Of a DNA stretch of 64,000 nt, positions 1-64,000 are shown in pieces. The translations under genes were made by a program, and so were the position numbers. Source of the stretch: Spirochaetia bacterium (GTDB lineage: Bacteria; Spirochaetota; Spirochaetia; WTKD01; G963693115); contig CBDDCA010000005.1 of the NCBI GenBank assembly GCA_965226055.1, positions 192,001 through 256,000 of the forward strand, read 5' to 3'. Below the pieces are notes generated by a model, which worked only from the letters and a program-made list of their open reading frames with translations, had not been told where the DNA came from and made no database searches. Positions within the stretch are counted from its first letter, which is position 1; each line of letters begins with the position of its first letter.

Positions 1-263
1 CAACTATGGAAAGCGTGTGTAGCTTACTCTCTCCGAAAGGAAACCGTAAAGCACCATTCTCATCCCCTAGCGATTGTATACAAGCAATATGTTCACCAGC
101 AGGAACCACAATAGAAGGGATACACAGTTTACACTCTCAGTCATTCTATGCGATAATAATGAATGCAGTACATCAAGCACGCATCAAAGCTGATAGTATT
201 GAACAAAAGATAAAACAAGAAACATATACTACCACAGAATCAACGCAAGATTCTATTGAATAA
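1..263 (+). CDS. proC: pyrroline-5-carboxylate reductase, C-terminal fragment (5' end outside window)
   Basis: CSPAGTTIEGIHSL...IIMNAVHQA matches the ProC C-terminal SPGGTTxxGxxxL...AVxxA motif; the frame is open to the window edge. Confidence 0.75.
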   Translation, partial: TMESVCSLLSPKGNRKAPFSSPSDCIQAICSPAGTTIEGIHSLHSQSFYAIIMNAVHQARIKADSIEQKIKQETYTTTESTQDSIE

Positions 264-271
264 GAGTAATT

Positions 272-1582
272 ATGATTGATATAAAACTAATAGTAGAAAA
301 AAAAGAAGAGTACATACATTCAATTAAAGCACGTCATCTCAATGTTGATATATCTGATATTGATATATTATACGAAAAAAAGAATACGTTACAAAAAAAT
401 CTTGAGAAATTACAAGAAGAACGTAATAAAACAGCAAAAAAATTATCAGCTCCCCTTGATGCACAACAACGTAGCACACTTGTAGAAAAAGGCAAACAAT
501 TAAAAAAAGATATTACAAGCATTGAAGAAGAGTACAAACAATGTAATACACAACTTATACAGCTTGCAGAAAGTGTTCCTAATCTTTTTCATCCTGATAT
601 TCCTGTAGGAAAAGAAGAACACGACTCTCTTGTAATACGAAAAGAAGGAATTATTCCACAATTTAATTTCAAAGCAAAAGATCATGTACAGTTAGGTACA
701 GAACTTGATATTATTGATTTTGATACAGCTGCAGAAGTAAGTGGAGTAAAATTTTACTATCTTAAAAATCAAGCTGTATTACTTGAATTAGCATTATTAC
801 GCTTTGGTATTGATATATTACAAAAACATGGCTTTAGTATTTTTCAAACCCCTGACATTGCAAAATTAAGTGTTATTTCTAAACTTGGATTTCAACCTCG
901 AGGTGCTGAGAGTAATATTTATAAGCTAGAAGATGAAGAAACAGGATTAGTGGGAACTGCAGAAATTACCCTTGGAGGGTATCTAATGAATTCAATCATA
1001 CAAGAACAGCAACTTCCTATAAAGTATGCAGGTATTTCCCATTGTTTTAGAAAAGAAGCAGGAGCTGCAGGACAGTACTCTAAAGGGCTGTATCGTGTTC
1101 ATCAATTTACAAAACTAGAAATGTTTACATTTTGTCATCCACAACAATCTGAGACAATGCACAGTGAATTACTTGCCATTGAAGAAGAGATATACACGCT
1201 ATTAGAAATTCCTTATAGAGTAGTTGACACTTGTACTGGTGACTTAGGCAACCCTGCATATAGAAAATTTGATATTGAAGCATGGATGCCTGGTCGTGGA
1301 AATGCAGGAGAATACGGAGAAATCACCAGTGCTTCTAACTGTACTGACTATCAAGCACAACGCTTAAATATTCGTGTACATTCACCAGAAAAGAAGAAAA
1401 AATACTTTCCTCATATGCTTAATGGCACTGCCATTGCTATTTCTCGTGCCCTCGTAGCGTTACTTGAAAATAACCAACAATCTGATAGCTCTATCCTTGT
1501 TCCACAAGCATTACAAGCATACTGTGGGTTCTCAAGCATACCTTGCCTATCATCTAGCACCAATGAAACAATCACTTCATAA
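272..1582 (+). CDS. serS: serine--tRNA ligase
   Basis: N-terminal coiled-coil arm; GTAEITL, CFRKEAG, GLYRVHQFTKLE, DIEAWMPG, EITSASNCTDYQ and LNGTAIA class II SerRS motifs. Confidence 0.97.
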   Translation: MIDIKLIVEKKEEYIHSIKARHLNVDISDIDILYEKKNTLQKNLEKLQEERNKTAKKLSAPLDAQQRSTLVEKGKQLKKDITSIEEEYKQCNTQLIQLAESVPNLFHPDIPVGKEEHDSLVIRKEGIIPQFNFKAKDHVQLGTELDIIDFDTAAEVSGVKFYYLKNQAVLLELALLRFGIDILQKHGFSIFQTPDIAKLSVISKLGFQPRGAESNIYKLEDEETGLVGTAEITLGGYLMNSIIQEQQLPIKYAGISHCFRKEAGAAGQYSKGLYRVHQFTKLEMFTFCHPQQSETMHSELLAIEEEIYTLLEIPYRVVDTCTGDLGNPAYRKFDIEAWMPGRGNAGEYGEITSASNCTDYQAQRLNIRVHSPEKKKKYFPHMLNGTAIAISRALVALLENNQQSDSSILVPQALQAYCGFSSIPCLSSSTNETITS

Positions 1583-1590
1583 TACGCCCT

Positions 1591-2685
1591 ATGCAATTTA
1601 TTGCTGAAATAGGGTCTGCACACGCAGGGTCTCTTTCACAAGCGAAAGAACATATTATAGCAGCAAAAGAAAGTGGTGCTACTACTGCAAAATTTCAATG
1701 GATTATCGCAGACGAAATTGTAAGTGATACTGTTGGGGATATGCATTTTGGTAACACAACATTTAATTTACATCATACATTCAAGCAAGTAGAAAAAGAT
1801 ATTGAATTTTATCAACAGCTAAAAGAGTACACAGAAAACCTTGACTTACAATTTCTCTGCTCTGTGTTTGGAATACAATCACTTCATCAATATCTACAAC
1901 TAGAACCGTCAATCATTAAAATTGCATCTCCAGAAATCAATCATATTCCACTGTTACAAGAAATTTCAAAAAATAACGCAAGCATATTACTTTCTACTGG
2001 ACTTGCAACACTTATTGATATACAAATATGCCTTGATATTCTCATACAAAAAAACACAACTATAGAACATAACAATAGACACAACAGTACTCCACATACT
2101 GTACAGTTACTCCATTGTGTAACAGCCTATCCTGCCAACTATAATGAGTACAACCTCTCTTTATTGCACACGTATCAGCAATTTTTTACTGATACTGTAG
2201 GTATTTCTGATCATAGTAATTCTATAGCATTACTTGCTGCTACCTCATTGCTGTTTGGATCTAGTATCATTGAAAAGCATTTTTGCATAACAAAAACAAC
2301 ACATAACATAGATAATACAGTAGCATTATCTCCTCAACAGTTTTCTACTATGGTACAAGCATGCAAACAAATAGAAACATTGCTCAACAATACATCCAAC
2401 AGTATAGATACTTCTCATTCCTCTATCACGCAAGATATAGTGCTATTTCTCAGGGATATTGCAGAACAAGAGCATCATCAATTTGATGTACAATCACTTC
2501 TCAAAGCAACAGATTGGCAAAGCCCTGCACTGCTTGATATATACTATAGTTCCCGTAGAAGTGTATTTTCAAAACAACATAGCAAAAAACCTTCCTCTAT
2601 CTCGCTTGATGATATTGTAATCTTACGAAGTGAAAAAAATATCCAACCTGGCATTCCTGCCGAGTACTTACAATACATAGACTAG
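1591..2685 (+). CDS. N-acetylneuraminate synthase (NeuB/SpsE) family protein
   Basis: FIAEIGxxHxG, AKFQ, KIASPE, LSTG, LLHCVTAYP, GISDHS and IEKHF motifs; short SAF-like tail. Confidence 0.85.
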   Translation: MQFIAEIGSAHAGSLSQAKEHIIAAKESGATTAKFQWIIADEIVSDTVGDMHFGNTTFNLHHTFKQVEKDIEFYQQLKEYTENLDLQFLCSVFGIQSLHQYLQLEPSIIKIASPEINHIPLLQEISKNNASILLSTGLATLIDIQICLDILIQKNTTIEHNNRHNSTPHTVQLLHCVTAYPANYNEYNLSLLHTYQQFFTDTVGISDHSNSIALLAATSLLFGSSIIEKHFCITKTTHNIDNTVALSPQQFSTMVQACKQIETLLNNTSNSIDTSHSSITQDIVLFLRDIAEQEHHQFDVQSLLKATDWQSPALLDIYYSSRRSVFSKQHSKKPSSISLDDIVILRSEKNIQPGIPAEYLQYID

Positions 2686-2721
2686 CTATAGAGTAAGGAG
2701 CAGGAATGGATAAGCAAAATT

Positions 2722-2804
2722 AGCCTAAGCAAAGCTCCTTTGTCCAATAGGTATAGCTTAGTGAAATTAAGATTTTTCACACTTAGGTTAGCTTTGCTTA
2801 GGCT
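2722..2804. repeat. 83-bp element with perfect 15-bp terminal inverted repeats
   Basis: AGCCTAAGCAAAGCT (2722-2736) is the exact reverse complement of AGCTTTGCTTAGGCT (2790-2804); small internal hairpin GTGAAA/TTTCAC at 2761-2780. Confidence 0.7.
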
Positions 2805-2841
2805 CTATAGCAAGAAAGGAAATACTCCTTTCTTGCTATAG
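2805..2841. repeat. 37-bp palindrome (16-5-16) downstream of lipoprotein L1; terminator-like or recombination-site-like
   Basis: CTATAGCAAGAAAGGA-AATAC-TCCTTTCTTGCTATAG, 19 bp from the L1 stop codon; identical arms at 49093 and 54192. Confidence 0.9.
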
Positions 2842-2860
2842 GCATATTTCTATGTATCTA

Positions 2861-5800
2861 CTATGATGTACACTCTGGATCATCTCTATCCTTTGGGTAC
2901 TGTGCTGTTTTGCCAGCCATAGCTGAACCTGAGAAATCACCAGAATCTAATGTTAGGCTACACAATTTCCATGATGATAAGTTTTGATCAAATTTAGAAG
3001 CATCCTCAAATGCAAATCCAAATCCAAATCCAGTAACACTCCTTAATTTCCAGCTTACTATGTTTTTATTAAAAGCACTTGCTTTATAAAATATATAGGA
3101 AATATCAGTTACTTTCTCTACATTCCAACCTCCTATATCTTGATTAAAAGCAATAGCACTACTAAACATCCTATGCATACTGGTAACTTTTCCTGTATTC
3201 CAACCTCCTATGTCTTGATTAAAAATAGTAGCCTTCCTAAATACATTTTCCATACTAGTAACTTTTCCTGTATTCCAACCTCCTATGTCTTGATTAAAGG
3301 CATTCGCTTCAAAAAACATAGCATCTATATCCTCTACATTACTGGTATTCCATCGTGTTATGTCTCCATTAAAAGTACTATCATTCTGAAATAACTGACT
3401 CATATCGGTAATAACACTCGTATCTATCATGTTGAGGTTGGGACTAGGGTTGCTACTCTTCCCTCCTGTAGCTTGCCTTGTTTTTTCTTCACTGATAATA
3501 GTTTGTAGTGCTTTCTTTGTTGTTGGTCTATAATAGGTAGCTGCTTTTCCTGATGGTGCTGCTCTTAGCTCTGTCTGTATAACGATAGTGGCTAGTATTT
3601 TTTTCTTTGATGCAGTAAGGGTACACTGTACTACATCATAGCTATATTCAGTAATAGCTGTGTCTCGTATATTGGACTTATCTGCTATGCCTGTTATAGT
3701 AACTGTTTTGCTACTCTGATCAAACGATACTGCTAGCCCTGTTTCTTTTTTGATTTTCTTTGCATCTGCTTCTAGTATGTTTGCATCACAGGTAAAGGCA
3801 TTGCCACTGGGTGTGCTTGCTAATACTCTTGTAGTATTTATTGCTGGCGTTTTGCCTACTTCTGCTGAAACTATTGTAGTGTTTCCTATAGATATTGCGC
3901 TTGTTTCAAACTCGTAGCGTTCTCCTGTTGATGCTTTTGTAGGATCAGTGCTGTTTACTGCTTGTACAACTATTTCGTAGGTCGTTCCGTTTGTCAATCC
4001 TGTCAGGGTAGTGTTTGTTGTTCCTGCTGCTACTGTTGTGGGGCTTGAATCTGCTTGTTTTATCGCTGCTACATTTCTTGCACTGCCACTCTTGGCTACT
4101 TTGTATACTTTGTACGATACTTGTGCTGCTGTTAGGGTAGCTCCTGTATTTGTTTTGTGGCTTGCACTGAGGCTGGGGGCTGTCCACGATACTCTCATGC
4201 CGCCTGTCTGGGCTACTCTTGTCTGTATGCTTGTTACTTCTGCGGGGGCTGTTGCTTGCGATGCGGTTGTTACGCTTGCTACTGTTGAGGATGCTACTTT
4301 CTTGCTAGGGTCTGTTTTTATTGCTACCTCTACCACAAAGTAATACTTTGTCGCTCCTTTTATTGCTACTACTGGTGCTGTGTCTGAAGATAAGCCTAAA
4401 CTGGCAAGGGCTGGTACTGTGTACACTCCGCTACTTGCACTGCCTAGGTTTATCTTTCTGCCTGCAAGTACTTCTGCTACTGTAGGGTCAGTGTCTTTCT
4501 GTAAGCCATACACTGTGTATACTAGCTGATTGCTTGCTGTTATGTTTGTGCCATCGTAGTCTTTTGCTCCTGTAAATGTATTTAGCTCGGTAAGTACCAG
4601 CTTTATTGTGCCTGCTGTGTTTGTTGACGGTGATACTACTAGCTTTCCTGTCAGTAATGACTGGCTGGGTGCTACTGCTTTGGAAGTATAGATTTCCTTT
4701 ATTTCTGTTACATCGGTGTAAAAGCCTGCAGGAAAGAGCTTGTCGCTATTTGTTGCATCGTAATTGGATGATGTTGTGTTTACTATCCTCACTCCTATGT
4801 AGTAATCTTTTGCTGTTTCTATGGGCGTTGCTCCTGCACTGCTTCCACTGGTGCTGTCTACTATTGCTATGGATATTGTGTCTTGAGTTGTTCCTGTTGC
4901 TTTTGTGTATTTTGCTACTTTTACACTGCTTTTCTCTGTTGCCCATAAAGCCGATACGCTGGCAGGCTTTCCTGTGGTATCTTCTTTCTTGAGGTATAGC
5001 ACATAGTACGCAAGGTCTGTCGCTTCAAGGGCATTGCCATTTGCCTTGCTCACTCCTGCTATGTCTGAGGCATTTACTTGTACTGTTATTACTTTTTTCC
5101 CTCTATTGCTTCCTGTTGTAGGCACTGCAAATACCACTGCATTACTGTTAGTGTAGGTTGTTACTTTTGGTGTGCTTGGGGGAGCGGTAAGAGTTGCTTT
5201 CTTTATTGTTACTGATGCTCCTATGCTATACGAGGGATTAAGGCTGTTTATCGCTTCTACTCCTGCGGTATAGTCTGCTCCTTTCGTTCCTATAAATGTT
5301 GCTTTTAATGGGTTGCTGTTTCCTGCTAGCTCCCGTGTTTGTACTCCTGCAAGGGCTTTTATTTCGTCTAGTGTCTTTGTGCTATGGTCTCCTGCTGCTA
5401 TGTATACTTTGTACTGTATTTGTGCCTGTGTGAGTTTGCTTCCACTGGGAGCTTTGTTATCATTAGTAATAGTACCTGCACTAAATGTATAGACTGCTGT
5501 TGCAGTTGTTTGGGTTACTGACTCTACGGTGAGCTTTGCATCTTTTGCAGCGGGCGGTGCTGTCGAGGTGCTATCGTATACTGCTACTGCATCAGCAAGT
5601 GCGGTTACGGGGCTTACTCTGTTATTTGCTATTTGCAGAAAATCAAAGCGATAATTCTTGGCATTTGCTTGGCTCTTGGGTACTTCTACGCCATCTGCTA
5701 TCCCAAAGCTAATGGTGGTTGCTGTTCTTGTTATGCTTTTTTCTGCTATTAAGGTAGCTCCCTCTTTCATACGCAAAGTGTAGTATCGCCCTATGCCTGG

Positions 5801-7689
5801 AGCTTGCTTAAAAGTTGCTTTTATTTGTATAGCTCCTGTTTTGTCAAGGGTAGGCTTGCTTTGAAAGAGATCTTCTGAGGGGGCTGTGAGTGAGTTGGGG
5901 GTGGTTATGTCTTTTGTTGCTTGACTACTTTTGTTTTCTGAGTAATCAAGCGTGAGTATTGTTATGGTATATGTTTTTCCTTGCACAAGTTCTTCTACAG
6001 AGAGTGACTTTGTGGGATAGGGTATTTTCTTCTCGCTCAGTACTGCAGTGCTTGTGCCTTTCTCTGCTATGCTTATGCTGTATTCTTTTATGTCCTTGTT
6101 ATTGGCTTTTGTTGTATCGGGTGCTGTCCATGTTATCTGCGTGCCTATCTTTGCTGCTGATACAAAGGGATAGCTTGCTTGTATGCTTGTTACTGCATCG
6201 GGGGCGGTGCCATCATCTACTGTGGTGGTGGTTGCTGTTATTTTTGCTCCTTTGTTGCCTGTGTAATCTTGTGACTGTACTGCTATGCTGTACTCGGTAG
6301 TGGCTTTGAGGCCTGTTATCTGCGTGTTTCTTAGTGTTCTCTCTGTTATTGTTACTGTCTTTGCTGCTGTTGTGCTGTCCTTTTCTGTTGCTGTTATAGT
6401 CACTCCTGCATAATCTCGTACATCGGGGGCTTGCCAGCCTACTACTATGCTTGTTGCTCCTCCTATGGCACTTACATTGCTTACAGGCTCTGTGCTTTTG
6501 TCTGTTGTTGCTTGTTCTTTTGACACTGCAGTGGAGTACTTTCCGTTTTTAAAAACATACACTTCTACTTTGTACGTAAGCGTGCCGTAGAGTTTTGTGA
6601 GTGCTATGCCATCTTTTGCTACATACACAGTGGCGTACTCTCTGTTGTCTGCACTTGCTCCGCTGACATTGGTTGTACTTGTATCTTTGTCTATTGTTTC
6701 TTCTGCTACTACTGTATTGGTTGCGGTTGCTGTTACTCGTACTTGCAGGCTTTTGTCTGTAAAAGTAAAGCTCCCCCACTTGATAAGCAGGCTTTCATCG
6801 GCTGGGCTATTGCTTTTATCGTTTGCTGTTACTGTAAGGTTTGCCTCTGGCAGTGGCGTTACTGTTTGTGAGAGTGCTGATGGCACTATGCCTCTGAGTG
6901 CTTGCTTTGCCGTGCTTTTGTTACCGTTGCTATCTTTGTATACTACTACTATATCATAGCTGATGCCATCTATAGTGGGGACAGCAATGCTCACCTCTCC
7001 TTGTGTTACATCTTGTACTGATACTTCTGTCTTTACATTAGTAGTTTTTTCTATCACCTGTATTGTGGCTTCGGCTATGTCTGTCTTGCCTGACGAGAGC
7101 AGTGCTTTGTCCCATGTTAGCTTTATACTATCGTTTTGTGCTTTCTCTACTGCTACCCGTGTAAAAGTGTCCTGTGGTGCAGTTTCATCGGTAAGTGTTG
7201 TCACAGAGCGTGTTGTTTTTGGTGATATTTCTGTGTCTGAGCCTGTGTCTGATTTTTGGGCTTCTATCTCTACAGTATAATCGGTAGTAGCATGCAAGCC
7301 TCTGAGTGTGTAGGGTCTGTTTTGTTGAAACAATGCACGATATTCTATTGCAGGAACACGCACTTCTATTGATTGTGCTGGTGTCGTTGAAGTTGCTTTT
7401 ACAACTACATGTGTGGCTTCGCTGGGAGCTTGCCAGCGTAACGAGAGCGTCCCATCGTTGCCTGCTACTTGTATCTGCACATTGGACACTGATGCGAGTG
7501 TCGGGGTCACTGGTGTTCCCCCTCCGCCTGAGGAACTGCTACTGCTCTCTGCACATCCTACGAGTACGAGGGTAGTCATTGCTAGCACTGCTAGTATAGT
7601 TAGATTTTGCTTATATCGAGAGTGTACCCCCCCCCCCCCCCGATTTTTTTCAGGCTGTGAAGTTCCTTACTCAACCACATTTTTTTCAT
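2861..7689 (-). CDS. large surface lipoprotein L1 (Fn3/Ig-like stalk + DUF285/BspA-type repeat head); frameshifted at a G15 tract in the signal peptide
   Basis: ORF 2861-7588 carries the LVLVGC lipobox, Fn3-like repeats and six 25-aa MF..A..FNQDI..W repeats. The likely true start is ATG 7689 with an AAGGAG RBS matching L2/L3, 101 nt upstream of the ORF start (out of frame by one G). Confidence 0.88.
7627..7641 (-). repeat. poly-G15 simple sequence repeat (candidate phase-variation tract)
   Basis: 15 consecutive C on the + strand of an AT-rich genome, inside the L1 signal-peptide coding region. Confidence 0.85.
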
Positions 7690-7846
7690 AATGTTCTCCT
7701 TAATTATTATCTATATTGTGTGTTTATCATTACACAATGAACAACTATTATTATAACACAAATACTATTTTTTTGTGGCATCCTGCAAAAAGAAAAAATA
7801 CATAAAATAAGGCGTACACATATATTACTTTTAGCACTAGAAACTA

Positions 7847-8764
7847 TTACAGAGTCATGGGTAATAAAGATCTATATGAAGATAGTCGTTTTTCTGCCAA
7901 ATCAATATATTCTTTACAAGTGTCAAATCCAACAAAATTTCTATTTGATGTAAGAGCTGCTATACCAGTAGTACCACTTCCTATAAATGGATCAAGAATT
8001 ATATCATTTGTAAAAGAAAATAATTGAATAAGTCTAAATGGTAACTCAACAGGAAATGGAGCAGGATGACCTACTCGTCTTGCCGATTCTGCATTAAAAG
8101 TCCATATTGATTTTGTCCAATCAATAAAATTTTGCTTCAAAATAGTATTTTGTTTTCTCCCTTTCTCTTCCTGTGTCCGTTCACGTTTATATTCCCCCTT
8201 AGAAAAAATAAGAATATACTCATGAGTATCTCTTAATGTAGGATTAGATGCTGACATCCAACTCCCCCATGCAGTAGAAGAACTAGCACTAGCTGCCTTA
8301 TTCCAAATAATCTCCCCTCTCATATTAAAGCCTATATCTATCATAATGGTAGAAATATAATCACTAAGAGGAATATATGGTTTTCTCCCTACATTTGCTA
8401 TGTTAATACAAGCTCTACCTCCATTAACAAGAACTCTATATGTTTCCTTAAAAACATTACTAAGCATATGGAGATACTCCTGTAATGATAAATCTTCATC
8501 ATATTCTTTAGAAACATTATAAGGAGGAGAAGTAACCATAAGATGCAATGAATTATCAGGAATAACAGACATATCCTCAGCATTTCCTACAATGTTTGTA
8601 TTCAATAAATGATCAGGAAAATCATTTACTTCATAAGATGCTATCGTATGTGCCACATTTTCGTATAACTTTGAATTATAGAAAGGGGTAGAATTATGAT
8701 TGACTCTCCCTTTTACTCCAAACGAACTTGTAGCTGTATTGGTAGTAGAAGTATATTTACTCAT
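7847..8764 (-). CDS. site-specific DNA methyltransferase, beta class (probably N4-cytosine)
   Basis: Catalytic TSPPY precedes the SAM-binding LDPFIGSGTT; also HPAPFP and TAWGSW motifs. No adjacent endonuclease. Confidence 0.9.
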   Translation of the reverse strand: MSKYTSTTNTATSSFGVKGRVNHNSTPFYNSKLYENVAHTIASYEVNDFPDHLLNTNIVGNAEDMSVIPDNSLHLMVTSPPYNVSKEYDEDLSLQEYLHMLSNVFKETYRVLVNGGRACINIANVGRKPYIPLSDYISTIMIDIGFNMRGEIIWNKAASASSSTAWGSWMSASNPTLRDTHEYILIFSKGEYKRERTQEEKGRKQNTILKQNFIDWTKSIWTFNAESARRVGHPAPFPVELPFRLIQLFSFTNDIILDPFIGSGTTGIAALTSNRNFVGFDTCKEYIDLAEKRLSSYRSLLPMTL

Positions 8765-8881
8765 TAGATACCTCTTTCAACAATGAAAAATTTTTATTCA
8801 TCATTAATGTTCTTGCATGATCCACAGTATCTCCTTTTCATAAAAACATATCCGCTACTATTCATCCCTCAATAAAATATA

Positions 8882-9484
8882 TTACAGTACAAAAGCTCCT
8901 TTGATTTGCATATTGTGTATTGCTTTCTCCTCATCACCTTCCTTTAGGTTCACTGCCTTACATGCCTGCTTAAGCAATCCAACCCTATAGCCTAGCTCTA
9001 ATGCATCTATTACAGTAAAATACACACAATAATCAGTAGCTAATCCACATACATGCAGTTCTTGTATCTTATGAGAACGAAGCACATCGTCTAGCTCTGT
9101 TTTATTGCGATAAGTATCAAAAAAAGCGCTATAACTATCAATATCAGAATTAGCACCTTTCTTAAGATAATAATCTATTGTATGTCCATGCTGTGCTATC
9201 TCTCTATGAAGCTCTGCACCATAGGTCTCTTGTACACAATGATCTGGCCATACTATTTGTGGTACATCATGTTCTACTATAATAGTATCTCCGATCTTTT
9301 TTCCATGTCTTGATGCAAAGCTTATATGGTGTTCTGGATGCCAATCCATTGTTGCTACAATAAAGTCATATGTTTCCATATACTGTGTTATCTTTGGAAC
9401 TATCTCATTTGATTGTGGTACTGCCAAAGCCCCACCTTCTAAAAAATCATGTTGTACATCAACTATAATAAGTGCTGTGTTCAT
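8882..9484 (-). CDS. pncA: nicotinamidase/pyrazinamidase
   Basis: VDVQHDF, GGALAV, DWHP..H.SF, WPDHC, DSYSAF and GLATDYCV motifs; start taken at MNTAL. Confidence 0.93.
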   Translation of the reverse strand: MNTALIIVDVQHDFLEGGALAVPQSNEIVPKITQYMETYDFIVATMDWHPEHHISFASRHGKKIGDTIIVEHDVPQIVWPDHCVQETYGAELHREIAQHGHTIDYYLKKGANSDIDSYSAFFDTYRNKTELDDVLRSHKIQELHVCGLATDYCVYFTVIDALELGYRVGLLKQACKAVNLKEGDEEKAIHNMQIKGAFVL

Positions 9485-9628
9485 GATTTTATTATACACA
9501 AGTATATAAAATCATGTATAATAGAATTATTAGTATGTGGCTACTATCACATACTACCATAACTATATGAATATTCATTAGTAATGAATATATATAGCTA
9601 TAAGACTTACAAGAAGGAAACTATACAT

Positions 9629-9877
9629 ATGAGCATTCCTCATAAAGATGCATTACAATTTTTAATGTTACATAATTTCTCAAAAGAAGAAATTTCTCAG
9701 ATTATGACAGCGGTAAAGCAGTTATTTCCAGAAAAAATAAAAAACAAAACACTCATATTTTCTACCACAACTGAACAATCCAAGAAAATGACAGTACAAG
9801 ATCTTATAGAAGACATGAGCGAAGATCACCTCTATCTTTTACAAAACCCACCAAACAAAGAGAACAGTACCTCGTAA
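9629..9877 (+). CDS. small conserved protein, DUF3783-like
   Basis: Pattern LHNFSKEEI..IM.AVK...IFSTTT......TV.DLIEDM.EDH; AAGGA upstream of ATG 9629. Confidence 0.6.
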   Translation: MSIPHKDALQFLMLHNFSKEEISQIMTAVKQLFPEKIKNKTLIFSTTTEQSKKMTVQDLIEDMSEDHLYLLQNPPNKENSTS

Positions 9878-9880
9878 TAT

Positions 9881-10957
9881 ATGAGTAACATACCTTCCTA
9901 TCAACCAGGAGCCACAGTAGAACAAGGCATAAAACTTTCATCAAACGAAGCTCCGCTTGGAACATCACAGAAAGTCATTGAAGCTATTTGTAAAGCAGCA
10001 AAAAATACGTATCGGTATCCTCAACACAACCATGACACATTACATCATATAATTTCAAAAAAACATGCAGTAGCACAGGACAACATATTATGTGGAAATG
10101 GTTCTGACGAACTTATATGTTTTATCACTCAAGAATACTTACAGCCTAACGATACAGTCATCGTAGGTACTCCTTCTTTTTCTATTTATACTATCGCAAG
10201 CTCTCTTGCAAAAGCTACTGTTATAGCAAGTCCACTAAAAAACTGGCATTTCAATATAGAACATATTCTTGATACTATTGCCAATACAAAAATACTATTT
10301 TTATGTTCTCCTAACAACCCAACTGGCACATGCATAGCTCCACAAGAAATAATGACTCTCCTGCGAGAAATACCAGAGACAGTATATATTGTTCTTGATT
10401 TAGCATATATTGATTTCGTAGAAAAAAAATACACCATAGATTACAAGAGCTTACTTTCTACACATCCAAATATAATACTGTTACATACCCTTTCAAAAGC
10501 ATATGGAATAGCAGGACTTCGAGTAGGGTATGCTATTGCAAACACACAGATCATTTCTGCACTCACTCCTCACCGTATGCCTTTCAATATCAATACTCTC
10601 GCCTTTATTGGAGCAAAAGAAGCACTTTTAGATACTGTACACTATACCAATACATTACAGCATGTAGAGAAAGAAAGAGCACGATTACTAAAAGAGTATA
10701 CACAACTAGGGTGTAATCCTATACCAAGCCAAGCAAATTTCATTACTCTGTTTCCTCCCCTTTCTTCTCGTATAAAAGAATATCATAAAAAACATGGTAC
10801 TATAGCTCAAGCCATATTTCATTATTTTTTACAACAAGATCCTCCTATTAGCATACGACCGCTTAATTCATTTGGACTTGATTCTGGCATACGCATAAGT
10901 ATAGGAACAGAACAAGAGAATAATCTTGTTCTTAGTAGACTTTCACAGCTGATTTAA
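9881..10957 (+). CDS. hisC: histidinol-phosphate aminotransferase family (PLP class I/II)
   Basis: LSSNE.P, GNGSDELI, PNNPTG, DLAY, TLSKAYGIAGLRVGY and RISIG motifs. Confidence 0.85.
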   Translation: MSNIPSYQPGATVEQGIKLSSNEAPLGTSQKVIEAICKAAKNTYRYPQHNHDTLHHIISKKHAVAQDNILCGNGSDELICFITQEYLQPNDTVIVGTPSFSIYTIASSLAKATVIASPLKNWHFNIEHILDTIANTKILFLCSPNNPTGTCIAPQEIMTLLREIPETVYIVLDLAYIDFVEKKYTIDYKSLLSTHPNIILLHTLSKAYGIAGLRVGYAIANTQIISALTPHRMPFNINTLAFIGAKEALLDTVHYTNTLQHVEKERARLLKEYTQLGCNPIPSQANFITLFPPLSSRIKEYHKKHGTIAQAIFHYFLQQDPPISIRPLNSFGLDSGIRISIGTEQENNLVLSRLSQLI

Positions 10958-11356
10958 TATCAGCTTTAATATGTCTATTGAACCTGGAACTAATTTAATC
11001 TTTTGCACAATTTCTTGAATCTGTTGTACACGTTCTTTCATAACGGTAGTATCATAGTCTTTAATATCAACAGCATGCGAATCTGATATAAACATCTTCA
11101 TTGTATTCGCTGGATTATTATGCTTTATCACTATCAGCATAGCTTGTAAAGCCCGTATCGCTTCAATAGAATCAGTGAATATGAGACAGTAAAAGTTAAT
11201 TTCAGGCCAAACAGAATCACCTCTTGCTTCACCATTGCTTCCTTTTCCTTGTTTCATTTCAAAAATAGAAAAATGCTGCTGAGGCAGTTTATCTTCCATT
11301 TCTTCTATAAATTCACTTAACAACTCATTATTTGAAAATATTTCAATTCTTTTCAT
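10943..11356 (-). CDS. PG0541-like transporter-associated (PII-like) protein
   Basis: MKRIEI...GKGSNG...GDSVWPE.N motif; last gene of the RND operon. Confidence 0.6.
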   Translation of the reverse strand: MKRIEIFSNNELLSEFIEEMEDKLPQQHFSIFEMKQGKGSNGEARGDSVWPEINFYCLIFTDSIEAIRALQAMLIVIKHNNPANTMKMFISDSHAVDIKDYDTTVMKERVQQIQEIVQKIKLVPGSIDILKLILNQL

Positions 11357-11379
11357 ACTATATTCCTATTATTCTATGT

Positions 11380-14300
11380 TTATGATGATACATCTGATAT
11401 ATTATTACTACCAGTAGAAGTAAAACCAGCTTGTTCTAATACTTTTCTCTCATTCTCTTCTTTCATAGCTCTCCGCTTCTTTCTGCCTTTAGCTCCTAAG
11501 TTTGATTTTATCGTATGAAACGAAGCATATATCAATGGAATAAAAAACAAAGAAAGAAGTGATGATGTTCCTAAGCCTCCTACTAAGGTAAGGGCTAGTG
11601 GTTGTAGAAGCTCTGCTCCTGCTAGAGATGTCAATGCTAACGGAAGCATCCCTCCAATAGTAGTAAGTGTTGTCATGAGTATGGGCTGAAACCTATCTTT
11701 TGCCCCAGCAACTACCGCATCCATAAGAGCATAGTTTCTTGCTCGTAATGTATTGATACGATCTACTAACACTATCCCATGATTGACACTAATACCTACT
11801 AAAATTACTACACCAGCTAAAGAAAATGCAGAAAGCTGATTAGCAGTAAAAAAGTAAATAAGTATAACTCCCGAAAAAGAAAGAGGGATGGTAAACACAA
11901 TAAGAAACGGATCAGTGAAAGATTCAAACTGACTCGCCATAACACCAAATACAAACACTACAGCGAAAATAAAAATCAACAATAATGTTCGGTTTGTTTT
12001 ATTCCTATCTTCAAATTCACCTGCAAAATAATAAGTAATATCCTCATCTAAAGACAATGGGCTTTGCGAAAACGCTTGACGTGAATCAACAATGGCTTTA
12101 TCTATTCCATACCCTTGTGCTAAACGTGCTGATAAAGTAACAGTACGGGAGGCATTTTCGCGAAGTATGGTCTGTTCTGCATTGGACAAATCACGTAGCG
12201 TAAGATTCGCAAGAGGAATGCGTGATTTCGGTGTTTTTATGTACAACTGCTGAAATAAATCGGCTCTGTTTTTATCTGAATCTTGTAATTTCATGACAAT
12301 ATCATATTCTTTTGACCCTTGAGAATAAGTAGAGACTTTACTATCGGACACTGCTAGCTTTAGCTCATCACTCACTCCTCTTACAGTTAAGCCATAGGCA
12401 TTTGCACGTTCTCTATCCACACTAAGAGATATGGCAATATTTGAAGTGGGAAGATCACTTCTCACTGCTAAAAAGTTTGGAAGATTACGAAGAATAGCAG
12501 AAAATTGCTCTGATGCAACTTTTAATTTATCAAGATCATCCGATTGTATCTTAAGCTCAAAACCACCACCAAAGTTAGGTCCACCACCTTGAATTAAGCC
12601 TCCTATTCTAATAGGAATAGAATATTCTTTCGTAATTTCATTCAATGTATCAAGCAATTTCTCATACACATTTGTCTGCATAAACTCTGTAAACTTAATA
12701 CTCAGCGATGCTTTATATAAACCACTATCAAAAATGGAGGTTGTAGAACCTCCTCCTACTATTTCTAACTGATTACTCTTTACCTCAGGTAAAAGAGGGC
12801 GAATTCTTTCGTCAAAATCCAGTGCAGTTGTATACATTTGCTCATTAGTAGTACCAGCAGAAAAAGTAAAACTTGCCTCTATCCCTTCTTGTGCAAACGA
12901 TGGGAGAAAATTAAACCCTAAACTAGCAATAAGCAAGAAAGGAAGAAATGCTATTACCACAATAGAAAGAATAAATCGCTTTCTGCGTAGTACAATATAG
13001 TCTAATATTGCTTTATATACATTTTCTATAAACGCAAACATCCATTCAAAGAAAGAGTTTATTTTCCCAATAACCCCTTTTGTTTTATTGATATGGAGTG
13101 GAATAAATGTACTGGTAAGCACTGGTACTAAAAAGATAGCAGTAAGATATGAGATTATAATGGATACAACGATAGCAAAGCCTAGATTAGTAAAATAAGC
13201 ACCTACAACACCAAGTTCCCTCTCAAATAAAAGCATAGGCAAAAATACCAATACAGTAGTTATGGTAGAAGCAAATACAGGCACTGCCATTTCAGATACA
13301 CCATATTCAGCTGCAGGTAAAAGATTGACATTATTTTTTCGCTTAATATATATGTTTTCAAGTACTACTATTGAATTATCGACAATGAGTCCAATACCCA
13401 TTGCTAAGCCTGCCAGCGTCATAAAGTTAAGGGTAATACCATAATAATACATACTCATAATAGTAAGCACTATAGAAATTGGTATTGATACAGCAACCGA
13501 AGCAACCGAAGAAATATTACGTAAAAAGAGTATTAGAACTAATAATGCTAGTAACCCACCAGAAAGTGCAGTACTACTGACTGCGGAAAGTATTCTATTG
13601 ATAAATCCTGAAAAATCCTGAAATACTTCAAACTCAAAATCATCAGGACTTATCGTATTAAGGCGCTTTAGCTCATTACGTATATTTTGAGCAACTTCAA
13701 CTATATTTGAATCGTTATCCTTAAAGAAAATAATATCTACCGCAGGTTTTCCATTTAAGTAAATTTGTCTTGATTCATCTCCATACCTAAATGAAACATC
13801 AGCAATATCCCTTAGCCGAACATAGACACTATCGTTTCCATTTATTTTTCGTTCGGCAACAATAATATTTCTAACATCCTCTACTTTCTCATATTTTCCT
13901 TCAAAAACTACTCCTACCTGCTTAAATGTAGTATCAATAGTACCAATAGGACCACCATATCCATTTGCTTGAATAGTCTTTTTTAGCTCTCCAAGTGTAA
14001 GATCATATGCACTTAAGCGATTAAGAGAAACATCTATAATAATTTGCTTAGGCACTCCCCCTGAGATAATAACCAGCGAAACTCCATTTATCTGCTCTAA
14101 ATAATTGATAAGAGTATTATCTACATACTCACGAATCTCATTATGATTACGATTTGCCTTAATAAGCACAGACATAACAGGGTCCCCACTTGCACCAAAG
14201 CGAAATATCTGTGGCTTATCAGCTTCAGAAGGTAACGCATTTTCAATAGTATCTACTGCTGAACGTAAATTATCTACATTCTTATCCATACCACTTTTAT

Positions 14301-14589
14301 ACTTAAAAGTAACAAAAATACTACTAGATCCTTCATTTGTTGTTGAAGTAACTTTTTCTATATTATCAATAGAATTGATAGCTCTTTCAAGTGGTTTAGT
14401 AATGGTATCCTCAATTAACTCAGGGCTTGCACCAGGATAATTAGTATACACAGATACTTCATTAAATTCTACACTTGGCTGAAAATCAATAGGAATATTA
14501 GTAACAACAGATATACTAAAAATAAGCAATACAACAAAAATGATGAGTACTGTCTTAGGACGCCTTGTTACTGTTGAAAATACACTCAT
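11380..14589 (-). CDS. RND efflux transporter permease (AcrB/AcrD/AcrF family)
   Basis: 1069 aa; YPGASPE, GLIVDNSIVVLENI, QFES, VNHGIVLVD and RFQPILMTTLTTI motifs. Confidence 0.95.
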   Translation of the reverse strand: MSVFSTVTRRPKTVLIIFVVLLIFSISVVTNIPIDFQPSVEFNEVSVYTNYPGASPELIEDTITKPLERAINSIDNIEKVTSTTNEGSSSIFVTFKYKSGMDKNVDNLRSAVDTIENALPSEADKPQIFRFGASGDPVMSVLIKANRNHNEIREYVDNTLINYLEQINGVSLVIISGGVPKQIIIDVSLNRLSAYDLTLGELKKTIQANGYGGPIGTIDTTFKQVGVVFEGKYEKVEDVRNIIVAERKINGNDSVYVRLRDIADVSFRYGDESRQIYLNGKPAVDIIFFKDNDSNIVEVAQNIRNELKRLNTISPDDFEFEVFQDFSGFINRILSAVSSTALSGGLLALLVLILFLRNISSVASVAVSIPISIVLTIMSMYYYGITLNFMTLAGLAMGIGLIVDNSIVVLENIYIKRKNNVNLLPAAEYGVSEMAVPVFASTITTVLVFLPMLLFERELGVVGAYFTNLGFAIVVSIIISYLTAIFLVPVLTSTFIPLHINKTKGVIGKINSFFEWMFAFIENVYKAILDYIVLRRKRFILSIVVIAFLPFLLIASLGFNFLPSFAQEGIEASFTFSAGTTNEQMYTTALDFDERIRPLLPEVKSNQLEIVGGGSTTSIFDSGLYKASLSIKFTEFMQTNVYEKLLDTLNEITKEYSIPIRIGGLIQGGGPNFGGGFELKIQSDDLDKLKVASEQFSAILRNLPNFLAVRSDLPTSNIAISLSVDRERANAYGLTVRGVSDELKLAVSDSKVSTYSQGSKEYDIVMKLQDSDKNRADLFQQLYIKTPKSRIPLANLTLRDLSNAEQTILRENASRTVTLSARLAQGYGIDKAIVDSRQAFSQSPLSLDEDITYYFAGEFEDRNKTNRTLLLIFIFAVVFVFGVMASQFESFTDPFLIVFTIPLSFSGVILIYFFTANQLSAFSLAGVVILVGISVNHGIVLVDRINTLRARNYALMDAVVAGAKDRFQPILMTTLTTIGGMLPLALTSLAGAELLQPLALTLVGGLGTSSLLSLFFIPLIYASFHTIKSNLGAKGRKKRRAMKEENERKVLEQAGFTSTGSNNISDVSS

Positions 14590-14618
14590 ACTACCTCCAC
14601 AAATCCCTGAAACTATAA

Positions 14619-15650
14619 CTAATTAACATTGCTATTGGTATCTTCTTCTGAAGGAACATTATCCAGTTCTAACAATTCTACAAGAGCATTTTCAACAAGA
14701 GATTCTTGTCCTGTTACTGCGATAACATCACCTACTGATAATCCCTCAGTTACTTGATAAAAATCTCCATCTTCAATACCGAGACTTATTGCTTGAAATA
14801 CTGCCAGTGTTATCCCATCTTGTTCAATTATCTTAAATACACCATTCAATGTTTTACCATCTCGAAAACGCTGTACGATATAATCAATACGTACTACTGG
14901 AACATCTGGTATTTCTTCAAGTATCAACTCTACAGTACCAAACATACCACTTTTTAAGCGTTCATCCTGATTTACAAAATCCAACTTTGCTTTCATAGTA
15001 TGGGTTACCGAAGAAAGTACAGAACTAGCAGTTCTTGTTATAACAGGAAAATTTTCCCCACGAAACGCAATAAGAGATATTGTTCCTCTTATTCCCACTT
15101 GTACATCATTGGCATATCGTTCTGGTATAAACAATTCTATTTCTAATTCTGAGTTATTTGCTACTTCTGCTATCACAGAATTTGCACTTACCTGATTACC
15201 TATCTCTATAAAGATAGTGCTAATCGTACCTGCTATTGATGCTTTTACAGGACTGAGTAAGAATTTTTCACCTGGCCGTGAAGGATCAATTTGTGCAATA
15301 ATTTGATTTTTACGCACATACTCCCCTTCTTCCACTAATAGTGTATGAAGTACTCCAGAAGTATCTGGGGTGATATTTGCAGAATCTTTTGCTTTAACGC
15401 TTCCTTCTACATTGATTCTTCGATAAATAGTTTGAGGAACTATTGTTACCGCATTGATACGAAAGCTAGCTTCTTCGCCTAAAGCAGCTAGTAAAAGCTC
15501 ATCTTCTTCAATCACCTCTCCTTTTTGAGAGCTGTTTCCTCCACATGCAATAAATGATACACTGAGATACAATACTAATGTAACAAGCACAGCACTGTGT
15601 ATCTTATAGCTAATACTATTCTTTGTCTTTTTTTTCAATGTATTATACAT
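14619..15650 (-). CDS. RND periplasmic adaptor (membrane fusion) lipoprotein
   Basis: Lipobox SFIAC, lipoyl-like half-motifs, LKSGMF and GL.VGD; lies between TolC and the RND permease. Confidence 0.88.
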   Translation of the reverse strand: MYNTLKKKTKNSISYKIHSAVLVTLVLYLSVSFIACGGNSSQKGEVIEEDELLLAALGEEASFRINAVTIVPQTIYRRINVEGSVKAKDSANITPDTSGVLHTLLVEEGEYVRKNQIIAQIDPSRPGEKFLLSPVKASIAGTISTIFIEIGNQVSANSVIAEVANNSELEIELFIPERYANDVQVGIRGTISLIAFRGENFPVITRTASSVLSSVTHTMKAKLDFVNQDERLKSGMFGTVELILEEIPDVPVVRIDYIVQRFRDGKTLNGVFKIIEQDGITLAVFQAISLGIEDGDFYQVTEGLSVGDVIAVTGQESLVENALVELLELDNVPSEEDTNSNVN

Positions 15651-16971
15651 TATTTTCTTCTCCTAATAATAGTTGTATATCCAATAAAGATTTTATTATA
15701 CTAATGGTTTGCAATAAGTATCCTTTTTCTGCATCAAGTAAATTATTTTCAGCAGTCTGATATTCAGTAAGACGAGCAAGCCCATTGCCATATTTTACTT
15801 TCATAATCTCAAAAGCTGAACGTGCTAAATCACGTTGTCTTTGAGCTGTATCTAAAATTTCCACTTGTAGCTGTAATGTATTTTGCAAATTTACTAATTT
15901 TAATTCCAAAGCCTCTTCTGTTTTTTGTCTATTGAAGCTATGATTTTTATAATTTTTTCGAGCATTGATATATGCTAAAAACACAGGTGAGCCTGGAAGT
16001 AAGTTAGAAATATTAAAAGACAAATTAAAAGCGAGAGCACCAGTATCATCCGACCAATTAGAATCGCTATACCAACTTTTTTGTAAAGGATCTCCTTGAA
16101 AAACATGCGTACTTTGCCAGCTAAGCCCCAAAGTAGGCAATAGTGCTAATAAAGATGCGTATTGAGCAATATTCAATATTACCTCATCTTGCTCAGCTAT
16201 TTGTATATTGTAATTATATTCTAAGCTACTTTGTAATAAAACATCTTTTATAGTCTCTTCATTTATATCAGGAATATCTTCAATAAGCACAAACTGTGTC
16301 CCTTTCTCTTCTCCAATAATAGAGGCAAAGTTATTTGAAAAAGTAATAACAGAATTTTGCTTTGCATTTACCTGCTGTTCTATTTGCAGTTTCTGTATCT
16401 GAGACTGTAAGTACTTATATTCTTCCACTAAGCCTGCTTCATATGAAGTCTTTAGATTCTTGTTTTGATCAATACTCACTTGTAGTTGTTTTTTTAGTAT
16501 AAACAATTCTTCTTCTGCAATAAGGAGATCGTAATAGGCTTTTTGTACAGACACCAGTACAGTTTTAATAGCATTCTCATAGGTAAGCTCCCCTTTTTTG
16601 AACGCTAAATAAGAACCAAATACTTCCAATATTTTTTGTGCCAGCTTAGGACCAATCGGTGAACTTATTGACACACTCCTGTTAAGTCCCCATTGCGATG
16701 CATCGGAATTTGGAGTGGCAGCTGGTTCTACATTACGACGAGAAAGGTTTGCTGACATTACAACATTAGGGAGAATTGAAGACCATTTCCATGAATTTTC
16801 CCATGACAGTGTATCAAGTGTAGATCTTTGTAATTGAATATCTAAATTAGACTTTAATGCACGGTCTAAACTATCAGAAATGCTTAGCTTTAACTCTTGA
16901 GCAAAAACAGTCCCTATAAACACATGAATAGCAATAAAATTCAATACACACAAAAGCACATTTCTTTTCAT
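15643..16971 (-). CDS. TolC family outer membrane efflux protein
   Basis: Signal peptide ending VFA, AL..N motif, VQKAYYDL, YEAG and Y.NG repeats; start reassigned to MKRNVLL (16971). Confidence 0.85.
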   Translation of the reverse strand: MKRNVLLCVLNFIAIHVFIGTVFAQELKLSISDSLDRALKSNLDIQLQRSTLDTLSWENSWKWSSILPNVVMSANLSRRNVEPAATPNSDASQWGLNRSVSISSPIGPKLAQKILEVFGSYLAFKKGELTYENAIKTVLVSVQKAYYDLLIAEEELFILKKQLQVSIDQNKNLKTSYEAGLVEEYKYLQSQIQKLQIEQQVNAKQNSVITFSNNFASIIGEEKGTQFVLIEDIPDINEETIKDVLLQSSLEYNYNIQIAEQDEVILNIAQYASLLALLPTLGLSWQSTHVFQGDPLQKSWYSDSNWSDDTGALAFNLSFNISNLLPGSPVFLAYINARKNYKNHSFNRQKTEEALELKLVNLQNTLQLQVEILDTAQRQRDLARSAFEIMKVKYGNGLARLTEYQTAENNLLDAEKGYLLQTISIIKSLLDIQLLLGEENNV

Positions 16972-16980
16972 ATTATATCT

Positions 16981-17010
16981 ATAATACATGAAGTATAATA
17001 AAAGTGTCAA
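16981..17010 (-). promoter_or_regulatory. sigma70-type promoter of the tolC-MFP-RND operon
   Basis: TTGACA (17010-17005)-N18-TATTAT (16986-16981), 9 nt before ATG 16971. Confidence 0.5.
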
Positions 17011-17059
17011 GGCTGGGATGGAAATTCAGGGAGAGCTTCTAATTACTAAGCGAACAGTC

Positions 17060-17128
17060 ACTAAAAAATAAAAAAGCCCATAAGATACCCCTAACAATAA
17101 GAAGAAAAAAAAGAATATCTTATGAGCT
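17060..17128 (-). terminator. intrinsic-terminator-like hairpin with U-tract
   Basis: Minus strand AGCTCATAAGATA...TATCTTATGGGCT (13-bp stem, one G-U pair, 28-nt loop) followed by a T-rich run. Confidence 0.5.
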
Positions 17129-17278
17129 ATACACATATATATTATATCATAAATGCAAAGAAATAGTACAAGTACTTAAAAATTTCGTACCACACTTTTG
17201 AATTTACAAAAATATTGTAAAATATATCGTATTTACTGTATACTAAATATATAATAGTATATACCTAAAGAGGATACA

Positions 17279-18787
17279 ATGAGCAAAATAAAAACAGCAA
17301 CATCAAGAAGTAAATTTCCCTTAATTATTATATCAATACTTTTATTAGTAATAACAAAATATACTCCTGCTTGGGGAGCTCTTTCTCAAGAAGGCACTAT
17401 AACTTTGGCAGTAGTGATAATTATGGCATTACTCTGGATAATAGAGCCAATACCTATTTATGTTACTGCCTTACTACCACTCGTTATTTTTCCACTGTTC
17501 AGTGTTGATGCATTTTCCACAGTCGCAGCAAACTATGCAAATAAAAATATTTATCTATTCTTTGGCGGATTTATATTAGCAATAGCAATGGAAAATAGCG
17601 GTATTCATAAACGCATAGCTCTGCACATTCTCAAAGCAGTAGGAACAAAACCAGCAAACAGTATAGCTGGTTTCATACTTGCTTCAGGCTTACTGTCAAT
17701 GTGGATTAGTAACACAGCTGCTACAGTACTTATGATGCCTGTAGCATTTTCAGTAATAGCATTATTGAAAGAAAACTTTGATGCAAAATTACATAAAAAA
17801 ATATCCATTGCTATTTTTCTTTCATTAGCTTTCTCTGCATCTATAGGAGGAATGGGAACATTGATTGGTACTCCCCCTAATTTAATACTTACTGCTTTTG
17901 CAAAAGAACAAAATATAGATATTGGTTTTGGACAATTTATGGGTATTGGTATTCCTATCTCTTTAGTTGGCTTTTTTCTTTTATGGTTCATGTTTACAAA
18001 AGTTTTCTTCCGATTTGAAAATAAGCCTATTGAGGGAACAAAAGAACTCATAGAACGTGAAATTGCAAAGCTATCTCATATGAGCAAAGCAGAAATAAGA
18101 GTGCTTATTGTGTTTATTTTTACTGCATTTTTTTGGATATTTCGTACCCTATTATCAAAATATATCTTTGCTCATATTGGAATTACCCTTAGTGATCCTG
18201 GCATTGCTATGGTTTCTGCCATAACATTATTTATACTTTCAGATGGACAAGGGAAACCAATGGTAGTATGGAAAGACATAAAACCTCTTGTATGGGGAAT
18301 TATTACTCTGTTTGGAGGAGGATTAGCTCTGGGACAACAGATACAAAAAACTGGTGTTGGAGCATGGATAGCAGAGGGAATACAAGACAATCTTACAAAT
18401 ACACCGCTTATTGCTATTATTGCTCTTATCACTATCATAACAGTTATTATAAGCCAATTTGCTAGTAATACAGCAACAACTGCAGCATTTTTACCAATCT
18501 TTTTTCCACTCGCACAAGCAATTAACCTGCACCCTTTATTTATACTGCTTCCATTAACACTAGGAGCAAGCTCAGTATTTATGCTTCCTTCAGCAACTCC
18601 CCCAAATGCTATTGTTATGTCAGGAGAAGGGATAACAATAAAAGATATGGTAAAATATGGGAGCATATTCAACATAATATACATAGTGTTTATTATTGCT
18701 ATAGTCTATGTATATCTACAATTTGGATGGTTCTTTGATACAGGAGATGGAACATTCTCCTATTATATACAGTCTATCAGCAAATAA
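17279..18787 (+). CDS. DASS/SLC13 family sodium-coupled anion symporter
   Basis: EPIP, SMWISNTA, GTLIGTPPN, SNTAT and ATPPNAIV motifs; many TM helices. Confidence 0.93.
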   Translation: MSKIKTATSRSKFPLIIISILLLVITKYTPAWGALSQEGTITLAVVIIMALLWIIEPIPIYVTALLPLVIFPLFSVDAFSTVAANYANKNIYLFFGGFILAIAMENSGIHKRIALHILKAVGTKPANSIAGFILASGLLSMWISNTAATVLMMPVAFSVIALLKENFDAKLHKKISIAIFLSLAFSASIGGMGTLIGTPPNLILTAFAKEQNIDIGFGQFMGIGIPISLVGFFLLWFMFTKVFFRFENKPIEGTKELIEREIAKLSHMSKAEIRVLIVFIFTAFFWIFRTLLSKYIFAHIGITLSDPGIAMVSAITLFILSDGQGKPMVVWKDIKPLVWGIITLFGGGLALGQQIQKTGVGAWIAEGIQDNLTNTPLIAIIALITIITVIISQFASNTATTAAFLPIFFPLAQAINLHPLFILLPLTLGASSVFMLPSATPPNAIVMSGEGITIKDMVKYGSIFNIIYIVFIIAIVYVYLQFGWFFDTGDGTFSYYIQSISK

Positions 18788-18803
18788 AAGGAGTAATAAG
18801 AAA

Positions 18804-20015
18804 ATGTTTTGCAATCCTACATATAGAAAACCTGAGCAATCAGGCATATCATCACCAATACATTACGGAGTAAAATGGAATCATACAGATAACCTCTCTC
18901 GATACGATATTATAATCCCTAAAGATATAATTCCATTATGGGTAGCAGATATGGATGTTGAAGTGTCCCCTGCAATCTATCAAGCATTAAGATATGTTAC
19001 TGAACACAAAGTATTTGGGTATTCACAAGAAACAGCAGAAACACGAGAATTAGTATGTCATTGGCAGAAAGAGCGACATCAATGGAATACAGTAAGGCCT
19101 GAAGAAATAGTATTTTCTTCGGCAACTATTACTGCCCTCATATTCCTACTCTACAGCATCACTAATAAAGGAGATGAAGTAATTGTACAGCAGCCTGTAT
19201 ATCCTCCTCTCAGTAATTGCATTGAAGCACATAAACGTGTATTAAAAGTAAACACATTGATAAAACACGATACTACTTACTCTATGAATATAGCTGAATT
19301 AGAATCACTTATCACTAAGAAAACAAAAATGCTTATTTTATGTAATCCTCAAAATCCAACAGGACGTGTTTGGCAAAAAAAAGAATTACAGCAAATCATT
19401 GAAGTGTGCAAAAAACATAATATATATATATTTTCTGATGATGTGCATGCTGATATTGTATACGCTCCGCATCGTTATGTTCCCATAGCCAGTATAGATA
19501 CAGATTATACTGATAAAATAATCACAGCAAACTCTATCGTAAAAGCGTTTAATATTCCCGGCCTGCATATTGCTATGCTACATATTTCAGATGCACATAT
19601 ACGCAATACATTTCAAAGAATGCAAAAAGCATGCATTGGTCACTCAATATTATCTCCTTACGCTATAGCAGCACAAGAAGCAGCAATGAAAGATTCTCTG
19701 CCTTGGCTACAATCACTTTTACTTGCATTAGAAGAAAATCGCAATATGCTTTTTCGTTACATTCAAAAACATATGCCTCAAATTCGTGTTCATAACCCCG
19801 AAGGGACCTTCGTCATGTGGCTTGATTTTTCTTCATTTCAACTTGATGAAAAATCGTTATTTTCTACCATATATACAAAAGCAAAGCTAGGTCTAAAAAA
19901 TGGTATAGATTTTGGTGCTTCTGGAACATCACATATGCGACTAAACTTTGCCTGTTCTCCCCAGCTGTTAAAAGAAGCAATGCAGTCTTTACATCATACT
20001 CTCAATACACTGTAG
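18804..20015 (+). CDS. MalY/PatB family PLP-dependent C-S lyase (cystathionine beta-lyase-like)
   Basis: PLWVADMD, FGY, PVYPP, LCNPQNPTGRVW, SDDVHAD, KAFNIPGL, EGTF..WLDF and RLNFAC motifs; AAGGAG RBS before ATG 18804. Confidence 0.92.
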   Translation: MFCNPTYRKPEQSGISSPIHYGVKWNHTDNLSRYDIIIPKDIIPLWVADMDVEVSPAIYQALRYVTEHKVFGYSQETAETRELVCHWQKERHQWNTVRPEEIVFSSATITALIFLLYSITNKGDEVIVQQPVYPPLSNCIEAHKRVLKVNTLIKHDTTYSMNIAELESLITKKTKMLILCNPQNPTGRVWQKKELQQIIEVCKKHNIYIFSDDVHADIVYAPHRYVPIASIDTDYTDKIITANSIVKAFNIPGLHIAMLHISDAHIRNTFQRMQKACIGHSILSPYAIAAQEAAMKDSLPWLQSLLLALEENRNMLFRYIQKHMPQIRVHNPEGTFVMWLDFSSFQLDEKSLFSTIYTKAKLGLKNGIDFGASGTSHMRLNFACSPQLLKEAMQSLHHTLNTL

Positions 20016-20071
20016 CATCACTCTCTCTATAAGTTTCTCACTAAAATAAAAAATAGTATATCATAGTAACT

Positions 20072-22072
20072 ATGAGTGCAACAAACAAAAATACAGTATA
20101 CTTTGCTCAGTTACTAGAAGCTGCTTTACAGGTTAGTTCTTTTAAGGACATAGATATTTCTAGCAATAGTAATGAAGAAGTACCTCAGGCTATTATACTA
20201 TTACGTTTATTTTTATCACTGTTAAAAAAGGAAGATAATCAAACTGAATATCATACAACTACTGATGCATCCAGTAATAACAATGCTAATGACAACACTA
20301 TAGTATATTCATTTTTAAGGCAAGCAACAAGCCTTATAGAAAAAGAGCTTTCTAATATAAGCTCAGAAGAAATGCAGTTTGCAATACAACAATTACAAAC
20401 AACTCCTTACAACAATGAGCTTGTTTGCAAGGCAATATGGAAATTATTTTCTCCAGAAGCATATCAATTTGCTTTACAAAATTTTTCAAAAGAAGAGTTT
20501 ATTCAGTCTATTCAAAAACAAAGAAATGTTCATATTACAAACACTAATACAGCAGCAATTCAAACCCCTGCACAAGAAATTCTTTTTACTGCAAATGCCT
20601 TGTTCACTATACCACAAGAAACTACCATTGATACTTTAGAAATTCCACAATACATGAAAGAAAGTCTTCATAGCATTTGCAAAGAACAACAACAGTATTG
20701 GTATGATCATCCTATGCCCATAGGAATACATGAAAAAGCAAATGAGTTACTCTATGGCTTGAGAGGATTATCAGAAGCACTACAAAAAGAAAAAGAATTA
20801 GGAACTGTGCCAAAAGACGCCCGTATTAGCATTGCTATTTCTGTCTCTCTTACTCACACAGGACTTGAATCAATCATATCAGAGTACCTTCATGATGATA
20901 TTCGAAAACATGCCACGTTTGACGATATTGACATTTATATATTTACAGAAAACAAAACAAAAAAAATACTTGATGCATTACATCCTTTGCTTGGAGAAAA
21001 GACACAACTTGTTGAAAAAGTATTTGGAGTAAATGGACGTTACGGAAGACATTATAGTTTTCTTAAAGCTATTTCTGCAATTTGGCATATATGTAAAGAT
21101 AAGTCAAAAAAAGCTACATTTAAGATAGATCTCGATCAAGTATTTCCACAAGATTCTTTATTAAAAGATTCTGGAATAAGTGCTCTCTCCCATTTTAAGA
21201 CAGCACTCTGGGGAGCACAAGGAAAAGATAGTAAAGGCAGACATATTTACTTAGGTATGCTCGCAGGAGCCTTAGTAAATGAAGCAGATATACAAAAAGG
21301 ACTTTTTACTCCCGATGTTAATTATCCAAATGAAATACTTGAAGGCGAAGATATATTTTTTCCACGTCAATTATTGATGGCACTTTCTACTCGAGCCGAA
21401 ATGATGACTCAGTATTCTCTATTCCAAGAAGATTCTCATCCCGACTGCATTCATCGTATACACGTAACAGGAGGAACAAATGGCATTTTAGTAGATGCTT
21501 TAAGAAAATATCGCCCTTTTACCCCTACCTGTATAGGACGTGCAGAAGATCAAGCATATTTACTTTCAGTATATAATAACTCTGAACCTTACCTTCGTTA
21601 TGTACATGCTTCAGGGCTTATTATGCGACATGACAAAGCTGCTTTTGCTGGTGATGCTATACAGAAATCTAAAATTGGTACTTTTGCAGGAGATTTATTA
21701 CGCATATTTTTATTTTCGCACTATGCAACATTACTACCAGGTGGCATTGATTCTATCAAAGAACAATGTGCTCCTTTCACTAGTAGCTATGTCAGCAACA
21801 CTCCTTTATGTCTCATTATGATACGACTATTTTTTCAGGTACTTGCCTTACTAAAAAAAGGAGCGTCTCAAGAAGCTACACAACAAATACAAGTTACAGC
21901 ACAGACACTCTATAATGATATAATAAAGGATGCTACAGTATTTTCAAAAGAAATACAGAATGAACAAAACGCTTGGAATAGTTTCTATGAGGCTCTAGAT
22001 GTATTAGAACAGACAGAACACAGTGCTTTACGCAATGCTATTGTTACTATAATTGAAGAGTGTAAACTATAA
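20072..22072 (+). CDS. hypothetical protein with GT-A-glycosyltransferase-like motifs
   Basis: 666-aa ORF with motif-like blocks WYDHP, YGRHYSFLKA, KIDLDQ, TGGTNG, RAEDQ and RHDK. Confidence 0.6.
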   Translation: MSATNKNTVYFAQLLEAALQVSSFKDIDISSNSNEEVPQAIILLRLFLSLLKKEDNQTEYHTTTDASSNNNANDNTIVYSFLRQATSLIEKELSNISSEEMQFAIQQLQTTPYNNELVCKAIWKLFSPEAYQFALQNFSKEEFIQSIQKQRNVHITNTNTAAIQTPAQEILFTANALFTIPQETTIDTLEIPQYMKESLHSICKEQQQYWYDHPMPIGIHEKANELLYGLRGLSEALQKEKELGTVPKDARISIAISVSLTHTGLESIISEYLHDDIRKHATFDDIDIYIFTENKTKKILDALHPLLGEKTQLVEKVFGVNGRYGRHYSFLKAISAIWHICKDKSKKATFKIDLDQVFPQDSLLKDSGISALSHFKTALWGAQGKDSKGRHIYLGMLAGALVNEADIQKGLFTPDVNYPNEILEGEDIFFPRQLLMALSTRAEMMTQYSLFQEDSHPDCIHRIHVTGGTNGILVDALRKYRPFTPTCIGRAEDQAYLLSVYNNSEPYLRYVHASGLIMRHDKAAFAGDAIQKSKIGTFAGDLLRIFLFSHYATLLPGGIDSIKEQCAPFTSSYVSNTPLCLIMIRLFFQVLALLKKGASQEATQQIQVTAQTLYNDIIKDATVFSKEIQNEQNAWNSFYEALDVLEQTEHSALRNAIVTIIEECKL

Positions 22073-22179
22073 ACAATCTTCTAATCACATAAAATATAAA
22101 AAAACCACAATCATTTAATTAAAAAATCATAAAATTATAAGCCTATACCATTCATTTGCATTCACAGAAAGAATAAAAA

Positions 22180-22208
22180 TTGACATAAGAGAATAAAAAA
22201 AGTATACT
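22180..22208 (+). promoter_or_regulatory. sigma70-type promoter
   Basis: TTGACA-N17-TATACT upstream of the EamA gene. Confidence 0.75.
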
Positions 22209-22270
22209 AATAGCAAGGTACATGTACAATTTCAAAAAAAATTATACATATCATAGATAAGGAACATATA

Positions 22271-23227
22271 TTGCAACAGAAAAACAAAACAAGTCATCAA
22301 TTAAATGAAAGAAGAGTATATATAATAGCATTTATTGCTGCCATTTTAGCATTTTTATGTTTTAGTTTAATGGACTCTATTGTTCGACACCTTGGAAACC
22401 AACTTCCTACCATATTCTTTAGTATGCAGCAAAGACTTTTTTCTTGCGTACTATTTTTCATTTTAATGATCTGTATTAGCATTAAAAATAAATCATTCGC
22501 TATCTTTAAGATTCACCATCCACTTTCTCACATTATACGAGGAGTATTTTTATATACTGTTACTATTGCTTTTGTACGCACATTTACTCTTCTCCCTTTA
22601 AGTAATGCTTATTCCATCATATTTTCTCTTCCATTGTTTACTACATTATTTGCACGATTATTTATCAAAGAAAAAATAAGCACGATACAGCTCATTGGTA
22701 TTATTGGTGGGTTTCTTGGCATTATTATTATATTACAACCTGGAGCAAATAATCTTTCAGTTGGATATTTATTTGCACTATTAGGAGTAGGAGTAGAAGC
22801 CCCTATGTTTGTCATGATACGCCATTACCATAAAAAAGATCATCCTTTAAATATTTCTTTTTACCCCAGCTTGGTAGCATTAGGGCTATTTTTCATCACA
22901 GAACTAATATATAAAACTGGTACTACCGTAGTTTTTGATACAAAAATATTTACATTCATACTTCTATTTGCTATTATATCAGTAAGCAATCAATATTTAC
23001 TCAATTTTTCTCTTAAGCATCTAAAAGCAGGATTATCCTTAAGTATGCAATTTTCACAAATTATTTGGGGTGCTTTTTTTGGGTATATATTCTTTAGAGA
23101 TAACGAATACAATATTTCTTACTTTATTGGTACTGCTATTATTATGTTTTTTAGTGTTGTTGTTACAACAAACAAAATGCCTTTTATGACAAAAAATACT
23201 ATAAAAAATAATAGATCTATGTATTAA
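22271..23227 (+). CDS. DMT/EamA family transporter
   Basis: About ten TM helices; LPLS.A..I.FS.PLF, L..KEKI and GF.GIIIILQPG motifs. Confidence 0.88.
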   Translation: MQQKNKTSHQLNERRVYIIAFIAAILAFLCFSLMDSIVRHLGNQLPTIFFSMQQRLFSCVLFFILMICISIKNKSFAIFKIHHPLSHIIRGVFLYTVTIAFVRTFTLLPLSNAYSIIFSLPLFTTLFARLFIKEKISTIQLIGIIGGFLGIIIILQPGANNLSVGYLFALLGVGVEAPMFVMIRHYHKKDHPLNISFYPSLVALGLFFITELIYKTGTTVVFDTKIFTFILLFAIISVSNQYLLNFSLKHLKAGLSLSMQFSQIIWGAFFGYIFFRDNEYNISYFIGTAIIMFFSVVVTTNKMPFMTKNTIKNNRSMY

Positions 23228-23238
23228 GCTACCATTTG

Positions 23239-24006
23239 TTAAGAAATATCATCTCGTTCAATTTTTTTCTCTAATACACGTACCAGATAACTAAAAACAG
23301 AAATAAGTACAAGATATTCAAGAATAAGCAAGGTATATATTTCTAAGGGACGATATACAATAACAGTTAGTTCATTTACTTTTCGGGTTAAATCGCTTAA
23401 GCCTATTACCGATGCAATAGAAGATATTTTAAGCATATATACAAACTGGTTAGCAAGGGTAGGCAAAATTTGACGAAACATCTGTGGAATAATAATACTT
23501 CCATATATTTGAAAAATATTTGCTCCATATACCTGAGCTGCCTCAATTTGACTTTTAGGGATACTTTCTATTCCAGTACGAAATACCTCAGCTTGAAAAG
23601 CACTTTGGCAAAATGATAATCCTATAATAGTAGCGACAAAAGCAGTAAGGTTTATTCCCAGAGCAATAGCAAGTCCATAGTATAACCATAAAAGCATTAC
23701 CAATACAGGAATTGAACGAAACAATAACACCCATACATGAGCAATAAATCTAAATGGAAATACTTTTATTTGACTAAAAAAAGCAATAATAAAACCAATA
23801 AAAATAGAAACAAGAAAAGCTACCAATGAAGATACTATAGTTACTGTAAAGCCACTAAAGAGAAAGCTAAGGTTTGCTCTTCCAGAATCACTAAACGGAG
23901 ACAACTCATACCATCCCCAACTATAATTGCTAGTAGAACAAGAACTTACTACAATCAATAGAAGTAGAATTACAATATGCAGTAAACGCTGCAGGCTTAA
24001 TTTCAT
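23239..24006 (-). CDS. polar amino acid ABC transporter permease
   Basis: FRSIPVLV, AEVFRTGIESIPKSQIEAA (EAA loop), IIIPQ and LK.SS motifs. Confidence 0.92.
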   Translation of the reverse strand: MKLSLQRLLHIVILLLLIVVSSCSTSNYSWGWYELSPFSDSGRANLSFLFSGFTVTIVSSLVAFLVSIFIGFIIAFFSQIKVFPFRFIAHVWVLLFRSIPVLVMLLWLYYGLAIALGINLTAFVATIIGLSFCQSAFQAEVFRTGIESIPKSQIEAAQVYGANIFQIYGSIIIPQMFRQILPTLANQFVYMLKISSIASVIGLSDLTRKVNELTVIVYRPLEIYTLLILEYLVLISVFSYLVRVLEKKIERDDIS

Positions 24007-24053
24007 AGCGAATCAACAGGTATCTCTTTTATACCTTGATAGGTATACTCTTG

Positions 24054-24881
24054 TTACTTAAATGTAATCCATTTTTCTTTCAACTGATCAAGATATCCAC
24101 TTTGCCTTTTTAATGTAATCCATGTGTTAATATACTCTTTTAGAACAATATCTGATTGAGGAACAAGAAGTCCCATAGGAGTAGGAAATTGTGGCTCTAC
24201 AGGAATAACACCTAACTCAGGATATGTTTGTACGAGCTTCAAAGCCTCTATATTTGAAGTTACCGAAACTTCAGCACGCCCTGCCAATACTTCCTGAAAA
24301 TCACGTATAGGAGCTTCCACCACTATCCTGCTTGCATCAGGCAAGAGGATTCTCATTTGCTCCTCTTGTACAGTACCTAAGGTTGTTACTAATTTTACCG
24401 AAGCATTATTAAGATCGTCCCAACTTGAATACTTTGAAAGATTTTTCTTAAGAGTAAGAGGAACAGTACCAACTCCTTGTATAGGATATGTAAACGCAAT
24501 ACTTTTTGCTCTTCCCATATTATACGATGCTTGCGTGGTAATATCGTATTTACCAGCAACAACTCCTGATACAATATTCTTCCAATCAGTGGGAACAAAC
24601 TCAACAGTAACTCCCATATCCTCTGCAAGCGCTTTTACTAAATCTATATCATGCCCAATATACTCTCCTGTACTAGGATCTCTATACGTCATAGGATTCC
24701 AATCTCCTGTAGTTCCAACACGAAGAACTCCAGATTCTAAAATACCAGGCAATAATGACTCTTTTTTTCCAGATTCATATGTGCCATTTTTATTCACAGA
24801 TGATGAAGAATCATCATTACATGCAGTAAGCATCCCTATTGACACTATTAGATATATACATATATATAATTTCATTTTCAT
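24054..24881 (-). CDS. amino acid ABC transporter substrate-binding lipoprotein (family 3, cyclohexadienyl dehydratase-like)
   Basis: Lipobox MLTAC, LRVGTTGDWNP, G.DIDL, VEFV.T.W; AGAGG RBS before ATG 24881. Confidence 0.85.
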   Translation of the reverse strand: MKMKLYICIYLIVSIGMLTACNDDSSSSVNKNGTYESGKKESLLPGILESGVLRVGTTGDWNPMTYRDPSTGEYIGHDIDLVKALAEDMGVTVEFVPTDWKNIVSGVVAGKYDITTQASYNMGRAKSIAFTYPIQGVGTVPLTLKKNLSKYSSWDDLNNASVKLVTTLGTVQEEQMRILLPDASRIVVEAPIRDFQEVLAGRAEVSVTSNIEALKLVQTYPELGVIPVEPQFPTPMGLLVPQSDIVLKEYINTWITLKRQSGYLDQLKEKWITFK

Positions 24882-25028
24882 ATTTTTCCTCTTTATACTA
24901 CCATTTTTATCATTAACAAATATCATAACTATAAAACATATATAAATTGATATAACTCGCTAAAATATAGTTATATTACATCTATATATTGTATATAAGT
25001 ATTGCTAATAAGCTAACAATATCACATT

Positions 25029-25057
25029 ATTATATCCCATTGTATAATAAATGTCAA
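25029..25057 (-). promoter_or_regulatory. consensus sigma70 promoter for the amino acid ABC genes
   Basis: TTGACA (25057-25052)-N17-TATAAT (25034-25029). Confidence 0.8.
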
Positions 25058-25075
25058 ATGATGTGTAACAAAATC

Positions 25076-25136
25076 TGCAGATTCAAGTATTAAATGCGAC
25101 AAAGGAGCAAAAAAAGAGCAAGCAAAAATAAAAAAC
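25076..25136 (+). repeat. dispersed short repeat (MITE/IS-end-like), partial copy
   Basis: TGCAGATTCAAGTATTAAATGCGACAAAGGAGCAAAAAAAGAGCAAGCAAAAATAAAAA is shared with 30046-30117, 54165-54191 (reverse) and 59149-59208. Confidence 0.7.
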
Positions 25137-25148
25137 TCATATTAGCAC

Positions 25149-28100
25149 TTATACAAGTGCATTATCAATAACATATCTTACTTCATTAACAGTAGTTTTA
25201 GCAACTTGTGCTATTTGTTCTTCTGAGTAACCTTGTTTACGATGTAAATTGATGATCAATTTTTCTCTTTCTGCCTCAGACATTTCACGATTATTCTGTT
25301 TTTTATCTAACAACCCTCTTGAACCAGCATACCTTTTTAGCATAGGTTCAAGCTCATGGATGAGAGTAATTTTACTCTCAGTAGTTTCATGAAGCTGTGA
25401 AAGAGAATTTATATCTTGAATTAATCCTTTTCTATGCATAGTTACTTTTTTTAATTGTTCTTCTACCTTAGGAAACAATAATTTGGTTTCATGTACTTGT
25501 TGCTTAATATCTTTAATATCCTTATATTGATTTTTAACATTCCCTACATCATCACTTATATCTTTATACTCTTGTTTTAACTCTGAAGTCAATGAATCAA
25601 GATCCCGTATACTAGCGGTAATAGTATCAAGTTCTTGCCACTTAGATTGTAATGTTGTATTCTTCTCTTCAATATCATGCATGGTATTGTATACTTCATT
25701 TTGTAACTCTTGAATTTTATACGATCTCTCTTGAAATGACTGCATCTTCTCATTTTGCGACTCAAGTTTATGAAATAATTGTTTATTTTTGTTATCAGAT
25801 TGAGTGAGACTTGTACTAAACAGCTCAACTTCTTTCCTTACTTTTATAACCTTATGAAAAGAATCATTCACTTCTACCATCTCAGATTTTACTTCTTTTG
25901 TTTTTACTTCTATACTATTAATTTTCTTAAGAAGAGTATCAGTGATACTACTTTTATCCATAACTTGCTTTGTTTGCTTATCAAGTTTTTCTATTTTTTC
26001 GTCAAGCATGGACTGAAATACTCTTACCTGTTCTTGCTGTTGCTGATCTCTTTCAATCATAACAGTGTATTTTTTATGCTCAATTTCTAAATCCTTAATA
26101 TTCTGTACTAACTGAACTTCTTTATTTTTTATAGTTTTTTCAATTTTTTTCATCTGAGCATCAAATTTACTGAGATTGGTTTTTGCTGTCTTAAGATAAT
26201 TTGCTTCACTCTTTTTCAATGTATATAAATTTTGTTCAAAAGTCGTAGATGTATCAGATAATTTTTGTTCAAAATTATCCTCTAAATTTTTAATTTTTAT
26301 ATCAAAATTTTTCTGTGTCTTTTCATTTATGGAAGATAAAAGATGAGTAAGTTGTTCTTCATACTCTTTTTGTAAGGTTTCTTGCTGTTGTCCAAATACC
26401 CCAATAGCTTTTGTACTTTTAGCAAGCAAAATTTCATGTTCTTTCTGAAAAGTAGTAAGCTGGACACCAAAGCTGTCTTTTACTTTTCGATGTTCTTGTT
26501 CCATACTATGCAATTCATCACTATACTGTTGTAACTTTTTCTTAAAATCTCCTTTTATTATCGCTATATTACTATCTACTTTTTTACACTGATCATCCTT
26601 AAAAGCACTCAAATGAATGGTATATCCTTCTACTTGCTTTTTTATACTTTCACATAAGCTACTATACTCTCTTTCTTTCCTTTTTATGATACCATCAATA
26701 TCTTTTTCTTTCTCATGAAGCATCTGTTTGTGTTCATCCAATAAATGAGTAGTATTATCCTGATAATTTTCAACTAATGCCACAAAATTTTCTCGTATAC
26801 CATTTACCTCCATATCACTTTTTGCTTTCATATCATCTGTGGTATCTTTTAAGTTTTGTATGTACTGCTGATAATCTCTCAAAGTTTTATCATACTCTGA
26901 ATGTAGCCCTTGTTGGGCAGAAGAATATTTCATAAGAGTCTCATTATAAGAAGACTCTACTGTCTCTATTGTATTTTGATGATCTAACAGCTGCTTTTGA
27001 GACTCTATTTTTAGAGAATCAATAGCTTCCTTAAAGGAGGCAATAACAGTATCTTGATCGGACTGCTGATGTATCTTTAGTATTTCCAATCTTTCCTTAT
27101 ACTCTGCTAACGCATCTTTGTAGCCACTGAGCAATTCATCTATCTTACTATTATATTTTTCAACAGCATGCTGTACCTCTGCAGACTGGCTTTGCTTTAT
27201 ATGTTCTAACATTGTATCGTACTCTTTATCCAGTACTTCTAGCATAGACTTATATTTGTTATCGTGCTCATGCTTATACTCAGCTAATAATGCTTGATAC
27301 TGAACATGCATATCTTTTTGCTCTTTTTCTTGAACAGCATCTAACTCTTGAAAAAATAGTACTGTTTTTTGTTTAAATTGTTTATATTTCTCATCCTGCT
27401 CATGTTGAAAAGATATAAACACATCATTATACTTATTCAATATGTCTTCTTGTTCTTTCTGACGAGTATCCTTTAAGGTTTGCAGTTCATTTTGAAAGCT
27501 ATGGAAAGAGTCATCATACCCTTGCTGTAATTGCTCAACCTTTGCTTGTAATCCTATAAGCACCATATCACAGTTAATATCTAAATCTTCTAATTTCTTT
27601 TTATTTTCAATTTTTTGCTCTTCTAGTTTTTTCTGCATAGCTTGTACATACTTATTTTTCTCTTCATTAAAATGCTTACTTGATATGTCAAACTGTAAAA
27701 ATATATTTTTCTTCTGTGTAATGATTTTATCAAACTCTTGTTCAAACATTTGTAATCTATCATTAAATCCAGTGATAGCCTGTGCTTTTAAGGTATCTAG
27801 TCCCTTATGTTCATTTTGAATATATGTACCAAATTTTTGTTTTTCTTTCGCAACATAGTCATTAAAGTCATTGATAGAAATTGTATTATTCTTCTCAAGT
27901 GTATTCTTATGTTCTTCCCATAATTTTCTTAGCATGCTTATACGCATTTCTTTTTCAGATTCAAAATTATTTCTCACTATCGTATCTAATTCACGAGAAC
28001 GATGATACACCCCTTGCAACTCTCGCTTAGAATGCTGTAGCTGTTTCATAAACCCTTTCGATTCATTTTGAACATACAAAGACATCTTCTTTATCTCTTG

Positions 28101-29084
28101 TCCCATACTTTCTATTTCAGCATTATTTTTTTGTTTTACTACATCAATGCTATTTCCTAATCCATCTACCTTCGTATATAACTCATCAAATTTTTTAGCA
28201 TAACTATTGTACCATTGGCGATAATCCTGTTCTAAATGTTCCTGTTTTTGATGTAAAAATTGTTGAATGAATGTTGTGGTTGTTTCTGCCTCTGCCAATA
28301 ACTCTTTTCTTTTTTCTTCTGAAATACCATTGAAATGAGTAATATCTGATTGCACACTTTGCTTAAAAGATTGAATTCTCTCTTCTATAGCTTTTGATTG
28401 CTGTTCAAGATATTCTTTATGTGTCAAAACAATTCCATGCAATGTATCTGAAACAGTAGTACTTTTAGAGGTGAATGTATCATGCAAAATCTTATTAAAG
28501 GAATGCAAGCTACTGTTTATTTTTTGTTCTACAGTGTGTCCCATAGCCTCAACGGTAGATTCAGCATGTTGTATTCCTACTGTAATATGTTTGAGAGTAC
28601 TCTGTAGTTTCTCTTCTATATCACCATTGACAGTAGCAATATCCATTTTAGTTTTTTCAAACTCTTCTTTACGCATATCATAATCCATCAATGCATCTTT
28701 ACTTTTATATAAAATATCGTGCAACTGTTTTATAGCAATATTAGAATTACGATATAGCTCTTGTAATACATCTTGTTGCTGTTGATACTGCTCTATCCTT
28801 TCTTGATATTTCTGTGTTTTTGCTGCATTATTTTCAATAAAATTTCGCTCTAGCTCCACCTTTTGTGATATAGAACTTATGTTCCTCTCTGATGATTTTA
28901 TATCTTCTAGTACATTATTCATAATTGATTTTGATGTTTCTGCATCTTTATGAAATACTTCAACAAACTGATCTTGCATTTGTTTAATATATGATATCTG
29001 CTTTCTTTTACTAAAGAATACATACTGTAAAATAAATAAAACTATACTAAAAGAAAATAAAAAGAGATGTAACAATAATGTCAA
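25149..29084 (-). CDS. membrane-anchored long coiled-coil protein (SpiroCoCo-like)
   Basis: N-terminal TM helix, ~1250 aa of Q/E/K-rich heptads and a C-terminal HTH-like QGYSEEQIAQ...TVNEV tail; GGGAGG RBS 7 nt before TTG 29084. Confidence 0.75.
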   Translation of the reverse strand: MTLLLHLFLFSFSIVLFILQYVFFSKRKQISYIKQMQDQFVEVFHKDAETSKSIMNNVLEDIKSSERNISSISQKVELERNFIENNAAKTQKYQERIEQYQQQQDVLQELYRNSNIAIKQLHDILYKSKDALMDYDMRKEEFEKTKMDIATVNGDIEEKLQSTLKHITVGIQHAESTVEAMGHTVEQKINSSLHSFNKILHDTFTSKSTTVSDTLHGIVLTHKEYLEQQSKAIEERIQSFKQSVQSDITHFNGISEEKRKELLAEAETTTTFIQQFLHQKQEHLEQDYRQWYNSYAKKFDELYTKVDGLGNSIDVVKQKNNAEIESMGQEIKKMSLYVQNESKGFMKQLQHSKRELQGVYHRSRELDTIVRNNFESEKEMRISMLRKLWEEHKNTLEKNNTISINDFNDYVAKEKQKFGTYIQNEHKGLDTLKAQAITGFNDRLQMFEQEFDKIITQKKNIFLQFDISSKHFNEEKNKYVQAMQKKLEEQKIENKKKLEDLDINCDMVLIGLQAKVEQLQQGYDDSFHSFQNELQTLKDTRQKEQEDILNKYNDVFISFQHEQDEKYKQFKQKTVLFFQELDAVQEKEQKDMHVQYQALLAEYKHEHDNKYKSMLEVLDKEYDTMLEHIKQSQSAEVQHAVEKYNSKIDELLSGYKDALAEYKERLEILKIHQQSDQDTVIASFKEAIDSLKIESQKQLLDHQNTIETVESSYNETLMKYSSAQQGLHSEYDKTLRDYQQYIQNLKDTTDDMKAKSDMEVNGIRENFVALVENYQDNTTHLLDEHKQMLHEKEKDIDGIIKRKEREYSSLCESIKKQVEGYTIHLSAFKDDQCKKVDSNIAIIKGDFKKKLQQYSDELHSMEQEHRKVKDSFGVQLTTFQKEHEILLAKSTKAIGVFGQQQETLQKEYEEQLTHLLSSINEKTQKNFDIKIKNLEDNFEQKLSDTSTTFEQNLYTLKKSEANYLKTAKTNLSKFDAQMKKIEKTIKNKEVQLVQNIKDLEIEHKKYTVMIERDQQQQEQVRVFQSMLDEKIEKLDKQTKQVMDKSSITDTLLKKINSIEVKTKEVKSEMVEVNDSFHKVIKVRKEVELFSTSLTQSDNKNKQLFHKLESQNEKMQSFQERSYKIQELQNEVYNTMHDIEEKNTTLQSKWQELDTITASIRDLDSLTSELKQEYKDISDDVGNVKNQYKDIKDIKQQVHETKLLFPKVEEQLKKVTMHRKGLIQDINSLSQLHETTESKITLIHELEPMLKRYAGSRGLLDKKQNNREMSEAEREKLIINLHRKQGYSEEQIAQVAKTTVNEVRYVIDNALV

Positions 29085-29304
29085 AACTAAGCCTCCCAGC
29101 CTTATATGAATAATTATAATACAGATAATTGTTTCATGCAATACATAATTGTTGATTGTGCAAACACAAACATTACGCACTTGGCATAATAGAAATTTTG
29201 CGGTATACTGATTTTATCTCAAGAGAATCACACGAAAGGTAAAACTACACTAAAAAAAATTAGAGGCTAGCATTGATAACTAAAAAACGAGATAATTCAC
29301 GTAC

Positions 29305-29967
29305 TTATTCAATATCTTTCCCAATATCACCAATATCCTCAGTTTCAAAACTACCCTCTGAATCATATTCCGATACCAGTTTTATCTGCTTAAAACGTGA
29401 TAAAGAATAAAAAGAAGATACTGCATCCACAAAATAAAAAAGAGAATACAAAGAAAAAAAAGAAAATAAAAATACTACAAATGAAATAACAGAAAATATA
29501 AATGTTACCTTATTTGAAAAAATATATGCTATTTCTGTAATTATAGGAGTAGAAAAAGGTCGCAATAAAAAAAGTATCACACTACTAAAGAAATAAAAAA
29601 CAAGAGCAATACCACACAAGAATGATACAAACCCAAACATACTTATATACTGCTCAAATACCGTAATTTTTCCTTTTTCTGACTCTTTACTTAATGATAC
29701 TATCCAAAAAGAATCCATAACATGTATAACATGCACAAAAATAATAAAAGAAAACCCAAACAAAAATAAGTAAACAAACATCCCTACAACAGAAAAAATA
29801 AGAAAATCATTATATTGTATAGTACTATGCCGTAATACAAAAGAAAAAAGAAAAGTAATAATAAAAGAAAACAACAAAGAACAAAAAAATTTACCTCTTA
29901 AAAATACTTTTCTCTCCAAAAGCCCTCTAAAGATGCCCTTATATCCTAAAAAATACTTATTTTCCAT
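29305..29967 (-). CDS. hypothetical Phe-rich membrane protein (~4 TM)
   Basis: AAGGAG RBS before MENK (29967); four hydrophobic segments and an acidic tail. Confidence 0.6.
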   Translation of the reverse strand: MENKYFLGYKGIFRGLLERKVFLRGKFFCSLLFSFIITFLFSFVLRHSTIQYNDFLIFSVVGMFVYLFLFGFSFIIFVHVIHVMDSFWIVSLSKESEKGKITVFEQYISMFGFVSFLCGIALVFYFFSSVILFLLRPFSTPIITEIAYIFSNKVTFIFSVISFVVFLFSFFSLYSLFYFVDAVSSFYSLSRFKQIKLVSEYDSEGSFETEDIGDIGKDIE

Positions 29968-30045
29968 AATAACTCTCCTTGATTCATATATACTCATAGT
30001 ATACACCAATTACAACATAAAATACAAACACATGAGAAAAGTAAT

Positions 30046-30117
30046 CACGAGTTCAAGGATTAACTGCGACAAAACACGAGTTCAAGGATTAAATGCGACA
30101 AAGGAGCAAAAAAAAGA
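30046..30117 (+). repeat. tandem 29-bp duplication of the dispersed repeat end
   Basis: CACGAGTTCAAGGATTAACTGCGACAAAA (30046-30074) followed by CACGAGTTCAAGGATTAAATGCGACAAAG (30075-30103), then GAGCAAAAAAAAG. Confidence 0.8.
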
Positions 30118-30165
30118 ATTGATTAAAACAGAACAAATGATTACACTATAAATAGAGGTATTATA

Positions 30166-30567
30166 ATGATATATTTTGACATATTACTTAGCATTTTATT
30201 ACTGTTGATAGCTGTAGAGCATTTTTATTTTTTATTACTAGAAATGTTTTTTTGGACAAGTCCTAAAGTAATGAAAATATTTAAGATACAAAAGAAAGAA
30301 ATTGCAGAAGATAGTAAAACTTTAGCTGCTAACTTAGGGCTTTATAATGGATTTTTAGCAATAGGTATTCTATTAGCAACATTCCGCTTTATGATGTCTG
30401 GAAAATATGATTCCTATGGAACAATTATCTTTCTTCTCATATGTGTTACATGTGCTGGTATATACGGAGCATGGTCAACAAAAAACAAAAGAATTTTCTA
30501 TGTACAAGCCATGCCTGCACTACTTGCCCTCATTGTTATGCATATTCCTATACTCATATTCTTTTAG
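30166..30567 (+). CDS. DUF1304 family membrane protein
   Basis: EHFYF..LEMFFW, LAANLGLYNGFLA, AGIYGA and VQA.PA motifs. Confidence 0.85.
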   Translation: MIYFDILLSILLLLIAVEHFYFLLLEMFFWTSPKVMKIFKIQKKEIAEDSKTLAANLGLYNGFLAIGILLATFRFMMSGKYDSYGTIIFLLICVTCAGIYGAWSTKNKRIFYVQAMPALLALIVMHIPILIFF

Positions 30568-30605
30568 GGTAAATAGTACTAATACATAGTAGCATAAATA
30601 ATACA

Positions 30606-31628
30606 ATGAGTTTTATACCAGATTGGATAGATAGCAGCCCCTTATTACCAATTCCTGCTATACAAAATCTTCCATTATGGTATATAACAAAAGAAGCCAA
30701 CATATCACTAAAAAAAAATTCCTGCACAGATTTTATTCTTTATTCACTTAATGGCAATAGAATCACTTCCCGTCCCTCTTTACAAAAAAATACCACTATT
30801 TCTCCCATTAAGAAAAACAAATATGTACAGACAGAATATTCAATCCTTTACTTACATGGCTACGCTAGCAGTCCAAAAGAACAATATCCTTTAGTTGATA
30901 TCATTAGTAAAAAACTAAAAGCAAATACTATTGCTATCCGTATGGATAGACACGGAACATCACTAGGATCAATGCATTTTCTTTCACAAGAACAATGGTA
31001 TCAATCAGCACTTGAAGGACTTACCGTTGCCAACAAACTAGGGAAAAAAGTTATTGTTATCAGCTGTTCTACAGGCTCCACATTAGGACTACTCCTTTCG
31101 GCTCGAAAAACTGCACATATAGAACAAAGTTTACATATTTGTCTTTCCCCAAACCTTGGCATTTATCTTAGCAAATTAGTAAGAATACTATATTTACATC
31201 CATTAGTACAAAGAGTTATATACTATATCTCGTATCTTGCAAAACATTCAGCAATAGTATTAAAAGCTAAGGCACATAACACATTTCATGAATCTATCAC
31301 TACATTAGATCAACCACTTTCAGCAGTACACCCTATGTTACAACTTGTATATCTACTATGGAACATAAGAAAAAAAACTCCCCATCGCTTCATCGTACCG
31401 ACAACAGTGTTTGCCCAAGAAAATGATAGAGTAGTAGATTTTGCTCTCACAAAAAAATTTTTTAAGAACCTCGCCTCCACCCACTTTGCTCAATTACCTA
31501 CTGCCACATTTACACACTCACATGTTCTTGCGGGCGATGCACTTTCTCCCGATACAACAAACTCTATAGCAAATGCTATACTTACTACCATTACTCACCA
31601 TTTCAAAAACAGAAAGGAGCATGTATGA
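30606..31628 (+). CDS. alpha/beta hydrolase (lipase/esterase-like)
   Basis: YLHGY oxyanion motif, SCSTG nucleophile elbow, D.VVD acid and HVL His. Confidence 0.75.
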   Translation: MSFIPDWIDSSPLLPIPAIQNLPLWYITKEANISLKKNSCTDFILYSLNGNRITSRPSLQKNTTISPIKKNKYVQTEYSILYLHGYASSPKEQYPLVDIISKKLKANTIAIRMDRHGTSLGSMHFLSQEQWYQSALEGLTVANKLGKKVIVISCSTGSTLGLLLSARKTAHIEQSLHICLSPNLGIYLSKLVRILYLHPLVQRVIYYISYLAKHSAIVLKAKAHNTFHESITTLDQPLSAVHPMLQLVYLLWNIRKKTPHRFIVPTTVFAQENDRVVDFALTKKFFKNLASTHFAQLPTATFTHSHVLAGDALSPDTTNSIANAILTTITHHFKNRKEHV

Positions 31629-32416
31629 AAAATATACTACGATACAGTAAAGGACTCATTTATCTATACTTTACTGCCTATTCACTCATCGTATTTGAGC
31701 TTACCATTAGTATCTGTCTCATACTACGAGGAAGAGAAACATGTGATACACTCATCAATACACTGACAGTACAATTAGCTCGACTCTATCGCCTTATCTA
31801 TCGAGTATTACATGGCACACGAGTTATCATTGATACATCCGTACAGCTCCCTTCACATCAATCTCATCTTGTACTATCTAGCCACAAAGGAGCATCTGAT
31901 TTTTTTGTATTACCATTATTACTCCCTACCCCTCCACGTTTTATAGCAAAACAAGAACTAGGAAAAGCCTTCCCTATTGTTAATATTCCTACTATATCAA
32001 AAATACTCACTGTACAAAATCATGCACTCATAGATAGAAACAACACATTAGATTCTCTCAAAAAAATAAAATATTTCTGCCGTTTACAAACAGTACGAAA
32101 AAACAATATACTCTTATTTCCTGAAGGTACAAGACATAAAGCTACGGCCACAAAACCTTTTTTCTCATCTTCAATAAAACTTATACTAAAAACAAGAAAC
32201 ATCCCCATTGTATTAGTGGCTCTTAGTAATGGACATAAAATTGATTCTTTTTTTAATGTACCTCCTAATATCACCTTAAGAGCAAAAGTAATGGGAATAC
32301 ATACTATTGAAAACTTTCATACATTAGAGAAAGATATTGAACAATTTAGAAATACTATTGATACACAACTATTAGAATGGGAAAAAGAAGACAATGAAGC
32401 AAACAAAACCTCATAA
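31625..32416 (+). CDS. lysophospholipid acyltransferase (PlsC family)
   Basis: HKGASD (HX4D), FIAKQEL, IDR and LFPEGTR motifs. Confidence 0.88.
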   Translation: MKNILRYSKGLIYLYFTAYSLIVFELTISICLILRGRETCDTLINTLTVQLARLYRLIYRVLHGTRVIIDTSVQLPSHQSHLVLSSHKGASDFFVLPLLLPTPPRFIAKQELGKAFPIVNIPTISKILTVQNHALIDRNNTLDSLKKIKYFCRLQTVRKNNILLFPEGTRHKATATKPFFSSSIKLILKTRNIPIVLVALSNGHKIDSFFNVPPNITLRAKVMGIHTIENFHTLEKDIEQFRNTIDTQLLEWEKEDNEANKTS

Positions 32417-34325
32417 CATTCCTTCTGTAAAAAAACAGCATCTTATCTCATTTCTCTCTACCATTATCGCCCCACATTCTAAAACTATGCTATTAGGCCT
32501 CCTCTGTCTTATTACAGTAAATATCCTGTTATTGTTTATTCCGTATATTTTCTCTACAATCATAGACAATATTATTACAGAAAATAAAACACTCAGTTCA
32601 TTCTCTTTTCAATCGCGCAGCATGGTATACACCTATGCACTGCTAGGAATTTCAATACTCATATTTATACTACGCATAGGATGGCGAAGTCTTCTTATTA
32701 TTCCTTCATTCAAAATAGAAAATACCTTAAAAAAACACCTTTTTAAGCACTTTCTTCAATTCTCACAAAAATCACAGGAAAAAATTAGCACAGGAGAACA
32801 AGTTTCACTTGTAGAAAGAGAAACACAGCAACTCACACAAGCCATTAGCTGGGGAACCCTTGCTCTTGCTGATGGAATATTTACTGTTATCAGTGTATAT
32901 ACCATACTCATTATTGGATACAGAGAAATTGCATGGGCATCATTACTACTGTACCCTATTGCTTTCATATATGCATTTTTTCTCTTTAAGAATATCAATA
33001 GACAATACGAACAAATTCAAGGAAAAATAGCAGGCATATCAGAACTTACACGAGCAATGTTTGAAAATATTGCTACTATAAAATCACATAACAGTGAGTT
33101 ATTCTATCAAAATAAATTCTTACAAGAAGGAAAAGATATTGTAAAAACACAAATTCGTATATCTTTTCTTACTTCCATGATGTGGCCACTATTTATCCTA
33201 GTCAATGGAATATCCTTGGTATGTACACTGTACTTTGGCATCCGAGCATACACTTTAGGCACAGCAAGTATAGGAGACATATTTGCAGTCATCAGTTATA
33301 TTGCACAGGTAGAACTTCCTTTTTTAGGACTAGGCTTTGCTTTTGATATACAACAAAAAGGATTATCCACCGTACGTCGCATACAAAAAAGTCTCACTAT
33401 CACTCCAAATGTATATACAACACATACTACTACTCAAACAATATACAACCCCACTCGTATAAAAGGAACATTACACATTGACAATCTTGTGTTTCACTAT
33501 AAAAACGAAGAAGCTCTTTTTCAAAAAACATCAAGCAACAAGAACCGCCCCTATAAACATACAGGCACACATACAGATACACACAAAGAACCAAAAGATG
33601 CCCAAACAAAGCAGTTTACGCTTGGTCCCATTACCTTACACAGCAAAGCAGGCACATGGATAGGAATCACTGGCAAAATAGGCTCTGGAAAAAGCACTCT
33701 TGCAAAACTTATTACTCGAATATACGAAACCGAACAAAGCAATGCAATACAGTGGGACAATATTCCTATTCAAGCATTAGATCTCTCCTTGTTTAGAGAA
33801 CAAGTATTCTATCAAGCACAAGACTTTCATCTCTTTTCTGTCTCAATAGCACAGAACATTGCATTTAATGAAGAAGAGTTAAGTAAGCACACACAAGAAA
33901 AAGCCATCACCTTTGGAACATACAGTGCCCTAGAACAAGATGTAAGCATTTTTCCACAACAATGGCACACTCAAATAGGAGAAGATGGCATTTTGTTATC
34001 GGGAGGACAAAAGCAACGCATTTCACTTGCACGTACTCTTTATGCGCAAGTTCCTGTTCTCATACTAGACGATATATTCTCAGGACTTGACAATCAAACA
34101 TCTAAACAAGTATTACAAAATTTACTCAACATACGAAGCAACAAAACAACTATCATCATTAGCCATAATCTTCCTATTATCAGTAACACAGACAAAATTA
34201 TCGTTATGGACAATGGAAAAATAATTGAGGAAGGCACTCATTTCAACTTATTAAAAAACCCACATTCAGTATACTCTACAAGCTGGAAAGAGTATCTGAT
34301 AGATCAAGGGGAATATTATGAGTAA
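32394..34325 (+). CDS. ABC exporter, fused TMD-NBD, subunit 1 of heterodimer
   Basis: GKIGSGKST, LSGGQKQR and degenerate Walker B ILDD. Confidence 0.9.
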   Translation: MKQTKPHNIPSVKKQHLISFLSTIIAPHSKTMLLGLLCLITVNILLLFIPYIFSTIIDNIITENKTLSSFSFQSRSMVYTYALLGISILIFILRIGWRSLLIIPSFKIENTLKKHLFKHFLQFSQKSQEKISTGEQVSLVERETQQLTQAISWGTLALADGIFTVISVYTILIIGYREIAWASLLLYPIAFIYAFFLFKNINRQYEQIQGKIAGISELTRAMFENIATIKSHNSELFYQNKFLQEGKDIVKTQIRISFLTSMMWPLFILVNGISLVCTLYFGIRAYTLGTASIGDIFAVISYIAQVELPFLGLGFAFDIQQKGLSTVRRIQKSLTITPNVYTTHTTTQTIYNPTRIKGTLHIDNLVFHYKNEEALFQKTSSNKNRPYKHTGTHTDTHKEPKDAQTKQFTLGPITLHSKAGTWIGITGKIGSGKSTLAKLITRIYETEQSNAIQWDNIPIQALDLSLFREQVFYQAQDFHLFSVSIAQNIAFNEEELSKHTQEKAITFGTYSALEQDVSIFPQQWHTQIGEDGILLSGGQKQRISLARTLYAQVPVLILDDIFSGLDNQTSKQVLQNLLNIRSNKTTIIISHNLPIISNTDKIIVMDNGKIIEEGTHFNLLKNPHSVYSTSWKEYLIDQGEYYE

Positions 34326-34374
34326 TATACCAAACAATATCTTATAATAAAAATAAAGAATCTCCTTACTAAAC

Positions 34375-36192
34375 ATGAATAATAAAAAGACAAGATCCAC
34401 CTATATACAAGCACTAACACTCTTAAAAACACAAAAACTACTGGTAACAATAAGCATACTTCTTACTATTATATCCTCTCTCTCCAATACATATCTCGCT
34501 CTTATGTTACGTGATGCAATAGATGTTCTTACACAAGAAACATTACAAGATACAACAATACGAAATTTTATTATCAAATATATTAGCATTGCAGCCATAA
34601 GCTCTTTTGCCTTATTTTTACACTCAATAGTAAGCACTATTTTAATTGAAAAAATATTACTCAGTGTACGACAAAAAGTAGTAATACATGCTTTCTCGCA
34701 CTCTATGGATTTTTTTACAAACGAACCAATAGGCAAACTCATTACCCTTACTACCCGTGATTTAGATGCCATTGGTAATTTTTTTAGAAACATACTCACA
34801 CAAATTATCAGCAGTAGCATAGCTTTTATCATAGTAGTAGTAACCCTTTTTATTCTTAACACCTATCTAGCACTTATCACACTTGGCATTGTCCCCTTAT
34901 TGATAGTATTGGTAAACTACTTTCGCAAAAAAATTCTCAAAAAATCAAAAATTGTTCGTGAAAACACAGAAAAAATAAACATTTACCTCACAGAACATTT
35001 ACAAGGAAAACTTGACATACAGCTTCATAACAAACTGGATACCAGCAACAAAAAGTTTACTTCTATTGCAGATACCTACTATAACAGCAGACGTAATCTT
35101 GCTCTACAAGAAATGCTACTACGCCCCTTCCTCAACCTTATGCTCATTATCATAACCATTGTTGTTATTATTTCAGGAAGTATACTTAGCATAAAAGGAT
35201 TTATTACCATTGGAGTTATCATTGCATATATTCAACTTATAGACAGATTTTTCTTTCCTCTCATTACCATCGCTCAAAACATAAATCAGGTACAAGAATC
35301 ACTCATAAGCTTCAATAAAATTTTTACATTTCTTTCTACCAAGCCAAGCATTACAGAGAATGCTCCAACAGAAAGCATCCTTACACACAAAGACACTGCT
35401 ACACCAACAAAAAACTCTCCTCTCCATACTCACCATCATATCTCACAAAAAACACTTGAGCTAGAATTTAAGAATGTCAGTTTCGCATATAAAGACGACA
35501 CTTTAGTACTAAAAAATATACATTTTACACTATCACCAAATAAAACTATAGCCTTAGTGGGACATAGTGGCTCAGGAAAAACTACGATAGTAAAACTTTG
35601 CATGCGATTTTGGGATGTACAACAAGGAAGCATTACCTTAAATGGCATTGACATCCGAAACATTCCTGTCCATTCTCTACGAAACAATATAGCCTTACTT
35701 CATCAAGATAGCCTCATATTACATGGCAGTATCCGAGAAAATATAGAAATGGGAAGACATATACAACAAAAAGAACTTGACATACTCGCAGAAAAAAGTA
35801 ATCTTGATACAATAATGAAGCGTTCTCATCTGACATGGGACAGTGTAATACATAAAAAACAACTATCAGTAGGAGAACAACGCATTATAGCAATCTGTCG
35901 AGTATTAGCAAATGCTCCAAGCATAGTATTACTTGACGAATTTAGTGCAACACTAGACAATAATACCGAAAAAACAATACAGTCACTTCTAAAAGAACTA
36001 CAAAAAAAGAGAGGAACACTCATTATAGCTCATAGGCTCAATACCATAAAAGATGCAGACGAAATAATATACCTAAAAGAAGGGGAAATACTAGAAAAAG
36101 GAACACATACACATTTATTACATAAAAAAGATCATTACTATAATATGCTTCAAAAGATGCGTGACACTATTGTAGAAAAAACAAAAATATAA
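34375..36192 (+). CDS. ABC exporter, fused TMD-NBD, subunit 2 of heterodimer
   Basis: GHSGSGKTT, degenerate signature LSVGE, LLDE and IAHRL. Confidence 0.9.
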   Translation: MNNKKTRSTYIQALTLLKTQKLLVTISILLTIISSLSNTYLALMLRDAIDVLTQETLQDTTIRNFIIKYISIAAISSFALFLHSIVSTILIEKILLSVRQKVVIHAFSHSMDFFTNEPIGKLITLTTRDLDAIGNFFRNILTQIISSSIAFIIVVVTLFILNTYLALITLGIVPLLIVLVNYFRKKILKKSKIVRENTEKINIYLTEHLQGKLDIQLHNKLDTSNKKFTSIADTYYNSRRNLALQEMLLRPFLNLMLIIITIVVIISGSILSIKGFITIGVIIAYIQLIDRFFFPLITIAQNINQVQESLISFNKIFTFLSTKPSITENAPTESILTHKDTATPTKNSPLHTHHHISQKTLELEFKNVSFAYKDDTLVLKNIHFTLSPNKTIALVGHSGSGKTTIVKLCMRFWDVQQGSITLNGIDIRNIPVHSLRNNIALLHQDSLILHGSIRENIEMGRHIQQKELDILAEKSNLDTIMKRSHLTWDSVIHKKQLSVGEQRIIAICRVLANAPSIVLLDEFSATLDNNTEKTIQSLLKELQKKRGTLIIAHRLNTIKDADEIIYLKEGEILEKGTHTHLLHKKDHYYNMLQKMRDTIVEKTKI

Positions 36193-36217
36193 CTTTCTCT
36201 TCCAATAAAAACATCTT

Positions 36218-37894
36218 TTAATTAGCTCTCCATCTTTCTTTCAAAGATACAGTATAATTAAAATGCAATGCATTTTTCTCTCTACTTGTTATAGCATCAA
36301 GTATATAATACCCTTTTCGTAAAAACTGTAAAGGAACAGGAACAAACTCATTATCAAAAGAATGTAATTGTACAATAAAAGGCTCCGCTTTTACTGTATG
36401 TATATGCATAAACGAACGAGGGTTTATATGCTTATGTATATCTTGTAAATCTACTTGTTCAGGATTATCATGTGTAAATAAATGTTCATAATGATGTATC
36501 TCAATATCTACCGCATGCTTTACTGACACCCAATGTAATGTACCTTTTATTTTTCTTCCATCTTCTGACCAGCCTCCCCTTGTTGTAGGATCATATTCAG
36601 CATGAATTTCCTGTATGTTCCCCTGCTCATCTTTTATCACATGAGTACACGTAATATAATACGCATACTTTAAACGAACTTCTTTTCCCGGACTTAAGCG
36701 AAAATACTTTGAAGGCGGGTTTTCATTAAAATCTTCACGTTCAATATATAAAACACGAGAAAAAGGCACTTCATGAACCCCAGACTGCTCATCTTCAGGA
36801 TTATCAGAAACAGAAAATATTTCCTCTTTTTCTTTGGGGTAATTAACAATCACTAATTTTATAGGATCTAATACTGCCATAAGTCGCAACGCTCTTTTGT
36901 TGAGATCTTGACGCAAACTTTCCTCTAATCGATTATACTCTATAGTAGAATTTACTTTCGTTATGCCTACCTCTTTACAAAAATTTTGAACCGCTTGAGC
37001 AGTATACCCTCTTCTTCGCAGTCCTGCCAAAGTTCCCAACCGAGGATCGTCCCATCCCTCTACTATTTTATTGTCAATGAGAAACTTTACTTTTCGTTTA
37101 CTTAATACAGTATGAGAAATACTCAGACGCGCAAACTCTATTTGTTGTGGATGCAGCTCTTGTACATGAACATGTGAAATAAACCAATCATATAAAGGAC
37201 GATGTACCTCAAACTCTAAAGTACATAAAGAATGCGTAATACCCTCTATAGCGTCAGATAAGCAATGTGCATAATCATACATAGGATATATACACCATGT
37301 AGTACCAGTATTATGATGAGGCTGATGTTTAATACGATATATAACAGGATCACGCATCGTTATATTAGGATGTTGCATATCAATTTTTGCACGTAACAAA
37401 CAAGTTCCATCTTCAAACTTACCTTGTCGCATATCCTCAAATAACGATAAATTTTCTTCTATTGTTCTATCACGATACTGACTATTTGTACCTACCTGTG
37501 TTGGTGTCCCTCGCTGTTCCTTTATTTCTTGAGCTGAGCTATGATCAACATAGGCAAGGTTTTTCTTAATCAATATAACTGCATAATCATATAATTGCTG
37601 AAAATAGTTTGAAGTATACTTTGGTTCTCCTTCCCATGAAAAACCAAGCCATTTTACAACATCAATAATAGCATCCACAAACAGTCCTTTCTCTCGTTCA
37701 GGATTAGTATCATCAAACCGTAAATTACATGTTCCCCCAAACTCCTTTGCAACAGAAAAATTCAATACTATTGATTTTGCATGTCCAATATGTAAAAACC
37801 CATTTGGTTCTGGAGGAAAACGAGTATGAATTTTCTTAATAATACCTGCATCTAAATCATCGCGTACTTTTTTTCTAATAAAATCTTCTGGCAT
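36218..37894 (-). CDS. glnS: glutamine--tRNA ligase
   Basis: TRFPPEPNGFLHIGHAK, LRFDDTNP, WCIYPMYD, THSLCTLEF, LSKRK, GWDDPR and anticodon-binding beta-barrel motifs. Confidence 0.96.
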   Translation of the reverse strand: MPEDFIRKKVRDDLDAGIIKKIHTRFPPEPNGFLHIGHAKSIVLNFSVAKEFGGTCNLRFDDTNPEREKGLFVDAIIDVVKWLGFSWEGEPKYTSNYFQQLYDYAVILIKKNLAYVDHSSAQEIKEQRGTPTQVGTNSQYRDRTIEENLSLFEDMRQGKFEDGTCLLRAKIDMQHPNITMRDPVIYRIKHQPHHNTGTTWCIYPMYDYAHCLSDAIEGITHSLCTLEFEVHRPLYDWFISHVHVQELHPQQIEFARLSISHTVLSKRKVKFLIDNKIVEGWDDPRLGTLAGLRRRGYTAQAVQNFCKEVGITKVNSTIEYNRLEESLRQDLNKRALRLMAVLDPIKLVIVNYPKEKEEIFSVSDNPEDEQSGVHEVPFSRVLYIEREDFNENPPSKYFRLSPGKEVRLKYAYYITCTHVIKDEQGNIQEIHAEYDPTTRGGWSEDGRKIKGTLHWVSVKHAVDIEIHHYEHLFTHDNPEQVDLQDIHKHINPRSFMHIHTVKAEPFIVQLHSFDNEFVPVPLQFLRKGYYILDAITSREKNALHFNYTVSLKERWRAN

Positions 37895-38044
37895 ATCACC
37901 CCTCTCTCCACAAAATATTCACTACTTATTATAATATAGCATATACTAAAATATAGGAAAGATATTTCATCATTAGAATTTCCAGTACATACATCAACTA
38001 ACATGAAAAAATATAGTAGCACTTACGAAACATTCCTCATTACA

Positions 38045-38101
38045 TTATTGCGATACATTCTCATCATAATATATATGTTTTGAATCATAAAGAAAAGAAG
38101 C
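38045..38101 (-). pseudogene. decayed remnant of a PEBP-like C-terminal domain downstream of the 38102 stop
   Basis: In-frame translation past TGA gives ASFLYDSKHIYYDENVSQ*, aligning with DVLPRDSKYLYNNGNVSPQ of paralog 40930-44289. Confidence 0.65.
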
Positions 38102-40684
38102 TCAATTAGTCAAAGAAGCCGAATTTCCTATAGATTGTTTCTTAAAAATTGACACATTCATACTTGTTCCTTTAAACATATCCTTCCAATTTGTTACTTT
38201 ACGAACATCCCAACCTGAAATATCTTGATAGAACACCTTTGCATTATCAAACATATAGGACATGTTCACTACATTTTCTGTATTCCATCTTGATATATCT
38301 TGATTAAACACTGTCGCATTACTAAACATATATACCATATTTTCTACATTACCTACATTCCAATCTGCCACATTTCCATTAAATGAAGATGCATAAAAGA
38401 ACAATCCTTCCATATTTCTCACATTTCTTGTGTTCCAATCGGATATATCTTGATTAAACATTGTCGCATACGCAAACATATACCCCATATCAGTAACACT
38501 ACTCGTATTCCAACTTGATATATCTTGATTAAACATTGTTGCTTTGAAGAACATAATATTCATATCTTCAACATTACTGGTATTCCAGTTTGATATATCT
38601 TGATTAAAAGATACTGCAGTATGAAACATACCTTTTGTATTTGTCACCTTACTTACATCCCATGCAGATATATTTTGATTAAAGTCTTTTGTATGAGCAA
38701 ACATACCCCCCATATCAATAACATTACTGGTATCCCAACCTGATATACCTTGATTAAACACTTGTGCATATGCAAACATGTAGGACATATCTATTACATT
38801 ACTGGTATTCCAATTTGATATATCTTGATTAAATCTTCTTGCTCTATAAAACATTCTGTTCATATTTTTTACATTACTCGTATCCCAATCGGAGATATCT
38901 CTATTAAACTTGGGCAGATCCTCATGATATATATAAGTCCTATAATCAGAGGAAAACATATAGCTCATATCAATAACATTACTGGTATCCCAATCTGATA
39001 TATCTTGATTAAAATATCGTGCACTCCCAAACATATAGGACATATCCGTTACATTACTCGTATCCCACTGAGATATATCACTATTAAAATTAAATGCCCG
39101 ATAGAACATTTTGTGCATAGTCGTTACTCTACCTGTATTCCACACCGATATATCACCATTAAAAGAATTTGCTCCTGAGAACATTTTACTCATAGTTACT
39201 ACATTACTTGTATCCCAGCCCGATACATCCACTATCACAAAAGGAGCTAGCTCAAACATAGATTCCATCGTAATAACATTACTTGTATCCCACTGGGATA
39301 TATCTCTTTGAAATACATTTGTTTTATAAGAACTCTGTGTTGGATGATATACAAAATACTCCCCTGAAAAACCATAAAACATATAACTCATATCAGTAAC
39401 GCTACTTGTATCCCACTTTGATATATCACCATTAAACGCTTTTACTCCATAAAACATACGACTCATATCTGTCACATTACTCGTATTCCAACCTGAAATA
39501 TCTCCCTGAAACAATACCATATCTTTCAATAACGAACTCATATCAGTAATAAGACTTGTGTCTATTATGTTTAAGTCTGCTTTATTCCCTTGCTTTTGTA
39601 TTTCTGCCTCTATAATATTACGCAACTCCTCTTTCGTTTTCGGTCTATACTGAGATATACTAGTTCCCTGCTCAATATGTACTGTTACCGTAGTCTTTGC
39701 TGTCCCTCCATAGTCTCCATTTCCACTATATGTTATTGTATAAGTAGTGTACGATACTACCTCAGTAGGCACTCCTGTTATTTCTCCTGTAGCCGAATTT
39801 AACTTCAATCCTGCAGGCAAAAGAGAACTTACACGAAAAACACCTGTCGCCTGTTTTGGAATTGTATGCACTGTAACTACCTCTATTGCTTTTCCTACTT
39901 TCCCAATAAGCTCTGACTTACTTGTCTGTATGCTTATAATTCCCTCCTTTAGTTGCGAAGGAATACAATGTTGTACAGCTACTATACTCACCGCATTTTG
40001 ATACATATCCATATATACAAGCTCTACCTTATACGCTACATCATTCATAATATTTAATCCAATATGCCCAATAGACTCCCTTCCTATTGCAATATCTTGT
40101 ACAATCACTTCCCGAACCTTTTTAGTAACAATGGTATGTACTCTTACTTTCAAAATACTAATATCAGTATTGCTTTTATCTATACTCTCTTTATCCCATA
40201 CAAGATATATATCTTTTTCTACTTTTACTATCCGCACAGACTGTAATCTATCTTGTGGAGCAGTAGTATCTTCAAAAATTGCTACCGATTTCTTTATTTC
40301 TGATGACTCCTTTTTTCCTGTTCTTGCCTTTATTTTTATCTCGTATTGTGTCTTCTGTTGCAATCCTTTTAATGTATATTTTTGACCATTTTTCTTATAT
40401 TCTGATGCTGGTATCACAACCTCAATAGGCGTATCGCCTGATACAGGAACTGCTATTATAACCACTTCTTCTGCTTTTTTTGGAGCTTTCCAACTAATCT
40501 GTATACTACTCTCATCATCTATACCCCTCATTACTACTTCAGACAACGCTAATGAAATATCAACCTTCTCTTCTTCTTTCGCTATATCCTTCAATAATGT
40601 GTTTATATTTAATCCATCACAAGCAGAAAGTATAAACATAAAAATAATCCATAGTAATACATGAACCCCCATCATTTGTTTCAT
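38102..40684 (-). CDS. surface lipoprotein A: Fn3-like pair + He_PIG Ig-like domain + 17 DUF285/BspA-type repeats
   Basis: Lipobox ILSAC, LPAGLKLNSATGEITGVP, 25-aa FNQDIS.W.TSNV..M..MF repeats; GAGGAG RBS before ATG 40684. Confidence 0.9.
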   Translation of the reverse strand: MKQMMGVHVLLWIIFMFILSACDGLNINTLLKDIAKEEEKVDISLALSEVVMRGIDDESSIQISWKAPKKAEEVVIIAVPVSGDTPIEVVIPASEYKKNGQKYTLKGLQQKTQYEIKIKARTGKKESSEIKKSVAIFEDTTAPQDRLQSVRIVKVEKDIYLVWDKESIDKSNTDISILKVRVHTIVTKKVREVIVQDIAIGRESIGHIGLNIMNDVAYKVELVYMDMYQNAVSIVAVQHCIPSQLKEGIISIQTSKSELIGKVGKAIEVVTVHTIPKQATGVFRVSSLLPAGLKLNSATGEITGVPTEVVSYTTYTITYSGNGDYGGTAKTTVTVHIEQGTSISQYRPKTKEELRNIIEAEIQKQGNKADLNIIDTSLITDMSSLLKDMVLFQGDISGWNTSNVTDMSRMFYGVKAFNGDISKWDTSSVTDMSYMFYGFSGEYFVYHPTQSSYKTNVFQRDISQWDTSNVITMESMFELAPFVIVDVSGWDTSNVVTMSKMFSGANSFNGDISVWNTGRVTTMHKMFYRAFNFNSDISQWDTSNVTDMSYMFGSARYFNQDISDWDTSNVIDMSYMFSSDYRTYIYHEDLPKFNRDISDWDTSNVKNMNRMFYRARRFNQDISNWNTSNVIDMSYMFAYAQVFNQGISGWDTSNVIDMGGMFAHTKDFNQNISAWDVSKVTNTKGMFHTAVSFNQDISNWNTSNVEDMNIMFFKATMFNQDISSWNTSSVTDMGYMFAYATMFNQDISDWNTRNVRNMEGLFFYASSFNGNVADWNVGNVENMVYMFSNATVFNQDISRWNTENVVNMSYMFDNAKVFYQDISGWDVRKVTNWKDMFKGTSMNVSIFKKQSIGNSASLTN

Positions 40685-40809
40685 ATTATTGCTCCTCTTA
40701 TATAAAAAATACATGCGTTCATTAGCATTATAGTATCACTAATTATACTAGTAACTATACATATAAAATCAAGTATTTTTTATATTATTTTTTGATATTA
40801 CCAATAATA

Positions 40810-40839
40810 AGCAAATGTATACTTTAGTATACATTTGCT
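40810..40839. repeat. perfect palindrome/hairpin (14-2-14)
   Basis: AGCAAATGTATACT-TT-AGTATACATTTGCT. Confidence 0.8.
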
Positions 40840-40863
40840 ATTGTGAGATTCTTATACTAGCAA

Positions 40864-40889
40864 TGCTATACACTATTGAGTGTATAGCA
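40864..40889. repeat. perfect hairpin (11-4-11), possible terminator of lipoprotein B
   Basis: TGCTATACACT-ATTG-AGTGTATAGCA, 40 bp past the stop at 40930. Confidence 0.75.
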
Positions 40890-40929
40890 GACTCTAGCCT
40901 TAAAGCCAGTGAAAAAACAGAAAATCTTG

Positions 40930-43900
40930 CTATTGAACTGAAATCTGTAAACTAGAAGATCCTAATACTGTGAATGTTTTTATATTTCCTGCTGTATCAT
41001 ATAATTGGAATGTATTAAGGTTTGAAGATTGATAATGACGTACAAAACTTCTTATCTTTGAGTGGTTAGTATTAAAATATCCTCCTGAACTCCTATCCTT
41101 ATCAATAGTACTCATATCCAACACTTCCTTTATTGCAAATATCTGTATTCTCATTATATCGTGTACAGCATACCCTATATAATTACTAGGATATTTGTTA
41201 TTTGTACCCCAAAAATAATGTGGGTATTCATTACTTCCTCCTGTGGTACCAGCTCCTTCTGCAATACTACTCACACTTACAGGCTCAGATCGTACCCAAA
41301 AAGGATGTATGTTATTTTTTCCATTATCTAAGAAAATGAGATACGATTGAGTTCCTTTTGGAGTATTGTTCCAACTTAATTGTGGAGAGACATTTCCATT
41401 ATTATAGAGATACTTTGAATCACGAGGAAGAACATCCCCATTAGAAAAAGAAGCTGAAGTTAATGTAAAGCGATTCTTAAAAATTGCCACACTCATACTT
41501 GTTCCTCTAAACATATTTTCCCAAGCATATACTTTATTAATACTCCAATTTGATATATCTTGATTAAATGCTGTTGCATTATCAAACATATAGGACATAT
41601 CTGTTACATTACTGGTATCCCAGCCTGATATATCTTGATTAAACACACTTGCCTTTCTAAACATATAGGACATATCTACCACATTCTCAGTATTCCACCC
41701 CGATATATCCTCATTAAAGACTACTGCATTATCAAACATATAAGACATATCTGCTACATTACCCGTAACCCAATCGGATATATCTCCTTGAAACGATGTC
41801 GCTTTTCCAAACATATATCCCATATCCATTACTTTACTTGTATCCCAATCGGACATATCCTGATTAAAGCCTCTTGCATCATAAAACATGTAGGACATAT
41901 TTTTTACCTCACCTACATCCCAATCGGATATATCTTGATTAAATACATGTGCATCAGAAAATAATCCTTCCATATTTGTTACTTTACTCGTATTCCAGTC
42001 CGATATATCCTGATTAAAGGACTCCGCTTGTCCAAACATATAATTCATATCCTTTACATCACTTGTGTCCCAGTCCGATATATCGCTATTAAATGCTTTT
42101 GCTTTGTGAAACATAGCACTCATATTTTCTACACTACGCGTATCCCATCGGGATAAGTCTCCATTAAACAGTGGTATATCGTAAAACATCCCCTCCATAG
42201 TGATAACCTTTCTTACATCCCATCGGGATATATCTTGATCAAAAGACTTTGCTTGTTCAAACATATAATTCATGTCTTTTACATTACTTGTATCCCAGCT
42301 TGATATATCCCCGTTAAATGCTTTTGCATTAGCAAACATATCGCCCATATACTCTACATTACTCACATCCCAAGCTCCTATGTTTTGATTAAAAGCACTA
42401 GCATACATAAACATAGAATCCATATTGAGTACATTACTGGTATTCCACTGAGATATATCTCTGTTAAACCTTTTTGCTTTGTAAAACATTTTGTTCATAT
42501 TTTTCACATTACCAGTATCCCAGCCTGATATATCCCCATTAAATGCAGGTAAATCCTCATGATAGTCATATATTATCTTATTAGATGAAAACATATAACT
42601 CATATCTGTTACATTACTGGTATCCCACTCTGATAAATCTTGATTAAAATACCGTGTACCACCAAACATATAGGACATATCTGTTACATTACTGGTATCC
42701 CACTGAGATATATCCTTATTAAAATTCAAGGCTTGATAAAACATTTTATGCATAGTTGTCACTTTACTTGTGTCCCAGCTTGATATATCCTTATTAAACG
42801 AATTTGCTTCCGAGAACATTTTGCTCATATTTGTTACATTACTGGTATCCCATTGTGACAAATCCACTAAAACAAGAGGAGCTGACTCAAACATAGATTC
42901 CATCGTAGTAACACTACTTGTATCCCACTTTGATATATCTCCCTGAAATACATTTACTTCATAAGTACCAGTATATACAGGATACTCCCCAGAAAAACCA
43001 TAAAACATATAACTCATATCTGTTACATTACTGGTATCCCACTTTGATATATCACTATTAAATGCTTTTACTCCATAAAACATACGACTCATATCTGTTA
43101 CATTACTGGTATCCCACTCTGATATATCTCCTTGAAATGATACTAAATCTTTCAATAATGAGCTCATATCAGTAATGAGACGTGTATCTATCATATTTAA
43201 GTCTGCTTGGTTTCCTTGCTTTTGTATTTCTGCTTCTATAATTTTACGCAACTCGTCTTTTGTTTTTGGTGTATACTGAAATACCCTCTCTATTTGTATG
43301 TCCAGTACAGTGTTTACTGTCCCTTCATAGATTCCATTTCCGCTATATGTTATTGTAAATGGCTGTTTTGATACTACCTCAGTAGGAATCCCTGTTATCT
43401 CTCCTGTTACTTGATTCAACTTCAGTCCTAAAGGCAATGAAGGACTTACACGAAAAACACCTGTCGCTTGTGCTGGAACTGTGCGCATTGTAATTGTTTC
43501 TATTGCTTGCCCTATTTTCCCAATAAGCTCTGACTTACTTGGCTGTATACTTATTACTCCTTCTTTTAATTGCGAAGGAACAAAATTTTTCACTACTATT
43601 TCACTTACTGCATTCTTATACGCATCTATATATACAAGCTCTACCTTATATGCGAGATCATTTATAAGGCTCAGTCCAATACTTCCAATAGATTTTCTTC
43701 CTACTGCAATATCTTGTATGATTACTTCCTGTACCTTTTTATCGCTAAGAGTATGGACTCTTACTTTCAATGTACTAATATCAGTATTTCTTGCATCTAT
43801 GCTCTTTTCTTCCCATACAAGATATATACTTTTTTCTGCTTTTATTATCCGAGCTGATTGTAGTCTATCTTGAGGAGCAGTAGTGTCTTTAGGAACTGCT

Positions 43901-44289
43901 ACTGCTTCCTTTATTTCTGGTGATTCCTTGCTTCCTGCTCTTGCCTTGACTGTTATATTATATTGTGTTTTCTGTTGCAAACCTTTTAATGTATATTTTT
44001 GACCATTTTTCTTATACTCCGATGCTAGTATCACAATCTCAACAGGTTTCCCTCCTGACACAGGCACCGCTGTAATGACCACTTCTTCTGCTTCTTTTGA
44101 AGCATCCCAGCTAATCTGCACACTGCTCTCATCATCTACATTGCTAATTACTACCTGCGATAATGTTAATGAAGTATCCTTTTTCTCTGTACCTTTTAGT
44201 AAATCCTTTAAACTTGAGCCATCACAGGCAGAGAGTATGAACGCAAAGGCAATCCACAATAGTATGTGTAACTCCATCCCTTTTCTCAT
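40930..44289 (-). CDS. surface lipoprotein B: Fn3-like pair + He_PIG + 21 DUF285/BspA-type repeats + C-terminal PEBP (YbhB/YbcL)-like domain
   Basis: Paralog of 38102-40684; C-terminus LTSASFSNGDVLP...GNVSPQLSWNNTPKGTQSY matches the YbhB/YbcL N-terminal pattern; AAGGAG RBS. Confidence 0.88.
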   Translation of the reverse strand: MRKGMELHILLWIAFAFILSACDGSSLKDLLKGTEKKDTSLTLSQVVISNVDDESSVQISWDASKEAEEVVITAVPVSGGKPVEIVILASEYKKNGQKYTLKGLQQKTQYNITVKARAGSKESPEIKEAVAVPKDTTAPQDRLQSARIIKAEKSIYLVWEEKSIDARNTDISTLKVRVHTLSDKKVQEVIIQDIAVGRKSIGSIGLSLINDLAYKVELVYIDAYKNAVSEIVVKNFVPSQLKEGVISIQPSKSELIGKIGQAIETITMRTVPAQATGVFRVSPSLPLGLKLNQVTGEITGIPTEVVSKQPFTITYSGNGIYEGTVNTVLDIQIERVFQYTPKTKDELRKIIEAEIQKQGNQADLNMIDTRLITDMSSLLKDLVSFQGDISEWDTSNVTDMSRMFYGVKAFNSDISKWDTSNVTDMSYMFYGFSGEYPVYTGTYEVNVFQGDISKWDTSSVTTMESMFESAPLVLVDLSQWDTSNVTNMSKMFSEANSFNKDISSWDTSKVTTMHKMFYQALNFNKDISQWDTSNVTDMSYMFGGTRYFNQDLSEWDTSNVTDMSYMFSSNKIIYDYHEDLPAFNGDISGWDTGNVKNMNKMFYKAKRFNRDISQWNTSNVLNMDSMFMYASAFNQNIGAWDVSNVEYMGDMFANAKAFNGDISSWDTSNVKDMNYMFEQAKSFDQDISRWDVRKVITMEGMFYDIPLFNGDLSRWDTRSVENMSAMFHKAKAFNSDISDWDTSDVKDMNYMFGQAESFNQDISDWNTSKVTNMEGLFSDAHVFNQDISDWDVGEVKNMSYMFYDARGFNQDMSDWDTSKVMDMGYMFGKATSFQGDISDWVTGNVADMSYMFDNAVVFNEDISGWNTENVVDMSYMFRKASVFNQDISGWDTSNVTDMSYMFDNATAFNQDISNWSINKVYAWENMFRGTSMSVAIFKNRFTLTSASFSNGDVLPRDSKYLYNNGNVSPQLSWNNTPKGTQSYLIFLDNGKNNIHPFWVRSEPVSVSSIAEGAGTTGGSNEYPHYFWGTNNKYPSNYIGYAVHDIMRIQIFAIKEVLDMSTIDKDRSSGGYFNTNHSKIRSFVRHYQSSNLNTFQLYDTAGNIKTFTVLGSSSLQISVQ

Positions 44290-44441
44290 AATAAACTCCT
44301 TTTGAAGGATACTACTAAAAAGCTCCTTCTATATTAGCATTATTCCATACCACTTATATAATATAGTACAAATATTACAAAAGTCAAGGGCTAAAATTTC
44401 CATTTTTGTGTTTTTAATATTTGTTACTTCTGCTAGAGCAG

Positions 44442-46745
44442 TTACTGTTTAGTGGCAAGGGTAGTTAATTCTGTTTTTCTTCCTGTAGAGGCTTTTGTAG
44501 GATCTGTTGCATTGACTACCTGTACTACTATTTCATAGGTGGTGTTAGGGGTAAGATTAGTTAAATCTACACTTAAAGTTTCTAATTCTAGCGGGGCTGG
44601 ATCTGCTTTTTTAATCTCTGCTACTGTTCGGGCATTTTTTCCCTTTGCTACATGATATACTTTGTAAAATATATCTCTATCTGTGAGTATTTGTCCATTT
44701 GCTTTCTTATGACTGCTTTTAAGCGTTGGTTCAAACCATACTATGGTTATCTTCCTATCACTTATACCACCATTATTATTCGGTGGGTCAACAAAGGGGA
44801 CATCTGGCGGTGCGGTTGCTTGGCTAATGGTAGTTACTTCTATTCTTACTCCTGTAGAGACTTTTGTGGTATCCGTTGCATTAACTGCTTGTACTACTAC
44901 TTCATAGGTAGTACCTCCAGTAAGATTAGTTATACTTGTATTTGTCGTTCCCTTTGCTACTTCTAGCGGGGTTGTGTCTGCTTTAATCTGTGCTACTGTT
45001 CGGGCTTTCTTTCCTTTTGCTATACGATATACTTTGTAGGATACATCTGCCTGTGTGAGTGGTGTTCCGTCTGCTTTCTTGTGGCTAGCACTAAGATCTG
45101 GGACTTGCCATGATACCCTTATACTTGTATCAATAGGATTTCCTGTAACACTGCGGGCATCTGCAGGGGCGGTTGCTTGATTAATGGCAAGGGTAGTCAC
45201 CTCTACTCTTACCCCTGTAGAGACTTTTGTGGTATCAGTTACATTGATTGCTTGTACTACTATTTCATAAGTGGTACTAGACTTAAGATTAGTTATACTT
45301 ATACTTGTTGTTCCTTTTACTGTTATAGGAGTAGTATCTACTGTTTTAATCTCTGCTACTGTTCGCTCACTGTCTCCCTTTGCTACACTGTATACTTTGT
45401 AGGATACATCTGCCTGTGTGAGTTGTGTTCCGTCTGCTTTCTTGTGGCTAGCACTAAGATCTGGGACTTGCCATGATACCCTTATACTTATATCGACAGG
45501 ACTTCCTTGAACACTGCGGGCATCTGCGGGGGCGGTTGCAAGACTAGTGGTAGTTACTTCTCTTCTTACTCCTATAGATACTTTTGTGATATCCGTTGCA
45601 TTGACTGATTGTACTACTATTTCATAGGTGGTATTAGGCTTAAGATTGGTTATATCTATACTTGTTGTTCCTTTTGCTACTTCTAGCGGGGTTGTGTCTG
45701 CTTTTTTAATCTCTGCTACTGTTCGGGCATCTCTTCCTTTTGCTACTCGATATACTTTGTAAGATACATCTGCCTCTGTGAGTTGCGTTCCATCTACTTT
45801 CTTATGATCGCTTGTAAGCGTTGGGGCTGTCCACGATATACTTGCACTTGTATGGGTAGGACTTCCTTGAACACTGAGGGCATCTGCGGGGGCGGTTGCT
45901 TGATTAGTTTTAAGGGTAGTCACTTCTGCTCTTATCCCTGTAGAGACTTTTGTGGTATCCGTTGTGTTTACTGCCTGTACTACTATTTCATAGGTGGTAC
46001 TTTTATTAAGATTAGTTATATTTGTACTTGTTGTTCCCTTTGTTACTTCTAGCGGATTATTATCTGCACTTATAATATTTGCTATTGTTCGGCTCTCTGC
46101 TCCTTTTTCTACATGATATACCTTATACGATACATCGGCCTTTGTGAGTTGTGTTCCATCTGCTTTCTTGTGGCTAGAGTTAAGTGTTGGAGCTGTCCAT
46201 GTTATTCTTGCACTTGTATCGGTTGGACTTCCTGCAACATCGCTTACCTCTGCGGGGGCAGTGGCAGAGAATGAAATATTAGAAATAGTTACTTCTGCTT
46301 TCGTTCCTGTAGAGACTTTTGTGGGATCTGTTGCATTGACTGCCTGTACTACTATTTCATAGGTGGTATCAAGTTTACGATTATTTATATTTGTCGTTGT
46401 TATTCCTTTTCCTACCTTTATGGGTGCCTTATCTAACGCTATGATATCCGCTATTGTTAGGCTCTTTGCTCCCTTTTCTACTATAAAAACCCTATACGAT
46501 ACATCTGCCTGTGTGAGTTGTGTTCCATCTGCTTTCTTGTGGCTAGAGCTAAGCGTTGGAGCTGTCCATGATAATATAATACTTCTGTTGATAGTTTTAG
46601 ATGTAATACTTTTTACTTCTGATGGTGCAGAAGATAGTACATTATCGTCTCTACTACTAGAGCTAGTCGAAGTGCTAGCTTCACAAGCACTTATCAAAAT
46701 AATAAAAACACTAAAAACAATAAAATATATATAATTTTTTTTCAT
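44442..46745 (-). CDS. lipoprotein composed of six tandem ~120-aa Fn3-like repeats
   Basis: Lipobox LISAC, Ser-rich linker, six repeats of AP..V/A...W..P.L..SHKKADG..LT..DVSY.VY...TTYEIVVQAVN.TD.TK.STG. Confidence 0.9.
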   Translation of the reverse strand: MKKNYIYFIVFSVFIILISACEASTSTSSSSRDDNVLSSAPSEVKSITSKTINRSIILSWTAPTLSSSHKKADGTQLTQADVSYRVFIVEKGAKSLTIADIIALDKAPIKVGKGITTTNINNRKLDTTYEIVVQAVNATDPTKVSTGTKAEVTISNISFSATAPAEVSDVAGSPTDTSARITWTAPTLNSSHKKADGTQLTKADVSYKVYHVEKGAESRTIANIISADNNPLEVTKGTTSTNITNLNKSTTYEIVVQAVNTTDTTKVSTGIRAEVTTLKTNQATAPADALSVQGSPTHTSASISWTAPTLTSDHKKVDGTQLTEADVSYKVYRVAKGRDARTVAEIKKADTTPLEVAKGTTSIDITNLKPNTTYEIVVQSVNATDITKVSIGVRREVTTTSLATAPADARSVQGSPVDISIRVSWQVPDLSASHKKADGTQLTQADVSYKVYSVAKGDSERTVAEIKTVDTTPITVKGTTSISITNLKSSTTYEIVVQAINVTDTTKVSTGVRVEVTTLAINQATAPADARSVTGNPIDTSIRVSWQVPDLSASHKKADGTPLTQADVSYKVYRIAKGKKARTVAQIKADTTPLEVAKGTTNTSITNLTGGTTYEVVVQAVNATDTTKVSTGVRIEVTTISQATAPPDVPFVDPPNNNGGISDRKITIVWFEPTLKSSHKKANGQILTDRDIFYKVYHVAKGKNARTVAEIKKADPAPLELETLSVDLTNLTPNTTYEIVVQVVNATDPTKASTGRKTELTTLATKQ

Positions 46746-46983
46746 ATTTTACTCCTTCATAAGTTCAAACTTACTGCTTGAATTTTGAATGCATATAACT
46801 ATACTATATTATAATATACAAAGAAAAAAAATTTTGCAATACCCAACAGCTATTTTTTTAAAAAATAGCCTGTTACTCTCAATTTTAAGTGCTACTTACA
46901 TAAAATGAGTTACACCAAAAGTGTATACACTAGATAGTAAAATTCCATGATATATTTTACCGTATGTACTATAATTATATATA

Positions 46984-48183
46984 ATGTCGTATACATGTTT
47001 TCATAATGGTATATTACTGAGTGGCATCAACAGATTTGAACATGCAGCTATCCTTATAAAAGATACCACGATTATGGATATATTTAATGAAGATAGATTT
47101 AAGCAAAAACAAACACTCTTTCCTAGCGATACTCAATATATAGATGTGCAGGGATCTTATATATCACCAGGATTTATTGACACTCATATTCATGGATTTG
47201 CAGGATATGGGACGGATAAATTACAGGAAGATCCTCGCTCACTCATCAAAATGGCACAAGCATTACCTCAGTATGGAGTTACTAGTTTTTTAGCAACACT
47301 CTACCCTAAACCTATTAACATTATGCAAGATACATTAACACTAACAATAGAAAACATAGAATATCAAAAATCACTCCCCTCAGATCAATATGGAGCCTGT
47401 ATAGCAGGAGTACACCTTGAAGGCCCCTTTATTTCAAAAAAGCGACTTGGAGTACACAAAGAAGAATGTGCAAGTCTTCCTGATACAGAAATAATGCAGC
47501 GTTTTATTGATATAGGTAAAGGGTATATCCGAAATATGACTGTAGCACCTGAACTAAAAGGCATGCATGAGATTGCTATTATGGGTATCAATAATAATAT
47601 TGTCTTACAAGCAGGACATACTGATGCACGGTACAAACATATTCAAGAAGGAATACAAGTTGGCATACTTCATTCTACGCATTTTTTTAATGCAATGTCT
47701 CGTCTTCATCATCGTGATCCGGGAACGGTAGGAGCAATACTCTTAGATTCTTCAATGTCTTGCGAAATTATTGCCGATGGATACCATGTACACCCTTTAC
47801 TTATTCGTCTTTTGTTACGTAATAAATCTAAAAATAATATAGTGCTTATTACTGACTCTGTAAGTCCTACCTTACAAAAGGGAGGAAAGTGTATAGCAAA
47901 TGGTCAAGAGGTATACTTACAAGACGGACTTTTCTATACTAAGACAGATAATATCATTGCAGGTTCAGCATTAACGATGCATCAAGGGGTAAAAAATCTC
48001 ATGCAATGGGGCATTACCCTTGATCAAGCTATATCAATGGCAAGCTATAATCCAGCTACAATTATAAAGATTCCAAAAAAGGGAATGCTATGTCCTGGCT
48101 ACGATGCTGATATTGTTGTATTTAATAATGATATAGAAATACAATATACTATGGTAGAAGGATATATTGCATATAGCAAATAA
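46984..48183 (+). CDS. nagA: N-acetylglucosamine-6-phosphate deacetylase
   Basis: PGFIDTHIHG, HLEGPF, TVAPE, GHT, THFFNAM, IADGYHVHP, LITDS, IAGS and G.DAD motifs. Confidence 0.95.
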   Translation: MSYTCFHNGILLSGINRFEHAAILIKDTTIMDIFNEDRFKQKQTLFPSDTQYIDVQGSYISPGFIDTHIHGFAGYGTDKLQEDPRSLIKMAQALPQYGVTSFLATLYPKPINIMQDTLTLTIENIEYQKSLPSDQYGACIAGVHLEGPFISKKRLGVHKEECASLPDTEIMQRFIDIGKGYIRNMTVAPELKGMHEIAIMGINNNIVLQAGHTDARYKHIQEGIQVGILHSTHFFNAMSRLHHRDPGTVGAILLDSSMSCEIIADGYHVHPLLIRLLLRNKSKNNIVLITDSVSPTLQKGGKCIANGQEVYLQDGLFYTKTDNIIAGSALTMHQGVKNLMQWGITLDQAISMASYNPATIIKIPKKGMLCPGYDADIVVFNNDIEIQYTMVEGYIAYSK

Positions 48184-48211
48184 ATCATATTTGAAATAAA
48201 AAAGAGCTATC

Positions 48212-49000
48212 ATGAATGTTATTATACAAGAGGACTATCACGCTATATCTCACTATGTTGCTCACTACACAACACAAAAAATACAGTCAAAAACTACCAA
48301 CACAGCAGAAACACATACTATGTTTGTACTAGGGTTACCTACAGGATCAAGCATCATAGGTACTTATCAAGAGCTTGTGCATTTGTACCAACAAAAAAAA
48401 GTATCATTTAAGCATGTCATCACATTTAATATGGATGAATATGTAGGGCTGAAATCAGATCATCCACAGAGTTATAGCTATTTTATGCATTCCCACTTAT
48501 TTAATCATATAGACATAGATCCTAACAATATCCACTTATTCAATGGATGTAGCAACAATACAGAGACACAACTTCAAAACTATGAGACAGCTATACAGCA
48601 ATCTGGTGGCATTGATCTCTTCCTTGGAGGCATAGGACAAAATGGGCATCTTGCTTTTAATGAACCATATTCTTCTCTTCGCTCTTATAGTCATTATCAA
48701 CTATTAACACAAGATACTCGGCTTGCTAATGCACGTTTTTTTGACAACACTATGGAGAAAGTACCAACAGCAGCGTACACTGTAGGAATACAAACTATCA
48801 TGGACGCTCGTGAAGTGCTTATTATCGCAAGCGGAATAAACAAGGCCGAAGCGCTCTCTCGTGTTATTGAAGGAAACATATCTCATAGCTGCCCTGCGAG
48901 TATTTTACAGTTACACCCACATGCCACTATAGTATGTGATACAGAAGCTTGCAGTGCCTTAGCGCCCGAAACATATCAATACTTTCTCTCTTTACAATAA
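48212..49000 (+). CDS. nagB: glucosamine-6-phosphate deaminase
   Basis: LGLPTGSS, TFNMDEYVGL, HPQSY, GGIDL.LGGIG.NGHLAFNEP, TR.ANARFF and PAS.LQLH motifs. Confidence 0.96.
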   Translation: MNVIIQEDYHAISHYVAHYTTQKIQSKTTNTAETHTMFVLGLPTGSSIIGTYQELVHLYQQKKVSFKHVITFNMDEYVGLKSDHPQSYSYFMHSHLFNHIDIDPNNIHLFNGCSNNTETQLQNYETAIQQSGGIDLFLGGIGQNGHLAFNEPYSSLRSYSHYQLLTQDTRLANARFFDNTMEKVPTAAYTVGIQTIMDAREVLIIASGINKAEALSRVIEGNISHSCPASILQLHPHATIVCDTEACSALAPETYQYFLSLQ

Positions 49001-49092
49001 AATTGTATCTAAGTGCAGATTCATGGAGTATTACTCTCTCGTACGCTCTATCAAAGATGCCTTAGAAACACTTTTTTGCTACTCTTGAGGTT

Positions 49093-49129
49093 CTATAGCA
49101 AGAAAGGAGTATTTCCTTTCTTGCTATAG
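49093..49129. repeat. 37-bp palindrome (16-5-16) downstream of L2
   Basis: CTATAGCAAGAAAGGA-GTATT-TCCTTTCTTGCTATAG, 21 bp from the L2 stop. Confidence 0.9.
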
Positions 49130-49150
49130 GTGTGTATGTATCTCTCTATG

Positions 49151-52100
49151 TTACGATGTACATGCTGGATCACCTCTAAAAATCTTTGGGAGCTGTGCTG
49201 TTTTCGTTTCCATAGCTGAGCCTGTAAACATACGACTTTGTAATCTTGATATACTACACAATTTCCATGATGATAAATCTTGATCAAATACAGAAGCATC
49301 TCTAAATATATTAATAATATTTACAACTTTACTTACATTCCAGCTTCCTATATTCTGATTAAATACACTTGCTTTATTAAACATACTAAACATACTAGTA
49401 ACTTTACTTACATTCCAGTTTCCTATGTTTTGATTAAATGCACTTGCTTCATCAAACATACTATCCATATGAGTAACTTTACTCACATTCCAGTTTCCTA
49501 TATTTTGATTAAAATCATCTGTTTCAATAAACATACCAGCCATACCAGTAACTTTTCCCGTATCCCAATTTCCTATGTTTTGATTAAAAACACTTGCTCC
49601 CCAAAACATACTGGACATATTCATTACATTACTGGTATTCCACTGTGTTATATCTCCATTAAAAGTACTATCCTTCCTAAATAATTCACTCATATCAGTA
49701 ATAGCACTGGTGTCTATCATGTTGAGGTTGGGGCTAGGGTTACTGTTTCCTCCTGAACCTTGCCTTGTTTTTTCTTCGCTGATAATAGTTTGCAGTGCTG
49801 ATTTTGTTGTTGGTCTGTAATAGGCTTCTGCTTTTCCTGATGGTGCTGTTCTTATATCTGTCCGTATAACAATAGTGGCGGGTACTTTTTTCTTTGAAGC
49901 GGTTATTGTACACTGTGCTACATCATAGCTATACTCAGTAATATTAGGGTCACGTATATTGGACTTATTTGCTATGCCTGTTATAGTAACTGTTTTGCTA
50001 CTCTGATTAAACGATACTGCTAGCCCTGTTTCATCTTTTATTTTCTTTGCATCTGCCTCTAGTATGGTGGCATCACAGGTAAAGGCATTGCCACTGGGTG
50101 TGCTGGTAAGTACTCTTGTAGTATTTGATGCTAGTGCTGTGCCTACTGTTGCTGAAACTATGCTAGTGTTTCCTATAGATATTGCACTTGCTTCAAACTC
50201 GTGGCGTTCTCCTGCTGATACTTTTGCAGGATCGGTGCTGTTTACTGCTTGCACTACTATTTCGTAGGTCGTTCCGTTTGTCAATCCTGTCAGGGTAGTG
50301 TTTGTTGTTCCTGCTGCTATGTTTTTTGTTGCTGTATTAGCATTTGCTTTTATCTGTGCTACGCTTCTCGTTGTATCACCACTCTTGGCAATGCTGTATA
50401 CTTTGTACGATACTTGTGCTGTTGTTAGGGTAGCTCCTTTATTTGTTTTGTGACTTGCACTGAGGCTGGGAGCTGTCCACGATACTCTCATACCTGTCTG
50501 GGCTACTCTTGTCTGTATAGTTGATACTTCTGCAGGGGCAGTCGCTTGCGATGCGGTTGTTACGCTTGCCACTGTCGATACTGCTTTTTTGCTAGTGTCT
50601 GTTTTTACTGCTACTTCTACCACAAAGTAATACTTTGTCGCTCCTTTTATTGCTACTACTGGTGCTGTGTCTGCAGACAAACCTAAACTGGCAAGGGCTG
50701 GTACTGTGTACACTCCGCTACTTACACTGCCTATATCTATCTTTCTGCCTGCAAGTACTTCTGCTACTGTAGGGTCAGTGTCTTTCTGTAAGCCATACAC
50801 TGTGTATGCTAGCTGATTACTAGCGGTTATGTTTGTGCCATCGTAGTCTTTCGCTCCTGTAAATGTGCTTAGCTCGGTAAGTACCAGCTTTATTGTGCCT
50901 GCTGTGTTTGTTGACGGTGATACTACTAGCTTTCCTGTGAGTAATGACTGATTTGGTGCTACTGCTTTGGAAGTATAGATTTCCTTTATTTCTGTTACAT
51001 CGGTGTAAAAGCCTGCAGGAAAGAGCTTGTCGCTATTTGTTGCATCGTAATTGGGGGATGTTGTGTTGACTATCCTCACTCCTATGTAGTAATCTTTTGC
51101 TGTTTCTATGGGGGTTGCTCCTGCATTGCTTCCACTGGTGCTGTCTACTATTGCTATGGATATGGTTGCTTGAGTTGTTCCTGTTGCTTTTGTGTACTTT
51201 GCTACCTTTACACTGCTTTTCTCTGTTGCCCATAAAGCCGATACACTGGCAGGCTTTCCTGTAGTATCTTCTTTCTTGAGGTATAGCACATAGTACGCAA
51301 GGTCTGTCGCTTCAAGGGCATTGCCATTTGCCTTACTCACTCCTGCTATTGCTGAGGCATTTACTTGTACTGTTATGACTTTTTTTCCTCTGTTGCTTCC
51401 TGTGCTAGGCACTGCAAATACTACTGCATTACTGTTAGTGTAGGTGGTGCTTTTTGGGGTATTTGGTGGTGCAGTAAGCGTTGCTTTCTTTATTGTTGCT
51501 GATGCTCCTATGCTATACGAAGGATTGAGGCTGTTTATTGCTTCTACTCCTGCGGTATAGTCTGCTCCTTTCGTTCCTATAAATCTTACTTGTAAGGTAC
51601 TGTCTCCTGCTATATTCTGTGTTTGTACTCCTGCAAGTCCTTTTATTGCCTCTAGTGTTTTTGTGCTGTGGTCTCCCTCTGCTATGTATACTTTGTACTG
51701 TATTTGTGCCTGTGTGAGTTTGCTTCCACTGGGTGCTTTGTTATCATTGGTAATGTCTCCTGCACTAAATGTATAGACTGCTGTTGCGGTTATTTGGGTT
51801 ACTGATTCTACAGAGAGCTTTGCATCTTTGGGAGCGGGCGGTGCTGTTGAGGTACTATCATATACTGCCACAGTATCAGCAAGAGTAGTTACAGGGCTTA
51901 CTATGTTATTTGCTATTGTCAAAAAGGTAAAGCGATAATTCTTGGCATTTGCTTGTACCTTAGGTACTTCTAAGCCATCTGCTATCCCAAAAGTAATGGC
52001 TGTTACACTTCCTGTTATGCTTTTTTCTGCTACCAGTGTAGCACCATCGTACATACGCAAAGTATAGTAGCTTCCTATGCCTGGAGCTTGCTTAAAGCTT

Positions 52101-53950
52101 GCTTTTATTTGTATTGCTCCTGTTGTGTCTAAGCTAGGCTTGTTTTGAAAAAGATCTTCTGACGGAGCTGTGGGTTGCGGAGTAGTTATGTCTTTTGTCG
52201 CTTGAGTGCTTTTGTTTTCTGAGTAATCAAGCGTGAGTATTGTTATGGTATATGTTTTTCCTTGTGTGAGTTCTTCTACAGAGAGTGCTGTTGTGGGATA
52301 GGCTACTTTTTTCTCATTTACTACTGTGGTGCTTGTGCCTTTTTCTGCTATGCTTATGCTGTATTCTTTTATGTCTTTGTTATTGGCTTTTGTTCCATCG
52401 GGTGCTGTCCATGTTATCTGTGTGCCTATCTTTGTAGGTGATACAAAAGGATAGCTTGCTTGTATGCTTGTCACTGCATCGGGGGCGGTGCCATCATCTA
52501 CTGTAGTGGTGGTTGCTGTTATTTTTGCTCCTTTGTTGCCTGTGTAGTCTTGTGACTGTACTGCTATGCTGTATTCAGTGGTAGCTTTTAGTCCTGTTAT
52601 CTGCGTGTTTCTTAGTGTTCTCTCTGTTATTGTTACTGTCTTTGCAGGGCTGTTCTTTTCTGTTACTGTTATAGTCACTCCTGCATAGTCTCTTACATCG
52701 GGGGCTTGCCAGCCTACTACTATGCTTGTTGCTCCTCCTACTGCACTCACATTGCTTACAGGCTCTGTGCTTTTGTCGGTTGTTGCTTGTTCTTTTGACA
52801 CTGCAGTGGAGTACTTTCCGTTTTGAGAGACATACACTTCTACTTTGTAGGTAAGCGTGCCATAGAGTTTTGTGAGGGCTATGCCATCTTTTGCTACATA
52901 CACAGTGGCGTACTCTTGATTGTCTGCACTTGCAGAGCTGAGTTTGGCTGTACTGCTATTGCTCACTGTTTCGTATGCTATGAGAGTATTTGTTGCTGTT
53001 GCTATCACTCGTACTTGCAGACTTTTTCCTGTACTAAAATCAAAGTTATTCCCCCACTTGATAAGCAGGCTTTCATCGGCTGGGCTATTGCTTTTATCGT
53101 TTGCTGTTACTGTAAGATCTGCCTCTGGCAGTGCGGCTACTGTCTGTGAGAGTGCTGAGGGTACTATGCCTCTGAGTGCTTGCTTTGCCGTGCTTTCGTT
53201 GCCATTGCTATCTCTGTATACTACTGTTACATCATAGCTTATGCCGTCTATAGTAGGAACAGCAATAGTTACTTCTCCTTGTGTTACATCTTGTACTGTT
53301 ACTTCTTTTTTTACATTAGTGGTGCTTTCTATCACCTGTACTATGGCTTCTGCTATGTCTGTTTTGCCTGACGAGAGCAGTGCTTTGTCCCATGTTATCT
53401 TTATACCATTTGTTGCTGATTCTACTGCTACCTTGTTGAAGGTATCTTGAGGTTTCGTTGTATCTGTCAATGTTGTCACAGAGCGGGTTGTTTTTGGTGA
53501 TACTTCTGTATCTGAGCCTGAGTTTGACTTCTGGGCTTCTATCTCTACAGTATAATCGGTAGTAGCGTGCAAGCCTCTGAGTACATAGGGTCTGTTTTGT
53601 TGAAACAATGTACGATATTCTATTGCAGGAACACGCACTTCTATTGATTGTGCTGGTGTCGTTGATGTAGCTTTTACAACTACATGCGTAGCATCGCTTG
53701 GAGCTTCCCAGCGTAACGAGAGCGTCCCATCGTTGCCTGCTGCTTGTATCTGCACATTGGACACTGATGCGAGTGTCGGGGTTACTGGCGTTCCCCCTCC
53801 GCCTGAGGAACTACTGCTACTCTCTGCACATCCTACGAGTACGAGGGTAGTTATTGCTAGCACTAACACAAGCGCAACTAGAGTTATGCTATACTTACTT
53901 TGTAGCTTACCATTTATCTGATAGTTTAGTTTTTCATTACTTTTTTTCAT
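49151..53950 (-). CDS. large surface lipoprotein L2 (Fn3/Ig-like stalk + six DUF285/BspA-type repeats)
   Basis: 1599-aa ORF, AAGGAG RBS, LVLVGC lipobox; close paralog of L1 and L3. Confidence 0.92.
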   Translation of the reverse strand: MKKSNEKLNYQINGKLQSKYSITLVALVLVLAITTLVLVGCAESSSSSSGGGGTPVTPTLASVSNVQIQAAGNDGTLSLRWEAPSDATHVVVKATSTTPAQSIEVRVPAIEYRTLFQQNRPYVLRGLHATTDYTVEIEAQKSNSGSDTEVSPKTTRSVTTLTDTTKPQDTFNKVAVESATNGIKITWDKALLSSGKTDIAEAIVQVIESTTNVKKEVTVQDVTQGEVTIAVPTIDGISYDVTVVYRDSNGNESTAKQALRGIVPSALSQTVAALPEADLTVTANDKSNSPADESLLIKWGNNFDFSTGKSLQVRVIATATNTLIAYETVSNSSTAKLSSASADNQEYATVYVAKDGIALTKLYGTLTYKVEVYVSQNGKYSTAVSKEQATTDKSTEPVSNVSAVGGATSIVVGWQAPDVRDYAGVTITVTEKNSPAKTVTITERTLRNTQITGLKATTEYSIAVQSQDYTGNKGAKITATTTTVDDGTAPDAVTSIQASYPFVSPTKIGTQITWTAPDGTKANNKDIKEYSISIAEKGTSTTVVNEKKVAYPTTALSVEELTQGKTYTITILTLDYSENKSTQATKDITTPQPTAPSEDLFQNKPSLDTTGAIQIKASFKQAPGIGSYYTLRMYDGATLVAEKSITGSVTAITFGIADGLEVPKVQANAKNYRFTFLTIANNIVSPVTTLADTVAVYDSTSTAPPAPKDAKLSVESVTQITATAVYTFSAGDITNDNKAPSGSKLTQAQIQYKVYIAEGDHSTKTLEAIKGLAGVQTQNIAGDSTLQVRFIGTKGADYTAGVEAINSLNPSYSIGASATIKKATLTAPPNTPKSTTYTNSNAVVFAVPSTGSNRGKKVITVQVNASAIAGVSKANGNALEATDLAYYVLYLKKEDTTGKPASVSALWATEKSSVKVAKYTKATGTTQATISIAIVDSTSGSNAGATPIETAKDYYIGVRIVNTTSPNYDATNSDKLFPAGFYTDVTEIKEIYTSKAVAPNQSLLTGKLVVSPSTNTAGTIKLVLTELSTFTGAKDYDGTNITASNQLAYTVYGLQKDTDPTVAEVLAGRKIDIGSVSSGVYTVPALASLGLSADTAPVVAIKGATKYYFVVEVAVKTDTSKKAVSTVASVTTASQATAPAEVSTIQTRVAQTGMRVSWTAPSLSASHKTNKGATLTTAQVSYKVYSIAKSGDTTRSVAQIKANANTATKNIAAGTTNTTLTGLTNGTTYEIVVQAVNSTDPAKVSAGERHEFEASAISIGNTSIVSATVGTALASNTTRVLTSTPSGNAFTCDATILEADAKKIKDETGLAVSFNQSSKTVTITGIANKSNIRDPNITEYSYDVAQCTITASKKKVPATIVIRTDIRTAPSGKAEAYYRPTTKSALQTIISEEKTRQGSGGNSNPSPNLNMIDTSAITDMSELFRKDSTFNGDITQWNTSNVMNMSSMFWGASVFNQNIGNWDTGKVTGMAGMFIETDDFNQNIGNWNVSKVTHMDSMFDEASAFNQNIGNWNVSKVTSMFSMFNKASVFNQNIGSWNVSKVVNIINIFRDASVFDQDLSSWKLCSISRLQSRMFTGSAMETKTAQLPKIFRGDPACTS

Positions 53951-54054
53951 AATGTTCTCCTTATAATTATCTATTTATTGTATAATTATATTATACATTA
54001 TACACAAATATCATTATAGCAAAAATACTATTTTTTGTGTTATATCTGAAAATT

Positions 54055-54070
54055 AAAAAAAAAAAAAAAA
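54055..54070 (-). repeat. poly-T16 tract in the L2 upstream region
   Basis: 16 consecutive A on the + strand, ~105-120 nt upstream of the L2 ATG. Confidence 0.8.
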
Positions 54071-54164
54071 TACACTGGATTACACAAAAATGCATAGCAA
54101 AAAGTGATAATAATGCTACAATAGAGATGCTATGAACAAAATTTGATCCCTACTGAAGCCTTTG

Positions 54165-54191
54165 CTGTCGCAATTAGCCCTTGAATCTGCA
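54165..54191 (-). repeat. dispersed repeat end abutting the L3 palindrome
   Basis: Reverse complement TGCAGATTCAAGGGCTAATTGCGACAG matches the 25076 and 30046 copies. Confidence 0.7.
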
Positions 54192-54228
54192 CTATAGCAA
54201 GAAAGGAGTATTTCCTTTCTTGCTATAG
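54192..54228. repeat. 37-bp palindrome (16-5-16) downstream of L3
   Basis: Identical to 49093-49129; 19 bp from the L3 stop. Confidence 0.9.
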
Positions 54229-54247
54229 GTTGTATTGCTACACTATG

Positions 54248-57200
54248 CTATGATGTACATGCTGAACTACCAGCAACCTTTGGATACTGTGCTGTTTTGC
54301 CATCCATAGCTGAATTTTTGAAAATATTGAAAAGTCCTTGTACCCTACACAGTTTCCATGAGGATAAATTTTGATCAAATACAGAAGCATTACGAAACAT
54401 GGCACTAATATTAGTAACATTCCCTACATTCCAATTTCCTATATTTTGATTAAAGGCACTTGCTAAAAGAAACATGGTAGCCATAGTCTTTACACTACTC
54501 ACATCCCAATCTCCTATGTCTTGATTAAAAGCAGTAGCTTCATCAAACATTGAATTCATATTAGTAACCTTGCTTGTACCCCAATCTCCTATGTCTTGAT
54601 TAAAGACAACAGCTTTAAAAAACATAGCCCCCATATCCGTTACGTTACTGGTATTCCACTGTGTTATGTCTCCATTAAAAGTACTATCACTATCAAATAA
54701 ACTATTCATATCAGTAATAGCACTGGTGTCTATCATGTTGAGGTTGGGGCTAGGGTTACTATTCCCTCCTGAACCTTGCCTTGTTTTTTCTTCACTGATA
54801 ATAGTTTGAAGCTGTGCCTTTGTTGTTGGTCTGTAATAGGCTTCTGCTTTTCCTGATGGTGCTGTTCTTAGCTCTGTCTGTATAACAATAGTGGCTGGCA
54901 CTTTTTTCTTTGAAGCGGTAATTGTACATTGCACTACATCATAGCTATACTCAGTAATAGCTGTGTCTCGTATATTGGACTTATTTGCTATGCCTGTTAT
55001 GGTAACTGTTTTGCTATTCTGATTAAACGATACTGCTAGGCCTGTTTCTTTTTTGATTTTCTCTGCATCTACCTCTAGTATGTTTGCATCACAGGTAAAG
55101 GCATTGCCACTGGGTGTGCTTGCTAGTACTCTTGTAGTATTTGATGCTAGTGCTGTACCTACTGTTGCTAATACTATGCTAGTGTTTCCTATAGCTATTC
55201 CTCTTGCTTCAAACTCGTGGCGTTCTCCTGTCGATGCTTTTGTGTCATCGGTACTGTTTACTGCTTGCACCACTATTTCGTAGGTCGTTCCGTTCGTCAA
55301 GTTTGTCAGGGTAGTGTTTGTTGTTCCTGCTGCTACTGTTGTGGGGCTTGAATCTGCTTGTTTTATCGCTGCTACATTTCTTGCACTGCCACTCTTGGCT
55401 ACTTTGTATACTTTGTACGATACTTGTGCAGCTGTTAGGGTAGCTCCTTTATTTGTTTTGTGACTTGCACTGAGGCTGGGAGCTGTCCACGATACTCTCA
55501 TACCTGTCTGGGCTACTCTCGTCTGTATAGTTGATACTTCTGCGGGGGCAGTCGCCTGCGATGCTGTCGTTACACTTGCCACTGTCGATACTGCTTTTTT
55601 ACTTGTGTCTGTTTTTATTGCTACTTCTACCACAAAGTAGTACTTTGTCGCTCCCTTTATTGCTACTACTGGTGCTGTGTCTGATGACAAGCCTAAACTG
55701 GCAAGGGACTGTACTGTGTACACTCCGCTACTTGCACTGCCTAGGTTTATCTTTCTGCCTGCAAGTACTTCTGCTACGGTAGCAGTGCCGTCTTTCTGTA
55801 AGCCGTACACTGTGTATACTAGCTGATTACTTGCTGTTATGTTTGTGCCATCGTAGTCTTTTGCTCCTGTAAATGTGCTTAACTCGGTAAGTACCAGCTT
55901 TATTGTTCCTGTAGTATTTGTTGACTGTGATACTACCAGCTTTCCTGTGAGTAATGACTGGCTGGGTGCTACTGCTTTGGAAGTATAGATTTCCTTTATT
56001 TCTGTTACATCGGTGTAAAAGCCTGCAGGAAAGAGCTTGCTACTATTGGATGCATCGTAATTGGGGGATGTTGTGTTGACTATCCTTACCCCTATGTAGT
56101 AATCCTTTGCTGTTTCTATGGGCGTTACTCCTGCATTGCTTCCACTGGTGCTGTCTACTATTGCTATGGATATTGTGTCTTGAGTTGTTCCTGTTGCTTT
56201 TGTGTATTTTGCTACCTTTACACTGCTTTTCTCTATCGCCCACAGAGCTGATACGCTGGCAGGCTTTCCTGTGGTATCTTCTTTCTTGAGGTATAGCACA
56301 TAGTACGCAAGGTCTGTCGCTTCAAGGGCATTGCCATTTGCTTTGCTCACTCCTGCTATTGCTGAAGCATTGAGTTGTACTGTTATGACTTTTTTCCCTC
56401 TATTGCTTCCTGTTGTAGGCACTGCAAATACTACTGCATTACTGTTAGTGTAGGTGGTGCTTTTTGGGGTATTTGGTGGTGCAGTAAGCGTTGCTTTCTT
56501 TATTGTTGCTGATGTTCCTATGCTATACGATGGATTGAGGCTGTTTATTGCTTCTACTCCTGCGGTATAGTCTGCTCCTTTCGTTCCTATAAATCTTACT
56601 TGTAAGGTACTGTCTCCTGCTATATTCTGTGTTTGTACTCCTGCAAGGCCTTTTATTGCCTCTAGTGTTTTTGTGCTGTGGTCTCCTTCTGCTATGTATA
56701 CTTTGTACTGTATTTGTGCCTGTGTAAGTTTGCTTCCACTGGGTGCTTTGTTATCATTGGTAATGTCTCCTGCACTAAATGTATAGACTGCTGTTGCGGT
56801 TACTTGTGTTACTGACTCTACAGAGAGCTTTGCATCTTTTGCAGCGGGCGGTGCTGTCGAGGTACTATCGTATACTGCCACAGTATCGGAAAGAGTAGTT
56901 ACAGGGCTTACTATGTTATTTGCTATTGTCAAAAAGGTAAAGCGATAATTCTTGGCATTTGCTTGTACCTTAGGTACTTCCAAGCCATCTGCTATCCCAA
57001 AAGTAATGGCTGTTACACTTGCTGTTATGCTTTTTTCTGCTACCAGTGTAGCTCCATCGTACATACGCAGAGTGTAGTAGCTTCCTATGCCTGGAGCTTG
57101 CTTAAAGGTTGCTTTTATCTGTATTGCTCCTGTTGTGTCTAAGCTAGGCTTGTTTTGAAAAAGATCTTCTGACGGAGCTGTGGGTTGCGGAGTAGTTATG

Positions 57201-58945
57201 TCTTTTGTTGCTTGGCTACTTTTGTTTTCTGAGTAATCAAGCGTGAGTATTGTTATGGTGTATGTTTTGCCTTGTGTGAGTTCTTCTACAGAGAGTGCTG
57301 TCGTGGGATAGGGTATTTTCTTCTCGCTCAGTACTGTGGTGCTTGTGCCTTTTTCTGCTATGCTTACGCTGTATTCTTTTATGTCTTTGTTATTGGCTTT
57401 TGTTGTATCGGGGGCTGTCCATGTTATCTGTGTGCCTATCTTTGTAGGTGATACAAAGGGATAGCTTGCTTGTATGCTTGTTACTGCATCGGGGGCGGTG
57501 CCATCATCTACTGTGGTGGTGGTTGCTGTTATTTTTGCTCCTTTGTTGCCTGTGTAATCTTGTGACTGTACTGCTATGCTGTACTCAGTGGTAGCTTTTA
57601 GGCCTGTTATCTGTGTATTGCGTACTGTTCTCTCTGTTATTGTTACTGTCTTTGCTGTTGTTGTTGTGCTGTCTTTTTCCGTTACTGTTATAGTCACTCC
57701 TGCATAGTCTCTTACATCGGGGGCTTGCCAGCCTACTACTATGCTTGTTGCTCCTCCTACTGCACTCACATTGCTTACAGGCTCTGTGCTTTTGTCGGTT
57801 GTTGCTTGTTCTTTTGACACTGCAGTGGAGTACTTTCCGTTTTTAGAAACATACACTTCTACTTTGTAAGTAAGCGTACCATAGAGTTTTGTGAGGGCTA
57901 TGCCGTCCTTTGCTACATACACAGTGGCGTACTCTTGATTGTCTGCACTTGCAGAGCTGAGTTTGGCTGTACTGCTATTGCTCACTGTTTCGTATGCTAT
58001 GAGAGTATTTGTTGCTGTTGCTATCACTCGTACTTGCAGACTTTTTCCTGTACTAAAATCAAAGTTATTCCCCCACTTGATAAGCAGGCTTTCATCGGCT
58101 GGGCTATTGCTTTTATCGTTTGCTGTTACTGTAAGATCTGCCTCTGGCAGTGCGGCTACTGTCTGTGAGAGTGCTGAGGGTACTATGCCTCTGAGTGCTT
58201 GCTTTGCCGTGCTTTCGTTGCCATTGCTATCTCTGTATACTACTGTTACATCATAGCTTATGCCGTCTATAGTAGGAACAGCAATAGTTACTTCTCCTTG
58301 TGTTACATCTTGTACTGTTACTTCTTTTTTTACATTAGTGGTGCTTTCTATCACCTGTACTATGGCTTCTGCTATGTCTGTTTTGCCTGACGAGAGCAGT
58401 GCTTTGTCCCATGTTATCTTTATACCATTTGTTGCTGATTCTACTGCTACCTTGTTGAAGGTATCTTGAGGTTTCGTTGTATCTGTCAATGTTGTCACAG
58501 AGCGGGTTGTTTTTGGTGATACTTCCGTGTCTTTTTGTGCCTCTATCTCTACAGTATAATCGGTAGTGGCATGCAAGCCTCTGAGTACATAGGGTCTGTT
58601 TTGTTGAAACAATGTACGATATTCTATTGCAGGAACACGCACTTCTATTGATTGTGCTGGTGTCGTTGATGTAGCTTTTACAACTACATGCGTAGCATCG
58701 CTTGGAGCTTCCCAGCGTAACGAGAGCGTCCCATCGTTGCCTGCTGCTTGTATCTGCACATTGGACACTGATGCGAGTGTCGGGGTTACTGGTGTTCCTC
58801 CTCCGCCTGAGGAACTACTGCTACTCTCTGCACATCCTACGAGTACGAGGGTAGTCATTGCTAGCACTAAAAATAGTGCAACAACTATAAATATGTTCAG
58901 CTTACCATGTAGCTGATGGTTTAGTTTTTCATTACTTTTTTTCAT
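54248..58945 (-). CDS. large surface lipoprotein L3 (Fn3/Ig-like stalk + five DUF285/BspA-type repeats)
   Basis: 1565-aa ORF, AAGGAG RBS, LVLVGC lipobox; tandem paralog of L2. Confidence 0.92.
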   Translation of the reverse strand: MKKSNEKLNHQLHGKLNIFIVVALFLVLAMTTLVLVGCAESSSSSSGGGGTPVTPTLASVSNVQIQAAGNDGTLSLRWEAPSDATHVVVKATSTTPAQSIEVRVPAIEYRTLFQQNRPYVLRGLHATTDYTVEIEAQKDTEVSPKTTRSVTTLTDTTKPQDTFNKVAVESATNGIKITWDKALLSSGKTDIAEAIVQVIESTTNVKKEVTVQDVTQGEVTIAVPTIDGISYDVTVVYRDSNGNESTAKQALRGIVPSALSQTVAALPEADLTVTANDKSNSPADESLLIKWGNNFDFSTGKSLQVRVIATATNTLIAYETVSNSSTAKLSSASADNQEYATVYVAKDGIALTKLYGTLTYKVEVYVSKNGKYSTAVSKEQATTDKSTEPVSNVSAVGGATSIVVGWQAPDVRDYAGVTITVTEKDSTTTTAKTVTITERTVRNTQITGLKATTEYSIAVQSQDYTGNKGAKITATTTTVDDGTAPDAVTSIQASYPFVSPTKIGTQITWTAPDTTKANNKDIKEYSVSIAEKGTSTTVLSEKKIPYPTTALSVEELTQGKTYTITILTLDYSENKSSQATKDITTPQPTAPSEDLFQNKPSLDTTGAIQIKATFKQAPGIGSYYTLRMYDGATLVAEKSITASVTAITFGIADGLEVPKVQANAKNYRFTFLTIANNIVSPVTTLSDTVAVYDSTSTAPPAAKDAKLSVESVTQVTATAVYTFSAGDITNDNKAPSGSKLTQAQIQYKVYIAEGDHSTKTLEAIKGLAGVQTQNIAGDSTLQVRFIGTKGADYTAGVEAINSLNPSYSIGTSATIKKATLTAPPNTPKSTTYTNSNAVVFAVPTTGSNRGKKVITVQLNASAIAGVSKANGNALEATDLAYYVLYLKKEDTTGKPASVSALWAIEKSSVKVAKYTKATGTTQDTISIAIVDSTSGSNAGVTPIETAKDYYIGVRIVNTTSPNYDASNSSKLFPAGFYTDVTEIKEIYTSKAVAPSQSLLTGKLVVSQSTNTTGTIKLVLTELSTFTGAKDYDGTNITASNQLVYTVYGLQKDGTATVAEVLAGRKINLGSASSGVYTVQSLASLGLSSDTAPVVAIKGATKYYFVVEVAIKTDTSKKAVSTVASVTTASQATAPAEVSTIQTRVAQTGMRVSWTAPSLSASHKTNKGATLTAAQVSYKVYKVAKSGSARNVAAIKQADSSPTTVAAGTTNTTLTNLTNGTTYEIVVQAVNSTDDTKASTGERHEFEARGIAIGNTSIVLATVGTALASNTTRVLASTPSGNAFTCDANILEVDAEKIKKETGLAVSFNQNSKTVTITGIANKSNIRDTAITEYSYDVVQCTITASKKKVPATIVIQTELRTAPSGKAEAYYRPTTKAQLQTIISEEKTRQGSGGNSNPSPNLNMIDTSAITDMNSLFDSDSTFNGDITQWNTSNVTDMGAMFFKAVVFNQDIGDWGTSKVTNMNSMFDEATAFNQDIGDWDVSSVKTMATMFLLASAFNQNIGNWNVGNVTNISAMFRNASVFDQNLSSWKLCRVQGLFNIFKNSAMDGKTAQYPKVAGSSACTS

Positions 58946-59043
58946 AATGTTCTCCTTATAATTATCTATTTATTGTATAATTATATTATACATAATACAC
59001 AAGTCTTATTATATCAAAAATACTATTTTTTGTGTTATATCTT

Positions 59044-59061
59044 AAAAAAAAAAAAAAAAAA
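59044..59061 (-). repeat. poly-T18 tract in the L3 upstream region
   Basis: 18 consecutive A on the + strand at the position equivalent to the L2 tract. Confidence 0.8.
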
Positions 59062-59148
59062 TACACTGGATTACACAAAAATACATAGCAAAAAGTGATA
59101 ATAATGCTACAATAGAGATGCTATGAACAAAAAGGAAAGCACACAAAC

Positions 59149-59208
59149 TGCACGAATTCAAGGAACAAAAAAGAGCAAGGAAAATAAAAATTAGTCCTTG
59201 AATCCGCA
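59149..59208. mobile_element. MITE-like copy of the dispersed repeat with both ends
   Basis: TGCACGAATTCAAGGA...TCCTTGAATCCGCA inverted ends around an A-rich core shared with 25076-25136; non-coding. Confidence 0.45.
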
Positions 59209-59281
59209 AAGATTATTTCTTTAAAACAACTTTTTTTAATTTGTTATATAATAAACATAACTAATTTATTAAGGAGGGTAT

Positions 59282-60634
59282 ATGAAACATTTTTTCATAT
59301 TCAGTAGTATTTTTCTTTTTACTATCAATATTATAGCGTTTGCTGGAGGCTCTAACGAAGCAGATAATGCACAAGAGCTTATTATTGCAACAGTCAATAA
59401 TCCAGATATGGTTACAATGAAAGAACTTACTCCACAGTTTACCGAAAAAACAGGAATTAAAGTTACGTATGTGGTACTACCAGAAAATGAGCTTCGTCAA
59501 AAAGTGACACAAGATGTAGCTATAGGAGGAGGAAATTATGATATTGTAACAATAGGCACCTATGATACTCCCTTTTGGGCAAAAAATGGTTGGATTATAT
59601 CATTAGAGCCATATTTTGATGCTATGTCTGTAGATGAAAAAGCACAATATGATAGAGATGATATATTTAGTGCAGTACAAAGTGCCCTTAGCTCTGCTGA
59701 TGGAGAGTTACATGCACTGCCTTTTAATGCAGAAGGTTCGGTGCTGTTTTACAGAAAAGATCTTTTCGAAGAGGCTGGGCTAGAAATGCCTTATGAACCT
59801 ACATGGCAACAAGTGTATGAGTTTGCTACACAGCTGCACAAACCTGATCAGGGACAATATGGTATAGTACTGAGAGGGCTTCCTGGTTGGGGTCAAAATA
59901 TGGCTCCTTTTGGCACTATCATCAATGCTTTTGGAGCACGTTGGTACGACAACGATTGGAATCCTCAGTTTAATACTCCAGAAATGAAAGCTGCATGGGA
60001 ATTTTATAAAAAGATTATTGTTGATGCAGGAGAACCTGGACCTACCACTGTTGGTTTTACCGAAGCTCTTGCTTTAATGACATCAGGAAAAGGAGCTATG
60101 TGGTATGATGCTACTACCGCTGCAGGGTTTCTTCAAACCCCTGAATCAAAAGTAAAGGGAAAAATTGGGTATGCACTTGCTCCTACCGATAAGAAAAAGA
60201 ACAATACTTGGTTTTGGTCATGGGCACTTGCAATTGAAGCATCTTCAAAAAAGAAAGATGCAGCGTTTCAGTTTCTAACATGGGCAACAAGCAAAGAATA
60301 CATAGCTATGGTAGGCGAAACAAAAGGATGGGTGCAAGTTCCCGGAGGAACCAGAAAATCACTGTACAATAATCAAAAATACCAAGAAGTAGCTGATTTT
60401 GCACAAATAACATTTGACTCTATGGCTGCCGCAGATTTTGATAATCCTTCACTTGATCCTGTACCTTACAAAGGAATTCAATTTGTATCAATACCTGAAT
60501 TTCAAGGAATGGGAGAAAAAGTTGCACAAGAGTTAGCGGCATATCTTACCAACCAAAAAAGTATTGATGAAGTACTACAATCTTCACAGGCAATAGCGCT
60601 TGAAGTTGCAGAAAATGGTGGTTACAAAAAATAA
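59282..60634 (+). CDS. sugar/polyol ABC transporter substrate-binding protein (SmoE-like)
   Basis: IATVNNPDM, LPENELRQKVT.D, LRGLPGWGQNMA, WSWALAI and PY.GIQFVSIPEFQ motifs; AAGGAGG RBS. Confidence 0.88.
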   Translation: MKHFFIFSSIFLFTINIIAFAGGSNEADNAQELIIATVNNPDMVTMKELTPQFTEKTGIKVTYVVLPENELRQKVTQDVAIGGGNYDIVTIGTYDTPFWAKNGWIISLEPYFDAMSVDEKAQYDRDDIFSAVQSALSSADGELHALPFNAEGSVLFYRKDLFEEAGLEMPYEPTWQQVYEFATQLHKPDQGQYGIVLRGLPGWGQNMAPFGTIINAFGARWYDNDWNPQFNTPEMKAAWEFYKKIIVDAGEPGPTTVGFTEALALMTSGKGAMWYDATTAAGFLQTPESKVKGKIGYALAPTDKKKNNTWFWSWALAIEASSKKKDAAFQFLTWATSKEYIAMVGETKGWVQVPGGTRKSLYNNQKYQEVADFAQITFDSMAAADFDNPSLDPVPYKGIQFVSIPEFQGMGEKVAQELAAYLTNQKSIDEVLQSSQAIALEVAENGGYKK

Positions 60635-60640
60635 CAGTAT

Positions 60641-61510
60641 ATGCAAAAATTATTAAAGCGGGAATGGACCTTGTCCCTTCCTGCTATTGTAGTAGTTGCT
60701 TTCGTTACTCAAGGTCTTTTTTTAGGCACAATTATTTTAAGTACGCTAAAGTGGAATATCATACGTCCTGATCTTGGTATTTCGTTTGTAGGTATTGCTA
60801 ACTTTATAAAGCTGTTTACTTCTTTCGAGTCATATAAAATAATCTTTACTACTGTACTCATAGCCTTTGTATCACTTTTTTTATCATTTTCTTTTGGGTT
60901 TGGTATTGCATTGTTGCTTCACAAAGATTTTTTTGGAGTACAGTTGCTTCGCGGACTTATACTGATACCTTTTTTTACCACCGATGTTGTATGTGGAATA
61001 ATATTTAAGACATTGATACTTCATCCTTCTTTTGGTATTGCAGGACACATAGCAACACTGTTTAATAGTACTCCCATAGATTTCTTTGGCAACTATGCAT
61101 TGCTCACTGTTATATTTCTTATAGTATGGCAATGGACTCCTTTTTTCATATTGATATTACTCGCAGGACTACAAAGTATGGATACACAACAACTAGAAAG
61201 TGCTCATATTGATGGAGCAAACAAAATAATGAGATTGTTCTTTATTATCATACCAAATATTCTGCATCATATTCAGGTAGCAATATTACTCGGCTTAATA
61301 TTTATCCTAAAAGTATTTGGGCTTATCTATGTAACTACTTCTGGTGGACCAGGTATTGCAACTACCACTCTTCCCTATATTGTGTACAAAACAAACCATT
61401 TTAAGCTCGAAGTAGGAGAAGCAGCTTCACTGTCAGTGCTTACTGTAATACTCACAATAATCATATTATCGTTACTATTTAAGTATTTTCAAAGGAAATT
61501 GGAATCGTAG
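60641..61510 (+). CDS. carbohydrate ABC transporter permease
   Basis: FVG..NF, WQWTPF..LILLAGLQS, ESAHIDGA and TSGGPG motifs. Confidence 0.92.
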   Translation: MQKLLKREWTLSLPAIVVVAFVTQGLFLGTIILSTLKWNIIRPDLGISFVGIANFIKLFTSFESYKIIFTTVLIAFVSLFLSFSFGFGIALLLHKDFFGVQLLRGLILIPFFTTDVVCGIIFKTLILHPSFGIAGHIATLFNSTPIDFFGNYALLTVIFLIVWQWTPFFILILLAGLQSMDTQQLESAHIDGANKIMRLFFIIIPNILHHIQVAILLGLIFILKVFGLIYVTTSGGPGIATTTLPYIVYKTNHFKLEVGEAASLSVLTVILTIIILSLLFKYFQRKLES

Positions 61511-61513
61511 TAT

Positions 61514-62341
61514 ATGAACATTACCATTAAAAAATTATTTTCAAAATACCTCAGTATATTCTGCATAACAGGTATAGTAATACTATGGATTTTCCCTGTT
61601 ATATATATTTACCTCACGAGCTTTAAGACAGAAGAAACAGTAGTTCCTCCTAATATCTTTATTACAAATTTTACATTGGAAAATTATAAAGATGTACTCA
61701 CTCCAGAAATATTACCATTTATAAAAAATTCTTTTATGGTGGCATTGGGGTCAGTACTTTTCTCTCTGCTGTTAGGTGTCCCTGTAGCATATAGACTTGT
61801 ATTTGGCACTATGAAAAATCCTCATTCTTTGTATTTCTGGTTTCTTAGTACTTTTATATTACCTCCAGTTGCAGTGCTCATTCCTGCTTTACTTATATTG
61901 AAAACATTTGGATTATTGGACTCCATCCCAGGACTGATTATTATCTATACAGGAACGCATGTTCCAATTATTATATGGCTTACAACAGCATTTTTTAAGG
62001 ATGTACCAAAAGCATTAATTGAAGCAGCATACATAGACGGCTCAAACATTTTTTATTCTTTTTTCAAAATAATACTTCCTCTGTCTAAAATGGGTATTAT
62101 TTCTGCAGGATTATTAGTATTCGTATTTGTATGGAATGAGTTTTTCTTCGCTATAAATCTTACTGTTTCAAAAGCAAATACCCTACCCGTTTATATGTCC
62201 ACTTTCTTAACCCAAGAAGGGTTATTCTGGGCAAAGCTGTCGGCTATTGCTTCAGTAGTTATTCTTCCTACTATCATATTAGGAATGTTTTCACAAAAAG
62301 CATTAGTAAAAGGACTTACTTCTGGTGCAGTAAAAGGATAA
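61514..62341 (+). CDS. carbohydrate ABC transporter permease
   Basis: TSFK, FTLENY, LPPV, FF.DVP..L.EAA.IDG, WNEFF and LVKGLTSGAVKG motifs. Confidence 0.92.
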   Translation: MNITIKKLFSKYLSIFCITGIVILWIFPVIYIYLTSFKTEETVVPPNIFITNFTLENYKDVLTPEILPFIKNSFMVALGSVLFSLLLGVPVAYRLVFGTMKNPHSLYFWFLSTFILPPVAVLIPALLILKTFGLLDSIPGLIIIYTGTHVPIIIWLTTAFFKDVPKALIEAAYIDGSNIFYSFFKIILPLSKMGIISAGLLVFVFVWNEFFFAINLTVSKANTLPVYMSTFLTQEGLFWAKLSAIASVVILPTIILGMFSQKALVKGLTSGAVKG

Positions 62342-62391
62342 ATAATAGAAAGTATATACATATAAATTATACTAAAAAATAAGGAGGTAGT

Positions 62392-63159
62392 ATGGATAGA
62401 GAAAATCATACATTTTCATTAAAAGGAAAAAATGCATATATAACTGGAGCTGCACAAGGTATAGGGGCAGTGATTGCCCACGCTTTTGCTGCAGCAGGAG
62501 CTAATGTCGCTATTGTTGATATACAGAAAAAAGCAGAAGAGACAGCACATGAAATTAGAAAAAAATATAATGTGCAATCATTTGCTTGTATTACTGACAT
62601 TACTCATCCAGACGATATTGCGGTTCTAAAAAATCAGCTTAGCAAAGAATTTGGTACTATTGATATTGCTTTTAATAATGCTGGTATTGTAGACAATGCT
62701 CCTGCTGAAACTATGTCCTATAGTGCATGGTCAAAAGTTATAACAACAAACCTAAGTGGTATATTCTTAACCAGTCAAATGGCAGGACAGTTAATGATAC
62801 CACAAAAAAAAGGAAGTATTATCAATACTGCTTCTATGTCTGCCCATATTGTAAATATTCCTCAAAAACAATGTGCATACAATGCATCAAAAGCAGGAGT
62901 TATTCAGCTTACAAAATCGCTTGCTGTAGAATGGGCTACTCATAACATCAGAGTTAACTCTATAAGTCCTGGTTATATTGTAACAGATCTTACACAAGCA
63001 CTTCCACAAGAATGGATGAGCGCATGGAAACAACAAGCTGTGTCCCGATTAGGAGTTCCAGAAGATCTTTCGGGAATAGTACTGTACCTTGCAAGTGATG
63101 CAGCCTCTTTTACTACTGGTTCTGATTTTATTATAGACGGTGGCTTTACTTGTGTATAA
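62392..63159 (+). CDS. short-chain dehydrogenase/reductase (polyol/sugar dehydrogenase-like)
   Basis: TGAAQGIG, NNAG, ASMS, YNASK, NSISPG and DGG motifs. Confidence 0.92.
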   Translation: MDRENHTFSLKGKNAYITGAAQGIGAVIAHAFAAAGANVAIVDIQKKAEETAHEIRKKYNVQSFACITDITHPDDIAVLKNQLSKEFGTIDIAFNNAGIVDNAPAETMSYSAWSKVITTNLSGIFLTSQMAGQLMIPQKKGSIINTASMSAHIVNIPQKQCAYNASKAGVIQLTKSLAVEWATHNIRVNSISPGYIVTDLTQALPQEWMSAWKQQAVSRLGVPEDLSGIVLYLASDAASFTTGSDFIIDGGFTCV

Positions 63160-63205
63160 ATAACATACGAGAGTATGTATACATATCAAAAAAAGGAGTG
63201 TAATA

Positions 63206-64000
63206 ATGAAACAAGCAATAACAACAGCAGTAGAAACTGCAGAATTAAGAGAACATGATGTTCCTGTCATTTCTGAACGAGAAGTTCTTATAAAAATGAA
63301 ATATGTAGGTATTTGTGGATCAGATATACATATTTTTCATGGAAAGCATCCATTTGTGCCACCTACTCTCTTTCCTTTAGTGCAGGGACATGAGGGTACT
63401 GCTACTGTTGTAGAGGTAGGTGCTAAGGTAAGCAATTTCTCAGTGGGAGATTCTGTCGTTATCATGCCACAGCTAACATGTGGTAACTGTGAACAGTGCA
63501 AACAAGGGCGCTATAACATATGCAAAAAATTAAAAGTAATAGGATGCCAATGCGATGGATTACTCAGTGAATATTATAAGATAGCTCCTGAACATATACT
63601 TACCGTTGATGCTGCTATTAGTGACACACAGGCGGCTATGGTAGAACCGCTTGCAGTAGCAGTGCGTGCAGTACGAAGAGCAAAAGATGTTATAGGAAAA
63701 AAAGTATTAGTGTTAGGTGCAGGAACAATAGGCAACCTTGTTGCTCAAGTAGCAAAAGCCTATGGGGCACATCAAGTAATGATAAGCGATCTGTATAAAC
63801 CACGACTAGATATTGCAGTACGTGATTGTACTGTAGATTTCGCAGTACAAGCAACAGAACATTCTTTACAAGATGCACTCCATACTCATTTCGGCTCTGA
63901 TGGAGCTGATATTATTTTTGAGTGTGTTGGTATTGAAGATACTATAGAAACTGCACTCCTTCATTGTGAGAAAGGAAAAGAAGTAATAGTCGTAGGAGTA
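63206..64000 (+). CDS. zinc-dependent alcohol/polyol dehydrogenase (MDR family), truncated by window end
   Basis: Not in the ORF track. AAGGAG RBS, ATG 63206; MKQAIT...GICGSD..GHE...CGNCEQC..G.YNIC...EPLAV...GAGTIG. Confidence 0.92.
   Translation, partial: MKQAITTAVETAELREHDVPVISEREVLIKMKYVGICGSDIHIFHGKHPFVPPTLFPLVQGHEGTATVVEVGAKVSNFSVGDSVVIMPQLTCGNCEQCKQGRYNICKKLKVIGCQCDGLLSEYYKIAPEHILTVDAAISDTQAAMVEPLAVAVRAVRRAKDVIGKKVLVLGAGTIGNLVAQVAKAYGAHQVMISDLYKPRLDIAVRDCTVDFAVQATEHSLQDALHTHFGSDGADIIFECVGIEDTIETALLHCEKGKEVIVVGV

What the first reader, a model, noticed from the sequence alone, without database searches (positions are those of the whole stretch)
2805..59208. Candidate variable-adhesin/receptor system: constant stalk, hypervariable repeat head, shared 3' palindrome and a homopolymer switch in each of three loci
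Seen: L1, L2 and L3 are nearly identical over ~1400 aa and then diverge sharply in the last ~160-190 aa (DUF285 repeats numbering 6/6/5). Each is followed by the same 37-bp palindrome and each has its own homopolymer (G15 in the L1 signal peptide, T16/T18 upstream of L2/L3). Established: DUF285/PARCEL repeats form surface solenoids, and SSR phase variation plus gene conversion drive antigenic variation in Mycoplasma vlp/vsp, Treponema tpr and Borrelia vls loci. Inference: this combination looks like a coordinated display system in which a long Fn3 stalk presents exchangeable binding heads, conceptually like lamprey VLRs. I do not recognise it as a described system, and no catalytic machinery is present in the window.
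Basis: partly seen in the sequence, partly recalled or inferred. Interest (0 to 1): 0.85.

Follow-up and report, generated by a model that had tools for sequence, protein, structure and literature searches.

The report
Switchable stalk-and-head lipoprotein gene family
The three genes are members of a family of about 35 giant surface lipoprotein genes in an uncultured spirochaete, each with its own slippery on/off run of G's or T's, a long stalk kept uniform by copying between copies, and a different leucine-rich-repeat-like tip: a large example of a known strategy rather than a new cassette-swapping machine.

Summary
L1, L2 and L3 share a constant part of about 1360 aa at 87-94% identity. Past a conserved junction the heads drop to 51-65% identity. 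Each gene is followed by the 37-bp palindrome and each carries a homopolymer: G15, T16 or T18.

It is not a three-locus system. The genome has 37 such genes, 7.8% of its DNA. Thirteen have poly-G in the signal-peptide coding region and 12 of those are out of frame, L1 included. Eighteen have T14-T27 upstream. The scan had already found this family on other pieces of this genome.

New here:
- Stalks group by genome while heads interleave between two species, so stalks evolve in concert and heads are old lineages.
- The L1 locus carries a different head lineage in the sister species.
- L2 and L3 are absent from the sister species at the syntenic site.
- The palindrome is family-specific, 25 of 25 sites, and behaves like a terminator module.
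- The head folds as an LRR-like solenoid.

I found no silent cassettes, no reverse transcriptase and no recombinase linked to the palindrome. Switching itself was not shown, because only contigs were available. Verdict: a new variant of the contingency-gene lipoprotein families.

The parts
2861..7689 (-). L1: lipoprotein gene, frameshifted in this assembly. The Shine-Dalgarno ATG at 7689-7687 runs into a stop after the G15 tract; the long ORF 2861-7588 is in another frame.
   Evidence: Pfam fn3 and DUF285
7627..7641 (-). G15 tract in the L1 signal-peptide coding region. G13 or G16 would be in frame; G15 is out of frame.
   Evidence: A contig of run X6 that reaches the unique upstream flank has one G fewer; the positional orthologue in G001 has G12.
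7787..7798 (-). Interrupted T tract (T6-C-T5) upstream of L1, at the place where L2 and L3 carry T16 and T18.
   Evidence: read
3401..3451 (-). L1 junction, encoding NPSPNLNMIDTSVITDM: the boundary between the constant part and the head.
   Evidence: the first 30 nt of the junction are 92% identical across 35 genes
2864..3400 (-). L1 head: 179 aa, 6 DUF285 repeats and a Cys-containing tail.
   Evidence: Window 3085-3335 is about 98% identical to a non-syntenic G001 gene.
2805..2841 (.). 37-bp palindrome after L1, with the loop inverted relative to L2 and L3.
49151..53950 (-). L2: intact 1599-aa lipoprotein gene (MKKSNEKLN... LVGC lipobox).
54055..54070 (-). T16 tract, 105 nt upstream of the L2 ATG.
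49691..49741 (-). L2 junction.
49154..49690 (-). L2 head: 179 aa, 6 repeats. The model gives an LRR-like solenoid, with pLDDT mostly 80-96 over residues 140-350.
49093..49129 (.). 37-bp palindrome after L2.
54248..58945 (-). L3: intact 1565-aa lipoprotein gene, in tandem with L2.
59044..59061 (-). T18 tract, 99 nt upstream of the L3 ATG.
54707..54757 (-). L3 junction.
54251..54706 (-). L3 head: 152 aa, 5 repeats.
54192..54228 (.). 37-bp palindrome after L3, lying between the L3 stop and the L2 promoter region.

Best explanation
L1-L3 are three of about 35 paralogous contingency genes of a spirochaete genus. Each encodes an N-terminally lipidated surface protein: a stalk of about 1360 aa built of Fn3-type domains, a short conserved junction, and a C-terminal DUF285 head that folds as a leucine-rich-repeat-like solenoid.

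Shown:
- Every copy is an autonomous unit with its own 5' region, signal peptide and lipobox, and a slippage-prone homopolymer. The tract is either poly-G inside the signal-peptide codons or poly-T about 100 nt upstream of the start codon. Most copies also have a strong hairpin just after the stop codon.
- The stalks are homogenised within each genome. The heads are old, diverged lineages shared between the two species, fast-evolving at the protein level.
- Heads have been reassorted relative to stalks and to chromosomal loci. Loci are also gained and lost.

Inferred:
- Slipped-strand mispairing changes tract length. Poly-G changes switch translation on or off by frameshift. Poly-T changes tune promoter strength.
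- A population would therefore display shifting subsets of about 35 different binding or antigenic tips on a common stalk.
- General homologous recombination between the near-identical stalks, up to the conserved junction, keeps the stalks uniform and occasionally moves heads.
- The palindrome is most likely the family's transcription terminator or 3' mRNA stabiliser. It insulates each unit, for example L3 from L2.
For: Family size and autonomy:
- 37 ORFs have at least 800 aa of stalk coverage at 50% identity or more.
- 33 of them have lipobox anchors. Thirteen carry G9-G15 in the 5' coding region (1 in frame, 12 out of frame). Eighteen carry T14-T27 upstream and have an in-frame Shine-Dalgarno ATG. 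Three have neither.
- Stalk depth is 20-40 times flank depth in 4 runs from 3 studies.

Tract polymorphism:
- The L1 locus has G15 in the window, G14 in an X6 contig that bridges into unique flank, and G12 in the positional orthologue.
- T tracts range from 14 to 27 among paralogues.

Concerted stalks against old heads:
- Stalk tree, 64 rows: the genome label needs 5 changes against 21.5 in shuffles, with 0 of 500 shuffles as low.
- Head tree, 69 rows: 23 changes against 23.4 (a smaller set).
- Seven cross-species head pairs, picked as nearest neighbours on the head trees or by identity, have dS 0.08-0.31. Housekeeping genes have 0.10-0.24. The stalks of the same gene pairs have dS 0.30-0.54.
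- Head dN/dS is 0.57-1.26 against 0.05-0.21 for housekeeping genes.

Mosaicism and turnover:
- L1/L2/L3 stalks show 169 runs of site patterns against 313 expected; the lowest of 2000 permutations was 277.
- L1's head matches a non-syntenic G001 gene, while its hairpin and 3' flank match the positional orthologue.
- L2 and L3 are absent from the syntenic G001 site, and G001 has an extra copy elsewhere in the syntenic region.

Hairpin:
- 25 of 25 sites lie 10-28 nt (23 sites) or close behind (2 sites) a family gene or fragment.
- Exact arms occur 22 times in G000 and 18 times in G001, and in none of 29 other relatives.
- Seven family genes instead carry a different hairpin followed by a T-run. 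Some diverged copies keep pairing through changes in both arms.

Fold and precedent:
- Leucine-rich-repeat proteins fill nearly all of the top 50 rows; the best is 6mlx_A at Z 12.2, rmsd 3.3 over 185 residues.
- PARCEL lipoproteins with homopolymer contingency tracts are described in PMC2996958 (passages). Poly-G phase variation is described in Treponema pallidum in PMC7864442 (abstract and passages).
Against: - No switching was observed. All runs are kept as contigs only, which break at the G tract and at the hairpin, and no RNA run was listed.
- Homopolymer lengths in an assembly can be wrong by a base, so the 12-of-13 out-of-frame count is soft.
- The promoter scans found no more sites than shuffled sequence, so how the poly-T tract acts is unproven.
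- The palindrome lacks a T-run after the stem on the gene strand, so it is not a textbook intrinsic terminator.
- Surface exposure, adhesion and any role in immune or phage evasion are inferences from architecture alone.
- The set of G001 DNA loci is partial: 17 family genes were fetched out of about 36 proteins listed. 'Best match' statements based on DNA are therefore lower bounds.
Confidence: 0.75

Rival explanations
1. This is a dedicated head-exchange system. The palindrome and the conserved junction are cis signals at which heads are swapped at high frequency between copies, as in vls, pilE/pilS or tprK cassette conversion, giving programmed receptor diversification.
For: - The junction is a sharp island of conservation: 92% nt identity across 35 genes.
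- The hairpin arms are exact at 22 sites in G000 and 18 in G001, while heads diverge to 51-65% identity.
- At the L1 locus the head lineage differs between species while the hairpin loop and flank stay positional, so an exchange ended between the head and the hairpin.
- The same head clade sits on different stalk clades.
Against: - There are no promoterless donor cassettes. The 33 anchored copies and the two short copies all have their own start region and signal peptide.
- No reverse transcriptase was found, in a genome that is 89% complete. The two tyrosine recombinases are far from any hairpin.
- Heads are stable enough to pair as orthologues across species, with dS like housekeeping genes.
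- Among the 61 fetched heads of both genomes the longest exact stretch shared by two G000 heads is 81 nt, and most shared stretches lie in the conserved first repeat or the tail.
- The most similar head pair in the genome is only 88% identical.
- Seven copies use a different terminator hairpin and one sister copy of L2 has lost the palindrome cleanly.
Confidence: 0.07
2. The palindrome is more than a terminator. It also serves as the passive 3' homology anchor, or as a cruciform-forming breakpoint, that bounds gene-conversion tracts, with the junction as the 5' anchor. This is compatible with the main explanation.
For: - The 3' switch of similarity at L1 lies just upstream of the hairpin.
- The hairpin is an island of identity between variable tails and unrelated flanks.
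- Both loop orientations occur in both species, which suggests that the palindrome itself undergoes strand-switch events.
Against: - Thirty-seven bp is near the lower limit for RecA-type recombination (recalled general knowledge).
- Only one locus was mapped at this resolution.
- Whole-unit duplications that include 3' flank also occur: L2 and C5:708027 share the flank beyond the hairpin.
Confidence: 0.25
3. The homopolymers are not DNA-level switches. Either their lengths are assembly errors, or the out-of-frame genes are still expressed through transcriptional slippage on the long G runs, so the family is expressed constitutively at low level.
For: - Tracts of 12-15 G are long enough for RNA-polymerase slippage (recalled general knowledge).
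- The assembly is a metagenome consensus.
- Short-read contigs break at the tract.
Against: - The tracts sit at the same place in 13 G000 genes and 11 fetched G001 genes, with lengths from 9 to 18.
- Only 3 of these 24 are in frame, fewer than the one third expected from random lengths. My own binomial arithmetic, not a tool call, gives about 0.02. The copies are related and so not independent.
- Length differs at the same locus in three sources.
Confidence: 0.1

Closest known systems
PARCEL / DUF285 surface lipoproteins of Mollicutes with contingency tracts (Roske et al. 2010, PMC2996958, passages read; M. agalactiae drp family, Nouvel et al. 2010, PMC2824730, passages read)
   Same: - The same Pfam repeat family (PF03382) in N-terminally lipidated proteins.
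[quoted passage not shown]
- Dispersed multigene families that sit in the most variable genome regions, of which few copies are expressed.
   Different: - The host is a diderm spirochaete, not a mycoplasma.
- The DUF285 part is a small C-terminal head on a 1360-aa Fn3 stalk.
- There are about 35 near-identical stalks per genome evolving in concert, against 12-13 drp genes.
- There is a family-specific 3' palindrome.
Promoter-tract phase-variable lipoprotein families such as Mycoplasma hyorhinis Vlp (recalled, not read here) and the M. capricolum contingency genes (cited as reference 43 in PMC2996958; reference entry seen only)
   Same: A multigene lipoprotein family in which each gene has its own homopolymer in the promoter region, giving combinatorial expression.
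   Different: - Here the poly-T lies about 100 nt upstream of the ATG, and its relation to the -35 and -10 boxes is unknown.
- A second switch design, poly-G in the signal peptide, is used on the same chassis.
Treponema pallidum tpr genes (poly-G promoter phase variation of tprE/G/J/L, PMC7864442, abstract and passages read; tprK segmental conversion, mentioned there)
   Same: A spirochaete paralogous family of surface proteins, poly-G tracts of variable length, and recombination among paralogues.
   Different: - Tpr proteins are beta-barrel outer-membrane proteins, not lipoproteins with Fn3 and LRR-like parts.
- The tpr poly-G tracts are in promoters, not in signal-peptide codons.
- tprK uses silent donor sites, and none was found here.
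Borrelia vlsE and Neisseria pilE/pilS cassette systems (recalled)
   Same: Constant and variable regions, gene conversion, and a cis DNA structure near the locus.
   Different: Those systems have one expression site plus silent cassettes. Here every copy is a complete, separately switchable gene.
Bacterial LRR surface proteins such as T. pallidum TpLRR (PDB 6mlx), and lamprey VLRs as an analogy
   Same: The head model superposes on LRR solenoids: 6mlx_A at Z 12.2, and an LGR4-hagfish VLR fusion, 4qxe, at Z 8.0. Variable residues sit on a conserved repeat scaffold.
   Different: - No sequence similarity to solved structures was found.
- The repeat is 25 aa with an FNxDIxxW core.
- Diversity is encoded in the germline as about 35 whole genes, not assembled somatically.

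Membership tests
DUF285 / PARCEL repeat proteins (PF03382) | Match to PF03382 above the gathering score | tested here: met
   185.6, 200.3 and 186.2 bits against a cut-off of 25
DUF285 / PARCEL repeat proteins (PF03382) | Tandem repeats of about 25 aa with conserved aromatic positions | tested here: met
   340 units from 69 heads. F1, W8 and F20 are invariant or nearly so; positions 15, 17, 18, 21 and 22 are the most variable.
DUF285 / PARCEL repeat proteins (PF03382) | Palindromic coding property of the PARCEL DNA repeat (a similar peptide is encoded on both strands) | not tested
   Not examined
Bacterial lipoproteins | N-terminal signal peptide ending in a lipobox Cys | tested here: met
   ...LVLVGC(A/S)E follows a charged N-region and a hydrophobic stretch in L2, L3 and 33 family genes. 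This was read by motif; no dedicated predictor was run.
Simple-sequence-repeat contingency (phase-variable) loci | A long mutable repeat placed in the 5' coding region or the promoter region | tested here: met
   G9-G15 in signal-peptide codons of 13 genes and T14-T27 upstream of 18 genes. These are the only long runs in the window.
Simple-sequence-repeat contingency (phase-variable) loci | Repeat length varies between strains at the same locus | tested here: inconclusive
   The L1 locus reads G15 in the window, G14 in one X6 contig that bridges to unique flank, and G12 in G001. These are contigs and assemblies only, one locus.
Simple-sequence-repeat contingency (phase-variable) loci | Reversible on/off switching within a clonal population | not testable with these tools
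   No raw reads and no RNA run were served
Cassette-based antigenic variation (vls, pilS, tprK type) | One expression site plus promoterless silent donor cassettes | tested here: not met
   All 33 anchored copies and two short copies have their own Shine-Dalgarno ATG and signal peptide. No head-only arrays lie next to family genes in the tblastn map.
Diversity-generating retroelements | A reverse transcriptase with a template repeat near the variable gene | tested here: not met
   PF00078 gave 0 matches in the genome, which is 89% complete, while the control genomes rang
Site-specific invertible or shufflon systems | A recombinase gene linked to the repeated inverted sequence | tested here: not met
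   Only two PF00589 genes, at C4:192284-194820. The nearest hairpin is at C4:150093. None lies in the window.
Leucine-rich-repeat fold | A curved solenoid of short beta-strand repeats that superposes on solved LRR proteins | tested here: met
   In VIA-align, leucine-rich-repeat proteins fill nearly all of the top 50 rows. The best is 6mlx_A at Z 12.2, rmsd 3.3 over 185 residues, on model residues 138-352. Foldseek alone gave no hit at E of 0.001 or better.
Intrinsic (Rho-independent) terminators | A GC-rich stem followed by a U-run | tested here: inconclusive
   The stem is stable, at -24.7 to -26.9 kcal/mol, but no T-run follows on the gene strand. Seven paralogues carry a different hairpin with a T-run at the same place.

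The most novel reading that the evidence does not exclude
The family is a germline-encoded, combinatorially switched receptor repertoire. About 35 trans-specific LRR-like heads are kept diverse by selection. They are reassorted onto a conversion-homogenised stalk through two dedicated cis anchors: the 51-nt junction and the 3' tail with its palindrome. The palindrome would act both as terminator and as a cruciform-type recombination hot spot. This would be a bacterial counterpart, in logic, of LRR-based variable receptors.
Probability: 0.15. Interest if true: 0.75.

Novelty: new variant of a known kind. Interest (0 to 1): 0.45.

Why it matters
It shows how far the contingency-gene strategy can be scaled. 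About 8% of a 2.25-Mb genome goes to one family, and 16% to all DUF285/Fn3 proteins. Two different switch designs sit on one gene chassis.

The partition is unusually clean: a conversion-homogenised scaffold and old, fast-evolving binding tips. The family gives a natural data set for studying where gene conversion stops and how repertoires of LRR-like binders are maintained.

For gut spirochaetes known only from metagenomes, it points to the likely main variable surface antigens or adhesins. It also explains why short-read assemblies of these genomes break at these genes.

Tried and rejected
- Read-level heterogeneity could not be measured. All 19 listed runs are kept as contigs, and the four that were laid break at the hairpin (2834) and at the G tract (7623-7629).
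- No RNA holder was listed.
- Parts of the stalk without single-copy cover, and head variants in X5 and X6, could not be assigned to L1 rather than to paralogues. This includes a joint that skips 177 nt in X6.
- Promoter consensus scans gave no more sites than shuffles, so they do not place the poly-T tract relative to a promoter.
- Rfam found no family in the window.
- Sequence search of the head against solved structures found nothing at E of 0.01 or better. Foldseek against the PDB gave nothing at E of 0.001 or better. Only the VIA-align wide search gave the LRR matches.
- An ungapped identity profile upstream of the junction is blurred by indels between two linker types, so I did not use it to claim a sharp 5' boundary.
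- The first start-codon regex mis-placed ATGs. It was replaced by the frame-walking script.
- Searches of the held paper library for DUF285 together with 'spirochaet' or 'spirochet' gave one unrelated paper each. I can say only that no description of this family was found in that library.
- Supplementary files, such as Additional file 7 of PMC2996958, which lists the PARCEL ORFs with contingency tracts, were not seen.

Full report
**Observation**

The window has three long minus-strand ORFs: 2861-7588, 49151-53950 and 54248-58945. Their products match Pfam fn3 and, at the C-terminus, DUF285 (PF03382) with 186-200 bits.

From the lipobox Cys to a conserved motif, NPSPNLNMIDTS[AV]ITDM, the three proteins are 87.6-94.4% identical over 1359-1368 aa. 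After the motif the heads (179, 179 and 152 aa) are 59-65% identical. They hold 6, 6 and 5 FNxDIxxW repeats.

A palindrome with 16-bp arms and a 5-nt loop follows each stop codon. It folds at -24.7 to -26.9 kcal/mol, and 0 of 200 shuffles fold as well. In L1 the loop is the reverse complement of the L2/L3 loop.

L1 has G15 at 7627-7641, between its Shine-Dalgarno ATG (7689) and the lipobox. With 15 G's the ATG frame stops after 29 codons, and G13 or G16 would be in frame. L2 and L3 have T16 and T18, 105 and 99 nt upstream of their ATGs. L1 has an interrupted T6-C-T5 at the matching place. These are the only long homopolymers in the 64 kb.

**Scale**

The window lies in a 2.25-Mb, 6-contig genome with 35% G+C. 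The genome encodes three FlaA flagellar-sheath homologues, which none of 14 control genomes has. That fits a spirochaete, as earlier notes of this scan say. That FlaA is specific to spirochaetes is my recollection.

A tblastn and ORF catalogue finds 84 ORFs related to the stalk or the head, 16.1% of the genome. Of these, 37 have at least 800 aa of stalk at 50% identity or more, which is 7.8% of the genome.

Thirty-three of the 37 keep the lipobox anchor:
- 13 have G9-G15 in the signal-peptide codons. One is in frame and 12, including L1, are out of frame.
- 18 have T14-T27 upstream together with an in-frame Shine-Dalgarno ATG.
- 3 have neither.

In the sister species G001, the 11 anchored loci that I fetched all have G12-G18, and 2 are in frame. 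Four of them also have T13-T15.

Among 5.8 billion proteins, close stalk relatives come only from these two assemblies, plus one protein at 46% identity. In 31 related genomes the full stalk is found only in G000 and G001; other genera match the head alone.

Depth over the stalk is 20-40 times that of the flanks in four public runs from three studies. The high copy number is therefore not an assembly artefact.

**The palindrome**

Allowing one mismatch per arm, the genome has 25 sites:
- 23 lie 10-28 nt after the stop of a stalk-plus-head gene.
- The other two lie after DUF285 fragments, at C3:159657 next to the 176-aa ORF, and at C6:744803 next to the head hits.

Exact arms occur 22 times in G000 and 18 times in G001, and in none of 29 other relatives. 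The element is thus specific to the family.

It is an island of identity between diverged tails and mostly unrelated flanks.

Of the 37 family genes, 20 have the canonical form within 90 nt of the stop. For the other 17:
- 5 have diverged forms. Some, such as C6:314363, like C4:150093, keep pairing through matched changes in both arms.
- 7 have a different hairpin, AAAAGAGAGTGC...GCACTCTCTTTT, followed by T's.
- The rest have no clear hairpin or another one.

C5:708027, whose head is sister to L2's (95 support), has L2's downstream flank but lacks the palindrome exactly.

Two alternative hairpins at the same position, one of them a textbook terminator, are the main reason I read the palindrome as a terminator or 3' stabiliser module. 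It lacks a T-run on the gene strand, so this remains an inference.

**Stalk and head have different histories**

With all family proteins:
- The tree of the first 650 stalk residues (64 rows) groups by genome. The label needs 5 changes against 21.5 in shuffles, and 0 of 500 shuffles are as low.
- The head tree (69 rows) is fully interleaved, with 23 changes against 23.4. The smaller DNA-derived set gave the same picture, 3 against 12.3 and 14 against 13.8.

Seven cross-species head pairs, picked as nearest neighbours on the head trees or by identity, have dS of 0.08-0.31. That is the range of seven housekeeping genes of the window, 0.10-0.24. The stalks attached to those same heads have dS of 0.30-0.54, so they are not orthologous. 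Head dN/dS is 0.57-1.26 against 0.05-0.21 for housekeeping genes.

The same head clade, with the ...KFKGS.QCS tail, sits on three different stalk clades. Poly-G and poly-T 5' modules are mixed within stalk clades.

Within the window, the site patterns of L1/L2/L3 form 169 runs against 313 expected; the minimum of 2000 permutations was 277. One stretch is 98% identical between L1 and L3 but only 76% between L1 and L2.

The simplest reading has two parts. Frequent gene conversion homogenises the stalks within a genome. The heads are old lineages kept apart, either by diversifying or relaxed selection or by lack of homology.

**Synteny**

The window is collinear with G001 at 92-96% identity.
- L1 has a positional orthologue at 86% identity. 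Its head is a different lineage: dS is 0.50, and it groups with G000 C5:315569.
- L1's head is sister to a gene 790 kb away in G001 (98 support; dS 0.11).
- A three-way alignment shows that window 3085-3335 is about 98% identical to that distant gene. The hairpin, its loop and the 3' flank match the positional orthologue. The last nine codons match neither.
- L2 and L3 (window 49005-59191) are replaced in G001 by 1.3 kb holding a small DUF285-only ORF.
- G001 has an 11-kb insert with an extra family gene between window 29158 and 29253.

Heads are therefore not fixed to loci, and loci turn over.

**No dedicated machinery**

- No reverse transcriptase was found (the genome is 89% complete).
- The only two tyrosine recombinases lie together on contig 4, not near a hairpin.
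- The neighbours of L1-L3 are housekeeping genes: serS, a NeuB-like synthase, a DNA methyltransferase, hisC, nagA, nagB and an ABC transporter.
- The two short copies next to C5:337641, which looked like silent cassettes, have their own signal peptides.
- Exact stretches shared between the 61 fetched heads are short. The longest pair within G000 shares 81 nt, and most lie in the first repeat or the tail.

I therefore reject a vls-like or DGR-like device and favour general homologous recombination.

**Structure**

A model of the last 359 aa of L2, built on a 66-row family alignment, has pLDDT mostly 80-96 over residues 140-350. Foldseek gave nothing significant. An all-against-representatives alignment gave leucine-rich-repeat proteins in nearly all of its top 50 rows. 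It is led by T. pallidum TpLRR, 6mlx_A, at Z 12.2 and rmsd 3.3 over 185 residues.

Within the 25-aa repeat, F1, W8, V13 and F20 are conserved, while positions 15, 17, 18, 21 and 22 are the most variable. Two Cys in the tail and two in the module before the junction are invariant, and they may form capping disulfides. That last point is inference.

**Comparison with what is known**

Roske et al. (PMC2996958, passages) describe PARCEL/DUF285 lipoproteins in mycoplasmas. [quoted passage not shown] Nouvel et al. (PMC2824730, passages) describe the dispersed drp family as a sequence reservoir in variable regions. Poly-G promoter phase variation is shown for T. pallidum tpr genes (PMC7864442, abstract and passages).

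The principle is therefore known. Four things differ here: the host phylum, the Fn3-stalk and LRR-like-head architecture, the size and concerted evolution of the family, and the family-specific 3' palindrome. Two library searches for DUF285 together with spirochaete terms found nothing relevant.

The scan had already reported the family on other pieces of this genome (e1-1069933, e1-1069945, e1-4835544). My tests agree with those notes. They add the cross-species tree contrast, the dS evidence, the L1 locus mosaic, the absence of L2 and L3 from the sister species, and the census of the palindrome.

**Verdict**

The feature is real and striking. It is a large, lineage-specific variant of phase-variable lipoprotein families, not a new kind of diversification machine. 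Switching and function remain to be shown.

Noticed in passing
window 2805-2841 vs 49093-49129 and 54192-54228: The palindrome's 5-nt loop is inverted in L1 relative to L2 and L3. Both loop orientations, and several other loop sequences, occur in both species while the arms stay identical. This suggests strand-switch or cruciform events at the palindrome.
   Followed up: partly
G000:C5:708027-712844 and its 3' flank (outside the window): The copy whose head is sister to L2's has L2's downstream flank but lacks the palindrome exactly, which looks like a clean deletion of the inverted repeat.
   Followed up: partly
G000, e.g. C5:498932, C6:39789, C6:150392 (outside the window): Seven family genes, those checked having ...ACPSS tails, carry a different 3' hairpin (AAAAGAGAGTGC...GCACTCTCTTTT) with a T-run in place of the palindrome.
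   Followed up: partly
window 38102-46745: Three more surface-protein genes lie between glnS-like 36218-37894 and nagA. Two have Fn3, He_PIG and 6 or 8 DUF285 stretches (38102-40714 and 40930-44289). One has Fn3 only (44442-46745). None has a long homopolymer.
   Followed up: partly
window 3085-3335 vs G001:C1 near 2231512 (L025): About 250 nt of the L1 head are about 98% identical to a non-syntenic gene of the sister species, above the 95% of the shared backbone. The stretch includes a 116-nt exact match. This may reflect exchange between the species or strong constraint.
   Followed up: partly
window 29158/29253 vs G001:C1:1468117-1479522: G001 has an 11.4-kb insert here that holds an extra family gene in the opposite orientation (1468279-1472616), with G15.
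   Followed up: partly
G000:C4:192284-195943: The only two tyrosine recombinase genes of the genome lie in tandem, directly upstream of a small 288-aa DUF285 ORF.
   Followed up: no
whole genome G000: There are 32 G or C runs of 9 or more and 28 A or T runs of 14 or more in a genome of 35% G+C. Thirteen of the G/C runs belong to this family. By position several of the rest fall at the 5' ends of other large stalk- or DUF285-related ORFs, for example C4:62955, C5:123067, C5:450702 and C6:843518.
   Followed up: partly
G001:C1:2231512-2239365 (L025, P0004): One G001 gene is a 2616-aa ORF that matches the stalk three times over (query 21-1250, 64-814 and 987-1599). It appears to be an in-frame fusion or internal duplication of stalks under one head.
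   Followed up: no
window 7847-8764: An adenine DNA methyltransferase gene ends 158 nt upstream of the L1 start, on the same strand. The G001 region differs here by about 0.8 kb.
   Followed up: no

Follow-up and report, generated by a model that had tools for sequence, protein, structure and literature searches.

Why should three large genes in one stretch of spirochaete DNA each be followed by the same palindrome, and how did the asymmetric core of that palindrome come to be reversed at one of them? The genes, here L1 (2861..7689), L2 (49151..53950, 1599 aa) and L3 (54248..58945, 1565 aa, in tandem with L2), all lie on the minus strand of the window, by which we mean the whole 64-kb stretch that was analysed. 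Their products of ~1570-1600 aa are putative lipoproteins that combine Fn3 with DUF285; in L1, Fn3 repeats precede a C-terminal DUF285/PARCEL head. An earlier note on this DNA left the choice between a cis-acting site for head exchange or duplication and a conserved terminator or stabiliser that had undergone micro-inversion. It is the second option that our analysis supports: the palindrome is restricted to the 3' ends of L genes, its stem changes on both sides, its core has flipped repeatedly, and another hairpin can replace it. We propose that it is probably a 3' terminator or stabiliser hairpin of this gene family, reshaped by template switching, and that it likely acts on RNA.

The hairpin in the window

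The exact 16-nt arm occurs twice after each of the three genes, at 2805/2826, 49093/49114 and 54192/54213. The resulting hairpins, which we call type A, occupy 2805..2841 (L1), 49093..49129 (L2) and 54192..54228 (L3) on the minus strand, and are separated from the stop codons by spacers of 19 nt (2842..2860), 21 nt (49130-49150) and 19 nt (54229-54247), respectively. On the plus strand the core reads AATAC at L1 and GTATT at L2 and L3, even though all three genes are on the minus strand; on the gene strand this gives GTATT, the G-first orientation, at L1 and AATAC at the other two. Palindrome and flipped core are thus both as the earlier note had described them. Nine matches to the arm with three or fewer mismatches are present in the window, a count reached by none of 100 shuffles, and a hairpin scan returned the three L hairpins as the longest-armed perfect hairpins of the window. 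Their folding z-scores range from -4.9 to -9.1 on either strand.

No other gene in the window has a copy of the hairpin 3' of it. Rfam and tRNA scans of the window gave no match, and the 81-nt site compared with plasmids and phages gave chance matches only (E 2-8). Two plus-strand genes converge on these hairpins, a neuB-family gene (1591..2685) on that of L1 and a nagB-like gene (48212..49000) on that of L2.

Copies in a related chromosome

The protein search found 78 relatives among 7997 candidates scored, most of them on contigs of two assemblies. The genome scan returned 35 loci (L001-L035; 802,275 distinct bases), all from OZ244590.1, the 2.36-Mb chromosome of a Spirochaetia MAG, of which they make up about one third. 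This chromosome is ~95% identical to the window (housekeeping genes 93-96%), and its loci hold 41 dispersed 3' ends of L-family genes. A hairpin or its remnant lies just after the stop codon at 40 of these 41 ends: 26 are of type A, 14 have a different hairpin, type B, in the same slot, and one has neither. Degenerate copies (one of the 26 of type A, at L020, and three of the 14 of type B) were left out of later counts, giving a type A set of 28 copies, 25 from OZ244590.1 and three from the window, and a type B set of 11.

No type A copy was found away from L 3' ends in the ~894 kb of window and loci, and a type A covariance model run over these 893,665 bases scored its 28 training sites at 46 bits or more and nothing else above 17 bits. 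REP sequences are repeated extragenic palindromes that are dispersed after unrelated genes. The L hairpin is like them in being a repeated extragenic palindrome with insertion sequence (IS) ends beside some copies; we rejected the REP assignment because the copies are confined to L-family 3' ends. An automated call places a convergent gene opposite 14 of 29 type A copies. As a separate observation, 39 of the 41 L ends would, by their strand, be co-oriented with replication if, as we infer, the origin is near 2.3 Mb.

Variation of the stem and replacement by a second hairpin

The palindrome had been called an invariant 16-5-16 structure. This holds for the three window copies and fails once relatives are included, as both arms are exact in only 10 of the 28 copies. 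Length is 37 bp in 12 copies, 36 bp in another 12 and 35 bp in four; arm spacing varies by up to 2 bp, and several different core sequences occur. Across the set, 96.7% of stem cells are paired and five of the 14 stem pairs never vary. Two-sided changes affect three stem pairs (four cells), levels reached by 3 of 500 and 1 of 500 shuffles, which are not to be read as probabilities; such changes are few, and template switching can make them without selection on structure.

Mean pairwise identity among type A copies is 94% in the arms and 61% in the spacer, whose divergence the earlier note had seen; the corresponding values are 68% in the final 48 bases of coding sequence and 56% in the tail beyond the distal arm. 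Arm conservation of this degree exceeds structural demand, and gene conversion or protein binding could contribute to it. It also bears on the possibility that the palindrome is not under selection for any function, is carried along by L duplications and owes its integrity to template switching and paralogue conversion alone. Inverted repeats are conserved in bacteria, and template switching alone can conserve perfect ones, according to PMC5941160; moreover, the L020 copy is degenerate, the L012 copy is truncated, one L gene has neither hairpin, and type A lacks a canonical U-tract. However, the arms are conserved well beyond the spacer and tail beside them, homogenisation makes the two arms agree without keeping a single sequence constant from locus to locus, and a different hairpin fills the same slot where type A is missing. 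Absence of function is, in our judgement, improbable.

Intact type B (11 copies) consists of an A-tract, an 8-bp stem, a short loop and a U-tract, with an average of ~6 T in 8 on either strand, and in its sequence it resembles the layout of a bidirectional intrinsic terminator. Type B flips as well, with TAT as its loop in three copies and ATA in four, and in five of the 11 the arms reach 17-20 bp through added sequence that matches the opposite side.

Inversion of the core

Core orientation is divided 17:11 among the 28 type A copies, and three exact core sequences are present in both orientations. On a tree of the adjacent ~180 nt, orientation needs 10 changes (shuffled mean 8.8) and does not cluster, and at least three are forced by its well-supported branches. 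Because this tree is poorly resolved, with 4 of 25 branches starred, and the genes themselves are mosaics, the number of flips is to be taken as a range. The sister copies L024 and L027 have a distinctive spacer in common and opposite cores. At L004, the locus of the L1 orthologue, 2865 nt of flanking sequence are 95.6% identical and the core, which differs by one substitution, is oriented as in L1; this suggests that flipping at this locus is not very rapid.

Two simpler accounts were rejected or disfavoured. Assembly artefact is excluded by the presence of both orientations in an independent assembly and by the retention of the L1 orientation at L004. Under a single ancient inversion, identical core changes would have had to occur twice, as mirror images, and the well-supported branches of the tree force at least three changes of orientation.

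The inverted spacer is an exact reverse complement between arms that are kept, the change is recurrent, and the arms are homogenised. These are the features expected if loops flip by template switching, a route that the earlier note had named, and we consider it very probable that the flips were made in this way. Arm homogenisation and spacer inversion through template switching are described in PMC8604942 and PMC8794818, and with the inverted repeats of those two sources and of PMC5941160 the L hairpins have in common the exactly reverse-complemented loop, the two-sided arm changes and the stem extension. They differ from the loop inversions of rRNA, which PMC8794818 gives as rare (69 cases), in showing a near-even mix of orientations across 28 paralogous copies. 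The predicted energy of either core on either strand is -23.2 kcal/mol; with the stem energy unchanged in this prediction, flipping should be close to neutral and both orientations would persist.

A second inverted repeat abuts the L1 hairpin (2722..2804; 15-bp arms, 53-nt spacer). It is paired at 15 of 15 positions in the window and at 9 of 15 in L004, and is a footprint of arm homogenisation. There is a caution in these results: when three paralogues share what seems an invariant palindrome, and one of them has the asymmetric core reversed, copying and template switching can suffice as the cause, with no recombinase involved. Conversely, 28 type A and 11 type B natural copies make a compact set for the study of loop inversion in bacteria.

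Recombinase sites and diversity-generating retroelements

Tyrosine-recombinase sites such as loxP, FRT and dif have inverted arms around an asymmetric centre. The L hairpin resembles them in layout, and a reading as such a site, used to move or invert L genes, would also fit the dispersal of these genes, their differing presence in the two genomes and the high conservation of the arms. However, unlike loxP, FRT and dif, the L hairpin is fixed neither in spacing (35-37 bp overall) nor in core, its arm changes are two-sided, as for a structure, and neither an enzyme, among the ORFs searched, nor a recombinant junction, among the 28 sites, was found. One L gene lies on the same side at all 28 sites, none of which is gene-less or tail-to-tail, and the orthologous L1 site at L004 keeps both flanks. 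Exchange between opposed cores would, furthermore, be expected to join gene ends rather than to flip a core between fixed flanks. We regard a recombinase site as highly improbable.

Neither an integrase nor a reverse transcriptase was found in the 37 window ORFs (Pfam) or in the 430 of 487 non-L flanking ORFs that are 120-650 aa long. The search of flanking ORFs used PHROGs at E<=1e-12 with no positive control, spans a third of one chromosome, and gave 11 transposase ORFs as its only integration-class matches. Integron attC sites were likewise set aside, with no attC-type core motif evident by eye against the consensus and no integrase found among the ORFs searched.

A variable C-terminus with a hairpin immediately 3' of it is also the layout of a diversity-generating retroelement (DGR) target (PMC3240598), which would here act on the heads. 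The variation of the heads is of another kind: of 35 hypervariable codons in the heads, not one keeps its third position conserved (mean entropy 1.24 bits), the codons show no adenine-type signature, and heads vary by whole-repeat number and by indels. No template-like copy was found in 866 kb, where the only head-like DNA outside DUF285 ORFs is an L fragment at a locus edge, and no reverse transcriptase lies nearby among the ORFs searched. In BPP-1 both loop size and loop sequence are constrained (PMC3240598), whereas the loops of the L hairpins vary in both and invert. That the hairpin is a DGR target is scarcely credible.

A 3' hairpin for a proposed L transcription unit

A stable hairpin shortly 3' of the stop codon is a terminator feature, and the L hairpins have it. 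They are like the bidirectional terminators and 3' stabilising stem-loops of PMC10319736 in that a strong stem-loop follows the stop by 7-33 nt, the A-rich and U-rich arms are symmetric, the site is often between convergent genes, and type A is interchangeable with the canonical-looking type B. They are unlike those in that type A has a long (14-17 bp), AT-rich stem whose inner GC core is very short, and in that no U-tract follows the full stem. The earlier note was correct that the gene strand has no clear U-tract: no U-run follows the full type A stem, and T averages 2.4 in 10 there against 4.8 on the opposite strand. A U-rich run (5 of 8) is present inside the distal arm, after an inner stem core of only 2-3 bp, and an intrinsic-terminator scan flags the L1 hairpin on the opposite strand. 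In Borrelia, PMC10319736 reports, 44.5% of ORF-downstream 3' ends were classed as intrinsic terminators by score, and Rho can act jointly with structure.

We propose that the L transcription unit would be self-contained, made up of promoter, RBS, poly-G switch, gene and a 3' stem-loop usable on either strand. Termination could proceed by the weak internal U-rich run, by Rho, or by trimming back to the stem. The hairpin would be copied along with each L gene duplication or conversion, and polymerase template switching between the arms would keep the stem perfect while sometimes writing the loop backwards.

Exchange of heads

The remaining suggestion of the earlier note, head exchange at the palindrome, is half right: exchange between paralogues is real, but the hairpin is not required for it. 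The L genes are mosaic, with best matches in 300-nt windows that switch among paralogues. For L1 the orthologue at L004 is never the top match in these windows, and the L1 head is 95% identical to that of the non-orthologous L002 over ~385 nt, from -590 to -205 relative to the stop. This clearest tract ends ~225 nt before the hairpin, and type A and type B genes have 60-70 nt C-terminal segments in common (97-100% identity, ending just before the stop), from which it follows that exchange can do without the hairpin.

A weaker form of the suggestion deserves separate treatment. The terminator-like hairpin might double as a break-prone cruciform and downstream homology anchor, where gene conversion of the heads starts or ends, and so shuffle the PARCEL heads with no need of a recombinase. 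Between spacer similarity and tail similarity there is no link in the 10 copies whose tails are homologous (r 0.15, p 0.14), whereas spacer and C-terminus (r 0.42) and tail and tail (r 0.64) are linked. Several common tracts, such as that of L028/L034, have their end within the loop or at the distal arm. There is also a precedent: PMC6011951 describes the DHS of Borrelia hermsii as an extragenic inverted repeat of similar size (31 bp), downstream of variable surface-lipoprotein genes in a spirochaete with gene conversion, and as required for switching. However, adjacent segments within the head are equally weakly linked (r 0.09 twice), the clearest tract stops 205 nt before the stop codon, and many others end within the gene. 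Compared with the DHS system, the L family has no 214-bp common block and neither a single expression site nor a silent archive of cassettes, the copies examined each having a promoter-like region and an RBS; one third of its members have a different hairpin. We therefore think an anchoring role unlikely. Were it true, it would mean antigenic variation that needs neither an expression site nor a silent archive, among ~40 dispersed lipoprotein genes each with a poly-G switch, and frequent repair at the hairpin would flip the loop as a side effect.

Tails beyond the hairpin and insertion sequence ends

Homology had been said to stop exactly at the distal arm. This is so among the three window copies, but comparison with relatives shows that the L2 tail continues: ~70 nt beyond its distal arm (49025..49092, minus strand) are common to other L copies of OZ244590.1. 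Over the 80 nt past this arm, nine of 27 other copies exceed the shuffled 99th percentile, three of them over ~70 nt, and the L1 tail matches its orthologue and, marginally, one more copy. The last part of this common tail (window 49025-49045) is similar to the proximal arm of type B, with equivalent tails at L001, L005, L011, L015, L018, L021, L028 and L032, so types A and B may have a common origin in a 3' region with both hairpins.

At L3 the edge is sharp because an IS30-type terminal repeat (54166..54191, minus strand) lies flush against the distal arm. The motif is dispersed, with 27 matches in window and loci. It is read as an IS30-type terminal repeat because a pair of such motifs flanks a transposase with HTH_38 and rve domains at L021 (15594-17735), a combination that we take to denote the IS30 family. 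Solo ends or MITE-like remnants of this type occur in the window at 25076-25101, 30049-30100, 54166-54191, 59160-59215 and 49014-49026. A short, degenerate end closes the L2 tail, which places L2 between inward-facing ends; no target duplication was seen at L2. Such ends may explain some L duplications. As a general rule, IS-bounded L cassettes were rejected, as IS30-type ends lie near only 14 of 44 L genes by a loose motif (within 500 nt upstream or 450 nt downstream). At L012 (14503-14570) a truncated type A hairpin joins an IS30-type end through ~9 nt of microhomology and gains a T-run. Six near-identical HTH and rve transposases with a 12-bp hairpin in the left end, presumably IS481-like, are found at L007, L009, L012 (two), L018 and L024, and right-end fragments of this element follow some L tails.

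The L gene family

The palindrome is unremarkable as a hairpin, and more notable is the gene family: a single spirochaete chromosome has ~40 Fn3/DUF285 lipoprotein genes that are mosaics and are probably phase-variable. A literature search found no description of such a family among the titles listed. A tract of G11-G18 is present in the signal-peptide region in 32 of 38 L genes examined, around 9900-10000 in loci L001-L035; a further six of 44 could not be anchored. In L1 it is a G15 tract (7627..7641, minus strand), a candidate phase-variation switch, and in this assembly the long ORF, on the far side of the tract, is not in frame with the first ATG that follows the RBS; the tract is missing from L2 and L3. 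Each L unit examined has its own promoter-like region and RBS, and the poly-G tracts suggest a bank of individually phase-variable surface lipoproteins.

Presence of L genes differs between the window and OZ244590.1 at compared loci. Where the window has ~95 bp (29158-29253), including the remnant of an end of a second IS family, L030 (9740-21145) has 11.4 kb that hold an L gene and a 1400-aa HNH/RuvC (Cas9-like) gene. A 292-aa ORF with no Pfam family, beside a DNA methyltransferase gene at L004 (7917-8792), is missing from the window at ~8786-8795, and is possibly a restriction endonuclease lost from it. Finally, other DUF285 genes are also followed by long, perfect, AT-rich hairpins, with arms of 11-18 bp and unrelated sequence (window 40810-40839 and 40864-40889; L008 1363-1400; L024 4855-4891).

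Follow-up and report, generated by a model that had tools for sequence, protein, structure and literature searches.

In Neisseria gonorrhoeae, pilC, a gene for a surface protein, is switched ON and OFF by frameshifts in a run of guanines located where the signal peptide is encoded, and the Neisseria opa loci, up to 12 dispersed genes encoding outer-membrane proteins, carry CTCTT pentamers; both are as outlined in the relevant passages of PMC5354566. In Helicobacter pylori sabA, a repeat in the 5' part of the coding sequence acts as an ON/OFF switch and a T tract beside the -35 element tunes transcription, according to the part of PMC4081817 that deals with this gene. N-terminal poly-G phase variation has been proposed for two DUF285 lipoproteins of Mycoplasma agalactiae, MAG1330 and MAG3260, in an account that also deals with the PARCEL genes of M. 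capricolum (PMC2996958, in the sections on these genes). Comparable poly-G lipoprotein genes are P48-like/P68 and spma, and the spma locus has eight poly-G tracts in 5' untranslated regions, as given in excerpts of PMC2824730. M. feriruminatoris has a large DUF285 repertoire, ~27 per strain, in the corresponding portion of PMC10634449. Among spirochetes, the tpr multigene family of Treponema pallidum surface proteins has G15–17 tracts linked to phase variation; as described in the pertinent text of PMC3656149, these tracts lie in promoters and the coding frameshift of tprA is in a CT repeat. In a literature survey that covered mostly open-access main texts, no paper was evident on the present fn3/DUF285 family or on signal-peptide poly-G switching in a spirochete lipoprotein family.

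Here we describe such a family, starting from L1, a gene in a 64,000-nucleotide stretch of DNA (the window) from a Spirochaetia bacterium. The initial annotation had proposed that a G15 tract in its signal peptide holds this gene in an OFF state.

Results

A G15 tract interrupts the signal peptide of L1

The window contains three long paralogues, L1, L2 and L3, in each of which a domain search finds fn3 domains followed by C-terminal DUF285 repeats (PF03382 match of 185.6 bits against a gathering threshold of 25). A search of PDB sequences with L1 gave no match at an E value of 0.01. The features of these genes, all on the minus strand, are as follows.

2861–7588, minus: L1 body, intact 1575-aa ORF with fn3 repeats and C-terminal DUF285 repeats (domain search)
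7553–7626, minus: remaining L1 signal, with the end of the n-region, hydrophobic h-region and lipobox, Cys codon at 7555–7553 (inspection and comparison with L2/L3)
7600–7602, minus: TAA of the 29-residue out-of-frame peptide
7627–7641, minus: G15 tract, the candidate switch, out of frame in the assembly
7642–7689, minus: start codon and basic n-region of the lipoprotein signal, with A7-TC just before the tract
7667–7669, minus: TAA closing the frame of the long ORF upstream of the tract
7696–7701, minus: RBS AAGGAG, -9.2 kcal/mol
7750–7755, minus: putative extended -10 box, TATAAT after TG-n, a common family motif
7787–7798, minus: interrupted T-rich segment T6-C-T5, at the position of T13–T19 in many paralogues
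49151–53950, minus: L2, paralogue with a tract-free in-frame signal
54055–54070, minus: T16 upstream of the L2 promoter region, ending 104 nt before the ATG, putative transcription dial
54248–58945, minus: L3, paralogue with a tract-free in-frame signal
59044–59061, minus: T18 upstream of the L3 promoter region, ending 98 nt before the ATG, putative transcription dial

The L1 leader contains C15 on the forward strand, which is G15 on the strand of the gene, whereas the window's second-longest run of G or C measures 6 nt; with independent bases, ~1e-6 runs of C15 would be expected by chance. The tract starts 48 nt downstream of ATG 7689, a start that is preceded by a strong RBS (AAGGAG at 7701–7696) and that was correctly likened to those of L2 and L3, as the calculated anti-SD pairing is -9.2 kcal/mol at L1 and -9.3 kcal/mol at the other two. 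Translation from ATG 7689 yields the out-of-frame peptide MKKMWLSKELHSLKKIGGGGGYTLDISKI, which ends after 29 codons at TAA 7602–7600, and L1 is in the -1 (OFF) phase in the assembly consensus. The 1575-codon ORF is closed in its own frame upstream by TAA 7669–7667, also as originally annotated. When tract lengths from 10 to 19 were simulated, lengths of 10, 13, 16 and 19 gave a single ORF of 1607–1610 codons, bearing out the prediction that G16 or G13 would restore a complete lipoprotein signal, and the remaining lengths led to a stop after 24–30 codons, ~4–8 codons past the tract. By inspection, a basic n-region, a hydrophobic h-region and a lipobox cysteine are all present in the in-frame reading of L1 and in its homologues; the signal was judged by eye, with a lipobox consensus and by comparison with L2 and L3.

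The tract would be irrelevant if translation of L1 began at GTG 7588 or at ATG 7579, as could happen if ribosomes re-initiated once past the stop at 7600. GTG 7588 is only 11 nt past this stop, and gene callers choose such starts: the database entry for L1 itself, P0014, has a called start inside or after the tract. However, neither codon has an RBS (pairing energies of +2.1 and +0.1 kcal/mol, respectively), and the resulting signal of 8–11 residues, compared with 37–40 in L2 and L3, would contain no basic residue, making export unlikely. The initial annotation had discounted GTG 7588 for its lack of an RBS and a basic n-region; in our judgment, translation from either of these starts is extremely unlikely.

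A gene for an N6/N4 DNA methyltransferase (7847–8764), on the same strand, ends 158 nt upstream of the L1 start; no long homopolymer was found in it.

Homologues of L1 have three types of N-terminus

Using residues 1–700 of L2 as the query, we retrieved 72 proteins, most of them from a few long contigs. Only 14 matches, four of them strong, were obtained among 1.84 billion representatives, which indicates that the fn3/DUF285 family is narrowly distributed. The N-termini of the homologues fall into three types: tract-free signals, in-frame poly-Gly signals and starts called inside or after the tract. In-frame poly-Gly signals are present in P0013, P0028, P0029, P0031, P0049 and P0059, and the signal that had been predicted for an in-frame L1 does exist in four of these (P0013, P0028, P0031 and P0049), which read ...GGGG(G)VHSRYKQN...LVGC. 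Six other contigs carry 32 family proteins, with 20 tract-free signals, 11 truncated N-termini and one in-frame poly-Gly signal. These contigs may share the window's assembly; the set is known as proteins, and its view at the DNA level is that given by L1–L3.

Several further relatives were noted. The leader of P0023, KKNRGMGDK, resembles a G tract interrupted by substitutions, and its switch may be stabilized. Between 38102 and 46745 the window contains three more lipoprotein-like genes with fn3 and/or DUF285 domains and no long repeat in their 5' ends. In a different species, whose GlnRS is 83% identical, the 44%-identical relative P0068 keeps an in-frame poly-Gly leader and is accompanied by P0069 and P0070, two copies that at the protein level are called without a leader; in the GlnRS search, the nearest matches after the close relative were at 83% and then at ≤64%. 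P0068, P0070 and P0194 are distant relatives that keep the fn3 stalk and end in kelch repeats instead of DUF285, P0194 additionally carrying BspA-type LRR, which suggests that the tip domains of fn3-stalk proteins are exchangeable.

Poly-G leaders in a related chromosome occupy all three phases

The DNA-level comparison was made between the consensus sequences of two assemblies, that of the window and OZ244590.1, the 2.36-Mb chromosome of a metagenome-assembled Spirochaetia bacterium in which shared non-family stretches are 92–96% identical to the window. All 39 loci from the genome scan, which was confirmed by tblastn, are in OZ244590.1, and the counts given here cover 803,884 unique bases of it. 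G/C runs in these bases comprise four of length 8, none of 9–10 and 36 of 11–18 (1, 4, 0, 11, 12, 4, 1 and 3 runs at lengths 11 to 18). The 36 long runs have the flank AAAAT(C/T)-Gn-TA in common, and 35 of them are in the leader of an fn3/DUF285 family member. The family in this chromosome is dispersed and numbers ~40 genes, at least 34 of them tract-bearing, with proteins of 1400–2600 aa. The single gene picked out by the initial annotation is one unit of a genome-wide system.

Phase could be scored for 34 of the 36 tracts, one being at a locus edge and one lacking an RBS-ATG. Of these 34 copies, seven are in frame, with 13 at +1 and 14 at -1, and the in-frame share is consistent with a third of the copies being ON (binomial p=0.145). 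The length of the A run before the tract, 4–8 nt, alters which G length is in frame. Tract-free copies are in frame in six of six cases, compared with 7/34 of those with a tract (Fisher p=4.5e-4), and bodies of at least 1412 codons are intact in 26 of the 27 out-of-frame copies. One of the seven in-frame copies, L003, breaks further down. The presence of all three phases and of intact bodies in the relative favors the ON/OFF reading of the initial annotation, with the qualification that OFF, for L1, denotes a consensus state in which a G16 may have been under-called.

Other irregularities were seen in this chromosome. Single-base breaks outside the G tract occur in L003, just past the lipobox, and in L010, ~742 codons past the tract, so some indels are errors or decay. 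At L036:16165–16179, a G15 with the family flank has no RBS-ATG ahead of it, and a DUF285 lipoprotein of a different kind starts ~145 nt downstream; this G15 is either a relic leader or a promoter-level tract. At L001:9925–10000, a promoter T15 region is joined to the mature part, the RBS and signal peptide being gone, a junction that appears to have arisen by deletion.

The distribution of tract lengths could also be read as an artefact of the consensus, in which long G runs are under-called by one or two bases and most copies, including L1, are truly G13, G16 or G19. The peaks at 14 (11 copies) and 15 (12 copies) are just under the in-frame length of 16, none of the tracts is at 13, 12 falls below 13 as 18 does below 19, and every out-of-frame state can be expressed as -1 or -2. 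This explanation nevertheless requires miscalls at 27 of 34 tracts, about half of them by two bases, and leaves unexplained why the tracts occur at one site only. Shorter homopolymers also argue against it, although as controls they fall short of 15-mers: ~519 A/T runs of 7–9 and 57 G/C runs of 6–8 are present in intact ORFs of at least 250 codons at these loci, with bins of length 10 disregarded as fragments of longer runs. In ~20 kb of orthologous non-family DNA, a control that holds no 15-mers, there is no gene-splitting indel, and two 1-nt indels near the 3' end of one gene change only its last residues. We therefore regard wholesale miscalling as unlikely, and even if it had occurred, the L1 tract would stay slippage-prone and L1 would then be expressed. 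Because under-calling of G16 by one or two bases could yield the 14/15 peak, the OFF state of L1 is less certain than its ability to switch.

Intact bodies in nearly all OFF copies are likewise what would be seen if expression were leaky, through slippage during transcription or frameshifting of ribosomes at the G run, with DNA length acting as a high/low setting. Riboshifting is raised as an alternative for the P48-like poly-G gene of M. agalactiae in the passage of PMC2824730 on that gene. A programmed frameshift would be expected to fix one phase, however, whereas the out-of-frame copies divide almost evenly between +1 and -1, and reversible switching predicts intact bodies equally well. 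Leaky expression is in our judgment distinctly improbable as the main explanation.

Tract length differs between close copies

The syntenic orthologue of L1 in OZ244590.1, L002, has G12 in place of G15, with both genes in the same OFF phase. Since the two differ by exactly three bases, this pair documents a change in length and not a change in state. Two paralogues that are 98.4% identical over 4.7 kb, L037 and L039, have G15/T19 and G18/T15, respectively, and their subfamily, OFF in OZ244590.1, is in frame in another record (P0193). In two more pairs with identical 24+60-nt flanks the phases differ (G14 versus G15 and G12 versus G14). Judged from these comparisons, tract length is evolving faster than the surrounding sequence.

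Paralogues are also very similar, with a median identity of 91% (243 long pairs), and the type of leader switches at least 4–5 times on a quick tree; of the ten tract-free rows in this tree, two do not represent genuine 5' ends. These changes of leader type suggest leader swaps or losses. The spirochete vls and vmp cassettes act by gene conversion, and the similarity of the paralogues, the changes of leader and the true breaks in L001, L003 and L010 would all suit a model in which the tract has merely inactivated the out-of-frame copies, leaving them as young pseudogenes or silent cassettes from which expressed copies acquire sequence by conversion. Unlike promoterless cassettes, however, the OFF copies retain a promoter-like box, an RBS, a start codon and a full body, and the in-frame copies use the same tract. 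We consider it very unlikely that these copies serve only as donors, but the cassette and switch readings are compatible, and gene conversion among paralogues may operate alongside switching.

The relative also has an 11.4-kb insert (L033:9743–21148) that is missing from the window between matches to 29158 and 29253. It holds an out-of-frame G15 family lipoprotein, a CRISPR-like array with 36-nt repeats, a small transposase-like ORF and a 1404-codon ORF that, from its N-terminus, we take to resemble Cas9.

T tracts lie upstream of putative promoters

The initial annotation stated that L2 and L3 have no tract like that of L1. This holds for G runs, the longest near their signals being 2–3 nt, but it overlooked the T16 and T18 upstream of their promoter regions. 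These are the sole A/T runs above 9 nt in the window, and at the corresponding site L1 has only T6-C-T5. The T16 of L2 sits 36 nt upstream of a TATAAT, and [T/C]TATAAT is found in 38 of the 43 family 5' ends that have an RBS. Runs of T13–T19 occur in 12 of 40 copies in the relative as well as in L2 and L3, ending 83–117 nt before the ATG and upstream of the conserved TATAAT of the predicted promoters. Among the OZ244590.1 copies, 26 have a G tract only, eight have both G and T tracts, four have a T tract only and two have neither.

In generic promoter scans, sites were no more frequent than in shuffled sequences and the TATAAT of L1 was not called, so the case for a T-tract tier is one of position. 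By analogy, the poly-T that precedes the putative -35 region in L2 and L3 probably provides a second tier at which transcription is tuned, a weaker proposal than that made for the G tracts. A role for the T tracts as intrinsic terminators was considered and dropped, as no terminator was found at the L2 T tract. Tracts of T13–T26 are also present near non-family genes of OZ244590.1 (L013:4185, L024:20343, L028:2087 and L014:4515).

Discussion

By every criterion that can be tested on sequence, L1 is a poly-G contingency locus. It is highly probable that L1 can be switched, and in the sample that was sequenced the majority of cells are likely to have L1 OFF. Very probably, the family of ~40 genes forms a slipped-strand ON/OFF contingency system of the pilC/Opa kind. 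Slipped-strand mispairing at replication would alter the G tract by one base each time, and one length in three would link the ATG and n-region to the h-region, the lipobox and the 1560-residue fn3/DUF285 body. The ON product is predicted to be a lipoprotein that is exported and has a few glycines in its n-region, and export would be lost in the OFF phases. The tract is placed in the one part of the signal where changes in length are tolerated. We infer that tract changes are reversible and that the lipoproteins are displayed on the surface, where variation may serve to evade phage or host recognition or to vary adhesion. Because a common leader cassette heads most of the ~40 dispersed genes, each cell would display its own subset.

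Classic spirochete surface variation uses gene conversion. The other classic spirochete route is through promoter G tracts, at least in the tpr-related text of PMC3656149, in contrast to a spirochete that apparently varies its surface through dozens of independent frameshift switches. There is also a practical consequence: gene callers begin OFF copies inside the signal peptide, so that in databases neither the switch nor the lipoprotein status is visible. Should the organism live with a host without harming it, the system would be relevant to the question of why phase variation at multiple loci seems to be restricted to pathogens.

The mechanism itself is known and has been proposed for DUF285 lipoproteins in Mycoplasma; what is notable is its scale in an uncultured spirochete, with a family this large and possibly a second tier. 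With ~40 giant fn3/DUF285 lipoprotein genes (an estimated ~8% of the chromosome), at least 34 independent poly-G switches, a swappable leader and a poly-T promoter dial, this may be among the largest single-family repeat-switch repertoires described, with a dominant tier that differs between close relatives, although we advance this only tentatively. In OZ244590.1, 34 of 40 copies are G-switched, and in the probable assembly of the window ~20 of 32 are tract-free, as judged from proteins.

The position of the G tract is that of pilC, where the signal peptide of a surface protein is encoded, but pilC is a pilus adhesin with two copies for which switching has been shown, whereas here switching is inferred and the family consists of lipoproteins, at least 34 copies of which have the tract in one chromosome. 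As in opa, dispersed paralogues with independent leader-repeat switches would generate combinations, although here there are about three times as many genes, the repeat is a mononucleotide run and the products are lipoproteins of 1400–2600 aa. The pairing of a DUF285 lipoprotein with an N-terminal poly-G is shared with the Mycoplasma DUF285/PARCEL genes. Two such DUF285 genes are named in the relevant part of that source, in contrast to a spirochete family most of which is tract-bearing, and here DUF285 tips a long fn3-containing stalk, unlike in the Mycoplasma DUF285 lipoproteins. The possible two tiers recall sabA, and the T tract, as placed relative to the predicted promoters, would match in position, its effect here being putative; sabA, however, is a single adhesin with a CT dinucleotide, whereas here the tiers are spread over paralogues. 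Finally, in contrast to tpr, where the G tracts are in promoters, the G tract of this spirochete family lies in the lipoprotein signal.
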